64,000 nucleotides of DNA, taken from positions 372,001-436,000 of the forward strand of contig JAIVFI010000005.1 of assembly GCA_025558095.1 (NCBI GenBank). Reading direction: 5' to 3'. This DNA comes from Hyaloraphidium curvatum SAG 235-1. Its lineage: Eukaryota; Fungi; Monoblepharomycota. Made by a program: the position numbers and the translations under genes. Shown here piece after piece: positions 1 to 64,000 of the stretch. Under the pieces are notes generated by a model. It saw only the letters and a list, made by a program, of their open reading frames with translations, ran no database searches and had not been told where the DNA came from. Positions within the stretch are counted from its first letter, which is position 1; each line of letters begins with the position of its first letter.

Positions 1-979
1 AGCTTGTGGTTCTTGATGAACAAATCCATGTCTTCGTATTCCTTGCGCGAACCAAGCACGGATCCGCGGAGCTGCAGCTCTTTCAGCCATAACCACGGCA
101 TGGTGACTGTTGTCTCGGCGCCGGCGACAGCTCCGTACACAACAATCTTGGCTCCTTCGCGGCAGAGGCGCATAAACGCCTTGGTGTTCGGGCCGGAGGA
201 ACCGTCGATCACGGCGTCGAAGCCTCCGCCCTTCGGGAGCTGCCTCTCGAGCTCCTCGACCCACGATGCTGAGTAGAGACAATCAGCACCAGCTGTTCCC
301 GCTTTGTCTGGCCCCATTCGATCGCACCGTTCCGGTAGTTCACGCCTCCCTTGGCGCCCAGCTCCTTTGCCCTGGCCAGCTTCTCCTCGCTGCCCGACGT
401 CACCCACACCTCCGCCCCCATCGCGTCCAGGAATTGCATCGCGAAAACCGCCACCCCGCCCCCGATCCCCGGCACCAGCACCCTCTTCCCCTTGGCGTCC
501 GGCGCGCCGATCTCGGCCAGCACGATCGCGTGCCACGCCGTCAAGCCCGCGAGCGGCACCGCCGACGCCTGCTCGAACGAGAGGTGATCCGGCATGGGAA
601 ACGGGATGTCCTCGTGCACGCAAATGTACTCTGTCAGCGTCCCGTTCCCGTGCGCGCCGAAACCGTCCACCGTCAGGCCCCAGCGCGGCGCCACGCTGGG
701 ATTGAAGTAAACGGGTTGGCCGGCTTTGAAACGCGTGCCGCCCTCCACGATCGTGCCCGACGCGTCGGCGCCGAGGATCCAGCCGTCCCGGATGCCGGGG
801 TACAATCCTTCGCGGATGAACATGTCCCGTCGGTTAAGCGCCGACGCGTGGATCCGCACGAGCACGTGGTTCGGGCGCGGGGAGGGCCGGGGGACGGTGG
901 TGACGGGGGCGGGGTCCCATCGCGGTTGGCCCTTCGGGACCGCGGAGCGTTGGAGCACGATGGCTTTCATTGCGTTCAT
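1..979 (-). CDS. Zinc-type alcohol dehydrogenase / NADPH:quinone oxidoreductase (MDR family); 3' end runs off the window
   Basis: VLVRIHASALNRRD, GADASG, PLAGLTAWHA, VLVPGIGGGVA and ELGAKGGVNY motifs; intron near 270-325; start at ATG 979 or 970. Confidence 0.9.
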
Positions 980-1100
980 CTTCTGCCGGGAAGCCCAGCC
1001 GACAGCAGCCCGTACGTTCCCGGTCAAGTCGAGGAGGGAGGGAGAAGTGTTGAGACGCGGCCTGCTCCCAGAACCCGTTCGTCCAGATCCGATCCCGGGA

Positions 1101-1998
1101 ATGGTGGGCTCGTCTGCGCCTCCGTGCTTCGTCGATCTGATGGAAACTCGCAGTCTGTCACGCTCCATACGACGCTGGGCGACATTTCCATCGAGCTGTT
1201 CTGCGAGGCCGTCCCGAAATCCTGCGAGGCAAGCCCACACCTTCCTCCGCCGCAGACGGGCTGCTGACGCCGAGGGCCCAGAATTTCCTCGCGCTCTGCG
1301 CCTCCAACTACTACGATGGCTGCCAGTTCCACAGGTCCGGGGATTCGCTTCCGTTACGCGGTGTGAACGGACCTTGACGGTGCCGGCACAGGAACATCAA
1401 GGGCTTCATTGTCCAGACGGGCGACCCGACGAATACCGGAAAGGGCGGGACTTCGATATGGGGTCGGAAGTACGAGGACGAGATCAAATCGACGCTGAAG
1501 GTTCGGGGCGCTGCGGGCGCAACGGTTCTCTGTGACGGACCTTGACCGGCTGTTTCGCGCAGCACAACGCTCGGGGAATCGTTTCGATGGCAAGCTCGGG
1601 CCCGGATACGAACGCTAGCCAGTTCTTTATTGTGTGTTGTCACCTCGCTGGCTCGCCACGCTCTGGGCTAACATGTCGTCGATTCAGAGCGTTGGTGATA
1701 GCGTTGTCTCGCGACCGCCGATCAACTAATCCACATCCTCCAATCGACGCTCGTGTTTAGTATGCCAAGCTGCCTCAGCTGGACGGCAAGTACACGGTCT
1801 TTGGCAAGGTGATTGACGGCTTCGACACTCTGGACTCTCTCGAGAAGCTCCCTGTCGACGACAAATACCGCCCTCTTTCTTCCGACGTGCGGATACGGAG
1901 CATCACCATACATGCGAATCCGAGTGGGTGCTGAATCCGCGCGGATTCTCGAGAAACGCCTGACTCCTTGCCCGCAGTTGCCGACCTACAAAGCTGAC
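1101..1998 (+). CDS. PPIL3: Cyclophilin-type peptidyl-prolyl isomerase PPIL3/Cyp10 (multi-exon)
   Basis: Spliced [68 protein letters not shown]...[26 protein letters not shown]...TIHANP; GC-AG intron 1229-1281; 3-nt exon 1688-1690. Confidence 0.93.
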
Positions 1999-2097
1999 AC
2001 GGCTCCCAATCATCCGCTTTGCTCTAGCACGGTTCAGTAGAGGTGTCCGACAGCTAACGCGCACTTCCACTCGCAACGAGGAGTCCCACGACCCGCA

Positions 2098-3021
2098 CTA
2101 AGGTATGGGATACGGAGGTGGATTCCCCAGCTGCGAATAGTCGTCCCGCGCAGTCCACGAGCTGACGGTCACTAGGCCAGCCTTGTACATCACGTGGGCG
2201 CCTGCAGCCGTCGCATTTGCCGCCCCGGAGTGGGTCTTGCTATGAAAGGCCGTGTAATTGAGATAGCTCTCGAGCATGCGGAGATCGGGAAACGGCACAA
2301 AGCCCGCCAGCGAAAACCATGGTCCGAGCGTCACGCCCTGCGGTCTCGTCGCGTATCCCAGGATGTTCCAGCCCTTATATCCAGGGACCATCGGGATCGA
2401 TTCCTTCGAGAGGCGTCGGAACTGTGCGAGCACCTGGGCGGCACGGGGGACGGCAGAAGGCCGGAGAGAGTACTGTATGAGGTGCGTCCAGGGCAGTGCG
2501 CCCGTCGAGGCGCCGTGGGCAGTGGTCGCGGCCTCAGTGCCGGGGGGCATTGGCACGCCAGACCAGGCCTGTCCCGAGACGGCGCGTATGGCACGTCTGA
2601 AGGCTTGCGACGCTGGTAGCGCCTTCCAGTAGCTCAGGGCTTCCGTCCGGGAGGAGAAGAAGGAGAAACCGCCACAATCGGTGGGATACGGGCGCCGGTA
2701 GACTGTGGTAACGTTTCTCCAGTTGAATCCGCACGAGTGGAATCGCGGGGACGGTTTCGCGGTGCCAAGGGCCGCACACAAGGCGCTACATGAAGCTGCC
2801 TTTCGAGGAGGCGGTCCAGAGACATTGAACGAGAACACTTGCAGGTGACGGTGCTCAAGCTTCGAGGTGCTCGAGGCAACAGCGGATGCCGCCGGGCCTC
2901 CGACATTCAAAAACGAAAGCAGAAAGAAGAGAAAAAGAGGCAATCTGGCAGATCGCAGCGCATTCAGCGGCCTCTCCATAGAGAAGGTCGGGAACGCACC
3001 CCAAACCCAGGCATCACTCAA
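2098..3021 (-). CDS. Secreted hypothetical protein, possibly tandem dimeric alpha/beta-barrel (Dabb/ABM-like) domains
   Basis: Intronless ORF; hydrophobic signal LPLFLFFLLSFL; two units HRHLQVFSF...F.SR.EALSY and WTHLIQYSL...FPDLRMLESY...H; likely start about 2979. Confidence 0.55.
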   Translation of the reverse strand: MSDAWVWGAFPTFSMERPLNALRSARLPLFLFFLLSFLNVGGPAASAVASSTSKLEHRHLQVFSFNVSGPPPRKAASCSALCAALGTAKPSPRFHSCGFNWRNVTTVYRRPYPTDCGGFSFFSSRTEALSYWKALPASQAFRRAIRAVSGQAWSGVPMPPGTEAATTAHGASTGALPWTHLIQYSLRPSAVPRAAQVLAQFRRLSKESIPMVPGYKGWNILGYATRPQGVTLGPWFSLAGFVPFPDLRMLESYLNYTAFHSKTHSGAANATAAGAHVMYKAGLVTVSSWTARDDYSQLGNPPPYPIP

Positions 3022-3175
3022 ACACGCCGCCGCATCTCACGGGAGAGGAGAGTCAATGAATTTGCGGCCGTCATAAAGGAGCATACACAATCGTTGGCCC
3101 GTCTCCGCCGAGTTCGCCAACGGGACCCTGTCGAGGCTCGCAGGGACGGAGGTCACCAGCGGTCGGCCGTTCACC

Positions 3176-5188
3176 ATGGGGCCGCCGGGACTCCCGCAGC
3201 TCCCGCAGCTGATCCTCAACGATAATTTTGAGGACCCTCTTTCGGCCAGCCAGACGGGCGGGGTCTACGAGGTCGGACAGTACCGCGTGGGGGAAATGCT
3301 GGGCGCCGGAACCTTTGGCGTGGTCCGAAAAGCGGTCCATCTTCCCACGGGAAAGGAGGTTGCCGCGAAGATTCTTTTCCTGCCGACCATCGGCCGCGAG
3401 CGACGGCTCCAGCTCATATTGGAGGAGGTGGCCGTGCTCAAAATCAACCGGCATCCAAACATCATACGCCTTTTGGACGCTTTCGAGGGGGAGGACCAGA
3501 AGTATTACCTGGTGTTCGAGCTCTGTACTGGCGGGGAGCTCTACGACCGGATCGTCGAGGCACAGCGCTTCACGGAACGGACAGCCGGCGTTCTCTTGGC
3601 CACCATCATTGCCGCTGTAGCTTTCCTTCACGAACCGCCGCATCAGATCATCCACCGGGATCTGAAGCTGGAGAACATCCTGTTCAAAAGCGAGGCTCCC
3701 AATTCGCCTCTCGTGATCGTGGATTTCGGGGTGGCGCTGATGCTCGAGGACGCCGACGAGACGTCGTCCGAAATCGTGGGCAGCAGACCGAACATGGCGC
3801 CGGAGCTGATCCAGGGCAAGGAGTACGGGGCCGAGGTGGACGTCTACGCGCTCGGCGTCATCGCCTACACGCTACTTTCGGGGTGTCATCCCTTCCAGGA
3901 GGAGATGGAAGATCCCGACCCGCGCGTTTTGAACGCGGCCATCATCAACGGCAGGTTCTCTTTCGAGGACAAGGACTGGTCCCATGTTTCCGAGGAGGCA
4001 AAGGAGTTTGTCGCGTCCCTCATGAGCTTGAATCCCGCGGACCGGCCCACTGCGGCGCAGGCCCTGGCCAGCCCGTGGCTCCGCAGGTGCTGCCCGCCGG
4101 GTTATCTCGAGTTCCTCGAGCTCGTCAACTCGGAGATGCTGGCGAGGCAGTTCATCGCCCTGGGTCAGAAGCCGCCCGAGCACCTGCTCTCGCTACAGGA
4201 CGTGAAGCGGCGCCGGGACTCTCTGCCCATCTGGAACCTGACCGCTAAGCGGCGTAGGACGACGCTGCGCCCTCACGGGCACGTGGCACGGGTGCGGACC
4301 TCACCCATCGGCGAGCCCAACACCCCAATCGCGCTCACGTTCGCTGCGGGCATCCCTGCAGAACCCGCTGCGGGGTCGCCGGCTAAGCTGGAGCCTGCTG
4401 TGCTTCCGGGGGCGGAGGCGCTCACCCTGAGCCCATCGGCGGAATCCGTGCTGCAGTTTCCGAGCCCTGTGGGGTCTCCCGTGGAGGAGGCGTCGGCCCT
4501 GCCGCCCGCGGCACCCTCGGCGCCGGCTGCTCGCGAAACAGAGGCGGCCGTAGCACCTGCCCACGACGACGAGGAAGAAGAGCTCGTCTCTGGCGCCTTC
4601 AAGGAGGTCCCAATCCTCCAGATTGCGGACCTGGAGGTCACCGTCTCGCCGCCTCTGTCGCCCCTGCTTGAGCAATCGCTAAGCAGCACGACTATCACCT
4701 CGGGCTCGCTGTCGCCCACGCTTTCTTTCGCTTCCTTTGCCCTGGATTCGCCGCCCATGGTGTCGGTAGCGCCGAGCCGGCCGCTCTCGCGCGACGCGTC
4801 CCAGAGCAAAAACCTGTCCCCGGTTGATCTGCTGCGCACCTGGCCGGCCAAGCACAACCGCCAGGGATCGGACGACGCTTTCAAAAAGGGCCTGACCCTC
4901 GGTGCTCCCGGGTCGCCGCCGGTGCAGATCGACCCGGCGATCCTCGAGATCGGCTCGGTAGTGTCACCTCCGCCCGATGCCGTGATGGAGGACGCGGACG
5001 AGAGCCCCGAGGACCGCGCGCGGTTCGAGCAATGGATGGCAAGCATGAGGAGGGTGCGGGACGCCACGTTGAGGCGCAAGACGGCGGGGGCCGGCTCGTC
5101 GCCAAGCTCGCCGATGATGAGGCGCCCGGAGCTCTGGGGTAGATCGGCAACGAGTTCGTCGCAAGGTTCGACCGTGCCGGACTCTTAG
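3176..5188 (+). CDS. CAMK-family Ser/Thr protein kinase with long low-complexity C-terminal tail; intronless
   Basis: GAGTFG, AAK, HPNII, GGELYDRI, HRDLKLEN, DFG, APE, DVYALGVI. Confidence 0.92.
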   Translation: MGPPGLPQLPQLILNDNFEDPLSASQTGGVYEVGQYRVGEMLGAGTFGVVRKAVHLPTGKEVAAKILFLPTIGRERRLQLILEEVAVLKINRHPNIIRLLDAFEGEDQKYYLVFELCTGGELYDRIVEAQRFTERTAGVLLATIIAAVAFLHEPPHQIIHRDLKLENILFKSEAPNSPLVIVDFGVALMLEDADETSSEIVGSRPNMAPELIQGKEYGAEVDVYALGVIAYTLLSGCHPFQEEMEDPDPRVLNAAIINGRFSFEDKDWSHVSEEAKEFVASLMSLNPADRPTAAQALASPWLRRCCPPGYLEFLELVNSEMLARQFIALGQKPPEHLLSLQDVKRRRDSLPIWNLTAKRRRTTLRPHGHVARVRTSPIGEPNTPIALTFAAGIPAEPAAGSPAKLEPAVLPGAEALTLSPSAESVLQFPSPVGSPVEEASALPPAAPSAPAARETEAAVAPAHDDEEEELVSGAFKEVPILQIADLEVTVSPPLSPLLEQSLSSTTITSGSLSPTLSFASFALDSPPMVSVAPSRPLSRDASQSKNLSPVDLLRTWPAKHNRQGSDDAFKKGLTLGAPGSPPVQIDPAILEIGSVVSPPPDAVMEDADESPEDRARFEQWMASMRRVRDATLRRKTAGAGSSPSSPMMRRPELWGRSATSSSQGSTVPDS

Positions 5189-5367
5189 ATTCTATCACTA
5201 GCCGCTATTGCACGTAATTCGATTCCCTGACGTCCTCAGCAAGACACGCAGTTGCGTGAAGGACCCCTTTCCGCAGCCTGCTAAAAAAACGGCGGGCTGG
5301 GGGATCGTCCAACTCTTCCTCCCGATTCCGCCCTCCCCCTTCATCAGACGTCAGGCTTTCCGCCACG

Positions 5368-6423
5368 ATGGCCGACACCGCCGTTACCGGTGCGTGTACG
5401 CCGCGCGCCCGAGCCGGCGCGTCTCCGCCTCTGCGTCGCACGCACTGACCGCGCGTCTCCTTGCGTCACATGCTGTGCCCCCCCCGGCCATCGTCATCGC
5501 CCCGTGGCCGCACCGCGCTCGGCTACCTCCGCGTGCCTCCTTTGCGGGGACCTGTGGCTCCCATCGGTGTTGTCTTCGCTCCTGAACAGTCGACGACCCG
5601 TACAAGGTCACCGCACCCCCCACCGACTACTCGCAGTACCAGACTCAGAGCGCCCCGCCCGCAACCGACCAAATTACACATGCCGGGCAAAGGTCCTACC
5701 AAAACGCCACTTTGGCTAAGCTCAACTCGCGTTTCGCGTGGGGCATCCACTGGGCCATCGTCGCGTTCCTGTCTCTTTTGGTACGGGTCGACTGGAGAGC
5801 CCGGTGGGACCGGAAGCTGACAGTCCCGCAGGTCTGGTCCATCGGCGCGAGCGCTCCCTTCCGGACCGGCGGCATCGGCTTCGCCATGTTCTGCGGTATC
5901 GTCTACATGTTCATTGCCATCAGTGGGTCCCGGCAAGCTGCAGAATCGCGGACCGCTGGCCAACGCGCCCCGCCAACCCTCAGTCCAGAGCACCAAGTAC
6001 TTCCTCCGCCCCGAGGCGCTCGAGACCAAGATCGACGACGTCTATGACAAGATGATCCCCACCACCGCCCCCAACCAGTGGATCCGCGTCGGCTGGTGGT
6101 CGCTCTGGTGCCTGTTCTGGCTGTCGGCCTGGGCGGCCGTGGCCAACCAGAACGTGTGGTGCGGGTTCGGCTCCATTCCTGGTCGGTTCAGGCGGGTCCG
6201 CTTGGCTTTCGACCTCTTGCTGACTGAGATTGGGCGATTCTAGGCTACGACTCGCAGTGCAGCAAGTCTGGCGCCGTCATCGCCTTCGCCGTCTTTGTTT
6301 GGTTCCACACCCTCTTCAAGGTACTTGGCTGGACGGCTGGCGAGTTCGGCCGCCCTATGCTGATGCCCGGACCCTCCATAGGTCGCTTTCTGTGTGATGG
6401 ACGCCCTCGGCAAGCCCCTGTAA
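5368..6423 (+). CDS. Four-TM membrane protein, MARVEL-like
   Basis: Spliced MADTAVT/VDDPYKV...IHWAIVAFLSLL/VWSIG...FAMFCGIVYMFIAI...WWSLWCLFWLSAWAAVA...CSKSGAVIAFAVFVWF; first intron 5390-5589. Confidence 0.65.
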
Positions 6424-6568
6424 AGCGGCGGCGTGCTCGTGGCGGCCGAGACTCGCAGTATTTCGCGTCTCTTTCGATAGATATGGGGCAGCGGCTGGTT
6501 TCCGTGGCCCGTGCCCGTGTAATTCGGAGGGGGAACACCGTCTATTGTCGCTTCGTTCCTGTGCCTGT

Positions 6569-7832
6569 TCACACCTTGGGCTTGATCCCGCGGTTCTTCC
6601 AGTCCCGGAGCGCGCCCAGCGCGGCGACGGGGTCGGTTTCCCCAACAACTTTCCGCACAGAATCCTCGCGCGCGACACGCATGAAGACGTTCCACCGCCA
6701 CTCGTCCCCTATCGGAGGAATCAGAACGTTGGCCGCCTGTGAGCCATTCCGGGAAGCCACCCACCGATCGTCGACGGGATCGTCTGCTGCTTCGGGTTGG
6801 CCTCGATCTGCGCCAGCCGTTCCGCGATCGCGGCGTTCGAAGGCTCGATCGAGGCACAGAACTGCAGGTTGGACTTGGTATACTCGTGACTGATCCGATC
6901 GAAAAGTCGGGGCAAGACAACAGGCCATCAGGCACGGTCCCAGGGCATTTGGGATAAATTGCCCACCCGCACCAGACCTTGGTGTCATTGGGGAGCGTGC
7001 CAAGGGTTTCGGCGAGGTTCTTGTACATTTCCGGCGGGGTACCCTCGAAGAACTTGCCGCACCCTGCCGTCGTGGACCGTGAGGCCGTGATTTCGCTTCG
7101 CTTTCCAACGTATCGACGAACCTCCGATGAACAGCGTGTCCCCCGTGAACACCGCCCGCTCCCCCGCTGCCTCGTCCACCACGTTGTAGCACACGTGCCC
7201 CGTGGTGTGGCACGGCGTGTGCAGCGCCGTCACCTTGAGCCCGCCGATGGTGAACTGCTGCCCGTGTGTGGTCTTCTCGTTCATGCACGGGATCCGGTCA
7301 TCGGAGCCGTAGATGCGGAGGCCGGGGACGAGCTGGTTGAACTTTTCGTTGCCGCCGGCTGCGGGCGAGAAAGGGAGGAAGGTTCGCGACCGGAAATAGA
7401 GAGGAGGAGGCTACGCATACCGTGGTCAAAGTGGTGGTGGGTGGTCAGGATGTGCGTGATCTTGGGGTTGCCCGCGGCCTCGTTGGCGGCGAGCAGCTTC
7501 TCGGGCTCTACAGGGTCCACGACCGCGGCAGTTTTGGTAGCCTCATCAATGAGGACGTAGCTGTCGAGAGAGACGAGCTTAGTTAATCATACCAGGTGTT
7601 GGCACGGGACGTTAGCCCCCAGGTGCCGGCGACGTGACGGCATGAAAGGGCCTGTGATGTGCCCCGAGCTACAATGCGAGCAAGGAGCAACACATCTCAC
7701 GGCCCGCAGAGCGAAGTGCCTTAAAGCAGCTGGTTCCGGGCGGCCTCCTGCGTTCAACGAGATTCCAGATGCTTACGCGTAGTTGTCCTCGAGGCAGGGC
7801 ACCGGAACGACCTTTCCGCGTGCCACGAGCAT
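6569..7832 (-). CDS. GLO2: Hydroxyacylglutathione hydrolase (glyoxalase II)
   Basis: VPCLEDNYAY, THHHFDH, TPCHTTGH, FTGDTLFIGGCGKFFEG, CGHEYTKSNL, PSTIGDE. Confidence 0.95.
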
Positions 7833-8124
7833 CGCAAAGTCACATTTCAAGGCATGGTACGTCCAAAGAAGATTCAGAAGGGTTAACCAGCTAAGAAGCG
7901 TTGGCCCACCCCACCTTCATTCTGGCGACAGAAGAGTCGTGGAAAGATCGCTCGGCCACGGAAAGACGAAATTGACCACTGATGCGCCAAGTAGAACTGA
8001 TGCTGCGGTTCGGGAAGCCCAGGTAGGACGCTTTCATGCGACGGTGATCGTGCCGCGACGGAGAGGAACGTCTCCCATTCCCTTGCCCTTCGCACAACTT
8101 CTTTGGTCCCATCTCGCCTGAGCC

Positions 8125-8613
8125 ATGACCCGCGTTCGGAACATCGTCAAGATTCGCGCCAAGGCCGGCATGGAGAAGGAGCTGGCGGCGGTCGTCGAGG
8201 AGCTGGCTCGCCAGACCAAGAAGAACGAGCCCGGTGCCCTGATGGCAAGCATCGCGCCTCGGATGAACGATGGACGCCGCTGACCAACTTCTCAGTACGA
8301 TGTTCACCAGAGCCAGTCGGACCCGTGAGTTCTGCGGGCCCGTTGCCGGATCTCGCCAGAACTGTGGACCAACTCGTTCGGTGCTTCACCCTCGTCTTCC
8401 CCGCGTCGCAGCCTGGATTTCTACTTTCTGGAGGAGTTCAAAGACGACGCTGCGATCGAGTTTCACCGGAAGAGCAGCCACTTCCGCACCCTGGGCAAGC
8501 AAATGGGTTCCTATATGGACGGGGCTCCCGTTATGACGCGAGTTACCTTCAGTGGGTTACTTGTGAGGCATTCGGTTGCTCTGCTGACGTCTTTGCATTA
8601 TCCAGAGGCCTAA
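8125..8613 (+). CDS. Antibiotic-biosynthesis-monooxygenase (ABM) domain protein
   Basis: Spliced IVKIRAKAGMEKEL...NEPGALM/YDVHQSQSDP/LDFYFLEEFKDDAAIEFHRKSSHF; GC-AG intron 8245-8295. Confidence 0.85.
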
Positions 8614-8685
8614 ACGGCGATCATGTCCACCGTCGTGTAGTCTCATCAAGTGTTCCATCAATACACTCGTTCAGGAGACAGTGAG

Positions 8686-8868
8686 CTACTCCTTCCGTAG
8701 AACGACCAGGGAAAATATTCCATTGATTGCGTCAAGAACTTGTTCCTGGTGGAGTCGCCGTGCTTTGAGCTGTGGCACCTGGGGCAAGCTACACCGCCAG
8801 ATTGGTTCAGGCCCAGGGCGAGGTCCTCGTGATACCCATGATTGCGGCCTTCGCTTCTTCCACGACAT
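8686..8868 (-). pseudogene. Decayed short-chain dehydrogenase (FOX2/MFE2-like) fragment
   Basis: Joining frames gives AKAAIMGITRT-LALG...LAPGATAQSTAT...QEQVLDAI..IFSLVVL, resembling the SDR segment after YxxxK; several frameshifts and stops. Confidence 0.35.
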
Positions 8869-9071
8869 TTTAGCTCCTCCATCGTGATCTCAAGCTAACG
8901 AGCATCCTATCAGCGAAGCGTCGATCCGCAGCGCACGGAGGATTGGGGGATCGATCGTGCCCTTTCGAACCCGCCGCAGCCAGCCGCAGCGGAGCGGCAA
9001 CCTCTCCCCGAACGCAACGCCCCATTCATTCGTGCTGACGGCGCATCGCGGCTCGGAAGAGCAACATCGCA

Positions 9072-10291
9072 ATGCGGCTGCACGCCCTGAATGGCGCCGC
9101 GGCGCTCTTTGCGCTCGCCTGCGCGGCAGCCGTTCCCGCCGACGCCCACATCTTGATGAAAACTCCCATTGCGCGCGGCAGCCGATACGGCCAGGGGCGC
9201 TTCTGGGGCGAGGGCAGCATCGATTACGACCTTGTTGCGCCTTTGAATCCCGACCTCGGGAAGACGTGGGTCGTCTCATCGTCCCCCCTCGTCAGAGATC
9301 CGATTCTCATTGTTCTTATTGTTCTCCACTGCAAAACGCAGGTACCCCTGCGGCGGCAAGCCCAAGGGCCCCAACACTGCAACTTTGGTTGCCGGCCAGG
9401 ACTTTTACGTCGAATGGGAAGGGAGTGCGACGCACGGCGGCGGGCACTGTCAGCTTTCGGTGTCGTACGACGGCGGCGCAACCTTTGTGGTCCTCGACAC
9501 AATCTTGGGAAATTGCCTCACCGGCGGCATGTCGCGCACCTTCAGGCTTCCCAGCAACCTGCCTGCCGCGAGCTCTGCCATCTTTGCCTGGTCCTGGGTG
9601 AGCTGATCTGATTCCGCCAGTCCAGCGTCGCCCTAACCTCACTCTGGTTCCTCCGTGTCACTCGACGCAGATGAATGCCATAGGTAAGCCAGAGAGCCAG
9701 AGTTTAGAAACCCAAGCTGAAGCTCCCTTCCAATTAGGTAATCGCGAGTACTACATGAACTGCGCGGACGTGCGCATCGTGTCAAACACCTGCGGCCCCT
9801 TCACCGGACCGAGGCTCTTCGTGGCGCAGGTTCAACCGCCCGTGTTCCCGGAATGGGGTTTCGGAGGATACGATTACCGCGATCGTGTGGTGAACGGACG
9901 GCCACCTGTCACGGTTTATGGCGACAACTGCGGTGGGGCGCCTCCACCGGCTCCCCCGCCGCCGCCCCCTCGGCCGCCGAGGACGACCAAGTCGATTTCG
10001 CGCAAGTCGGTCAAGGCAGTGACTCTCAAGCGGAAAACGACGAAGCGGGTGAGCTGAGCATGCGTATCCCGACGATGAATCCGCTGACGGAAGGTGAAGG
10101 GCGCTGCCGTTCCGACCGTCGACCCCGGCGCATGCACCCGCGCCAGGAACGGCAACATGAGGTGCGCCAGCACCAACGCTGCCAGCTACCTGTGGTGCGT
10201 CAACGAGCAGTGGGTCACCATGTCCTGCCCGGCCGGCACGGTGTGCCTCTCCTCCGGCGCGACGATGATCAACTGTGGCTTCCCGCGGTGA
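9072..10291 (+). CDS. Secreted lytic polysaccharide monooxygenase (AA11-like) with Pro/Lys linker and C-terminal Cys-rich CBM19-like module
   Basis: Signal peptide ending ADA followed by His1; YPCGG; ATHGGGHCQLSVSYD; AWSW-MNAIGNREYYMNCADV; C-terminal C..C..C...CPAGTVC...C. Confidence 0.85.
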
Positions 10292-10451
10292 CCCACATGA
10301 CTCAAGCGTGCGTTTTGGAATAATGGGAGTGAGGCTATTCGTCGAAGCTGCATAGACGGCTAGAAGGCGAGGACATATCTGCGTCACCACTGTTACACTC
10401 TGTCGAGATCATGGGCGGGATCCGCATGCATTTGAATACAAGATCGCGCGT

Positions 10452-13400
10452 CTACCTCTTCCCGCCCGTGCCGCTGCCCTTGGGTCCGGGGGTGTGCCAC
10501 GTCCCGGGCCCGCTCCGCGCGCCGCTGCTCGTCCCGGACCGCGAGGACGAGGAGGAGCCGCCGCCGGAGTACGACCCCCCGTACGCCGTCGACCGCTTGC
10601 CCTGCGTGCGCCTGCCCGCCCCCGCGAACAAGTTCTCGAAGAAGTCATCCTCGTCGTAGTCGTACTCGTGGTCCGTCGGCGGTTGGTATCGTCGTCCCGC
10701 CGAGTAGGGCCGCCTCGCGTAGGCCGAGTAGGCCGACGCGCCGAAACCGCCCATGCCGCCCAATCCGCCCGTGCCAAAGTCGTCCTCCCGCTCCTCCGTC
10801 CGCAGCTTGTAGTCGTAGTCGGACCGCTTCGACGGCGAGCTCAGGGTCTCGTAGGCCTCCTGCAGGTGCTTGAACTTGGTCTCGGCCTGCGGCCGCAGCT
10901 CCGCGGGCTGCTTGTCCGGGTGCACCTGCAGCGCCATCTGCCTGTACGCCTTCTTGATCTGGTCCTGCGTCGCATCCCGGGCCACGCCGAGCACGCTGTA
11001 GTAGGTCGTCTTGCTCGCGCGCGCGAGCAGCCTCTTGGCGCGGCTCAGCCCCTGGGCAAACTCGGGCTTGCGCGGGTCCACGTCCAACGCGCGCTGCCAC
11101 GCATCCACCGACTCCTGCGTGCTCCCGTCCTTCTCGTACGCCTCGGCCAGCAGCGCGTACGTGCGCGCAAAGAGGTCCCTGTACGGCGTCCGCGCCATCT
11201 CCCCCGCCGTGATTGCAGAGCGGTCCCGCGACCCGGGGAACGCGACGGCGAGCAGCATCGCCAGCGCCCCCTTGCGCTGCGCGATCGACTCGGCCGTTTT
11301 CCCCATCTTGAGCAGCGCGCTCGCGAGGTTGCCCGCCAGCTTGACCCGCACGATGCCGCCCCTCCACACCCTGCGCGGGTCCGCCGCGTCGCCGTCGTCG
11401 GGCGCCTCCTCCTTCCACCCCAGGCCGATCGAGTCCAGCGTCGCCAGCGCCGCCTCCCACATGCCCTTGGCGGCCGCCACCGACGCCGCGTCGCCCTTGG
11501 CGTACTTTGCCTTGGCCGCGGTGTTGTTGCGCTCGACGCTGCGCACCACGTCGCGGAGGAAGGAGCGCGAGGCCGCGTGCTCCGGGTCGAACTGGAGCGC
11601 GCGGGCCAGGTCCGCCTCGACGGCCGAGAGCGAGCCGCCGTCGGGGTCGCGCACGTAGTAGGCCACGGCCTTGAGGTACAGGATGCCGGCCGAGGTCGGG
11701 TCCACCTGCAGCGCGGCGGTAAAGGCGGCCTCGGCTTCGGCGAAGCGGCACGAGGCGACGTAGAGCGCCGCGCGGCGGACGATCCAGTCGAAGGGCACCA
11801 CGTGGCCCAGGTTCTGCGACGGCGGGATGCGCCCCGCGGGGAGGAAGTGGTTGATCCTGCGCATTGCGGCCTCGATGAGGTCCAGAGCGGCGGGGTACCG
11901 GCCCTGCAGCAGCTCGCGGTCGTGCGCGCGCAGGTCGGCCTGGATGGAGAGGAGGGTGCGGAGCTGCTCGTCCAGCTTGTTGGCGCGGCGCGGGTCGGCG
12001 GCGGCCGAGGCGCCGGGATGCTTGGCGCGGTCCACGGTGCGCCGGAGCGCGGACACGGCGTCGTCGACCTTGCCGAGGGCGGTGAAGGCCTGCGCTGCTC
12101 GCTGGGCGGCGTCGTACGCGTGGCCCAGCAGCTTCTGGTCCAGGATGGGCAGCGCAAGGAGGTGCTCCAGCGCATCCGCAGCGTCCCGCAGGCCGGCGCC
12201 CCACTTGTGCTGCGCCAGGTAGGCCGCTGACCGGTCGAGGAGGCACAGCTGCAGGTCGTCGAGGAACGGCGAGGCTGACAACGAACGGGGAACGTCAGCA
12301 ACCTTTGCACATGCGCAGCGGAAGCGGCAGGACGACCCACCGAGCGCCTCGGTGTACTTTTCCGCCGCCTCGGCGTACCGCTTCGCCCTCATTAACGCGT
12401 CCCCGTCCTTGCGCATCACCGCCGCCCGCATCCTCTCCTGCTCCTTGGGCGACACCTTGGGCGGCTCGGGCCTGCGTTCCTCGGCCGCGCGCGGCGGGGG
12501 CGCGACGGGGGTGCGGAACTCGTCCATGTTGGGCGGCGGCTGCGGCTTAGGAGGGGTAGGGGCGATCGAGGGTTTCGGGGGGGTCGGGGCCGGCACAGCC
12601 GAGGGTCTGTCCGGGGACAGAGGCCCCGGGGATGCGGGCGACGGCTCGCCAAAGAAGGATCCCCAGGGGAACACCGTCTTCTGGAACTTTGGCGGCTCGT
12701 TTTGCGCAGCTGCGCTCGGCGAGGGCACCTCGAAGGTGAACGCGGACGATGCGGGGACCGCGGGCGCCTCGGCCGCTGGCCCCGATGCGCGCTCGGGCTC
12801 CTTGGCCGGCTGCGGTGCGGGGCCGATCGGGCTGGCGGCAGCCATCTCGACGTCTTCGTCCGGGCCCGACTTGGCCTGCGATGGTGAGCGGCCGAGGGCG
12901 GATTCCAGCTTGGAGGGACGGCCAAAGACGGGGCTGCCGGCGCCGGGAGCGCCGCCAAAGGCGGGTTTGAAGTTGGGAGGCGGGGTGAAGACAAAGTTGA
13001 TGTCGTCTTTGGCTTTTGCGCGCGCGGCGGGCGTCGCGTCCGCGGTGTAGACACTGCCTGGCGGGCGGGAGAAAGTGGTGGTGGGGAATCCAAGACCGGG
13101 GGTTCCAAAGGCGGGCTGCGGGGAAGTGCGTGGGAAGGCGGCCGCGGGCGGCACCGGGGCGGGCGCAGCGTTGTTTTTGCCGGGAGCGGAAGCAGCTTCC
13201 GGTGCATGCGATGCTCCGGCCTGGGCCTCGGCTTTGGCCGGGGCGGACGCCGATGCGCCCGCGGTCCGTGTCCGCTCGCCTTCGGCTGGAGGGGCGGAGC
13301 CCTCCCCGGAAAGGTCCGGCCTCGCCCAGTCCCGCGGCACAAAATCGGCGCCCAGGAAAGGCGGTGACGGCACGGTGGTCCGCGCCATCTTCGGCTGCCG

Positions 13401-14318
13401 AAAGTCGGATTTGCTGCTCCGCTCCGTCGCCGCGGGCGTGCGTAACGGGGCCGCCTGCGCGGGAGGGGCCTCGGACGGCGACGCGGAGCGCGTCGCGCCG
13501 CCCGAGCTACCCGGAGCGTCGAAATTCAAGCCGTCTTCCGCGTCCACGTAGGGCGGGCTGGCGGGGAACGAGCCCGGCAGCGGCGGCGGGCTGACCGAGG
13601 GCCGCACGGAGCCCGCCGCCCCGTCCGCAGCGTCCACGACGATAGTCGAGGCGCGGCTCGGGGTCGCAGGCACTTCGGGCGGCTCGCGGCGGCGGTCCGG
13701 CGGGTCGGGCGGCGGGTCCGGGGGAGCCGGCGAGGGCACGGCGGGGATGGTCGGCACGAAGTTGAAGTCGCCCTTCTGCGCGGCCCTGCGCGGGCGCCCC
13801 CCCGCCGACGCCGGGCGCGGCTTTGCGTCCCTTGCGTCCGCGGGCTTTGCCGGCCGCGCGTCCTCCATCGGCACGTCCGCCGGGGCGGGGGCGGTGTGCG
13901 GCTCGGCGGGCTGCGGCGGCGGGGCGTCCTGCCGCACCCTTGCCCGCCTGTTTGGCCGCTGGCGGATGTCGCCGAAGAAGCCCGGGTTGAACGCCGGCTT
14001 GGCGGGCGGCGGGACGGTGCCGTGCCCGCCGCCCCCGGGTCCCGCCTCGGGCCCCCCGGCGCCCCGCTCGCCCCCCGCGGCCGCGCCCGCCGCCTTCGTC
14101 TCGGCGTAGCGCGGCAGCCGCTCGCTCTCGGCGCCGCCCGTTTGCCCCTCCGCCGCGTCGCCCGCGAAGCCAAAGTCGGCAAACGCAAAGTCGTGCGGCC
14201 GCCCCGCGCCGAACCCGAACGACCCCGGCCCTCCGCGGGGACGCGACGGCCGCGCGGGCTGCGCGATCGGCCGGCGGCCCGCCCCGGCGGAGGGCCCGGG
14301 TGGGGCCGGCACGGACAT
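10452..14318 (-). CDS. TPR-repeat J-domain co-chaperone (DNAJC7-like) with long Pro/Ala-rich N-terminus
   Basis: TPR helices (GDALMRAKRYAEAAEKYTEAL); J domain YYSVLGV...KKAYRQMALQVHPDK...FKHLQEAYETLS; one small intron about 12275-12340. Confidence 0.9.
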   Translation of the reverse strand: MSVPAPPGPSAGAGRRPIAQPARPSRPRGGPGSFGFGAGRPHDFAFADFGFAGDAAEGQTGGAESERLPRYAETKAAGAAAGGERGAGGPEAGPGGGGHGTVPPPAKPAFNPGFFGDIRQRPNRRARVRQDAPPPQPAEPHTAPAPADVPMEDARPAKPADARDAKPRPASAGGRPRRAAQKGDFNFVPTIPAVPSPAPPDPPPDPPDRRREPPEVPATPSRASTIVVDAADGAAGSVRPSVSPPPLPGSFPASPPYVDAEDGLNFDAPGSSGGATRSASPSEAPPAQAAPLRTPAATERSSKSDFRQPKMARTTVPSPPFLGADFVPRDWARPDLSGEGSAPPAEGERTRTAGASASAPAKAEAQAGASHAPEAASAPGKNNAAPAPVPPAAAFPRTSPQPAFGTPGLGFPTTTFSRPPGSVYTADATPAARAKAKDDINFVFTPPPNFKPAFGGAPGAGSPVFGRPSKLESALGRSPSQAKSGPDEDVEMAAASPIGPAPQPAKEPERASGPAAEAPAVPASSAFTFEVPSPSAAAQNEPPKFQKTVFPWGSFFGEPSPASPGPLSPDRPSAVPAPTPPKPSIAPTPPKPQPPPNMDEFRTPVAPPPRAAEERRPEPPKVSPKEQERMRAAVMRKDGDALMRAKRYAEAAEKYTEALGGSSCRFRCACAKVADVPRSLSASPFLDDLQLCLLDRSAAYLAQHKWGAGLRDAADALEHLLALPILDQKLLGHAYDAAQRAAQAFTALGKVDDAVSALRRTVDRAKHPGASAAADPRRANKLDEQLRTLLSIQADLRAHDRELLQGRYPAALDLIEAAMRRINHFLPAGRIPPSQNLGHVVPFDWIVRRAALYVASCRFAEAEAAFTAALQVDPTSAGILYLKAVAYYVRDPDGGSLSAVEADLARALQFDPEHAASRSFLRDVVRSVERNNTAAKAKYAKGDAASVAAAKGMWEAALATLDSIGLGWKEEAPDDGDAADPRRVWRGGIVRVKLAGNLASALLKMGKTAESIAQRKGALAMLLAVAFPGSRDRSAITAGEMARTPYRDLFARTYALLAEAYEKDGSTQESVDAWQRALDVDPRKPEFAQGLSRAKRLLARASKTTYYSVLGVARDATQDQIKKAYRQMALQVHPDKQPAELRPQAETKFKHLQEAYETLSSPSKRSDYDYKLRTEEREDDFGTGGLGGMGGFGASAYSAYARRPYSAGRRYQPPTDHEYDYDEDDFFENLFAGAGRRTQGKRSTAYGGSYSGGGSSSSSRSGTSSGARSGPGTWHTPGPKGSGTGGKR

Positions 14319-14484
14319 CTTTGGAGTGGGCTTGAAGTCCCGCGCAAGCCCGGCCGCCCGACTCGAACACCCGCACGCCTCTCACGATCGGCACGGCAAC
14401 GACGATCGGCACGGCAAAGAACATGCATTGACACCGAAAAAGAGCTACACCCCATACAAAGATCTCCGGCGCGCGCGCGCCCGT

Positions 14485-16802
14485 CTAGATGCACTCGGCC
14501 TTGATCTCGGGCTCGTGCGAGTCCCCCGAGGGGCACGTCGCGAACGCCGCCTGCACGCGCTTGACGCGCTCGGCGTTCTTGGCGCTCGGGTCGTCGGCCA
14601 TGGCCTGGATGTCGTTGAGCGCGTCCGCGAGCTGCTCGGCGTGCACTTCCTGCGAACGGGCATGCATGCGTCGGCGTCCGTACATGGTCGGCACACAACG
14701 TGAAGGCACCCACCACCGTGGCCTTGTTGGCCATCATCTCGACCAGCAGCGCCTCCTCCTCCTGCGTGAGCCGGCTCCGCCCCATGGCCTTGGCCATCGC
14801 CGCGATGCGCTTGCGCATCATGTGCGAAAACTCCTCGTCCGACAGCGTCACCACGTTGGTGTTCTGGTACTTGTCCCGCAGCGCCTCGAGCTTGCCGCGC
14901 AGCAGCGTGCAGGGCACCTTGCTCATGTCGAGGTTGCGCAGGATGCGGATGGCCGAGTCGGGCAGGCGCAGCTCGGGGGGCTTGAACTTGGCCACGAGCG
15001 GGATCACGTCCCGGTACGAGGTCTTGGTCGGCGCCACCATGTGCTGCCAGTCCATCGGCTCCGGCTGCTGCTGCTGCGGCGGCGGCGCCGGCGCGGGCTG
15101 CAGGCCGATGGCCCCGTTGAAGAGCGGCAGGTCGTTGGCGGGGATGCCGATGCCGATGGGGCCGAGGATGTCCTGCCACTGCTGCGGCGGCGGGGGCGCG
15201 GCCGCGGGCGGGTTGGCGAGGAGGGTCTCGAAGTCGTCGGCAAAGTTGTAGTCGGCGGGGAGGTACTGCTGCAGCGTGCCGTAGTCGTCCGTGGCCTGGG
15301 GCAGGATGACGGACATGAGGTCGACGACCTGGGGGTCGAACGAGCCCCAGTCGGGGAACGTCTGCAGGGTGCCCGACGGCGACGGCATGGAGAAGGAGCT
15401 CGATGCGGCCGTGGCCGCCGAGTCGGCGCGCGAGGGCTGGCGCGGCTGCGCGGTGGCGGGCGGCGTGGTCTTGGTGATCTCGCTGAGCAGCCGGTCGAGG
15501 TCCGCGCCGGCCTGGTCGTTGGCCGGCGGGCTGCCGAAGCCGGTCGACGGCGGCGAGGGCATGAAGAGGCCGGGTAGCTGCATGGGCTGGTTCAGCGCGC
15601 CGGCGGGGCTCCTGGCCCCGCCGACGGCCTGCGCCGCCTCGGCCTGCTGCCGCAGCAGCTCGACGAGGAGCTCCTCCGCCGACTTGGGGTCCATGTCCTT
15701 GAGCACGTTGGCGAGCTCCAGGGTCGCGCCGAGGCCGAACCCGGGCACGCCCTGCAGCCGCGGCGGGCTGGGCTCGTCGTGCGCGGAATCAGACGTCCCG
15801 GCCGGGCTGCCGACGCCGTAGCCGGACGAGTAGCCCGTGTCGTCGCCGGGAGGGGGCGACCGCTTGCTTGTGGTGGCCGTGAGCGGTGGCGACGCCACGG
15901 CGGCGATCCGGCCGGCCGATGCGGCGAAGATGTCGTTGCCCCGCGCGGCCGGCGGCGGCGGCGCCGTCTTGGTGGTGGTACCGGGCATGCCTGGTATGCG
16001 GGACGAAGGCGTTAGAGGTGCGATGCAGGGCTCCGGGATATCTACCGACCCATGGAGGGAGGGACGAAGGTGAATGCGGTCTCGCGCAGCTGGAGGTTCT
16101 CCTGCTGCAGCGATTGGATCTGCGGCGCAGGAAGCGCAGTTAGAACATGAGGAACGTGCAACGCGAGCGGTTGGGGCCCACCATCGCCTTGAGCTTCTCG
16201 TTCTCCTCGTACAGCGACCCGATGGATCCGTCCTGGCTCTCGTACAGCTTGACCTTTTCCTCGAGGTCGCGGAGGTGCTTCTCCTTGCGCTCCCTCCACG
16301 CCTGATGCGCGGGGCAGCGTGCGATGAGCGGGGTGATTGAACCGGGCGGCGAAAGCCGACGCACCTTCTGGGCGGCCCTGTTCTGCTCGCGCCTGCGCTT
16401 CTCGCTCTGCGGCGGCGGCCTGCCGTTGCGGCCCTTCTTGGGCTGCTCCTCCTCGTCCTCCTCGCCGGGGCTCTCGGGGGCCGGCTGCGCGGCCGGACGC
16501 CCCGGCTTGCGGCCGGGCTTCTTGCGGCCCGCATCGGCCAGCGGCTCCGCGGGCAGCGAGTGCGGCGTCGACTCGAGGCCGAAGCGCGACGACTTTGCGC
16601 CGTGCAGGTCGGCTGCGAACGGCAGGCCGAACACGTCCGTGGGGTCGATGGTGGACGGGCCGGGGCCGAGCGACTTGCGCTTGTTGGGCGCGGGCACCGG
16701 CGCGGCGCCCGCCCGCCGCGCCGCCAGCGCGTCGACGGCGCTCTGCTTCTCGGTCATCATGCGCAGCAGGTCGGCCAGCGGCATCGGCTCGGCGGTCGCC
16801 AT
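14485..16802 (-). CDS. bZIP transcription factor, Yap1/AP-1-like
   Basis: KKPGRKP, then KRRREQNRAAQK/AWRERKEKHLRDLEEKV...ENEKLK leucine zipper; several short introns. Confidence 0.85.
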
Positions 16803-17098
16803 CGCGTGCACCCCACCGCCCTGCGGATAGCTGTGCCTCTGCAGCGGCGAATCCCGGGTGGCCCCGATGCGCCCCGCTCGCCCGCGGTCGGTTCCTGCTC
16901 GCTACGGCGCCTCGAAAGGCACTGCTCCGGTGGCCGGAGGACGCGCAGGGCAGGCAATGGGGGCCGTCGACGGGGCCGGAGTGCTCTCCAAACCTGCTCA
17001 GCCAGTCGATCAGGCGCCGCCTCGGAGCGGCCAGGGCTTGCGTCTGCGCTTTTCTCCTCCGTTCCCTCCCTCCTAGCCGATAGGCTCCGACTTGGAGT

Positions 17099-17150
17099 AA
17101 ACTTCTGCTCATCAAGCTCCGGGCAAACTTCTACTCATCAAGCTCCGGGT
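17099..17150. repeat. Tandem 26-bp direct repeat (2 copies)
   Basis: aaacttctgctcatcaagctccgggc / aaacttctactcatcaagctccgggt. Confidence 0.85.
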
Positions 17151-17173
17151 ACTTCCGGTAAATCCCCGTGGCG

Positions 17174-18026
17174 TTAAACGCCTGGTGCCGTTCCGAGGAA
17201 AAGTACGCCTTCAGATTCGGCCTCGCCGTCACCCGCTCCGCCAGCTTCCTCAATCCGGGCAATCCGTCGAGCACGCGCTTCGCCGCCTTCGGGAAGGCGA
17301 ACTCCGTTCCTTGGATCGCCTGTACAAGTGAGAGGTCGGCGTCTGGGAGACCACGTCAGCGCAGGCAGCCAAGAGGCGATCGCGGACGCACAGGTGCAGT
17401 GGTCCCCCACGAGCCAGTCCCGGTCGCCGAGCACTTCCGCAAAGTAGTTCATGTAGCGGGGCAGGCGGTTCTCCCGGAACTCCTTCGCGCGTTTCAGGGA
17501 TTCCTCCTTCTGATCCTCGTAGTAGAGCGAAATGGCGATCGGGTGGTGCGTGTCGTGCACTTCCACAACGTAGTCGGCGCTGCCGGGCCGTCCGTCAGCT
17601 CGCACCGACAGCACCGCGACGAAAGCCCCACATTGAGAGCTGCAGGGCGTTGACCGCGTATCTCGCCGCAGGATCCTTGGGCGCCAGCACGCCCGGGTGC
17701 TTGTCGCCCAGGTACAGCAGGATGTTGGCCACGTGCGAGATCAGCTGCCCGTCGATCTCCAGGAAGGGAGGGGAGAGCGGCTTGACCGACTGCGGCGAGT
17801 GGGCCGGCACGGGCTGCGAGTTCTCGAAGAGCATCTTCATGAGCGTGCCGCCGGTGGCCTTTTCCAGGCCCTTGTCGATGTAGGGTATTCCGGCGTCCTC
17901 CAGGGCCCAGCTGGGGCGCGGGCGTGAGCGGGAGGCATTCCGGACCGCGCGACGCGTCTCGCACCGAATGGGTTCGCCACGGCCCGGCAGACCCGGCCAG
18001 TACCAGAGGACGGCTTTGGACGCCAT
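17174..18026 (-). CDS. Glutathione S-transferase
   Basis: LWYWPGLPGRGEPIR/WALEDAG, PPFLEIDGQLISHVANILLYLG, EVHDTHHPI, RLPRYMNYF, RPNLKAYFSS. Confidence 0.9.
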
Positions 18027-18279
18027 TCTGATGGGTGTCGGAAGCTCGGACCAGGGGGAACGCGTGCAAGGCGCCGCCGGAGTTTGGTGGCGAATCGGGT
18101 GTCGGGTCTGAATCCGCCTCGCGCATCCGTCGCTTGAGGACCGCAACCACCGGGCGCAAGACCATCGCGGCATCCGTTGCCCGATGCGAGTCATCCGACG
18201 CTCTATATGGTATCTCGGGGTGTGGCCCACCCGCCCAGCGCTTCGGCAAACTCCGCCCTCGAGCGAGAGATGCTCCCCG

Positions 18280-18636
18280 TCAGTACAACCTCCCGCCGTC
18301 CGGCACCCGATCCGTCGGCCGGAGCAGCACCACGGCCCCGTTCTCGTCCGGCACCCCGAGGACCAGGACCTCAGACATCCACTTGCCAATCTGCCGCGGG
18401 GCAAAGTTGCAGACTGCCATGACCTGCTTCCCCACCAGCTCCTCTGGCGAATAGCGTTCCGTGATCTGTGCGGAGGACTTTTTCACGCCCAACGCCGGTC
18501 CGAAATCGATCCGGAGCTTGAAAGCGGGCTTCCGTGCCTCCGGGAACGGCAACGCTTCCACCACGGTGCCGATGCGGATGTCCAGGCGTTCAAAGTCCTC
18601 GAAGGAAACGACGGGTCTCGGCGGCGCGTCCGACAT
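18280..18636 (-). CDS. csaA: Stand-alone tRNA-binding / export chaperone CsaA, bacterial type, intronless
   Basis: FEDFERLDIRIGTV...FPEARKPAFKLRIDFG..LGVKKSSAQIT..Y..EELVGKQV.AVCNFAPRQIG..MSEVLVLG.PD..G.VVLL.P...VP.GGRLY. Confidence 0.92.
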   Translation of the reverse strand: MSDAPPRPVVSFEDFERLDIRIGTVVEALPFPEARKPAFKLRIDFGPALGVKKSSAQITERYSPEELVGKQVMAVCNFAPRQIGKWMSEVLVLGVPDENGAVVLLRPTDRVPDGGRLY

Positions 18637-18766
18637 GGCGATGCAATGCGGCGCGACCACTAGACCAAAACGACGCCGCGAGGAAGAGGGGGAGCAGTCC
18701 GGGAGTAGTCAACACAGCATCTTTCACCCGATCCGACTCCTCCTCTCCCCTAAACCAGTCCATATA

Positions 18767-20332
18767 ATGGCCTCGCCGCCCAGCGATGCGGCGCGGCCGT
18801 TCACCGTCGCGGTCGTCGGCGGCGGGCCTGTCGGCGCGCTTGCTGCGGTGTACATGGCGCGGCGCGGGTGGCGCGTCGACGTCTACGAGGGCCGCAAGGA
18901 CCCGCGCACCGACGCCGAGCAGGCCGGCCGCTCGATCAACCTCGCGCTGTCGACGCGCGGCATCGAGGCCATGCGGCGGGCGGGCGTCGTCGACGAGGTG
19001 CTCTCCTGGGTGGTGCCCATGAAGGGCCGCATGATCCACGCCCCGGACGGCTCGGCAGTGAGCCAGCCATACGCCGTGACGGGCGAGTGCATCAACTCGG
19101 TCGGCAGGAAGCGGCTCAACGAGCACCTGCTGACGTGCGCCGAGGCGCTGTCCGGCCTGAAGCTGCACTTTGAGCACACCCTGGCCGACCTGGACCTGGA
19201 GACAAACAGGATGCACTTCAAAACCCCCGGCGGCGACGTCAACGCCACCGCGGACCTCGTGATCGGCGCCGACGGCGCTTTCTCGCGCGTGCGCCGCGTG
19301 CTGATGCGCAAGACGCACATGAAGTTCTCGCAGGAGTACATTGACCACGGCTACGTCGAGCTCTCGATGCCGCCGGCCGCCGACGGCGGCTTCCGCCTGG
19401 ACCCGAACCATCTGCACATCTGGCCCAAGCACACGTTTATGATGATCGCGCTGCCGAACCCCGTGGGTGCCGTTGGCGGCGGCCCGGCGCCCCCCGCTCG
19501 CGCTCACTCTCTTTCCAGGACCACACCTTCACCTGCACGCTCTTCATGCCCTGGTCGCAGTTCAACCAGATCCACACGCCCAAGGACCTGACCGACTTTT
19601 TCGACGCCAACTTCCCCGACGCCGTGCCCAACATGCCCACGCTCGTCGAGGACTACTTCCGCAACCCCAAGGGCGCGCTGGTCATGGCCAAGTGCACCCC
19701 CTTCCACTACCGCGACCGCTGCCTGGTCCTTGGCGACGCCGCGCACGCCATGGTGCCCTTCTACGGGCAGGGCATGAACTGCGGCATGGAGGACGTGGAC
19801 GTGCTGGACTCGATCCTGGACTTTATCCTGCCCCCTGGGATGCCCAAAGGCGCCAGACCCGACCACGGGGCCATGGAGGCCGCGTTCGAGCAGTACACGC
19901 GGACGCGGTACCCGGACGTGACGACCATGATGGACCTCGCGCTGTACAACTACCACGAGATGCGGCACGACGTGACCGACTGGCGGTACCTGCTGAGGAA
20001 AAAGGTGGGTCCGGGCAGGCGACCCTTCGTTCGGTTCGCAGTTGCTGACGCCCCCCAACCCACAGATCGAGAACGCGCTGCACCTCCTCTTCCCCACGCG
20101 CATCATCCCCCTCTACACCATGGTCTCCTTTTCCCAGATCCCCTACTCGGAGGTCATGCGCCGCTGGCAGCGGCAGACGCTCCTCCTCGAGGCCGGCGCG
20201 GCGGCGGCGGCCGGCATCGCGGCGCTCGGGGTCGCCTACGCGGGGTTCAAGGTCGCCGGCGTGCGGCGGCTGGGGATCGCGGCGGACATGGTGAAGGGAC
20301 AGAAGGTGTGGTGGTGGCCGTGGAGCGCATAG
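18767..20332 (+). CDS. BNA4: Kynurenine 3-monooxygenase
   Basis: GGGPVG, GRSINLALSTRG, VPMKGRMIH, GADGAFS, LHIWP, GDAAHAMVPFYGQGMNCGMED, PLYTMVSFS. Confidence 0.96.
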
Positions 20333-20416
20333 ACGGGCGGGGATGGTGCATGGTGTCATTGCGTGCGTATTGTGCGCCCCGTTCAGTTACATAGAGACCG
20401 TACGGAGTCTGGTTCA

Positions 20417-20459
20417 CTGATTCCAGGTCGCGCGGCGAATGGTCTCTGATTCCAGGTCG
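20417..20459. repeat. Short direct repeat ctgattccaggtcg (2 copies) in the convergent 3' intergenic region
   Basis: Seen directly, starting at about 20417 and 20446. Confidence 0.6.
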
Positions 20460-20650
20460 TTTGGCTGCTGGTATCGCCCCCCCCCCGCCGCTACCTGCCA
20501 TGTAGCTTTGCCGCGGAGCGGCCCGCGAGGAGGTATTGCTCGTGTATCGTGTCCATCTATGGTATCGTGGATTTGGTGAATCAAAGTTTGAAAGTGTGGG
20601 GAAGGGGAAGCACGAGGTATAGCATGGTCGATCCATCCCCGCGAGGTCGA

Positions 20651-22456
20651 TCATGCCGCGACGGAGACCTCCCCCGTGCACGTGTACGACAGCCGATCGC
20701 CCCAGATCAGGTCCGCCGGCAGCTCCTTTGCGAACTCGGCCCGGATCGCCGGGTCCAGGGTGACGGCATAGTCGACCCTCCCGCGCTCCTCCGTCTTGCG
20801 CTCCTCGAACCACCCCACGAACCGCAGCCGCGGCATGCCCTGCCACGGCCGGTCCGCGAGCGCCATGCGCCACCAGTCGCGCTTAATTGCAAGCTCGCCA
20901 GGTCCGGGGGGTGCACCGGGGTAGTACGAGGCGCTGGTTTCGGGAACCGCGAACGGTTTTCCAGGGAACATAGCATAGAAATCCCACTGCGGCTGGCCAC
21001 TGTCCAGTGACCACTTTGAGTTGCCGCGCACGAGCGCTGCGAAGTGCCCAGGTATCGGGCGGTCGTTCACACCCGCGGCGGGTCCGAACCAATAGACCGA
21101 CAAGCCCAGCCAGTCCACGTACGAGTCGCCAGGCCAATACGGCGTGTACGGATCGTCCCGCAGGTCCAGCACGCCGTCGCGGTTGGTATCCAGCGCGCGG
21201 AACTCGTCGCTCCCCGGGACGGGGGAGTTGCCGTTGGGCGCGTACGGATAGTTCGTGCCCATGTTGGGCGCCCACATGAGCGCCGTGAGGTTGGTCCGCG
21301 CGCGCACGGCCTCGGCGAGGCGCCGGAAGCCCCGCACGTACTGCAGGGGCTTCTGGCCGTAGGGGTTCCAGTTGCCGTTCATCTCGTGGGCGAAGCGCAG
21401 GAGCACGGGGACGCCGAGTTCGTAGTTGATGCGGCGGAGGTCGGTGGCAATGCGGTCGTACAGGGCCGGGTTGATGGCGTCCAGCTCCGTGGTTGGCATG
21501 AGCGCGACGTGCATCAAGGAGGGCGCCGTCGGGGGCGAGTGGCGCCGGGCGTTTTGGCGGAGCAGCTGCGCCTTCCAGAGTAGCATATCGGCCTCGTAGT
21601 CCGACGCGGTTATCTTGATGAAACTGCCCACGACCGCAGGCTGCCGCCCGAGCCTGGACTCGAGCGCGTCGGGCGTGTCGACCTGGAAGTCGATGCTGAA
21701 GCCCACCATCGGAGCCGAACCGGGCGGCTCGAGGCGGGCGCGCGGGCCAGCGTACGTGCAGTCCGCGGACTCGTTGAACGCCGGCCCTTTGGCCGCCATG
21801 GCCTGCCCGTGCATGACGGCGACGCGGTAGCCGATCACGCTCAGGAGACCAAAGGCCAGGAAGACGGAGAGCACGGATTTGGCGACCCAGATTGCGTTCC
21901 GGGTGCGCTGGCGTGCCCTGCCCTTGGGCCCGACGACACCGGGCACGAACTGGGTCGTCCGTTCACGCGGCTTGAAGCCCGACGGAATCCCGGGTATCTT
22001 GACGTCCTCCTCGACGATTTCGGGGGCCGGTGCGGGGGCCACGGCGGCCGACAGCTTCCTCAGCAGCGGGCGCGCCCCGATCGCGGCCGCAGCGGGCAGC
22101 GCCTGCAGCGAATCGAGCACTGCGGCCAGCGATGCGCCGCGTGCGGGGGCGTGCACCACCATTCGCGACTGCATCGAGTCGGAGCGGGCGGGCGTGTCCA
22201 GGGAGTGGGGCGAGTGGGGCGGCTCGGCGAAGCGCGGCGAGGGTGAGCCGCGGAGGCTGTCTGTCCGCGAGGGCGAGAGCGGCGAGCGCGGGGAGGGGAT
22301 GGCCGAGGCGGGGCGCACCCATCGCGGCGGCGGCACGGGCGTGCCCGGCGGGGAGGCGAGCGGCGGCGGGGCCGGCGGGGCGGAGGCGCGCTGCGGGGCC
22401 GCCGAGAGCGGGTCTGCGCCGCGGCCCCCGGGAATTGGTGCGGGTCGTTCGTCCAT
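20651..22456 (-). CDS. Type II membrane-anchored glycoside hydrolase family 26 protein; intronless
   Basis: Disordered N-terminus, single TM helix (VLSVFLAFGLLSVIGY), LLRFAHEMNGNWNPYG, WAPN, DPYTPYWPGDSYVDWLG, KPFAVPET. Confidence 0.88.
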   Translation of the reverse strand: MDERPAPIPGGRGADPLSAAPQRASAPPAPPPLASPPGTPVPPPRWVRPASAIPSPRSPLSPSRTDSLRGSPSPRFAEPPHSPHSLDTPARSDSMQSRMVVHAPARGASLAAVLDSLQALPAAAAIGARPLLRKLSAAVAPAPAPEIVEEDVKIPGIPSGFKPRERTTQFVPGVVGPKGRARQRTRNAIWVAKSVLSVFLAFGLLSVIGYRVAVMHGQAMAAKGPAFNESADCTYAGPRARLEPPGSAPMVGFSIDFQVDTPDALESRLGRQPAVVGSFIKITASDYEADMLLWKAQLLRQNARRHSPPTAPSLMHVALMPTTELDAINPALYDRIATDLRRINYELGVPVLLRFAHEMNGNWNPYGQKPLQYVRGFRRLAEAVRARTNLTALMWAPNMGTNYPYAPNGNSPVPGSDEFRALDTNRDGVLDLRDDPYTPYWPGDSYVDWLGLSVYWFGPAAGVNDRPIPGHFAALVRGNSKWSLDSGQPQWDFYAMFPGKPFAVPETSASYYPGAPPGPGELAIKRDWWRMALADRPWQGMPRLRFVGWFEERKTEERGRVDYAVTLDPAIRAEFAKELPADLIWGDRLSYTCTGEVSVAA

Positions 22457-22936
22457 CGTGTGACCGGGGTAATCGAGGTCTGCTCGGCTCGAAATGGAGC
22501 CCGGCACAGCGCCCGGAAATGGAAGTGGCTCTGAGACGGGGGCGGAGCTTGCCGCGGCGCCGGGGGCGGCTGGGTCAGCACATGCCAGATCGCGGCGCTC
22601 CTAGATGAGGCGCCTGAAACCAATCGCGCACGTCATTGATGGAATGCATGGCAGCTGCAGGACGTAGTGGTAAGCCGCGGATGCCCCCCCTTTGCGTGAT
22701 TGCCTGGAGGCGGCCGTCTTCCATCACGGGTCAGATCAGATCACCGATGTGATCTGCTGGTAGCGGCCGCGGTTGGGCATGGGGATGTAGATCAGCGCAC
22801 TTCTTGTCCATAGTAGCTGCGTCTAGTCCGCATCCGCGGTTCGAAGTGAATGGCAGATGCTGATCTCGTCAACCGGAAGTTTCGGCTTCTCCCCGCTGCC
22901 TCCTGCCTCCCTCCTTTGCCTCTCTCTCATCCCGCC

Positions 22937-24234
22937 ATGTCGGGCAGCCGCACCGCGCCGCGCCGGCAGCCATCTCCGCCGCCGGAGGACGGGGAGGGTG
23001 CCGCGGGGGAGCACGGCGACGGCCCGTCGGGTTCCGTTTACAGGCTGTGGTGCCACACGTGCAACGCCGAGCGCACGCGGGCCGACGCGACGCCGATCTG
23101 CCCGGAGTGTGGGTTTCTAGCGGGCGCGCCGGAGTCGGGAACTGACGCGGAGTGTTCCCGCCCTTCCGGGCCTCTTCCGGCTTCCCCCAACTTCCGGCCT
23201 CGCTCCGACTGCGCTCCCGTGCCTCCCAACTACCGATTTCCCACCCATTGTCTATGCTGCAAACCTTGATTCCCTTCCGGCGTCCAGGCGACGGCGACTT
23301 TGTCGAGGAGATCACCGACGACTCGGACGTGCGGGAGCTGTTCGGCGGCGACGAGGAGGACGACGGCGCGGACGACGACGACGGTGGCCCGCCGCCGCCC
23401 GACCTGCCGAACATGCTGCAGCAGATCCTCGCGCAGGCGCTCGGCCCGCACGCGCAGCTCAACATCCAGGCCACGCACGTGGGGCCCGGCGGACCGCAGA
23501 CGCAGACCTTCACCTTCAACGCGGGCGGGCCGTCCGGCGCGGGGCAGGCTGCGGGGCCGGCGTGGGGGGCGCAGCCCGCGGGCGGCGCGCTGGGGCCGAA
23601 CAACGGGAACCTGCTGGCCGCCCTGCTCGGCGAGGCGTTGGGCGTGCCGGGCGGGAGCTTCAACGCGGAGCCCTTCTTCAACCGCATCTTCGGCTCGCTG
23701 GGCATGGTCGGGAACCCGGGGGACTATGCGTTCGGGCGCGAGTTCGACGACATCGTGACGCAGCTGATGGAGCAGGGCGTGGGGAGGCAGGCACCGCCGC
23801 CGGCCCCCGAGGAGCTCATAAAGAAGCTGCCGCGGGTCAAGGTGTCCAAGGAGCAGGCCGAGGGACAGCCCTGCCCCATCTGCCAGGACCCATTCGTCGA
23901 GGGAGAGGAGCTGCCGCAGCTGCCCTGTGGCCACATTTTCCACGATGAATGCAACGACCAGTGGCTCAAGATCAACGGCACCTGGTGGGTTTGCCCGTTG
24001 CTTTGCAATCCGGCTATGGTTGCTGACGTGACCCGCATCGGCAGCCCGGTGTGCCGGTTCCGCCTGACCCCGGAAGAGTCGAGTACTGCGCAGGATGGCG
24101 GCGATCCGGGCGGCGGGGCTTCCTCGAGCGGCGGGGCTTCCTCCAGCGGCGGCGCATCGGGATCCGGATCAGGCAACGGACTGAGCCGCACGGACTCTTC
24201 TTCCTCGGCAATGCCGGGCAGCTTCCCGCAATAG
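22937..24234 (+). CDS. RING-H2 E3 ubiquitin ligase, RNF126/RNF115-like
   Basis: N-terminal WCHTC...CPEC..DFVEEI; GNPGDYAFG..FDDIVTQL; CPICQD...LPCGHIFHDEC..WL....T/CPVCR. Confidence 0.9.
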
Positions 24235-24252
24235 ACAGCGCGCGATACCCCT

Positions 24253-25707
24253 CTATGCCGGCCTCAATCGCGCCGTCTCCCTGCACTTCTTGATCAGGGC
24301 CCGCTTCATGAACTGCTCCCGGGCCAGCGTCCGCACGTGCTTCATGAAGGTGGCGAGGTCGATGCGCTCGCTGTTGAGCGCACGGCTGAGGTGGTAGATG
24401 AGGTCCTCGATGGCCTGCTCCTCGGCGTTGAGCTCCAGGATTCTGCAAAGGCGGTGAGGGTTAGCCCACTCGGGCCGCCTGGCCGCGGGACCGACACCCA
24501 CTGGTTGTAGAGCGGATACGGCGCCGCGAGAGCCTGGTCCGGGTCCACCTCCGGGTGGCTCCGCAGCGCCTCCACCGCCTCCCGCATCTCCTCCCCCGCC
24601 TTTAGTAGCCCCTCTGTGTTGCGGTCTATCCGCGCCGCTTCCTCCTGCAGCCGCCGCAGGGAATCCACCACGCGCTTCTCCGAGTCGTTGAGCCGCTTGT
24701 TGATCATCAGGTCCCGCTCCATGTTTTCGGTCATGTGCTGCGAGTAGCTCGCGAAGCTGGCCTGGACCTTTTCCCGCAGCGCGTCGCGCGGGTTGGACGG
24801 GCGCGGGCGGAGCGGGTCACGCAGGCCAGAGGGCGGCGCGACGCCCGAGGAAATGTCCGAGAGGAGGCCGCCGTCCGTGAGCGGCCGGGCGAGGAGGTCC
24901 GTCGGGTTCGGCGTCCGCGAGTAGGGCGGCGCGGCCGTCGTCGGCGATCCCGACCACGAGTCCGCGGGCTCCGCCGGCGGGCGCAGCGGGGGAGGCGGGG
25001 GCGGAAGGTCCGCCGATTGCCGGCTCGTCTGGGAAAAGGAGTGCGCGTGCGCGGCTCTCTCCGGGGTCGACGAGCGGTCTGGCAGCGCCGAGGCCGATGC
25101 GGAGGGTCCGACGGGGTTGTAGGGAGGGGGGCGGGAAGGGAGGGTCGAAGAGGCAGAAGGGGCCGCCTTGGCCGCGCCCGCCATCGCCGGGGGAGGATTG
25201 GAGGGTTTCGTGTAGACAGGCGGCTCCTGCCCAAAGATCTGCTGGAGCACAACGAGGAAATCGACGATCGTGGATTCCTGGAATGGGGAGAGGCGCGTCA
25301 GCGGGCGTCCGGCCGCGTCCGAAGGGCCAGGCGCTCCGAACCTCGACGCGGTCGTGCCAGTGGGCGAGGTATGGGTGGTATATCTTCCCGCTGAGGTCCA
25401 CGTGCTTGCTGGGCCGGATCAGCATCTGCGGCGTGGGAACCACGTAGCACATCGCGGGCTGGAACGGGTAGTTGTGCGGGATCCAGACGGCGACGGGGAT
25501 GTTGTACGTGTTCCCGCGGAACTGCACGGGCACGGTGCCGTGCAGGCACAGGAGGACGACCGTCTGGCCCGTGTCGTGGGTGAAGCTCTCGTGTTTGGGC
25601 GAGAGACCAGAGTATTTGACCAGCGCGGCGTCGGCGTCGCGGAAGACGCGGTCGGCGTGCGGGTAGCCAACGAGCACGCTCTTGAGCCACCGCCGTATGT
25701 CCTCCAT
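24253..25707 (-). CDS. VPS23: ESCRT-I subunit Vps23/TSG101
   Basis: UEV domain (LCLHGTVPV.FRGNTYNIPV.VWIP..YP..P), Pro-rich linker, coiled coil, SB domain (AIEDLIYHL...FMKHVRTLAREQF). Confidence 0.93.
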
Positions 25708-25963
25708 GTGGAGACAAGTCCCAAGAAAGGCTTCAACAGGGCAGTCGGGCTCTGCCGCTCTCCGAATGCCGGGCCACCGTTGGAACGATTGCGTGGCAAG
25801 GGCGATCGCTGGACGAGCGTTCAATCCCGTTCTCATTGCCGATCGTTACTGTCGGCGACCTGTCCCTATACAAGAGCACCGTATGTGATGCAATGCCAGC
25901 AGCACGCATCCTTGAGCAGGTCGAACGCCCAAGTCGTGGCCTCCTTTTGGCAAGGAAGACTCT

Positions 25964-27130
25964 TCACCCCTTCGAGCAAACAACCTTGTGGGTTGCCCAG
26001 TCGAGCTTCTGGCAATCGATGTCGCAGTACCTATGGGTGAGAGTCTAGTTGAGCAAACCACACCATTGCTTTGGGAACATTCGCTCACTTCGCGTTGCCG
26101 CACCTCCCACACTTCTTCGGATTCTTGCAGTGCGAGCAACGGTACAACGCCGCGCTGTTCATGCTCATCTTGGGATGGGCACAGTGGGGTTCGCTGTCGG
26201 GCCCGTCCTCGAGGTGCGTGTTCTCCAGCCAAGCAACCAAGTCGTCGTGGTCTCTCGTTGCACTCCTCGACGCCTCCTCGCGAGGCTTCCCGTCGAGATC
26301 ATCGAAGCGCTTCACAGCGGGACCCCACTCCTTGATCGCCTTTGGATACAAGTCCAGCACGAGCTCGCGAACGAGGCGGACCTGCACCTTCCTGATCGGG
26401 ATCTCGCGCGCGACGCGTTGGCACTTCGCGCGGCCTCCACAACGGCCGCCAGCACGTTCCGCAAATCGATTTCCTTCAAAAGTGCGGGACTGGGAGGCTG
26501 ATCCTCTGTGATTGCCGTGCCGGCTGCGTGAGCCATCGAAACGACAGCGAGCTCCTGGATCTCGGCGTCGTCCGGATGCGCCTTCATCTGGGCGATGAGC
26601 TTGGAGGCGTTGCGCGCAATGCGCATGCGCGATTCGAGACCGCCGAGGTGCGACACCGTAGCAATCGCGTTCAATGCCAGGTGTCGAGTTGAAGGGAGGT
26701 CGAGAATGAACACCAGGTTCTCCACCAGGCCTCGATCGATCAGCCTGTCTTTCAGCAGCTTGTCCGCACATAGCTTCGTCCAGATCGCCGCCACGGCCGC
26801 CAAGACGATCTCGCTGGAACGGCTCTTCGCGGTCTCGAACAGCTGGTCGAGGCGTCCAGCGATGGCGGGGAAGTTCGCGTGCACCTTCCGGAGACCGCTC
26901 CTGGTTTGAAGGTCTGGGCTCCGGGTCAGCCCGTCGCGCAATCGTGTCGGCGCGCGGGTTGACTTGCCTGGAATATTGCACGCGGCGCAGATCGCGTCCA
27001 CCGCGGATCTGCACGTAGTGCACGCGTCGAGGTCCTCAAACAGGTCCGCAGGAAGCGTTGCGAGGCCACCCGACGCGTTCCCACGACCCTTGGAACGCGT
27101 GCTGCGTGTCCTTTGCCGCCCGTCTGCCAT
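25964..27130 (-). pseudogene. MYND zinc-finger protein with helical N-terminus; frameshifted, apparent internal deletion
   Basis: PDLQTRSGLRKVH...RHLALNAIATVSHLGG in one frame; AIKEW...DDLVAWL..CAHP...YRCSHCKNPKKCGRCG/RYCDIDCQKLDWATHKVVC in another; frame break near 26410 with no intron-sized GT-AG. Confidence 0.6.
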
Positions 27131-27356
27131 TGTTCGCGTTCAAGTTGGCGATCACATGCCAGTGTTTGTGTCGCGGCGCGGCGGAGATTTCGACGCCACC
27201 AATTGCCAAACCCGACCCGTGCGCACGACTCACATCTCGCCCGCCGGAGTTGGGTCTCCCCGCAGCTGCCATCTTGGAGCTCGCGTGATCTGCCCTCATC
27301 GGACTTGGAGCGTTGGCCGCCGCCGTGGAAAGCATTCGCTCCCGCTCCGTGGCCGC

Positions 27357-28580
27357 ATGTTCTCGCCCGGCAAAGCTCGCACAGCCGCCTACATCGCCTT
27401 CGGACTCGCGGCGGCCGCCGGCGTGCAATCGATCTACTCGAGAATGAAGCGCAAACCGGACCTGGGCTTCCTTAGGGGCGACATGGTATTCGTGCCTGGC
27501 TTCAAGGGTACCCATCTGCACGACAGGAAGACTAAGCGGAAAGTTTACATGACATTGGCGTTGGCCCTCAATCTTATTAAGCCGGATCTCAGGCTGGAGA
27601 CGGACTGGGACCATCCCGACGCGGAGACCGCGCTCGTGCCCGGCGAAGTCATAACCACCCTCGCGGGCGGCCTCGTGAACCTCACCGGAGACTTTGTTTC
27701 GGCGATGCGCGCACGCGAGAAGGAGTGTCCGGACTTTCGGTTCCATGTCTTTGCCTACGACTGGAGGAGGGACAACCTAACCTCTGCAAGGGAGCTGGAA
27801 GAGTTCGTCGCAGGGATCTGCAAGCAGAACGGCGGACGCCCTGTCTGGTGTCTCGGGTTTTCGATGGGCGGGTTGTTAAGCTTGCACATGCTCCACATGC
27901 GCCCGGAGCTCGTGCGCGGTCTCCTGTTGGTTGGCAGCCCCATCGGTTCCGTGAGATCCATTCTGCCGACGTTGAACCAAGGCGACAAGCTGCTATTCAA
28001 CGACACGGCACATTCAGACGTTACACAGTCGACTTGGGCTTCGGGCTACTCTATGCTGTGCGATGGCTCAGAACTCTTCCTCGATGCGGACACCGGCGAG
28101 CTGGTGGACCTGGACCTGTGGAATCCGGACACGTGGGTCGAGCGAGAGCTGAGCACGGCCATCCGAAAGGCTGTTGCCGAAGGACGGAAGGAGGAGGCAC
28201 GGGCGTTCATGGCCAAGGTGCTTGAGCGGGGCAAGATCTTCAACCGTGATATGCGGAAGTACGATCCTGCCATTCGTTATCCGCCCATCGCTACCGTCCA
28301 CGGCCGGAATAGGATGGCGGGCTACACGTACAAGGCGAGCTTCAGGGATGGGAAGCTGAGCGAGGTCGACTGGACGCACCCCGTAAAGAGCGTGCCAGCA
28401 GACGGGACTGCTCCGCAGTATTCCATCGCCCTGCCGCCGGGAATTCCTGTGGTTGGAGACTACGAGAGTGAGGTCATCCACAGGGAGATGATGAATGATC
28501 CCGTGGTGTTCAAGGCTCTGAGGGCCATCGTCGAGGCCGAACTGCAGGCGGAGGCGGCCGAGGGGAAGAGGTTCGACTAG
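27357..28580 (+). CDS. Alpha/beta-hydrolase, LCAT/PGAP1-like lipase or acyltransferase; intronless
   Basis: VFVPGFKGT, FAYDWRRD, GFSMGG nucleophile elbow, DGT and H near the C-terminus. Confidence 0.85.
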   Translation: MFSPGKARTAAYIAFGLAAAAGVQSIYSRMKRKPDLGFLRGDMVFVPGFKGTHLHDRKTKRKVYMTLALALNLIKPDLRLETDWDHPDAETALVPGEVITTLAGGLVNLTGDFVSAMRAREKECPDFRFHVFAYDWRRDNLTSARELEEFVAGICKQNGGRPVWCLGFSMGGLLSLHMLHMRPELVRGLLLVGSPIGSVRSILPTLNQGDKLLFNDTAHSDVTQSTWASGYSMLCDGSELFLDADTGELVDLDLWNPDTWVERELSTAIRKAVAEGRKEEARAFMAKVLERGKIFNRDMRKYDPAIRYPPIATVHGRNRMAGYTYKASFRDGKLSEVDWTHPVKSVPADGTAPQYSIALPPGIPVVGDYESEVIHREMMNDPVVFKALRAIVEAELQAEAAEGKRFD

Positions 28581-28639
28581 GAACGAATCCCACTGCTGTG
28601 TCAACCACTCGTACACACTTTTGCGCTCGCTCGTCCGCG

Positions 28640-29248
28640 CTACCCTCGCTTCACTACTTCCACAAGGCCCTCGGAAACCAGGTTCTTGTAACGCTCTCCC
28701 TCGTTGCCATCCTGCCACAATGCGAGCCAGGAACCCCAGGAATTGGTGGCCCGCTTTTGCTTGACCAGCTCGAGGTCCTCAAGCTCGGCTCGAAGCTTTC
28801 GAAACAAGTCCTCGTCCATGTGCGGCTTCCGAGCGAATATCTGCACACATTCCGAGTTGAGCATAGTGCTTCCCACGTGGAGGGCAATCCATTCAAAGTC
28901 CGGCCCGTGGCCGATGATCGAAGTTGTGTTGTTCAAGTAAAGCAGGCCGAGCGGAAAGGGGCCTGTCATGCGCCAGTGGAACCGACCGTCGTCCGGTTGC
29001 AGTTGAACGTCCAGCCCCAACGCGCGACTGAATCCCGCGGTGTCCGATGCGTTCAGGCCTTTGTACAACATAGTCTCTTTCATCGTGAGGAGCTTCGTCT
29101 TTGGATCCAGCTGCGCCTCCTCGTAAACGATCCGTACTTCTCTCCTCTTCCGGTAGAAAGGGTTCGTCGAGAACAGCACGTAGTATTCGCCGAGGAGACG
29201 GTCCGACAGCCCGTCCGGCGATGACGGGAAACTGATGAGGGGGGCCAT
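28640..29248 (-). CDS. Lipocalin-like beta-barrel protein
   Basis: LLGEYYVLFST.P, V.IVY, G.D, FHWR..G, EWIAL, IFARKP pattern of fungal lipocalin-like proteins. Confidence 0.5.
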   Translation of the reverse strand: MAPLISFPSSPDGLSDRLLGEYYVLFSTNPFYRKRREVRIVYEEAQLDPKTKLLTMKETMLYKGLNASDTAGFSRALGLDVQLQPDDGRFHWRMTGPFPLGLLYLNNTTSIIGHGPDFEWIALHVGSTMLNSECVQIFARKPHMDEDLFRKLRAELEDLELVKQKRATNSWGSWLALWQDGNEGERYKNLVSEGLVEVVKRG

Positions 29249-29385
29249 ATCACCGTCTATCAATCCGACGAGGAGTCCGAGCACCGCAACGGTGCGTGAG
29301 TGTTGAGCGGCAAGGCGGCCCGACTGTTGGGTGCACAGGACGATCGGATCGGATGGGATCCCCCACGCCGTAAACAAACCGCGCG

Positions 29386-30616
29386 ATGTCGGCGCCAAGG
29401 CTCTCGGTGCGACATCTCTACGCGTCTTGCAACGCTTTCCTACCCAGTTCGACGCGATTAGCATGGGGATCGGTCGCGGGAGCGGCCGACGCGTCGCGCC
29501 GAAGTCTTCCAACTGCATCACGATCGCAGAACGCTGTGCTCCACCGACGTGCTCTGCATGTCGTTCCGACACCGACAATGGCCGGCGAGGCGAAGCGCGA
29601 GGCGGGGCCGGGCCCGAAGCGGGGCGAGCTGCCCGCAGTACCTGCAACTCCCGTTCCGCCTCTGTTCCGCCGCTTCCCACCGTGGACCCACCCGTACCTG
29701 TACCTGGTTCGGCTCGACAAACCGGCGGGAACGCTTCTGCTCTATCTTCCCTGCACTTGGTCGATCGCAATGGCCACCTACAGCGACCCGGCCGTCGGGT
29801 TGCCGTACATGGTCTACATGCTGGGCCTCTTTGGTGCCGGGAGCCTCATTATGCGCGGAGCAGGCTGCATTGTGAACGATCTCTGGGACATTGAATTCGA
29901 TAGAAAGGTCGAAAGGACGCGGACGCGGCCGCTGGCGTCGGGAACTGTCAAGGTCCCTCAGGCGCTCGCCTTCCTCGGGCTCAATCTCGCGGCCGGCTTG
30001 GCCGTGCTGACCCAGCTCAACACATTTAGGTGCGATCCGCACACCACTTCAGTTTGCGGCTTCTAACCGTCCCATGCCTAGCATTGCTTTGGGTGCTTCG
30101 TCGTTGCTCCTGGTCGCAAGTTACCCGCTCATGAAGCGGGTCACGTACTGGCCGCAGCTCTTTCTTGGCCTGACCTTCAACTGGGGAGCCCTTTTGGGAT
30201 GGTCGGCAGTTCTGGGCGGCCTCAATCCTTTCGTCTGCCTGCCGCTATATGCCGCGGGCATCCTCTGGACCCTGCATTACGATACCATCTACGCACTGCA
30301 GGACAAGGCCGACGACATCCACGCCGGGGTCAAATCGACCGCCCTGCTCTTCGGCGACAGTGTCACGCAATGGCTGTCGACCTTCGCGGCGGGGAGCGTG
30401 GGACTACTGGCACTCTCCGGCCTTGCCAACGGACAAGGATGGCCCTTCTTTGCTGGAGTGGCCGGTGCAGCTGGACACATGGCTTGGCAGATTGCCACCT
30501 TGAACATTAGGGATCCGAAGGCCGCTTGGGCCAAATTTGTTAGCAATAGGCAAGTAGGGTACATCTTGCTGGCTGGTATCGTGGTCGACATCCTGAGGGA
30601 CCGATTCTTCTCATGA
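29386..30616 (+). CDS. COQ2: 4-hydroxybenzoate polyprenyltransferase
   Basis: [68 protein letters not shown]. Confidence 0.96.
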
Positions 30617-30654
30617 GCTGAATAAAGTGGCTTTGCAACAGGCACAAGGGCAGC

Positions 30655-31757
30655 TCAAAGAGCCAATAGGCCCAGCAGAGACTGCTTCAGCTGATCCTGG
30701 GTCTTGGAGTCCTAAAGCATGGGAGGTCAGAAAAGCCGACGTCCAAAAGGCAGCAAAGACCCACCTTGGTAAGGGCACTGGCGGATGCCTTGTAGCTGGC
30801 AATTTCTCTGGAAATCTGCTGGTTGAAAGCACCGAGCTCCGCCTGCTGCGAAAGCTCTGCGGGGAGAATAAGCAGAGTCCGACAAGGTGGTTACGTCGAC
30901 CAACGGAGTTCGGCGGCTTCTTTCTCGAAAGCCCTGGCGATCTTGACGCTGGCGGTGTAGTTGCGATCCAAGCTTTCCAGTACGGCGAGGGCCACGGTCT
31001 GTCGGCATTTGCATCAGGGACGCGAAGTCATCTGACCAGCGATCCTACCTGGAATTTGTCAAAGTCGTGCTTGAGGCGAGCCACGTGCTGCGAAGAATCG
31101 TCTTCCAGCTCGTCGAACTTGCGCTTGAGGGTGGCGACGTTGTCGTCTCTGCCGAAGGCGTGCTTGTAACGAGGCGGCAAGATCGACAAGTGTTCGCGCC
31201 GCCCACATTCCGGACTCGATCGCCTGGGTGACGGTGTTGAACACCTCGATCACTTTGCAGATCTTTTCCGTGATCTCCTTGTCCATGCGCTGCTGCCTTT
31301 CCGCGCTCTTCTTCTTGAACAAAGTCTTCAGACTTCCAAGGAGCAGCGCGGCATCCTTGTCGCCCCTATTGTGGGCGCGTTGTGCATATAGAATACCGGC
31401 GGAAAACGAACGACCCGCGCAGAAAGCCAATTGGTCATTCGACGGTTCGAGGACCGAAACGCGTCCGCGAAAGGTGACGTACCCGAAAGCCAGCGCGCCC
31501 AACCCTCCGGTGAGATCCATGCCTTCGTCCTTGTCCGCGCGCGCTTCGTCGTAAAGGTCTCCGGTATCGAGCTCTTGGTTCGGCGGCATGGTTTTCCTGC
31601 GGCGCGGTTCGGCCAAGAGCGCCTCCTTCCCGGGCTCCGCCTTCCGGCTCAAGGACGTGGGCAGCGCGGCGGCCGGCCGCGTCCGCGTGACGCGTTCCGT
31701 CGCGGGCACAATCCTGTCGGCCGCCACGCCCCTCGTGACTTTGGCGTCGCCGGCCAT
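30655..31757 (-). CDS. Coiled-coil protein, SYCP3/Cor1-like paralog A
   Basis: Spliced ...DAALLLGSLKTLFKKKSAERQQRMDKE...FDKFQ^TVALAV...ARAFEKEAAEL^QLSQQ...REIASYK...TK^DSKTQDQLKQSLLGLLAL*. Confidence 0.6.
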
Positions 31758-31890
31758 GGTGCGAGGTAGACTGGTGTGGCACCGCGATCCTCGACCGTCC
31801 GATCGCGGACGAAACTCAACTATCGACAACAGAGATCAACTACAATTAGCATTTGTATTTGAACGGAATAGAACGGTCCGAGCGCAAGAA

Positions 31891-32736
31891 CTAATAGGGA
31901 CCGGAATAGTAGCCACGGCCGCGGCCCCTGCGTCCAAGCTGGTGAGCACGGGACATGACTGGAAAAGCGATCCGACGCCTCACCTGTATCCGCCACGTCC
32001 ACGGTAGCCTCCATCGTAGTATCCTCCGCGACCACGATAACCTCCTCTGTAACCCCCGCGACCTCGGCCCCGGCCGCGCGTCATGTGCGGGACATTTGTC
32101 CGCTTCGGAGTCACCTGATCGAGACAGCTTGTCAGCAGGGCAAACGAAAACAAAAGCTCGTGCTACCTGCCTTGAGCATCCTGTTCTTAAAGATCGTGTC
32201 GTTGAGGACCATTGCCCCTGCCACCGCCGTCTGGTCGGCAAACTCGATGTACGCGTAGCCCTTCGGGTGGCCGGTGTACTTGTCGCACAAGATGGTCACG
32301 CGATTGATGGTTCCGCAGGCCTTGAAGTGCTCCTGCAGCTCCTCGGGCGTCGAGCTGTAGTCGACGTTCCCGACAAAGATTGATCTGCCGTCGACCTCCT
32401 CCTTCGACTCTGCAAGCCCTCGTCAGACACTTGAAGATTGGGCACAAAGGCAAAACCAACCCTGCGTGGCGCCGGCAGGGTAGAGGTCGTTCTCGACCTC
32501 GCTCTGCATTTTGCGCAGCTTCTCCGCCTCCTCGTCCATCTGGGCAATCCGCTGCTTTAGCTCCTCAATTGACTGCACGTCCAGAGGTGCAAAAAGACGA
32601 GGCGAGGCGTTGAACGTCAGAAAAAGTCGCTCTGAACCGCGGTTGGGGCACCTGCCTTGTCGTCCATGTCCTGGTCGCCTCCCCCAGCCGCGGCATTCTC
32701 CTCCACCGCCGACGCGGCGTGCTCCTCGTCCGCCAT
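31891..32736 (-). CDS. PABPN1: Nuclear poly(A)-binding protein 2 (PABPN1/Pab2)
   Basis: Coiled coil [21 protein letters not shown]; [47 protein letters not shown]; RG-rich tail ending YSGPY. Confidence 0.93.
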
Positions 32737-33190
32737 GTGGATCTATATCTGAGTCGCATTTTGCGCGAAAGGACGCCATCGTGTGGTCGACGAGGTGACG
32801 AAGTGCAACGCGGGGGTTAACCGCGTCCCAGGGGGCCGTGCCACCGCTGCAGCGGGACGGGAGCGTCAGAACTGACTCACATGCAGCGAAGCGGCTCCGG
32901 TCGCTCTTTTTCTTTCTTTCTTTTCTTCGGTTCGGTGGCCTTTCTGTCATTTTATGGCTCTTGTCAAGTTCTTTCTCCAATGATATACGAGCGCGCCGGC
33001 TGCCCCATCGCTGCATGCTACATCCGGCGAGCGAGGCCGCTGCTGTACATACCGGCTACAAGGCCGCCGTGACGAGGAAGTGGGTGGGGGTAGGGGTGTC
33101 CCCGACGGGCACTTAGGCGGTGATCGAGATCGACGCTTCGTCCGCTGTTGACGCTCGCGACCTCGCCACTTTCCTTGAAGCCGCACCGCA

Positions 33191-34654
33191 ATGTCGAGCT
33201 TCGGGAACATCTATCGGGCCCACACGTTCGGCGAATCGCACTGCAAAGCCGTCGGCGTCGTGGTCGATGGGGTTCCGCCCGGCTTGCCGCTCACCGAGGC
33301 GGACATCCAGCCGATGCTTAGCCGCAGGCGGCCTGGACAGAGCAAGCTTACCACTCCGGTGCGTTTGGTCGCCGGGAGCCTTCATGAAGACCTCGGCTTA
33401 GCCTTTGCTCCGGAACAGCGCGATGAGAAGGACCAGGTCGTCATCCTCTCGGGCACGGAGATGGGCGTCACTCTGGGAACGCCCATCGCAATGATGGTCA
33501 ACAACCTGGACCAACGGCCCCACGACTACTCGGAGATGGACCAGTACCCGCGTCCGTCGCACGCGGATTACACCTACCTCCTGAAGTACGGCGTCAAAGC
33601 GAGCAGCGGTGGCGGGCGTTCCTCGGCAAGAGAGACGATCGGTGGGCCTGATTCTGCCCGGTGTACCGCTGTTTCAGCTGACGACGGTCGTACAGGTCGT
33701 GTGGCAGCCGCTGCGGTCGCCGAAAAGTACCTGAAACTGGTCCACAACATCGAGGTGGTGGGGTTTGTGGGCTCCGTCGGCAGTGTCTCGGTCTACCGTC
33801 CGGAGGCCTTTGATCCCGACTCGACGAACGAGGAGCAGTTCCTCGAGAAATGGCATGAGTGGTGGAAGGTGCTTGCGACTGTGCAGCGCGAAGACGTGGA
33901 CAAGAGCGACGTGCGGTGTCCGATCCCCGAGTACGCGGACAAGATGAGAGAGGTGCGTCCTTTTGCCTTTCCGCTCGGAACTTTGGCTAATCCGGTTGCG
34001 TTTTGTAGCGTATAGTGAAGGCCAAGGAGGCGAACGACTCGATCGGAGGCACGGTGGTGTGCGTGATCCGGAACCTGCCCGTCGGACTCGGCGAGCCGGC
34101 CTTTGAGAAGCTGGAGGCCAAGCTGGCCCAGGCCATGCTCTCGATTCCCGCGACGAAGGGCTTCGAAGTCGGCTCCGGCTTTGCCGGCACGGACGTTCCC
34201 GGTCACCTGCACAACGACCCCTTCGTGAAGAAGGCGGACGGCTCGCTGGGCACCAAGACGAACTTCTCTGGCGGCATTCAGGGCGGGATCTCGAACGGGG
34301 AGCACGTCTACTTCCGCGTCGCCTTCAAACCGCCGGCGACGATCGGCAAGGCGCAACCGACGGCCAGCTTCACGGGGACCGACGGTGTTCTGGAGGCGAA
34401 GGGCCGGCACGACCCCTGCGTTTTGCCCCGGGCGGTCCCGATCGTGGAGAGCATGGCATTGCTCGCGATCATGGAGTAAGTTCCGCGGGGCTGCTTTGGG
34501 GATTCGATCTAAGCGACTGGTGTTCCGCAGCGCATTGATGGAGCAACTCTCGAGGCAGGCTGCGCGCTCTCTTATCCCGCAATCCGTCACCGACGCTTTG
34601 CCGCCGCGGCTTACGGGCAAGGCGGCCGTTCCGAATGGAGAAGGAAAGCATTAA
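33191..34654 (+). CDS. ARO2: Chorismate synthase
   Basis: [52 protein letters not shown]. Confidence 0.97.
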
Positions 34655-34702
34655 ATTTTGTCTGTACATGCTACAACTAGAAAGCATCACTCTGAGTCTC
34701 GT

Positions 34703-36638
34703 TCACCGCCCACGGTACCCTCCTCTCGGTGCACCGGCGTATCCGCCTCGCTGCGGGGGAGGGCCACTGTAGGAAGGCTGCTGCGGGGGAGGTTGGCCGG
34801 GGTAGAACTGCTGCCCCTGGGGCGGAATGGCACTCGGATACCCGGGGGGCCCGGCCTGGGGCACAGGAGGGTACCCCGGCGCCGCACCGGGAGGACCGGG
34901 CGGCTTCTGACCCGCCATGGAGCCGCTGAGCATGGACAGCAACGAGCTGACGTCCGCCGACTGTGGCGGCACACCGTACCCAGGCTGCATCGGGGGCTGA
35001 CCGGGCATCTGCATCGCGGGCCCTCCGGCGGGCATCTGAGGCACTCCGTAACCGGCAACCGGCGGGCGAGCGGGCGGGGCACCGCCCTGGATGGCTCCGA
35101 GAAGGTTCGACAGCGCGTTGAAGTCCAGGTTCGGAGGGGGGAGGGCGCCGGGGTTGGACGCGAGGGGGACCACGGGTTTGGGTGGGTATGCGGCGGGGGG
35201 AGGGACGGCCATGCCGACGGCGTTCTTCTGCATGCGGACGTCGGCCACGGCCTTGTCCAGACCGACCCGGTCGTACTCTGTGGCGGGAGGCCTGTCAGAC
35301 CCGAAAACAAACCGCATGAGTTCCCGAAACCCACCGACGTATCCAGTGCTGCCGTCAAAGATGAGCATGGTCACGGTTTCGGTGGCGTCGAAGCCACGTT
35401 CGACGAAAACGACCGCACGGACTCCTTCGTAGTTCATTTGCTGCAGGACGAGCTCGAGCGAGAGTTTCGCCGACAGGAACAGAACCTCCACGTGCATGCC
35501 AGCGCCGCGGAACCTGTTCTCGACGTGCAGAACGTACTGCCTGCAGGGGGCGGGCCAAGGTCAAGATGTACGATGGAGGGCAGCGAGACAGCAACCCACT
35601 TGTCGACCTGGCCGATCACGATGACCTGCACTTCGGGAACGTTGGTACCGTACCTGCGCGGAAGCAGGAAGTCCGATGTGCTGATGGGGATGTCCAGGCG
35701 AAGCCTTCCTCCGAGGATGGACATGAGCGGGGAGTCGTTCCTCCCGGGCGGCCCGCCGCGCGAGTAGGGCGGGGAGTAGGATCTGCGCCTCTCCGGACTG
35801 TAGCTATCGCCCCGGTTCCGGCCCCGCGTGCGCTCCCGGGAATCGTACGGACGGTCCCTGGCATCCCTCCTGTCCGAACCGCGGTAGGGACCGAAGCCGC
35901 GCGGGGGCTCGCGGTCCCGGCCGAAAGTCTCGCGCATGGCACGGTCGCGCTCCTGTTCGGCGCGACGCTCCCTCCGGTTCTTTGCGACGGAAAGATCTGG
36001 CACGGAGCGGGCGTCAGGACGAGTTTGGGAGAATACACGGAGCAGATCTGCCCACCGAGCTTGAGGCCGGCCAGCAGGCGGCCGTTCTCCATGCGGATGG
36101 CCTCGAGGACGGACTCGGCATTGTCGTACTGGATGAAGCCGTACGAGTCCTTGATGACGATCTCGTAGACGTCCCCGTACTGGGCAAAGATGCGGGCCAT
36201 CTCCTCCCTGCGATGCGGACTGTGAGCGGGGCGGGGCACGCACGGGACGTCCACGCACTTGCTGGTCTTCTCGGAGGCCAGGTTGCCGACGAACAGGCGG
36301 CTGTCGTTTGGCAGCGAGAACATGACCGAGTTGGGCGACGTGAAGTGCACCTTGTGGTGCGGATTGAAGCGGTACTCGTCGCCGTCTGCGTCCTGCTGGC
36401 CGAACGACGGGCCGGGCGCGGCGGAGGGGTCGTAGAACGGCGCGGCGCCGGGGAATGCGGGCGGGTAGGCGGCGGCGTGGGCGGGCGCGTGGGGCGGCTG
36501 CGCGGCCAGCGCCATCGGCGGCGTCGGCGCGGCGGCGGACGGGGGCGACGCGGAAGGCGGCGACGGCTGCGCGGCCGCGGACGGCTGCTCCGACAGCAGC
36601 TGCAGGATGCCCTCGACGCCGGGCGCCTCGTCGGCCAT
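34703..36638 (-). CDS. RRM RNA-binding protein with NCOA5/Nab3-like domain and Pro/Gln tail
   Basis: SRLFVGNLASE, FAQYG.V.EIVIKDSYGFIQY; LPRRYGTNVPEVQVIV; QMNYEGVRAVVFV. Confidence 0.8.
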
Positions 36639-36821
36639 GGATGGGCGCGCTACTCCGGAACGCTCGACGCCGGCGACTGCGGGGCAGGGGGCGATGTGAG
36701 TGAACGCGTGTTCTCTTTTTTGCGACCTGGTGAGCGCAGCTGCCGGCGCCTAGTGGTGAGAAACCCCTGCTGATCACAGCCTTCTGGACTTCGATCAAGG
36801 TAAGCGTGCGAGGATCCAGCT

Positions 36822-38995
36822 CTATTCGGCCTTTGGACGAGCCGGTTCCCCGGCGGGCGGCAGATCCGGGCTTTCGCCCCCCTGATCTGCCCCACCCTCA
36901 TCGCCCCCTGGCTTGGCGTCCGTCTTCCACAGCCCGGTCTCCTCGAGCGCCTTTACGTACTCTTTGGGCACCGGCACCACCACGGGCTTGAACTTGCGCG
37001 TCAGCAGGTTGAACAGGCTCCCGAAGTAGAGCGCGAACAGCGTGCACGTCATCGTGATCACGTTGTAGGGCATGGAAAAGTCGGGCGTCGGCAGCGCGAC
37101 GAGGATGTTCTCGGACCAGAACCTCCGCGGCTCCGGGCCGAGCACCGTGACGGCGCAGCCGGCCACGTCGAAGCCCCGGTTGGCGTCCGGGGGGTGCTCG
37201 GTGTAGCGCAGGTGCGCGCGCTCGAAGCCGATCTCCACAAAGGTGGTAGTGTTGGCGGGGAGGAGGAGGAGGAGTTCGAGGGAGGCCGGGCGCTCGCGGT
37301 CGCGCGCGGGGAGGTAGTAGATGCGCTGGAGAAGCCCTGGGTGCCACGAGATCGCGCGTCACGGGCCGCAAGACTTGGGTGCCGATCGCAGCAACACACC
37401 TTGGCGCTTCTCGCCTTCGTTCCACACCTGCATCGTGTGGAGGAACATCCGCATCCACCATGGGAGCGCGTCGAAAAGAGCCACGCTAAGGTTCCCGGAC
37501 GTCGGGTTCTCGAGCCGCGTGAGCACCCTCCCGGACTGCAGCCCGTATCCACCGAGGAAGCGGTGCACGTGCAGCGGCGACGGATCATCCAGGCCCACGG
37601 GAAGCGAGCGGTCGAACGCGGAGCCCACGCTGTCCATGTGCGGTAACGCTGGAGGCGGCGGGTCAGCAATAATCCAGGCCAAGTACCCCGGCAGACCACC
37701 CACGGTCCCGCAGATGGTACACCACCGTCCTCCCCGCCGGCGCGGGCCTGTCCTCGCCCTCCACTGCCGGGGGCGCCGGCAGCTGCAGATCGATGCGGCT
37801 CTCCCCGGCCACGGCGCACGGCACGGTGACCTCCCGCTGGAAAAGTCCGGACACCGTCCAGGACGCGGAGTCCATGAGGCGGACGGGGTCCATCACAAGG
37901 GTCATGGATTGGGTGGCGATCATTTCCTCGTAGGGGAACGAAGCGGTCTGCGGCCGCGGGTGAGTCAAGGTCGTCACCGAAAGCAGAGGCACCCACGGCA
38001 GGGCTCCGGTACAGGTCCACCGACATGGAATGGTAGTTGGCATCGTAGATGCGGTAGGGGTTGAGGAGTTGAGATAGGCCCGCCTGGAACGAAGTCGGTC
38101 GAGGAGCCAAAGTGCCGGCGGCGGCGCCCCACCTTTGCCTTGCACGGCAGCATCTTGATCCATGGGGTCAGGTTCTCCGTGCAGGTCGCCTCGCGAGGAA
38201 GGGCAGCAACGCGCAAACGCGTCGCTTGGCAAATCGTCAGCTTCGTTGGACCTCTTGGAGGGGAAGCCCGCCCACCGTTGCCCCGCCCTCCCAGCGGCCG
38301 AAAGCTCAGGGTCGGCTCGGCGGTGTTTTTCGAGTCGATAAAGTTGAGCGAGGCGCAAAAGATGCCCGAAAGCGTGTTGGCCAGGCTCCGCCACCGCTCG
38401 TCGACGCTGGCCGGGGCGGGGACCGGTCGGACGGCGTCCTCACGCGCCCGAGGCAACCACCCACTCATCGTCGCCCTCGAACCACGTCCACAGGTGGACC
38501 CCGGTGGGTCCGGTGGACTGTGGCTGCGCCCCCCACGCCTTGTGGTTCCACCGTCCCTGGGTGAAGGTGAGGTGCCACTCGGAGACGCGCAGCAGCTGGG
38601 TGACGTGGCCGACGGTCCGCGGGAACGCGCCGTAGTGGTTCTCTGCACGTCGCGGAGGGGATGAAGTCGCCGTTGTGCGGTCCCGGGATCGGTGAGGCGC
38701 GTTTGGAGAGATCGCGGCGGGGGAGCCCACCCATCGCGCCCTTCCGGGGAGGAGGGTACCGGAAGCGCGTCGTGAAATTGAATTCGGCCAGCACCATGCC
38801 GCTCGGCAGCGTGCGGAGGCGGAGCACCTCGTCCGACGCGGTGACGCGGGCGGAGGGACGTGGGGAGGCGGCAACAGGGAGGGAGGCCGCGGCACCCAGC
38901 AGGAGCAGCAGGGCGGGCCATGCGAGTGTCCAAAGGGATGCGGAGGACGCATAGCACGGGAAACAGGCCGGCGCTGCCCTCCGGCGCTTCCGCAT
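36822..38995 (-). CDS. GPI16: GPI transamidase subunit PIG-T/Gpi16
   Basis: [73 protein letters not shown]. Confidence 0.95.
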
Positions 38996-39130
38996 CGCTG
39001 CTGCGGGGTACCGGCAGGAAATGGTATCAGGAGTTTAGCGGGGGAAGAACGAGGCCATTTCCCGGGTCTGCTGGTTGAATTGTCGAGACCAATCAACACC
39101 ACCCGAATTCCTGCGACCCTGAGGAGCGCC

Positions 39131-41175
39131 ATGACTGCGCGGCGGTCGCACGGGCGGCCGAGCCGCGCGTCGGACGCGCGCGCGTCGGCGGGCGGCGACT
39201 TCGAGTTCGCGGCGCCGCGGTACCACGACTTCGACGACGGCGGCGACGACGACGGCGCCGACGAGTGGTTCGACACGCGCGCCGCCTCGCCGCCAGAGGG
39301 CGCGCCGCGCGCCGCAATGGACATCGACGACGACGGCGGCGACGACGGCGGCGACGGCGACGGCTGGGGAGACGGCGGCAACGGGGAGGGCGGCGGCGAC
39401 GGGGCCGACTCCGGGAGGCGCTCGTCGGCACGCTCCCTGCGCTCGCGCCCCTCGCACCCCAGGCCGCTGCCCGCGCAGCGCTCGATGCCCGCGCGCAGGG
39501 CGCCCACCGGCGTGGCACCCGCACCGGCCGCACCCGCGCTCGCCGCAAAGGAGCCGTACCAGGCAAAGAAGCTCACCGTGCCGAAGGAGTTCCGCTTCCA
39601 GAGCGAGGCCCGCGCGGCAAAGGCGCCCGCTGCGAAGCGGGTGTCGCGGCCGCACCCGGGTGCAAAGGGCGGCGGCGTGCAGGTGGGGTGTCCCGCTCCC
39701 GCGTCCAGCACATCCCTCACACGCACGACCCGCAGAAAAAGGTCCAGCCGGGGAAGGAGGGCCGCAAGCAAGCCCAGCAAAAGACCACCCTCACCGTCCC
39801 CAAGCCATTCCAGTTCCAGACGGCCTTCAAGGCCCTGGCCAAGGAGGCCGAGGTCCCCGTCAAGTCGCCCTTTGTGCCTCTCGCCGTCAAGGTCAAGCAG
39901 TTTGAGCAGTCCTCCCCCGTGGCGAAGCGGACGCGGACAAAGGTACGCCGCAAGTGCATCGGCGAGTGTCGTTGATTAACGTTCGGCGCTCCGCAGCAAC
40001 TCATGAAGGCGGCGTCGCCCAAACTGACCAACCCGCGGTCGCCGCGCCTGCTCACCAAGCTCCGCACCAAGCCCACCCACATCCCTACGGCGGAGGAGCG
40101 CGAGCTCGCCGAGATCGGTCCCCGATTCCGTGCACACCCCGTCAACCACGCGGTGCGCCTTTCCCGCAGCTTCCCATCCCCGCACTAACATTGGTTCGCC
40201 CGCCCAGGTCCTCGTCGGACCCAACCCCGTCACCAAGCGATCGAGACCCACGCTCACCATCCCCCAATCTCCTGCGATCCACAAGCCCCGCCCGCCCGCT
40301 CCCCGCCCTCCCAGCCCCCCGCGCGTGATCCGCGCAAACCCGATCCCCGACGTCGCCCCCTTCGAGCCCCAGCTACCTCGCCGCGCGGTTCTCCCCGCGG
40401 ACTTTGAGCTCCCCGGCGACGAAATCAGCAGGCGCAAGCGGGAAGAAGCCGAAGCCGAACGGCGGCGCCAGTCTGAGGAGGCGAGGAAGGCCAGGCGGTT
40501 CGTCGCCAGGGCCCTGCCCGACGACGAGGTTCCCGAGGTGAGCGTCGTCAGCACATGTCTACTGCATGCACAGCCGGGCAGGCAGGCTCATTTGCACGCA
40601 GCCGCTTCCCCCGGTCGAAACCAAGCCCCTCACCTATCCCGAGGCGTTCCAGCTCAGCACGGACGCCCGCGGGGAGGAGCACCAGCGCCGGCTGCGCGAG
40701 CAGCTGGAGAAGGAGAAGCGGGAGAAGGAGAACCGCACCCGCTTCCGCGCGCGGCCGTTCCGCGAGGTGGAGCCGTTCGTGCCCGCCAAATCGGCCAGGC
40801 CGGCGACGGAGCCCGAAGCCGTGGTGCTGCACAGCGACCTGCGCGCCGAGGAGAGGCGGGCGTTCGAGGAGGCGCAGAAGGAGAGGGAGCGGATGGCGGA
40901 GGAGCTGAGGAAGAGGCAGGAGATGGAGATGGAGGTCGGTGCGTCCTTGTCTGCATGCCGCGATCGCCAACGATTTCCTTCGCTTGCAGGAAAGGGAGAA
41001 GGCGGAGATCCGGGAGCTGCGTCGCCGGGCCGTGCACCGCGCCGAGCCGATCCGCAGCTACGCACCCGTGGTGGTCAAGCCGTCCAACAAGCCGCTGACG
41101 GATGCCGAATCGCCCATGATCGGAGAGAAGCGGAGGAGGGCGGCGCAGGCGCAGAACGTGTCGGCATCCAACTGA
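39131..41175 (+). CDS. TPX2: TPX2-like spindle assembly factor
   Basis: N-terminal FEFAAPRYHDF...ADEWFD; repeated LTVPKEF.F, LTVPKPFQF, FRAHP, FRARP, LT.PE.F.L.T; C-terminal EIRELRRRAVHRAEPI...KPLTDAESP. Confidence 0.8.
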
Positions 41176-41279
41176 ACCTTCAGGCGAGACCTTGTGTATT
41201 CAATCTTCTTGTTGCAGTTTTCTACATTCTTCTCCATGCAAAAGCGTGTGTCTCCTCTGCCGCCGCGTCTCCAAGAGCT

Positions 41280-41965
41280 TCATTCCCAAACGTCGCCGAC
41301 GCCGATCTGCGACCTCAGCACCGGCTCGTCGACGTGGCTTTTGTGCCAGCCAAGTAGAGCCCCGTTCCTGGTAATCTCGCCCAGGAGTTCTTCCGACAAT
41401 CCGGGGATATCACCAATGGTCAGGCAACTGACGGCGAGTGTCAATACCAGACAACGCTGAGGATTGCAGCACACACCTAAGCTTCTGATACCTCCTGCGC
41501 ATATCGCCCATCACAGCGAGAGACGACACCGGCATCCCCTTGCATCCCGTGAGGTTGATGGACAGCAAGCCCGTGAAGCCGTCGCGGATGGCCTCCATCG
41601 AGGTGCCCGAGACCAGCCGGCAATAGCTCAGGTCCAGGTGCTTCAGCAACGGGCACGCAGCAGCGATCGCCAGGATGCCCTCGTCCGTGATTTGGACGGC
41701 ATCCGGCGCCGCCTGCGAGCGGAGGACAGAGAGAGATTCGAGGGCCGTGCCGCAATGGGCTGCAGCGGCTACCAGCACCGAGTCGTCGATCGCGCTCCTC
41801 GAGAGGTCGAGGCGGGCCAGGGGGGTGCAACCGCGTGCATGGCGAGCTCGCAAGAGCGAGGCAATGCCGGCGGCCGTGACGCTTGTGAGGGAAGCAAGGC
41901 GGAGGTATCGCAACTGCGGCGCTGTGCACGGGCCCGGGGGTTCCAGTCCCGCGGCGCACCTCCTT
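41280..41965 (-). CDS. Leucine-rich-repeat (RNI/F-box-LRR type) C-terminal segment; own 5' end missing or spliced to the upstream orphan gene
   Basis: LRYLRLASLTSVT, LARLDLS, ITDEGILAIAAACPLLKHLDLSYC, LLSINLTGC; frame closed by TGA near 41966. Confidence 0.7.
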
Positions 41966-44132
41966 CAACGCGCGGTGCTCGAGGTTGGTCGAGGTCTGCA
42001 CGGCGGGGTGGTCAGGCGGACGGAACGGGGGCGACAGACTGGGCGGCAGTACGCACGGTCTTGGACGCCACCGCGTTGAAAGGCTGCTCGCGGTGGATAG
42101 ACCCGGGCTGCCTCTCGTCCATGCCGAAGTAGGGGAGCTCCTTGCGGCTGGGCACCGGCTCCACTCCGTCACCGCCCTGGTTTAGAGGCAGCGCGTCAGC
42201 TTCGACGGAGCTCGAGAACGGGGATACTCACCACCGGGTTGCTGGCAAAGTAGAGCCGCAGGAACGAGTCGAGCTCGCGGTCGCGGTGCAGGTACGGATC
42301 GAGCTTGTGGCCTTGCTTCACGCCGAGCTGCTCAGCGATGCCGCCGATGCCCTTCTTCTCGTAGATCCGGCGGACGTCGCCGATGGTCTGCATCGCCGAC
42401 AGAGACAGCAAGTACTCAAGAAGCGACCAGAGCGGCGACACGTTGCCGAAGCCGTTACGGAAGAGCTCGAGCACGTACTGAAGAGGATGTCCGTCTGGCA
42501 AACGATGCAGCAGAGCGCGCGCGCAGACACCCACCGAGACGGGAGGAGGGCCCACGGGCTCCGGCTCCAGGCGGCTCCCGGGGAGCTGCGCGGCAACCCG
42601 CCTGTAGTCGTCGGCCGAGATCAGCAGCTGTGGTCCAGATGTGCCGAAGTCGCTCTGTGCGGACTTCCGTGAGCAGGGACTTGCTAGCGGCAAGCATGGC
42701 GAAGCCAACCTTGATGAAGATGGCGCCGAGCTCGGTCCAGCCGGGAAGCACTCGGGCGTTCGGTTGCGCCCGGAACGCCGCAAAAAGCCGCACATCCCGC
42801 GCGGTGTTCTGGTCGATCTCGAGGCCCTTTCCGTGCGCCCAATCGAGAAGGCCGAAGTAGAGCCTCCGGCCTAGTTCGTATGCATGGTACTTGAGGGTCT
42901 CCAGACCGAGTACGGGATCGCCAGCACCCAAACGGAGCAAATGCGCCTGAACAGTCGCAGGAGTAGAGAAGCCCATCAAATTGCAGAGGCCATGGCAAAC
43001 GAGGTGCACCCCAACTTCTTCCAGCCGGCTGTCCATGTAAAGCTTGTCCGCAAACGCTTCCCATTCGTGAAGACCCGCTGACGGCAGGTGCCGACGCCCC
43101 AGCACAATGGCCTGGTCCGCGACGGTCTGAGCAGCGGCGCCCACGTCCGCGTCGGCCGCCGGGATGTCGCGGGGCTCAGCGGCCTGTGCCGTCGGCTGAC
43201 CATACGTTAGGCCGGCCAGCTCTCGGTCACGTACGGCCTTGACCAGGTCGGCGCTGCCTATGCCGTAGCGCTCCCGTGTCTCCCCGACAATACGCCGGAT
43301 GAGCTCGCGCTGCACAGGGGGACAGCAGTGAGCCAAATGCGCAGTCGTCTGCGCACTCCCGGAACTTACGTGGAGGCAGTACAGCATGAGGTTGTCGACC
43401 AGGGGGTTGGCATTGTGAGTTGTTCCCCCGATCTCGTTCGTGAGAAGTACCCTGACGTCCTTGTCCTTGAAGACGTCGGCGAGCTTGCCCTCTGCCAGAA
43501 GCAGCTCGCGCACGCCCTTGAGGCCGAGGCTGGCGAACTTCTCGAGCAGATCTGCTACCGACTCGAACACCTCGTCCGCGCGTGCGAAGAGCTTGCGGCG
43601 GTCCTCGGGATCGCGGATCGCCTGCACCGCATGCTTGAATAGATCCGACGGTTTCTGAGCGCGGCGGAAGAGTGTCAGCCTCGGTTGTGGTCCGCCGATG
43701 GAAGTTCACCACCTCAGGGTTGCTCAAAGGAGGCCTCCTGAACGCGTAAGGCTCGTTCAAGTCGACGCCGCCCTGGAGGAACCGTTCCCTTCCGGGATCC
43801 GTCCTGCTCGGCCCGGCGGATGGTGGCTGCTGGAGAGCGGCCGGCGATGCTGGCCGTGCGACGAGGGACGCGGCCGGTGGGACGAGTGGCGCGACGCCGC
43901 CGCGGCCCCGTCCCCGCGGCTGCGTAGCACCTCGCTGGGCGGCCGGCTGGGGGTTAGCAGATCCGCCGCGTCCGCCTCTGGGCGCGGCAGCGGCAGGTGC
44001 GGCCGGCGGAGCCGAGGCGGGCGCGCCCGCGGCCCCGCCTCCGCGGGAGGCCCCTCCGCGGCCGCCGCCACGCCCTCCGCCGCGGCCACGTCCGCCGCGT
44101 TGAGATCCGGCGCTCGCCGCGCCGCGAGTCAT
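41966..44132 (-). CDS. Orphan spliced protein with RGG-rich N-terminus and helical body
   Basis: MTRG...RGGRGRGGGRGG; canonical introns (about 43660-43715, 43310-43368, 42655-42710, 42180-42230) link the frames; no recognised domain. Confidence 0.55.
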
Positions 44133-47100
44133 GGCTGATGGGCGCTGGCGTCCTCGCACGCGACGCGTTCTCGCCGAAGTGATGAAGGGCCGAACACACA
44201 CGGCCCGCCTAACCCAAGGCCACGCGTCCAGACGCGTCCAAAAGCCCTTCGCAGTTTCCGTTCCAAACAGCTCCACAGCAGCCTGCCGCTCGGCTCGCTC
44301 TCCCTATTTGCCAGGGGTTCACCAGCCCGAGCTGATTGACCGGGGGTGCCGGCAACCTCGCCACGCTCGGACCGGCGAGCGGGATCGGACTCCCGCGTCC
44401 CCGCGAAAGCTCCCGCACCGAAACGTAGAGGCTGGGAGATTGAACGCCAAGGAACTCGCGCTCGATTTCGTTCTTCTTTCGATTCGGCCTCCTGCTGCGA
44501 GGGGATTCTGGCCAGACCTTCGCGGCATCGTCCTCGCGCCGGCGGATGCCAGCGCGGCTCCAGACACCCGCGGGCAAAACATGTTTGCTTTTGAGCTCGA
44601 GGGAAGGATAGCCGCGACCACAGGGCCTCCGGTGCTTCGGCGAGGCGAGACGGTCAAGCAACCAACCGATGCGGTGCAGGTCCTCAGCATTGGCCCCTGA
44701 GCGACTGAAATCCTCTTGGAATCGTTTTTCCTCGCGACATACTGGGAGCTAGGCCACCTTTCTGCGGAATGCCTGCGGTGGCAGGTCGCGGAAGGAAGTT
44801 CCATGGTTCGACTGTACCACGGAGCTTCGGCCGTCGTATCGGCGGTGATCGGGCGCAACAAGGAGCCGCGCCGTCGGCATCGCCTTCCACGATGCGTTTG
44901 GCACCGTCTAGGTGCCATTTCAACGGGGATGCGTTTGCAGGTTGAGGTGCTTCGTGAGCGTTTCCGTGGGGGCGGTCTCTCGGCAAAGTCAAACATCAGA
45001 AGTCGCCGGTTTCCGATCTCTTCATGTACGGCCCGGCCAATGCATCTGGAGAAACTAACATGGGCCCATACTTCGGTCATATTGTCTTCAAAACCCCCCG
45101 TGGCCCGAGGAGCGTCGTCCCATTCCGATCTGACCGGTGGACGCCAACATCAAGCGATAGCACGTCAACGGCCGACTGTTGCACCTTCGAACCGCGTCCA
45201 TGTGACGCCTAGAGCACGTATGGCAGAGAGACTGTATAGATACGCAGGTTCCTTGCGTCGTATCTTCCGGATGACGCCCGGAGAGGGCAGGAAAAATCCG
45301 CAAGCGGCTCAGAAAGACGTGCTTCAGGATACCACCTCAAGCATGCAATGCAAGCATCATACGATCCGCGTTCCAGACTTATATGGTCACGATCGTCGCA
45401 AGAGTGGGTCGAAGGGACCGTAGCCCAGTCCGCAGCTCCCCGGTGGCCTCCCCGGCGCCCCATGCCTGACCTCTCGATTGCAGGTCGAGCGTGGCAAAAA
45501 TCGTCCTCCTTTGCTTCCGCATCACCATTACCGGACTTCATTACGTGATTTGCTATCGCGGGCCCCGCGAATTTGGTGGCCGGTGAGCCGGACGCTTGAT
45601 GTTGCTGGACAAGAGTCAAATGGAGCTTGGCCTCCTGCGGGCCCCATCGCTTCGCCGTTCTAACTTTCCAAGTCCATCATCCGCCGAGATTGGCCGGCTT
45701 CGGCGCGTTCCGGGTACTGCGGGACCGTCCTCGTGTGTGAGCTGCTGCGCCTGCGAAAAGAATCCGCGATACGACAAATTTTGTTCCATTGCCAACCGTC
45801 GCGCATCCCACAACCCCTGGCCTCTCGCGACGTCTTTGAGCCCCGGAAAGCGTGGTTCTGCCCAAGATCAGCTCCCTGCTTGCGCTGCTGGTCGCCGTCT
45901 GGGGCTGCTCTGCAGCCGCATCGCGACACGGGGGAACATGGTCTGGGGCGTGGCATCACGGCACGGCGTCGCACCCCTCATGGCGGCAGCCCGGGACCAC
46001 GTCGAACAGGACCTTGTGCTTGCCATCCGCCTTGAGCACGCACGAGACGTCCTAACTGGCGGAGAACCGAGGGTTCAGAATACCCGAAGCACGCCATTGC
46101 CGAGCAGGCACCGAGGCGCGGCGATCGCCTCGACCACTCCAGTGGTCTTCATCCCGCGCGAGTGTACGCAGAGCAAGTTATACACCTCTACAGCGGTTTC
46201 TTGCCCTTCGAGCTCGAGAAACCCCCACAGGATTGATGATGCAGGCGCTTGACCGTTTTGGCTGGCAGCATTCCCTGCCCTCATCCACCGCCAACTCAAT
46301 CGATACATCCATTCCGACATCCCCGATACAATATAGCACCCAAAAACTCGTGATAACCGGGCGGACATGGTCGGAAACGTGCTGTACCTTGCCCAGTCGT
46401 TTGTTCCATCACGGAAAGTCGCACATCCGGATGATCCCTGCAGATACATGCACTAGCAGTACAAGCAGTACACGCTTGTTTACTGTCATTGCCCGGACTT
46501 GCAGAATGGATCTCAATCTCCATAGCTTTTGCCGTTCGGCCGGGCAACTCCGACCCTCCCCGAAGCATGGAGTACGTACTTCCATGCTGGGTAGATCTAC
46601 AATGGCGATAGTCAGCCAAAATGCTGTTACAGACATGCTGTATCTTTTTCGGGGCCCGTGGTGGCCGCAGCTTCTCACTTTCGGCTTGTCAAGTCGTTTC
46701 CGGTCCAACTCGCGCAATTCTCGCCGCCTGCGCGCCCCTCGGCAGAAGCGGGTTCCGCTTCAGCAAACTGCATTGTGCTGCGGTCATCCTGCGTTGGTAA
46801 CCGAATCTGCATTGCATTTCCCTCGCCATGATGCTTCATGCGTCACTGTCAGGGACTACGCCACCCTGGAAGGTTCTGAGGCTTTCCCGGACTCTTCCTG
46901 GCTCCGCCACACGCACCTACGCCTCACGCTGGCGCGGACCGGACTATATAAACCGATAGATCTTTGCCTGTACAACCCGAACGTTCGGATAGAGTTACAA
47001 GCCCCGTACTCCGTCTCCCCGTTCTCCCGATCCCGCAGGCCAGGACCGGCCTCCCACGGCCTCTCCTGACAGTCACGCATTTTGCCACACGGCTCGAACC

Positions 47101-47499
47101 CGTTCCCGTCTGCGCCGTTACGTGCATCAGACCTGGACAAGGCCTCCCGATGCTCGATTCTGCTGTACCGTTATGTGGACGGTCCACCTCAATGGAGGGA
47201 ATGATGGCAGGTGGCATGATCAGGCGAGGAAAACTCAAATTGTGGTTCAGAAATCCGAGCTACCGTCCCATCTATGCGTCTTGCTTGGTGCTGCACGCCT
47301 CCTTCGATTGCGTTGTAGGCACTCGGTTGATGATTTCTTCACGTTCAATGCGGCTGGAAGCAAACTCTGGGGCATGTCAAGACTCTGGTAACGTTGCCTA
47401 CGAGAGGCGGAATTGGAGGCCATGAATACGGCACTTAACGACAAGGAAGCCAGGAATCAGTCCCAACATGGATCATAATGGCGCATAAAAATGGCTTTC

Positions 47500-47644
47500 T
47501 GAACCGAAGCATCAGTGCTCCAGTGTCTGTGCCGATAGCGAGAGTCAGCTTACCCTTCCACTTTGCAACATTCACGGCATCGATCACAATGACGAGCTTA
47601 GCATCCACGTTTCCGACGGCTTCGGCTATCAGCGTAGGTTTCAT
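47500..47644 (-). mobile_element. Possible decayed Mutator (MULE) transposase fragment
   Basis: LVIVIDAVNVAKWKGKLTLAIGTD resembles the MULE first-Asp motif (VI.IDGT.L..KYKG.LL.A.G.D); the rest is disrupted. Confidence 0.3.
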
Positions 47645-47999
47645 GGCTCAACAGCTTCCCTCCCCAGCATGAGCAGGGAGATGCCGACTGTGACCTAGGT
47701 CGAATCAAGATCTCGCCATGGATCGCACCAGCACGTGACAAGTCGCGTGCCTCCTGCCACCGGCAATGGCAGTTTCAACAAGCCGTTTTGCTGTGCGTGA
47801 TCATCCTCGTCCAATAGACTGACGAGCTCCATGATCGCCGCGAGGAGGGGGGCTCAGTCTTCAAGCTGATGGAGTCAGGCATGGCCCTGTGCTGCGAAAT
47901 TTGATTCAGCAGACCGAGAATTCCTATCTGAAACGACGGTGGCGGCGCCTCGCTTTGACCCAGGCACAGGTGAGAAAAGGGTTAGTTGACTTTGTCCTC

Positions 48000-48200
48000 G
48001 GGCGGTCCACGAGTGGTCCACGAGGACGTTCCCCGGCCCACGTCTATCGCTTCTGGTCCACGGCCACTGTTGACGGTCTACCATATGCACGAGTGGCCTA
48101 CGCCGGGGTTTTCTGGTCTGCCAAACCTGAAGCGGTCCACGACTGCGCGAACAGTTCACGGAAACTTGAGCGGTCCACGACTGGGCGAACGGTTCACGGA
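48000..48200. repeat. GGTCCACG motif cluster and 38-bp-period direct repeat just downstream of the transposase
   Basis: agcggtccacgactgcgcgaacagttcacgga (48131-48162) and agcggtccacgactgggcgaacggttcacgga (48169-48200); further ggtccacg copies near 48004, 48015 and 48055. Confidence 0.8.
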
Positions 48201-48269
48201 TACCCCAAATTGTCTACGGCGATGCGCAGGTGGTTCACCGCCGCTGTTTCCGACTCGTATCAGCATGTT

Positions 48270-50720
48270 TCACGCGGAACCGACATTTCGCCGACCCCAC
48301 GGGGCATCTACGGCCGCTGCCGCGCGCTCTACGGTGCTCCAGAGGGCGGCAAGGAGTTGGGGGCCGAGCTTCGCCCCGCGCGGACCGGAGCGGCAGGACT
48401 TGGGAAGCCGGAGATATCCTTCAAACTGCCGCCGGCCCCGCTCGTTGAGGCTGCTCAGGAAGCGCACGGCCGGGTCGCCCGAATCGTGCGAGTAGCCACA
48501 CAGTGCCGCCGCACGAACAAAGCGATCCGCGACCATTGCGATCTTGGCGCCAACTGATGTGCGGACGAGTCGCAAGACTGCCCGGAGGGACGGCCAGGCC
48601 GCATAGCGCCCGTCTGACGCCCACGGCGGGGTGCGTGCGCCCGAGGCGTCGGCCGCCCAGTGATCGGACCACTTGTACCTGAGCCTTTCGATGAAGCACC
48701 GGGTTCTTTGCATCTCTGGGCTGGCCGCGAGCTGTTCGCTGCTCATTAAGGAGAATTGGCGCACGGCGGGTGCGCAGTAGCCGGCCGCAGCATCCACGAG
48801 GTCGGAACAGAACTCAATCCAAGCCTCGTCGCCTCCCGCGACGAGATGACGGACAAGCGCCTGCAGCCTGGCATCGAACGTTTCCGTCGAGTTCATGCCG
48901 TCGAGCTCCGCGGGGGCAAAGTAGGAAATGCAGAGGTCGCGCAGGACGGCCGCCAGCTGCGGCCCGAGACTGTGCGTAAAGGCCACGCGGAGATGGTTCA
49001 GGTCGGGCACTTCCGGATCGGAATCCACACATCCCTCCTGCCGCTGATGGATGTCCCGAGAACCTTGCGACTCTTCTTGCCCGGACGCCCACGTTCGGTG
49101 TGGCCCCAGCAGCAGGTAGCCCCTCTCGTCGCAGTAGGCTCGCGGCAACTCCAGCACGAAGGCCCTGTAGCAATCTACGGCAAAGCGGATGCGCTGGGGT
49201 GCCCTTGACCGCTTGTCTGGACGGCTGCTGACAGGCTTGCCCTCCACCAGGTAGGAGCAGAACCGGTCGAGATGCTTCTCCGAAATCAGAGCCAGCCGGC
49301 GCAGCACGTTCCCATCCGGCGCGATGTGGGCATCGATGAGGGCGCGGCGGAACCTCCCCATCCACGGGTTTCGGCCCAGCTTGATCACATCCGTCACCAA
49401 CCAGGCGAGGTCGAGTTCGCGGGGCAAGGAGCGGAACGAGTCACAGATCCCCACAACAGCAGCCGCATGAAAGAAGGGAGAAGCGACGCAAGGACATTGC
49501 GACGCTAAAGTAGGTGCAAGCGACCCCGAGATGGGAGCTGTGTCGGCATCGGCATGCCGTTCAGGCCCCGCAAAGTCGGCCGCTGCGGCAACGAGGCGGA
49601 CATCCGACGAAGGAACAGGCAATGTGCCCAAAGAAAGGAGCCCTTCGGCGGCAACAAGCCGGGTGTATTCGGCCGCGCTGGCCTTGAAACAGTGATGGAA
49701 AATCTTCGAAAGATCCATGTCCGCGACCGCATCCACTGCGCGCTTGATCGAGGCGATGAGCTCCTCCTGCGTGGACGGGCAATCGGCCCTCACGCGGTGC
49801 TTTGTCATGGCAAAGAAGATCTCTGCGGGATTGAACTGCGGCGACTGGGGCCTCATGTAGGCGAGCGAAAGGTTGTTGGCGGAAGCCACCTCCCTTACCG
49901 CCTTGAACGACTTGGTGTTGGAGCAGTCGCGGTAAGTGACGGTGCCGTCGCGGGCCTTGCGCTTCAGCAGTGGCGGTCCGTGGAACCCGGCATTGTCAGC
50001 AATCACCGTCAGGGGCGCCGCCGCCCTTTCAGCGCCGCTCTCGCTGCTGTTTACCGTCCTGAGGAAGCTCACGAACCGATCGTTGTCCGTGGTTCCGTTG
50101 TGGATGATGTAGGACACCACGCAGCCTCGGTAGTTGCCAGGCCTGGGCACGGCAGAGATGCACACCGCAAGCGTCGTCTTGGTGCCCCTGTGCAGCGGTC
50201 TCTCGACGACTGCTTCGTCGCCCTTGCGCGCGTAGCCGTACCTGGGCCCATCGTTCAGGTAGAACCCCGACTCGTCCAGCGCGGCCCTGTTGGCTGGCTC
50301 GCTAGCGAGAATCTGCTCGTGGAAAGCAATGTGCCTCTCCGGCTGCGCCGCGGCCTCGGAGCTGACGTATCTGACCTTCTTCCGCACGATGCCCTGCCTC
50401 CGCAGCACCGTGGAGACGTGCTGCTGAGTGACGGGCACACCGAACCTGGTTTCAAAGTCCTTCGCCAGTCTCGCCTGGGTGACCGTCACGCGCTCCAGGG
50501 CCTCCTTGGCCAACCATGCGGCTCGTTCAGGAGTGACTTTAGAGCTGGCCGGCGCCCGGCGGGGCTCCTTTTCCTGCGTGACAGCGGCTGCTTCGGCCTG
50601 CCAGCGGAACAGGGTGCTGCGATTGATGCCAAAGAAACTGCAGATGTTCGGGACGGGGATTTCGAGCCCGTTCTTCATGCCGAGGGCAACTTCCCGACGG
50701 TCTACGAGATGCCGGGTCAT
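48270..50720 (-). mobile_element. IS630/Tc1-mariner DDE transposase with long C-terminal extension (816 aa, intronless)
   Basis: HTH (ICSFFGINRSTLFRW), winged helix (VTQQHVSTVLRRQGIVRKK), ALDESGF, IADNAGFH, MRPQSPQFNPAEIFFAMTK. Confidence 0.9.
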
Positions 50721-51393
50721 CGAGGGAGTTTTCTCTAGTCAGCGCGTGGTCTTCTGAGATGACATAAACAACCACTACCTAAACTAAAACAAGACCCGGA
50801 CATGGGAGCCGAATCGAGCGCCAAAGTCGACGGGAATACTACCGGCGATGAACAGAGGAGGAGATACGTGGTCTCCAAGTTTGGAGCGCACGGCTACGAG
50901 ACGGGCGCGGCGATGGTGAAGCCGCACCGCTGTCGCGACTACGCGCGGGACCTTGGGGAGGGCTTCAGCTCCGGAGACATGTGGGGACCCTTTTCCGCGC
51001 TCGTTCGATGCCTTTGGTCGAGCCCAGGGTGAGCCACGTTTGCGTTGTCGCCCTCGAGCTCGAGCGTTTACGCGAGACCGTTCCATCCCGTTCACCTCAG
51101 ACTGGAACCTCCACGCCATCAGTTCTCGCCAGCTAACGTCAGCTCTCCATCGGCTGACGACAAAAAGTCCAAGGATTAGCTCGCTGGCCTTTCCGTTTCT
51201 GCTACTCGGAGGAACGCGACTGACTTTCGGACGCGTGTCGAATCGACGATGCCATCGATATTCTGCCTGTTGTGCTATAAGATCTGCCTCTTTGGTGTGC
51301 AAAGGGTCAGGATGGCTACGGATATCGTCAACTCCTGCCAGATACGCTCCATCGGTGCTGGAACACAGCGCTCTTGGCAAGGTCGCGAGATGT

Positions 51394-52314
51394 TCAGACA
51401 CCGAGCGCCGTGATGAACACTGATTTGAGAGTGTTGTAATCCTTGGTATCCTGCAACCGTGTTTCAGACACGTCGGACGGAGCAGGCGTCTCGAGACGAA
51501 CCTTCGTGGAAGCCGCAACCTCCTGCCGGGCCACGTTGAGCTGCTTCTTCATCACCTTCAACGCCTCGATAGCTTCAGCTTGTTGTGTGTTTTCTGTACG
51601 GCGGAGAAATTGGCCATGAGCTGTCGAGCGCTTTTGTATCGACTTTGTTGCACGAACGGAGGTTGTCGAACGAAGAAAAGAACGAATGCTTAACCTTCCC
51701 CACGTTCTTGAAACCGGTGTCGAATTTGGTTATCATGGAAACCGTCGTGTCCTGCGAGATGGCAACGTAGCGCGAATCGTGAGTCCGATCAGGTTCTTCG
51801 GAAGATCGCAAACCCACGAGCGACTTTTCGATTCCAGCCTTGAGCTTCTTCAACTGAGCACCGGATTCCTCGATTTGCCCTTCGAAGTCTCGCTTGGTGT
51901 TCTCCAACCTGTCCTGCCTCTTGGCCATCTCCAGCCCAAGGGCGTCGCGGGCCTCCTTCGCCTTCTTTTCCAGCTGCTGAACGTGCTCCGATTCGGCGCG
52001 CTTGGCGCGATCGGTGTTCTTCTTCTTGAACTGGGCTGCGCGACGTTCCCAACCGTCGAGTGAATCAGCCGGGGAGGACGGTCCGTACGCCCAGTCCGCG
52101 CACCGGAAACGAGTCCGAGAATCTTCTTGAGGCTCTCGCCGTCTTCGTGGTCCGAGTTGTCGTCCGGAGGCGCCTCGAAACCGTCCTCGATGTCCTCTGG
52201 GGGCGCCGCGATTCCAGACGTGATCTCCCGCGCGGGCGGGACGCGACGCAGCTTACCAGTCAGAACCTGCCTCCCGGCGGCTTGCCTGCCCTTTTGCTGC
52301 TTTCCGCCAGCCAT
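51394..52314 (-). CDS. Coiled-coil protein, SYCP3/Cor1-like paralog B
   Basis: Spliced ...GESLKKILGLVS^AQFKKKNTDRAKRAESE...IEKSL^DTTVSM...KHSFFSSFDNL^QNTQQ...ARQE^DTKDYNTLKSVFITALGV*. Confidence 0.6.
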
Positions 52315-52478
52315 GGTTCTGGCGCTTTGGTGTGCGCGGTTGTCCACTGTGGAGGCAGAGATCGATCATGCGTCACCGCCCAACGGACCGCCGATCTAAT
52401 AGAGGAAGCACGGGACCGCATATATGCTAATTTGTACATGATTCTTAACCTGGTATCGTTTTGAATAGAATTCAGGGC

Positions 52479-53613
52479 TCATAGATCCGAAGCGAGGGTC
52501 GCCCGCTTGCGAGGCTTCGCCGTGTCATCGGTCAGCAGATCCGCCAACGCCTCCTGCAATTTCGGATGTTAAATAGCGCCAGAAAGTGCTCGGAGAGAAG
52601 TTCGCACCTGCAGAGGGTTCGACTTCCGCTTCTTCGCGTTGGTGGCTTCTTCCTTGGCATCCGCTTTGGCTTCGCGATCCGCGTTCCGATCCCCGGCGCG
52701 AGCTGTAGTTTGCCTCTTCTGCTCATCCAGAGAGTCCGCGATGAACGTATGCTCCTTCAGAATGCCTGGAGCGACGCATCGTTAGACGACAGCGAGTGTT
52801 GCTAGCACGAAACTTGCTTTTCACGGTGCCTGCGAACGACATTCGAATCATTCATGAGACACACGATCAATGCCCACGAAAGAAAACGTACTCTGTACGC
52901 CCTTCTGGAAATCGGAGTCAACCTTCTTCAAGCTTTGCGTTGCTTTGCCGAGGCCCTTGACTGCGTTTTCGCTGACGATCTGGTTCAAGACGATCGGATC
53001 AATCGGAAACGAACAGGAGAGCAGGCAAAGGGCTTGCATTGAACTTGTCGCTCTCCGTCTTGAGCTTCTGCAGCAGACCCATGCGCTCGCTGGGCATAAT
53101 GAAGCTCGATCAGTGGAAGCTCTCATCGCCCCGTCGCGTCCTTACTCGAAAAGCTCTTCCATCTTCGTCTGGAACTCGGAGATCTTCGTTGTAACCTCCC
53201 TCTCGTGCTTCTCCGTGATCTGTACCGCCAGGACTTGAATGTTGTTCAAGACCTGTAACATCGCGGTTCCAGAGGCGTCAGTTTCGTTCCTTCACGCCGC
53301 GCAGTCCGACGTCAACTGTCCAACCTTGTCGCATTCAATCTTGAGCTTCGCTGCCTTCTCGGCCTGGTTCTTGGAGACGCGTGCTGCGGAGAAGAAGTCG
53401 CCGCGGAAAGCACAGGAGGGGACGCGGAGCTCCGCGTCAGCCGCGCGGGAGTGAAAGATTCGCCCCGTTCCCGACGGGCGCTGCCGTTTCCGAACGCGTT
53501 CTTTACCTTGGAGCGTGGCCAGGATTTCGTTGAGGCCGTCGTCCCTGCGATCGGAATCAACGGTTCAGGAGGTTCCCCGGTCCGCGCGGCCGCGCGGTCT
53601 CCTACCCCGCCAT
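52479..53613 (-). CDS. Coiled-coil protein, SYCP3/Cor1-like paralog C
   Basis: Spliced MAG^DDGLNEILATLQ^ARVSKNQAEKAAKLKIECDK^VLNNI...SDKFN^IVSENAV...DSDFQKGVQ^STVK^SILKEH...NPLQ^EALADLL...; two GC-AG introns; 12-nt exon 52818-52829. Confidence 0.55.
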
Positions 53614-53768
53614 GCTTAGGCGCAAATAGGAGTCAAAGTAGAATCAGGTGAACGAGAGGCTCTGGCGAGTGCGGAATCCAGGTTCGCTGGAGGTGCGAGT
53701 TGTGGTTGACGCGGCGGTCTGCGATCAGTCGCGTGTACGAACACCTTTCATCCTGCAATTGCCGTTCG

Positions 53769-55147
53769 ATGGCCACGCGATGCCTCGTCCTAGCCGCGGG
53801 ACTGCGAATCGCGTTGCTCCTGTACGGATTGCTGCAGGATCGGACGCCGCTGAAATACACGGACATCGACTACTTTGTCTTCACGGACGCGGCGACCTTC
53901 GTCGCCAACGGAGAGAGCCCCTACCTCCGGGAGACATACCGATACACGCCGTTGCTGGCGTGGATCCTCGTCCCAAATGCCACTCTGTTCGCGGCATGGG
54001 GCAAGGTTCTTTTTGCTGCCCTAGATTTGGCTTGCGGAAGCTTGGTGGCCACCATCTTGGAGAAGCGCGGCATGGGACCCAGTCGTGCGATGTGGAGCTA
54101 CGCGAGCCTCATTCTTCTGAATCCGTTCATCGCGACCATATCGACGCGTGGAAGCGCGGAGGCGGTGGTCAATTTTCTCGTCATCGCGACGTTTTACCTC
54201 TTCCTCGAGCGGCGGACATTCCTTGCTTCCTTCACTTTCGGGCTCGCCGTCCACGTGAAAATCTACCCGATCCTTTATGCGCTACCTATCCTTGTCATGC
54301 TCGACGGAGACTATTCTACGGGCTCCGGGCCGTCCAAACTGCCGCGCCCACAAAGTTGGGGTCTTCGAGGTATTCTGAACCGCCAACGGATTGCGTTTGG
54401 CCTTACTAGTGGCCTGACCTTCTTTGCTTTGACTGCCATAATGTTTGCGATGTGAGACGCACGCGCGCTCTAGCTTTGGCTTGTCTCATGGCTTTCGGCA
54501 GCTATGGCGAACCGTTTCTGAACGAGTCCCTCCTGTACCACGTCGGGCGCAAGGACCACCGGCACAACTTCTCGGTCTACTTCTACTCCATTTATCTGGA
54601 TTACGACAGGATGTCTTCCGCCGCGGCCATGCTCCCTTTCGTGACGCAGCTTCTTCTCGCCGGAATCATTGGCTTGAAGTTCGGACGGGACTTGGGATTC
54701 GCCTGCTTTCTGCAGACCGTAGCCTTCGTTGCCTTCAACAAAGTATCCACCAGCCAGGTAGGCTTCAACATACCCTCAATCCACGGGCTTCCTTCCTGAT
54801 CTTGGCCCTCCAAGTACTTCGTTTGGTACCTCGCTCTCCTGCCCTTGGCAGCTCCTTCGATCCAGCTTGCCCAAACATGGAAGACGGGACTTTGGACGTT
54901 GGCAGGTTGGATTGCGTCCCAGGTGAGGACGGACCATCTTTTGCGGCACCGGATCATGACCCGAGCTCCACAGGCAATTTGGCTATGGCGAGCATACCGG
55001 CTGGAGCTTCTGGGGGAGAACGCCTTCCGTTCCGTGTTCGGATCCGGCCTGCTCTTCTTCTGGGCCCATTGCGCGGTCCTGGTATACTTCATTCGAAGCT
55101 CTACACCCAGGCCCTGGTTCGACCGCGGCCGTATTTCCGCGGCGTAG
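53769..55147 (+). CDS. GPI14: GPI mannosyltransferase 1 (PIG-M)
   Basis: KYTDIDY.VFTDAA, SPY.RETYRYTPLLAW, ISTRGSAE, VHVKIYP, RKDHRHNFS, FNKVSTSQYFVWY. Confidence 0.96.
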
Positions 55148-55173
55148 CGGAGCGAAGATCCCCCTGCCATGAA

Positions 55174-56445
55174 TCAGGGATGGCTGTGTGTAGCACGCTC
55201 TAAGTGTGCATGCTCCAGCTTCTCCTGCTCCAGCTGCTGCGCTTTCCGACGTTCCAGATATCTGTGAACGATGGGAAAAGGGTTCAATCGCTCCATTCGA
55301 GACAACGCGATGCCCGCGGCACCCACAGCCGGAAATCGGTGGAGCTCAGCTTCTCCTTCATGTCAGCCACGTTGGCCTTGGAGGATGAGATGACGTCGAT
55401 GAGGTACATATCGACGAGCGGCAGGTCGGCCTTTCGGCGCTCCTCATTCACTGTTCATCGCGTCAGGTACGGTCGTCGCCTCGGCAGAAGACAGGTCCCA
55501 CCGGCCACGCAACCCTGGAACGTTTCTCGAGACCCGACGATGGCCTGAAGTTTCGGATCCCATTTCGTTGGACCGTACGGGTCATAGATGGTCGGAAGAT
55601 CAAAAGTCAAGCCCCGTTTGAAGGTTGACAGGAAGTGGCGGACTTTTTCTGTCCGTGTCTCGATGGGCTGCATCCATTCGCTTCCCTTCTTGTTCTTGAG
55701 CAGCTCCGGGGCTGGAACAGCACGGGAACGGGCTCGTTCACCAAGGGGCCGACGAGCAATAGACAAGGAGCCTTACCGATGATGCCGACCGTCACGCTCT
55801 TGGTGGCGAGCCAAGCTGACATGGCGAGGAGAATCTTGTGGCCGGAGTGGAGGTGGTCAAAGGTGCCTCCCAGGACCACATGGTCGTAGCTGGTCGCCAC
55901 ACGCGACTCCTCGGCCGCTGGCGCCTCGTGCGAGGCGCCCGAGGCCGCCTCAGGCGGCGGCCGCGGAATGTCCAGGACGTGGAATGGATAGGGTTTCAAC
56001 GAGTGCTCCTCCCGATCCCGGTTAACGCCCTCGGCGAGGGCGACGTCTGACATCCACGTAGGAGTGTAAGGATGGGACTGACGGCCCTCGTTCGCGACCC
56101 ACCGTCTCTACCGACAATGAGCACCTCCGCGTCGTTCCATTCCAGCCACGGGTCGTAGCCGCACACCGTCTCGACCACCACGTCGATCGACATCAGCAGA
56201 CGGTCGACTTCCAGAGCTTTCGAGGCGGCCGCCACGTAGAGCTGGCCCAGGAAGTTCTGCACGTCCTTGAACAGGAGCACCGGCCGGTCCTTGAACCGGC
56301 CAATCTGCTCGCAGCGCACGGCGACGCGGAGCTTCTCCGTGACGAGCTCCACGCTCGACGTGATGAGCGTGATCAGGTAGTCCAGGTGCTCGGTCGTCGT
56401 CGCGCACTCGAGGAGGAGAAGCGCGGAATGGTACGTGTCCCCCAT
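55174..56445 (-). CDS. CAB4: Phosphopantetheine adenylyltransferase
   Basis: VLGGTFDHLHSGHKILL, IYDPYGPT, IVGSRET, KLSSTDFR. Confidence 0.92.
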
Positions 56446-56550
56446 CGCGGTCCTCGGCGCGGTGCGGCCGACACGGGGCAGAGGTCGGGGCGAAGGATTG
56501 CAGCGCACACCGGGCGCCGCCGCGCGAGCCGAGAGGGCGGACAAGGCGCG

Positions 56551-58667
56551 ATGCGCCCGGCGATGGCGTGGGGCGGGCGGGGCGTGATGGACGACGACGA
56601 GTCGGTCAACTCCGAACCGCGAATCTCCGCCCGCCTCGTCGCCGACGCGATGAGCGACGGCGAGCGGCCCGACGAGGCCGACGGGCAGATCATTCCGCTG
56701 AGCCCGCTTCCCGAGGACTCGGCGAAGTGGCTCGTGCTCCGCTCGGACCAGCGCGTCGTGCTATACGATCCCGCAAATCTCTCGATGACAGTGCACACGG
56801 CGCGTGGGGGCCTGCGACTTGCCGGTGGCCGCATGCCGCCGCTGCCCGAGTTGGGCCGTCGCGGCCGGAACGCGTCCAGCAGGCGCACCGTGCCCGCGGA
56901 CACCTCGCTGTTCCCGGAAGCGGCCGACGAGGACGAAGCCATGCCGGACAGGGCCAGTTCCCTGGTGCGGGCCCATGTGGCGCCCCAGACCAGGGGCAGG
57001 TGTGCCCTCTGCAACCAGCTGCTGCCGGACGGGCAGAGGTCTCCCGTCACGGAGGTCGAGGACCTTACCAACTTCGTCGACCAACGTTACTTTCAAATGC
57101 TGGCTACGACTTCGTTCACGGACGTCAACCCTCGTCTGCCGGCAGCTGGAGGGCCGGAGGCCTCGCCGCCGAGGCCGGGCAGGTCGAGGACCCGCTCGAC
57201 GGGATCGCAGATGAACGGGGACGCCGAGCAGCTGTCGAGCAAGTCGTTCAACGACGGCTACTGTTGGGTCCGTGCTTTCGTGCTTGCGACGCAGGCTCAT
57301 GGGTCTTTCCAGACGAACGCTTCTTCATCGAGGTCGCCAAGCTGGGCCGGGGCTACCGCGGTTCCGTGTTTCTGTGTCAGCATCTGCTGGACGGCATTGC
57401 GCTCTCCGAGTACGCCATCAAGAAGATTCCCGTTGGAGAATCTCACACCGTGAGCGTCCTTTGTCGCGAGGCGGTTTATGGTTCGCTAAGCCAAGAGCAC
57501 CGCAGTGGCTGGTCCGAATGCTCAAGGAGGTTCGGCTTCTTGAGCGTCTGCAGCACCCTAACGTTGTCGGTGGGTTCCGTCGGGCTTATCTTTTAGGCCC
57601 TGTTTCGAAAGTCTCGCGTTCAGACTTCAAGCACGTTTGGCTCGAACACCACAGCCCTACCATTTACGGGCCGCCCGTGCCGACGCTCTTTGTCCTTATG
57701 AACCTGGCGGTGAGGGTGGTTGCTCCGCAGGCGAAGTAAATCTCACGCCTGCCGCCTTCAGAATGGAGGTAACTTGGAGGACTTCATTTGCGTGCAGCAC
57801 GACCCCACGGGGCCGACCGGAGGCCCTTTGACAGCAAAGGAGATCCTTCGGTTGCGGCAGCAGAACCAAGCAGCCGTTAACGTCCATAAGATCACCTTTT
57901 CCGGGGAGTGGCAGGCTACGGGAGGTTCTTCTGCCGGTTCCGGGGCCCGCACAAAACGGTTCCCGAATCCCGCCGAGCTGCGCGGCGGCATTGGCTGGGC
58001 CGTCAACGCGGACGGTTCCTTCGTCGTGCCGTCACGCAAGGTGCGATACCTCACTCAGGAACAAATCTGGTCGTTCTTTTTGGACATCACGCGCGGCCTC
58101 GCTCACCTGCACCGCAATCGGATCGTGCACCGCGATCTGAAGCCCCCAAATTTGCTCCTGCAGTTCGCGGACGTCTCCCAGAAGAACGTGGACCCGTGTC
58201 CACGGGTACTGATTTCAGATTTCGGCGAGTGCGAGATCCTGTCCGAGCAGGAACAGACGCGCAGGCGGTCAGGTGCCACGGGAACCCTGGAGTTTACGGC
58301 CCCGGAGCTGCTTTCGGGTGACGGCGAAGGGACCGTGGAGGAAGGCATCGCAGCGGACCTGTGGGCGCTGGGGATGATCCTATTCTTTTGCTGCTATAGC
58401 CGTCTTCCCTGGAGCCAGGTCGACGACGTGGACCTGCTGAAGTCAGAGATCCTCGCCGCCGGGGGAGGTATCCGCCTTCCCGAGCCACCTGACGATGCGG
58501 ACGAGGGTTCTGCAAGGGTGTCGCGCGAGCTCCGGGGACTGATGGAGCTCCTGCTGGACGCTGACGGCAACCGGCGCCCGTCGGCGCAGTCGATCCTGGA
58601 TCGCTTCGATGCAGGTTCTTCATCGTGGCATCGCGCGCCGCGATCGCCCGTGGAAGACAATGTGTAG
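56551..58667 (+). CDS. IKS1: IKS1-like protein kinase
   Basis: VVLYD N-terminus, YFQML, FNDGY..RFF.E..KLGRGYRGSVF.C.H.LDG, K.PVGESH, HRDLKPPNLL, DFGE, GATGTLEFTAPE. Confidence 0.88.
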
Positions 58668-58811
58668 CTTAGGTTAACATTCTCATATGCAACTAGCATC
58701 GAGAGAAGCGCCTCCGCTTGGCTTTCGCGCCAATGCATTGGGGCGGCTTCCGTGTTGACGGGGCCGCTTCTGCTCCTTCCACAACCGCCAATCACCGTGC
58801 TGGCCGCGTCC

Positions 58812-60433
58812 ATGGCCGCGCCCAGTGCGAACCCGCACAATGAGAGTGCGACGCATGGCGGCGCCACGCCTGCGCTGTCGGACAACTCCATTGACTTCTA
58901 CGAGGCCGAGGAGGACGTTGGCTCGCCGGCCGGCTTGAGCGACGCCAGCGACGCCATGGACCCCGGAGATGAGAGCTCCGAGGTGCCCGAGGAAGAAGAC
59001 AGCGGAGACGACGGCAGACCCGGCGACCGGGAGGAGGAGCAGGAGCGGAAGGAGCAGGAGCTGCAGCGCATGCAGGAGGAAATGCGGCGGCAAATCATGG
59101 ACATTCAGAGGGACGCGACGCTGCAGCAGACCGAAAAGGCCCGGAGAATCCAGGTGGGCCGAGGGCCCATTTTCATGCGCGGCCGCTTGTGGACTCATGG
59201 GCGCCGGCTGCACCAGGAACTCGTTTCGGGGGGCTACGGCGGGAAGGGGCGGTCGCCAAGCAAGACCATCACCAACTTCCTCCAGAAAGGGGACGCAATC
59301 GACTACAACATGATCACCGGAGAGGACAAGCAGCAGACATTCCATGTCGGTGGCCTCGGTACCTGGGGGACGTTCTCTTGACATGTCTTGGACCGCAGGA
59401 CAAGGAGCATGGCATCCTCGGCTGCAAACACTACCAGCGCGGGGCGAAGCTGCAAGCTCATTGCTGCGGGAAGTGGTTCACGTGCCGGTTCTGCCACGAC
59501 GAAGTCTCCAACCACAACATCGTTCGGTTTGTCATTGTTTGGCGGCCGGGAAGCGCCAGTTCTCTTGAACCGTCGCCTTTTCGGCAGGAACCTGACGCGT
59601 ACGATGCTGTGCATGCACTGCATGACCACGCAGCCGGCTGCCCAGGATTGCAGCAATCCGGCATGCCGGCGCCGCGTGTCGAGGTACTTCTGCCCCGAGT
59701 GCAAGCTGTGGGACGATGATCCGCGGAAGAACATCTACCACTGCTTCGACTGCGGGATATGCCGCATCGGCAAGGGCCTCGGACAAGATTACTTTCACTG
59801 TTGGTGGCTGATCTCGGCGGCGGCTTTCCGTTTCCTGATCTCCGGTTGTGTTACCAGGCAAGAAGTGCAACGTTTGCATGGCCATTTCGCTCAAGGGGCG
59901 GCACAAGTGCATCGAGAGGAACCTCGAGAGCGACTGCCCGGTCTGCGGAGACTACATGTTCACCTCGACCACTACCGTCATCTTCATGCCGTGCGGCCAC
60001 TGGTGCGTCGCCCCCTTGCATCCGTGCCAAGGCTCCTCATCTCTGCCTTAGCATCCACTATAAGTGCCACCAGGCCTACATCGAAACCTCGTACCAGTGC
60101 CCCACGTGCTTCAAGTCGCTGACAAACATGACCGAGTTCTTCCGGAGGATCGATTCCATGCTCGCGCAGCACAAGATGCCGACCGAGTACGAGACCTGGG
60201 GTATGTTTGTCCTTGTCTTCTGTGATCATGGCTCTGAACCGTCCTATCCAGTGTCTTGGGTTCTGTGCAACGATTGCGAGCAAAAGAGCTACGCGAAGTA
60301 CCACTTCCTCTATCACAAGTGCGCCAGCTGTGCGAGCTACAACACTAGGGTGCTCAAGACGTTTGAAAAGGCGATTGATGCGTCCACGGCCGGCGCGGCT
60401 GATTTGGAGGCGGCTGAGCCGCCGGCGCCGTGA
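58812..60433 (+). CDS. RCHY1: CHY zinc-finger / RING E3 ligase (Pirh2/RCHY1-like)
   Basis: GCKHYQR..KL.AHCC..WFTCRFCHD, YFCPECKLWDD, CGICRIG.GLG, HKCIE, CPVC..MF.S, CNDC...YHFLYHKC..C.SYNT. Confidence 0.92.
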
Positions 60434-60519
60434 TGCACTCCGTGATACCTCTTTCGCGTGGCAGAATCTGAGCTGTGAAGATGCTGTGTCTATACCCGCT
60501 GTGTGTTCATTGATTCATT

Positions 60520-61561
60520 TCATCGATACAATTCATGCTGAGCAATATAGTCCACGACGGGATCCGGGGTGAGGTATCGTATCGAAAGCCCCCGCTTCGT
60601 GAGAAGGCGCACTTTCGTCGAGCTGATGTCGTTCCTGACATACTGCCGAATAAACCGCACATTCGTCTAGTCGGTGCCGCGTTAGGTACGCCCCGGCACG
60701 GTCAACTGTCGAAACGGAACCAACCCTGTGTTGGTAGAGAACGTCGCTCGTCATCATGAAGTCCGCCGCGTCCGAGCCTTCCCGATCGATGATTAAGCAG
60801 CCAAACCGACCGCAAATATGGTGTAGCTAGGCAGTCGCTTCAGCATGAACGCCCCTAGTGGCACCGGCGCAACCTACGTGGTCGGTCGCCCACAGATCAG
60901 GAACGCCGAAAGATTCGATAAGATCGGCCCCGGCGAGCAACATTACTTTCACCGGCCGCCCAACTGGTCAGACGATTGAATCAGTCCTCCTGCTGAAGGT
61001 TGGGCCGCGAACCCCACGCTGGGAATCTCTGTTAACCTCGTCCTCGACGTGATCCATGACGAAGGCCGTTTTCGTGTAGTCCTTGATCAGAGCCTCCCAA
61101 GGATCGACCATGAGCCATGGAGAACTGGCGGTGGCCAGCTCCAGCATGCGGACGCGGTGATCGCCCGCAGCTAGTCCTTTCTTCCCGTAGCCGTCTCCCA
61201 CGGGGGAAAAGTAGCCTCCCACGACCTCATACTGCGGCATGAAATCGACCACGTAGTCGCGCGCCATTTCTGCTCGGGCGTTCCAGGCATGGCCGGTGAG
61301 CTTGCTGATTCGAGACTTCCTACGACGTGAGAGGTGCCGTACCGAACATTCGCAGATGGAGGTAGGTGATCGGAGAATAGGATCCGCATGCAAGTATCAC
61401 GAGTGGTTCTTTGCTGGGGTCTGGAGGCCCATTCTGATCAATCGGGTTGAACTGCGCGAGTTTCCGGCCCGCCGGCCACCTTGGAGGGAGGTGCGGAGCT
61501 TGGACCGCGGAAACACGTAGCCCGGAGGATCTGGCACTCTCGGAAAGACAGAATTCGCCAT
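60520..61561 (-). CDS. NMA1: Nicotinamide/nicotinate mononucleotide adenylyltransferase
   Basis: ACGSYSPITYLHLRMFEMA, GGYFSPVGDGYGKKGL, HRVRM, WLMVDPWE, LAGADLIESF, NDISSTKVR, SIRYL. Confidence 0.95.
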
Positions 61562-61692
61562 TTGGCGTGTTCCGCGAAACGAGGCCAATAGACGTGGCGA
61601 TGCGAGCCGGGAGACTTTGAGCATCGGCCCGCGGCAGGCCGCCGAGGCGAAGTCAGTCGGATCAATTTCATCTACAAACACACTTCTCCGCG

Positions 61693-62976
61693 ATGGTTAC
61701 CGCGGCTACCCCTACCTCCGGCCAGAGGGCCCTCATCCTCTGGTCCCGCGCCGATTCGCAGGACGCTGTCCTCGCGCAGCGCTCGGATCTCCAGGCCAAA
61801 GCTGGCCGGGACGTTGCCCTCGAGCTCTTTGAGCACATCGGCGAAGGTGGGCAGACCGTGCCACCGTTGGTCGCCTCGCGGACCTAACGACTGCCGGCCT
61901 TGATTCTGGTCGTCTTCGCGTCCTCGTTGCGCCTCCTCGCGGCGATGGCAACAGCCTCGATCCCCTCGGCTTCCTACGATCTGATAACCACCGGACCGGC
62001 CTATCCTCGGCTGCCTTTCACAGACGAGGTCTATGCCGTTCTATCGCGCGCACTGGCGCCGTCAGGGTGGCTGGCGTACGAGGAGCTCGTTCTCACCAAC
62101 CCCGCGGGCGCCGGCACCGCTTTGCCGAAGTTCCGCGACGCGCAATCGCTGCTTCTTGCCTTGAAGCTGGCCGGCTTCGTGTCGCCCTCCATCGAAGCGA
62201 CTCGCCCGCTCTCCGAGGCGGAAGCGGATGCTCTGGCGTCGGGCGCGTGGAATCTGCCTGTGGGGAGCGGAGCCGGCAAGGCGGCCGTGGATGCCGGGCT
62301 GTGCGTTGCGACCATCACCGCCGCGAAGCCGAGCTACGCCACGGGATCTGCTTCGGCGATCAAATTGCCCCTTCGCTCCAAGAAGCCCGCCGAGCAACCG
62401 CAGTCGAGGTCGCCGGCTCCGGCGCTCGTGGGCTGGAGCGACAGCAGCGAAGATGGCGAGCTCGAGGACGAGGACGCTCTTCTGGACGAGTTAGACAGAG
62501 CCAAACCGGCGAAAGGTCAGGCGGAAATGAACGCTCCCGCCGACCAACCGTTCTGAAGACTGCCGGACACGCCAGTCGACGACTGCGAGATGACCGACGG
62601 CAAGAGGAAGGCTTGCAAGAACTGCGTGTGCGGGCGGGCCGAAGAAGAAGCCGCCGAAGCCGCCGTCGTGACGATATCCTCGGACGAAGCGACCGGTGCC
62701 GTCATCGGGGCCAAGGAGGTCAAGTCCTCGTGTGGCAGCGTGGGTCTTGCCGTCCCCCTTCCGCTCCTGCGGTCACCGACGTTGCTCCCGTCTCTCCAGT
62801 GCTACCTCGGCGATGCTTTCAGGTGCAGCACCTGTCCGTACCTCGGCATGCCGGCCTTTGAACCCGGTCAGAAAGTGGAGCTCACGGGCATCTTTGGTGG
62901 GTGGTCGATGGCTCGCTAACCGTCCCGATTGTGCTCAACTCCTTCCGTAGCTTCTGCCGACATTGATTTTGAGTGA
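61693..62976 (+). CDS. DRE2: Anamorsin / Dre2 Fe-S cluster assembly factor
   Basis: Methyltransferase-like N-terminus (L.P.G, LKLAGF), acidic EDEDALL, C...[38 protein letters not shown]. Confidence 0.95.
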
Positions 62977-63048
62977 TGCGTAGTAGTAGTTGTGTGACAT
63001 TCACTATCATAACTAGCTCCCAAATTCTCCGGTCCGCCCTCTCGTCCC

Positions 63049-64000
63049 ATGGAGACCGAGGCAAAGTCGCAGCCGTCCGGAGTACGGCAGCCCTTGGCTC
63101 CTCTGCGCTCGGCCGAGAACGGTGCCGAATCCCGGGGGCGAACGCTCGCATCGCCGGGCCGGCGCCAACCGTATGAAGATGGCGGCCACGACACCGAGGG
63201 ATCCGAAAATGGACCGGCACGGAAGCGACAACGGACTTCGGACAGCTGCGATGCTTTCCCTGGTGCCGGCATTGCGTCCAGCCCGCTGCGGATGGAGCAC
63301 CGGCTGCCACGGCCCGTCGGGGGCAAGACACGGGGCGTGACCGCCAGCCTCTTCCGGCGAGAAACACAAGGAATTCCTGGGCTTTACAGGCAGAGCAAGC
63401 GTCGGTGCCGTCCTTTCTTGCTGTGGATCCCCCCGATGACCCGTTTCCGTGGCCAGCATCGACGCGGTTCCGGCTGAAGGAGTTCGTCAGCCGCGACGTG
63501 GACACCTACAGCGTGGTCGATGACGATGGGCAAACCGTGCCGCCCTTCGTCTGCAAGTACTCTTCCAGTGAGAGGAACGCTCGGCCCCCGCGCGCCCGCC
63601 GGTTCTGAGCAGCTTGCAGGTACCCAACGGTTGCTCGCCGCAGCCGACGAAAGCGGCGCGGTGATCCTCCTTGATACCTCAGAAGATCGGACACCTTCCG
63701 GTAGGGCATCCGTGGGCTGGTTTCGTCCACCCGACTGCTGACCTCGACGGTAGATCGACTCAAGGAACAAGTCCTTGCTCACAACAACGCGATATTCGAT
63801 CTCTGCTGGACCCCGGACGATTCCGCGATTGTGGGCGCTCTATTTCTTCGGAGCTTTCCGGGTTCCTAAACGTCCGTCGTTCCAGATCACTGCCTCCGGT
63901 GATCAGACGGCCGTGCTGTGGGACGCGGCTACGCTGCAACGGCGAGCAATATTCTCTGGGCACCGATCATCCGTAAAGACAGTCTCGGCCTGTCCATCGG
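63049..64000 (+). CDS. CDT2: WD40 protein Cdt2/DTL (denticleless); 3' partial
   Basis: PPFVCKYS, LLAAADESG.V.L.DT, AHNNAIFDL.W, TASGDQT..LWD, GHRSSVK.V. Confidence 0.85.

Follow-up and report, generated by a model that had tools for sequence, protein, structure and literature searches.

Does this Hyaloraphidium locus encode components of the chromosome axis in meiosis? In most early-diverging fungi, axis and synaptonemal-complex proteins are unknown because they evolve very fast, and the original prediction had proposed three SYCP3/Cor1-like coiled-coil genes, here called A, B and C, within the 64-kb window (the whole stretch of DNA analysed).

Three spliced genes on the minus strand

The peptides behind that proposal all lie where it had placed them, in minus-strand frames, and canonical splice sites join the exons of each gene into a complete open reading frame from ATG to stop.

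30655..31757, minus strand: gene A, 258 aa, 6 exons (31757-31483, 31365-31207, 31148-31049, 30998-30905, 30856-30765, 30711-30655); predicted splice model
51394..52314, minus strand: gene B, 203 aa, 6 exons (52314-52257, 52196-52104, 52035-51818, 51751-51658, 51593-51502, 51450-51394); splice model identical to public model P0001
52479..53613, minus strand: gene C, 198 aa, 9 exons (53613-53606, 53544-53507, 53383-53325, 53252-53146, 53089-53038, 52979-52892, micro-exon 52829-52818, 52765-52608, 52553-52479); splice model plus RNA

Although the three genes exist as proposed, two of the splice models had to be amended. Gene B has an extra 5' intron (52197-52256), for which RNA and the public model agree, and gene C contains a 12-nt micro-exon, seen in RNA. 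The protein encoded by B is identical to the public hypothetical protein KAI9030400.1 (P0001), while a search for a public protein corresponding to A found none; gene A appears to lack annotation. At its boundary between exons 2 and 3 we took the junction that lets A align to B without gaps and that agrees with the ortholog A' on contig L007 of a related species.

A, B and C are conserved paralogs

Paralogy was assessed by Smith-Waterman alignment against 500 shuffles. The similarity of A to B (z=11.8) and of A to C (z=6.4) is far beyond chance, whereas B and C score only z=1.1, so that the kinship of these two is only transitive. Gene structure also ties the three together, as predicted. In A, B, C and three orthologs, codon 24 after a phase-0 intron encodes Phe, and this Phe (F24) and a Lys (K19) are invariant in the family alignment. 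B and C have in common a phase-1 intron within the N-terminal motif, and A and B a phase-1 L^Q intron with identical exon lengths (31+1, 30 and 18 codons).

On contig L007 we found 1:1 orthologs of the three genes, A', B' and C', with the same introns and within a span of at most 6.5 kb. C' has the same gene structure as C, and B', at 42% identity to B, keeps all exon lengths, with introns that differ in length and sequence. In a tree, the B pair (99/99) and the C pair (93/93) each form a clade and both A rows, not resolved as a pair, fall outside. For A, a neighbouring gene provides a synteny anchor, as it also adjoins A' on L007.

30074..30616, plus strand: UbiA prenyltransferase gene, last exon (Pfam UbiA, E=1e-29), convergent with A

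Ortholog identity is only 38-42%, versus 71% for this adjoining UbiA exon. Axis and synaptonemal-complex proteins typically show such fast evolution. The three genes are thus real and conserved, and our data support a family of three small coiled-coil paralogs that is conserved in a second species.

RNA evidence for B and C

RNA evidence came from the contigs of the only public run, covering B and C, on a sample without a stated stage. Gene C was confirmed throughout: RNA contig 2 contains eight of eight junctions, with the GC-AG intron 52980-53037 and the micro-exon among them. Gene B gave a different picture, as only its first intron (52197-52256) was confirmed; the contigs still contain introns 52036-52103, 51594-51657 and 51451-51501 and the 3' end of intron 51752-51817, and splicing of the predicted shared introns of B was not seen in this run. 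RNA contigs drop rarer isoforms, so these data do not show spliced B to be absent.

The retention of four of the five introns raises the possibility that B is in decay, or that its translation does not follow the model, and that only A and C are functional, the B RNA being mainly read-through from C together with antisense from a plus-strand gene at 50802 that is strongly expressed. Indeed, contig 2 runs uninterrupted from C into B, and contig 1, which covers B exons 4-6, has a plus-strand GT..AG joint. We consider this reading highly improbable: the B reading frame is intact through six exons, the exon lengths of B' have been kept while the introns diverged, the public gene model is identical to B, and spliced isoforms, if rarer, would drop out of the contigs.

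That fully spliced C and part of B were present, at a contig depth about a tenth of that of the neighbours (depth in these contigs being no measure of expression), also bears on where the family acts. If the run represents a vegetative culture, it counts against strictly meiotic expression of C and B. The original prediction had allowed for a repurposed DNA-bridging filament, and the three proteins could be SYCP3-type by descent or architecture and act outside meiosis, for example as such a filament in cells that are vegetative or form autospores. Selection has kept three paralogs in two species, and SYCP2-3 genes have been repurposed after duplication elsewhere, as with KKT16, a coiled-coil-only, SYCP3-type, non-meiotic member of the SYCP2-3 family at the kinetoplastid kinetochore (PMC8131943); by description, KKT16-18 at trypanosome kinetochores are a model for such a role. 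We nevertheless regard a non-meiotic SYCP3-type function as unlikely, as the RNA sample is of no stated stage and intact Spo11, Dmc1 and Hop1-like genes make cryptic meiosis plausible, so that a meiotic role requires no repurposing.

Searches for kinship with axis proteins

The predicted profile match to the SYCP3 family did not materialise. None of Cor1 (PF04803), ASY3-like (PF20435), SYCP2 and Red1 matched full-length B in hmmscan at E<=10, a threshold at which 12 weak coiled-coil families appeared, the best being DUF1664 (E=0.003, far under its cut-off). Cor1 and ASY3-like were likewise absent when all three genes were searched exon by exon, as were SYCP2 and Red1 for A and C, and neither Cor1 nor ASY3-like was found in the six-frame genome. 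No SYCP3 in the PDB, 4CPC included, was matched by phmmer or by a profile of the B family. A six-frame search for an SYCP2- or Red1-type partner with the Pfam profiles SYCP2_ARLD, SYCP2_SLD, Red1 and ASY3-like detected none; this search is of low power, and its controls remained silent.

A protein-language-model search with full-length B, in contrast to every profile and sequence method, gave a lead towards the axis. Among named clusters, ranks 1-3 were SYCP3/XLR/Cor1 (0.86-0.85; 174-175 of 256 features shared), ranks 4 and 7 were plant clusters named 'meiosis-specific ASY3-like' (222-265 aa), and nine of the ten best named matches belong to one family or clan. With a score below 0.9 and a recognition of 2268 against a mark of 2300, the tool grades the match as weak evidence, a lead only. 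A 125-aa piece of B retrieved generic coiled coils only, and the full-length match may reflect composition and architecture alone.

These results leave a serious, if doubtful, possibility that A, B and C are unrelated lineage-specific nuclear rods with another role, for example at the mitotic chromosome, kinetochore, spindle pole or nuclear scaffold, and that their likeness to SYCP3 and ASY4 is one of length, composition and a 'tail plus long helix' layout. The missing profile and sequence link, the sub-threshold language-model match and the full splicing of C in the sole RNA run all favour this explanation. Yet the nearest named clusters are animal SYCP3/Cor1 and plant ASY3-like, which are the two axis families of coiled-coil-only proteins characterised so far, and not the far commoner cytoskeletal coiled coils, and no other family matches better, DUF1664 being the best in Pfam.

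Predicted structure and charge

In the AF2 model of B (mean pLDDT 77; above 90 for residues 70-140), residues 1-37 are disordered and are followed by helices at 38-183 and 190-201. B is thus predicted to consist of a disordered tail, a single helical rod and a short conserved hydrophobic C-terminal helix. The rod layout of A and C was inferred from their gapless alignment to B: in A, a disordered N-tail of 91 aa, which contains a basic cluster, precedes a helical region of ~167 residues, and C is without the N-tail and has a charged C-tail with two basic clusters. All three proteins also have basic clusters where the rod begins.

The axis-core unit measures 23 nm, roughly 160-175 residues; ASY4 has 212 aa (PMC6349405), and the SYCP3 core spans residues 66-230 (PMC6833220). 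The modelled helical region of B, at ~164 residues or ~24 nm, matches this unit, which argues against unrelated rods. Fold comparison, by contrast, is consistent with them. The SYCP3 chain 4cpc_A aligned over its own whole length with the B model (Z 8.0) but tied with many rods, tropomyosin, lamin, NudEL, ROCK and axonemal rods among them scoring the same Z; fold searches cannot separate the B rod from other long helices.

Meiotic genes and an upstream element

A search of the genome for the other components of a meiotic axis and recombination system found a Hop1-like HORMAD, Spo11 and Dmc1, which the original prediction had proposed to look for. The closest solved relative of the HORMA locus, on contig C24, is HORMAD1, and Dmc1 is distinct from Rad51. 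Among the features used to define SYCP3-type proteins (PMC8131943), A, B and C have the coiled-coil-only architecture and co-occur with a meiotic HORMAD; significant reciprocal HMM similarity to an axis protein, or to an SYCP2-type gene of the same lineage, was not found in our Pfam and PDB searches.

A and B also have a heptamer in common upstream.

31891..31897, plus strand: CTAATAG heptamer upstream of A, 134 nt from the start codon
52396..52402, plus strand: CTAATAG heptamer between genes C and B, upstream of B, 82 nt from the B start codon

These are its only two occurrences in the window, against 0.67 expected by chance. CTAATAG is absent upstream of the orthologs and from the Hop1, Spo11 and Dmc1 loci, the latter again in keeping with a family unrelated to the axis.

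A candidate axis-core family and its relation to known systems

We tentatively favour the explanation that the three proteins form an SYCP3-type axis-core family that evolves fast and is restricted to its lineage, while holding it to be short of probable. The paralogous family, the meiotic toolkit, the language-model lead and the rod length speak for the SYCP3-like part of the original prediction; the missing profile, PDB and SYCP2 matches and the generic fold hits speak against it. The rods would pack as antiparallel homo- or hetero-tetramers, like SYCP3, SYCP2:SYCP3 and ASY3:ASY4, and their tails could link the tetramers end to end into filaments, with the basic clusters as DNA-binding sites. 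Such filaments, with cohesin and the Hop1-like HORMAD, would build the meiotic chromosome axis.

A and B resemble SYCP3, the metazoan lateral-element protein (Cor1, PF04803; PDB 4CPC), in size (203-258 versus about 236-254 aa) and in their disordered N-tail, near-continuous helix of ~165 residues, basic rod start and short C-terminal tail. SYCP3/Cor1 clusters are also the nearest named ones to B, and 4cpc_A superposes full length. They differ in lacking a Cor1 profile match or a sequence match to 4CPC, and in forming a trio for which no SYCP2-type partner was found. True SYCP3 orthology is unlikely because the origin of SYCP3 has been placed inside Metazoa, with the coiled coil of SYCP2 as its proposed source (PMC8131943). 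The claim is tenable for a 'SYCP3-type' protein that arose independently, and the family would have an origin separate from metazoan SYCP3; repeated origins of SYCP3-type genes, and SYCP2-3 family genes in the chytrid Spizellomyces, have been reported (PMC8131943).

Plant ASY4, a coiled-coil-only axis protein, forms 2:2 tetramers with ASY3 and filaments of 23-nm periodicity (PMC6349405). The ASY3-like clusters retrieved by B suggest a likeness to this system, whereas no PF20435 match and no long ASY3-like partner were found for A, B and C. By description, the trio also recalls Rec25, Rec27 and Mug20, three small coiled-coil proteins of fission-yeast linear elements that work with Rec10, an axis core protein, and with Hop1. 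The fission-yeast proteins are shorter, at about 130-150 aa, and are not known to be paralogs of one another, whereas the paralogy of A, B and C is clear. Rec27 has been classed as SYCP3-type (PMC8131943). A bolder version, which we judge decidedly unlikely, is that the trio forms a minimal, self-contained axis core without an ARM-PH SYCP2/Red1-type protein, in which the conserved basic-hydrophobic N-tail of A would provide the closure motif for Hop1, with B and C as SYCP3/ASY4-like co-polymerising rods. The result would be an independently evolved filament of three subunits, analogous to a linear element, in a fungus without described sex. On this version B might be switched on through regulated splicing, given the four of its five introns that the RNA contigs retain.

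If the family is unrelated to the axis, it is an ordinary lineage-specific coiled-coil family, and the main use of the finding would lie in correcting gene models, with A apparently lacking annotation and C containing a micro-exon. Only asexual reproduction is known in Hyaloraphidium, and no sexual cycle has been described. If A, B and C are SYCP3/ASY4-like rods, they would give concrete access to the construction of the meiotic axis in chytrid-grade fungi and represent a further independent origin of coiled-coil-only axis proteins and, with intact Spo11, Dmc1 and Hop1-like genes, would point to cryptic meiosis in Hyaloraphidium.

Gene models and transcripts

Complete ATG-to-stop open reading frames were assembled from lists of GT or GC donors and AG acceptors, giving models with introns of 48-126 nt in a window of 64% G+C.

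Gene models in the window
30655-31757, minus strand, gene A, 6 exons, 258 aa
51394-52314, minus strand, gene B, 6 exons, 203 aa
52479-53613, minus strand, gene C, 9 exons, 198 aa

The coordinates in the original prediction were exact for 3/3 genes, and every peptide that it quoted was located on the minus strand. Its splice models held as to gene extents but had overlooked an additional phase-1 intron close to the 5' end of B (52197-52256) and a 12-nt micro-exon in C (52829-52818, minus strand, GC donor), which was seen in an RNA contig. Two alternatives were rejected: an A exon 2/3 junction at 31245/31162, which disrupts the gapless A-B alignment and conflicts with A', the ortholog in a related species, and a C acceptor at 52829 without the micro-exon donor, which yields stop codons. 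The B model is identical, letter for letter, to the public protein P0001 (KAI9030400.1, hypothetical protein, Hyaloraphidium curvatum). When a stop-free piece of B (exon, in-frame intron, exon) was searched exhaustively with HMMER against 1.84 billion proteins, three were matched: P0001 and two prokaryote-style calls reading through introns, one of them on L007, a contig from the related species.

The RNA evidence comes from one run covering the B-C region, with an uncertain record ('RNA?'); as its contigs show canonical splice joints, the run behaves as RNA. Expression levels are not readable from these contigs, and rare isoforms are dropped. The predicted introns were confirmed throughout C but only in part for B. 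Contig 2 carries 8/8 C junctions, GC-AG intron and micro-exon included, together with the first B intron, yet it keeps the next B intron (52036-52103); contig 1 spans the last three exons of B with their introns unspliced. Because B introns are retained in the contigs, the B model past its first intron rests on comparative evidence and the identical public model.

The GC-AG intron of C, RNA-confirmed, lies at 52980-53037 (minus strand), and in the ortholog C' it is apparently another intron that has a GC donor (L007, about 9285). Contig 2 is also unbroken over the C-B intergenic stretch (52315-52478), reflecting either read-through of C into B or overlapping UTRs. Contig 1 also takes in a small, strongly expressed gene on the plus strand (50802-51180, ~100 aa, no Pfam match) and reaches 51778; the gene's intron (51028-51099, plus strand) was RNA-confirmed, and the gene has the highest contig depth of the region (344). 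Since this contig runs unspliced through the last three exons of B, it represents either RNA antisense to B or a merger with B RNA that is itself unspliced.

A, B and C are paralogs with orthologs in a related species

Judged by their sequences and intron positions, A, B and C are paralogs. Local Smith-Waterman alignment against 500 shuffles gave z=11.8 for A-B, with ~180 residues aligned and one gap, in the disordered tail, and z=6.4 for A-C. B and C alone gave z=1.1, which is not significant, so the kinship of B with C is only transitive. The shared introns claimed for the trio recurred in the spliced models: a phase-0 intron followed by Phe at codon 24 is present in all three, a phase-1 intron within the N-terminal motif is common to B and C, and A and B both have a phase-1 intron that interrupts a Gln codon, the next exons being exactly 30 and 18 codons long. 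Protein searches of the H. curvatum genome with the B piece and with A exon 2 each matched the query only; the paralogs themselves are therefore beyond the reach of that search.

Using tblastn with the three models, we found an ortholog of each gene on L007 (a Logan contig of 96.8 kb, 53% G+C), and all three were modelled as A', B' and C'. All intron positions are kept, with the sole exception of the last intron of A, absent in A', and exon lengths are equal or one codon apart. The micro-exon of C has a 12-nt counterpart at the same place in C' (L007 8731-8742, minus strand), encoding a similar tetrapeptide. Phylogeny recovered B/B' and C/C' clades (99/99 and 93/93, respectively) and placed both A sequences outside these clades with the A/A' pairing not resolved, a topology consistent with 1:1 orthology. 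The orthologs are kept but share 38-42% identity versus 71% for a UbiA exon, indicating that the family is conserved yet fast-evolving. Non-functionality of B, most of whose introns are retained in the RNA contigs and whose ortholog keeps every intron position, seems very improbable. A word search of 5.8 billion proteins gave no match to the A open frame and, at E<=10, only P0001 itself for P0001; metagenome contigs scanned with a three-sequence B-family profile (A4) held no relative.

On L007 the order is C'(-), B'(+), UbiA(+), another gene and A'(-), all within 6.5 kb (8346-14873), and B' and C' are arranged head to head. A adjoins UbiA in the window too, whereas B and C lie in tandem 20 kb off, across 31758-51393, beside a transposase (48270-50720) that adjoins B. 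This difference in gene order suggests a rearrangement or insertion.

Upstream of the genes, CTAATAG occurs in only 2 copies in 64 kb (31891-31897 and 52396-52402), 80-135 nt before the A and B start codons and each near CGGTCCC on the gene strand. It was rejected as a common meiotic promoter element, being absent at the Hop1, Spo11, Dmc1 and Rad51 loci and at the orthologs. The A' and B' upstream regions have a 10-mer in common, ACGCGATCCG, ~70 nt before the ATG; it is MluI-box-like, and the window has a related motif, CGCGATCGG, upstream of A.

Copies of ACGCGATCCG on L007
about 9710-9720, plus strand, and about 14935-14945, minus strand, upstream of A' and B'

Sequence searches for kinship with SYCP3

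Spliced A and C were searched exon by exon, the exons being joined only locally, in aligning window and locus sequences; genome six-frame searches were also run exon by exon. The predicted Cor1 relationship did not emerge: when B was run in full through hmmscan at E<=10, the matches were coiled-coil noise below threshold and included neither Cor1 nor ASY3-like, and Pfam searches with exons of A, B and C gave nothing relevant. A match of B to Pfam Mer2 (E=0.077) was taken as coiled-coil noise. A six-frame search of the 31.9-Mb genome for Cor1, SYCP2_ARLD, SYCP2_SLD, Red1 and ASY3-like, of low power and with silent controls, found none. PDB sequence searches with B, the N-terminal-motif exon of A, the C-terminal exon of A' and the B-family profile never listed SYCP3, the profile yielding noise only. 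All exon fragments were also aligned to P0001 (A2), but MAFFT stacked them in one place, and this alignment was discarded and used in no search; a 31-column exon alignment (A3) was too poor in information to search the genome with.

SYCP3 is inferred to have evolved from the coiled coil of SYCP2 within Metazoa, and fungal coiled coils were too divergent for alignment (PMC8131943), which makes orthology of A, B and C to SYCP3 unlikely. Coiled-coil-only 'SYCP3-type' genes have had repeated origins (SYCP3, KKT16, ASY4 and ASY4L), Rec27 is related to Rec10, and a chytrid, Spizellomyces, is reported to carry SYCP2-3 genes (PMC8131943). An independent SYCP3-type origin for A, B and C, invisible to simple profile searches, is plausible.

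Language-model ranking and predicted structure of B

In a protein-language-model search of named clusters, full-length B ranked SYCP3, XLR and Cor1 first to third (scores 0.86-0.85; 174-175/256 features in common), and plant 'meiosis-specific ASY3-like' clusters (222-265 aa) fourth and seventh. The characterised axis families made of coiled coil only are these two, SYCP3/Cor1 and ASY3-like, and they come from two kingdoms. The scores are <0.9 and recognition falls just below the tool's mark; on that calibration the ranking counts as no more than a lead. The 125-aa B piece returned generic coiled coils only, so the SYCP3-like signal requires the whole of B; it may stem from composition and layout, not descent.

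AlphaFold2 predicted for B a 37-residue disordered tail, a helix at 38-183 and a short terminal helix at 190-201. The predicted helical region of ~164 residues (~24 nm) is similar in length to the 23-nm axis-core unit (~160-175 residues) of SYCP2:SYCP3 and ASY3:ASY4 filaments (PMC6349405); ASY4 has 212 aa (PMC6349405), and the SYCP3 core comprises residues 66-230 (PMC6833220). Foldseek with the B model found no match in the PDB, and shape searches returned every sort of long helix, with the SYCP3 chain 4cpc_A (Z 8.0) tied with about 50 others; fold searches contribute nothing to the SYCP3 question. A complex prediction with four copies of B 38-203 scored 0.00, which is evidence neither way. 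Basic clusters mark the rod start in 6/6 sequences (A, B, C and their orthologs) and occur in the A tail and the C-terminal tail of C, and a conserved hydrophobic octapeptide closes both A and B; these features are read from the sequence, and any role for them is putative.

An unrelated nuclear coiled-coil family, a reading with which the empty profile and PDB sequence searches agree and which the language-model ranks do not favour, is a doubtful but serious possibility.

Meiotic genes in the genome

Of the genes proposed for a genome search, a Hop1-like HORMAD, Spo11 and Dmc1 are encoded in the genome, with Dmc1 distinct from Rad51. The best solved relative of the Hop1-like HORMAD is HORMAD1.

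Meiotic and related genes in the H. curvatum genome (G000)
C24:292136-292959, Hop1-like HORMAD
C2:482663-482908, Rev7-like HORMA gene, assigned by eye
C33:278078-278230, Mad2-like HORMA gene, assigned by eye
C35:65637-65708, Spo11
C36:207541-208291, Dmc1
C23:317444-318398, Rad51

We consider a repurposed SYCP3-type filament with a non-meiotic role improbable. The observation of three related genes is confirmed and extended, and the original reading of the trio as SYCP3-like is supported in part: the language-model ranks, the rod length, the basic clusters and the meiotic genes speak for it, but the profile and PDB sequence searches gave no match. We tentatively lean towards A, B and C being an SYCP3-type axis-core family. 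If so, A, B and C would add to the already known SYCP3-type axis proteins.
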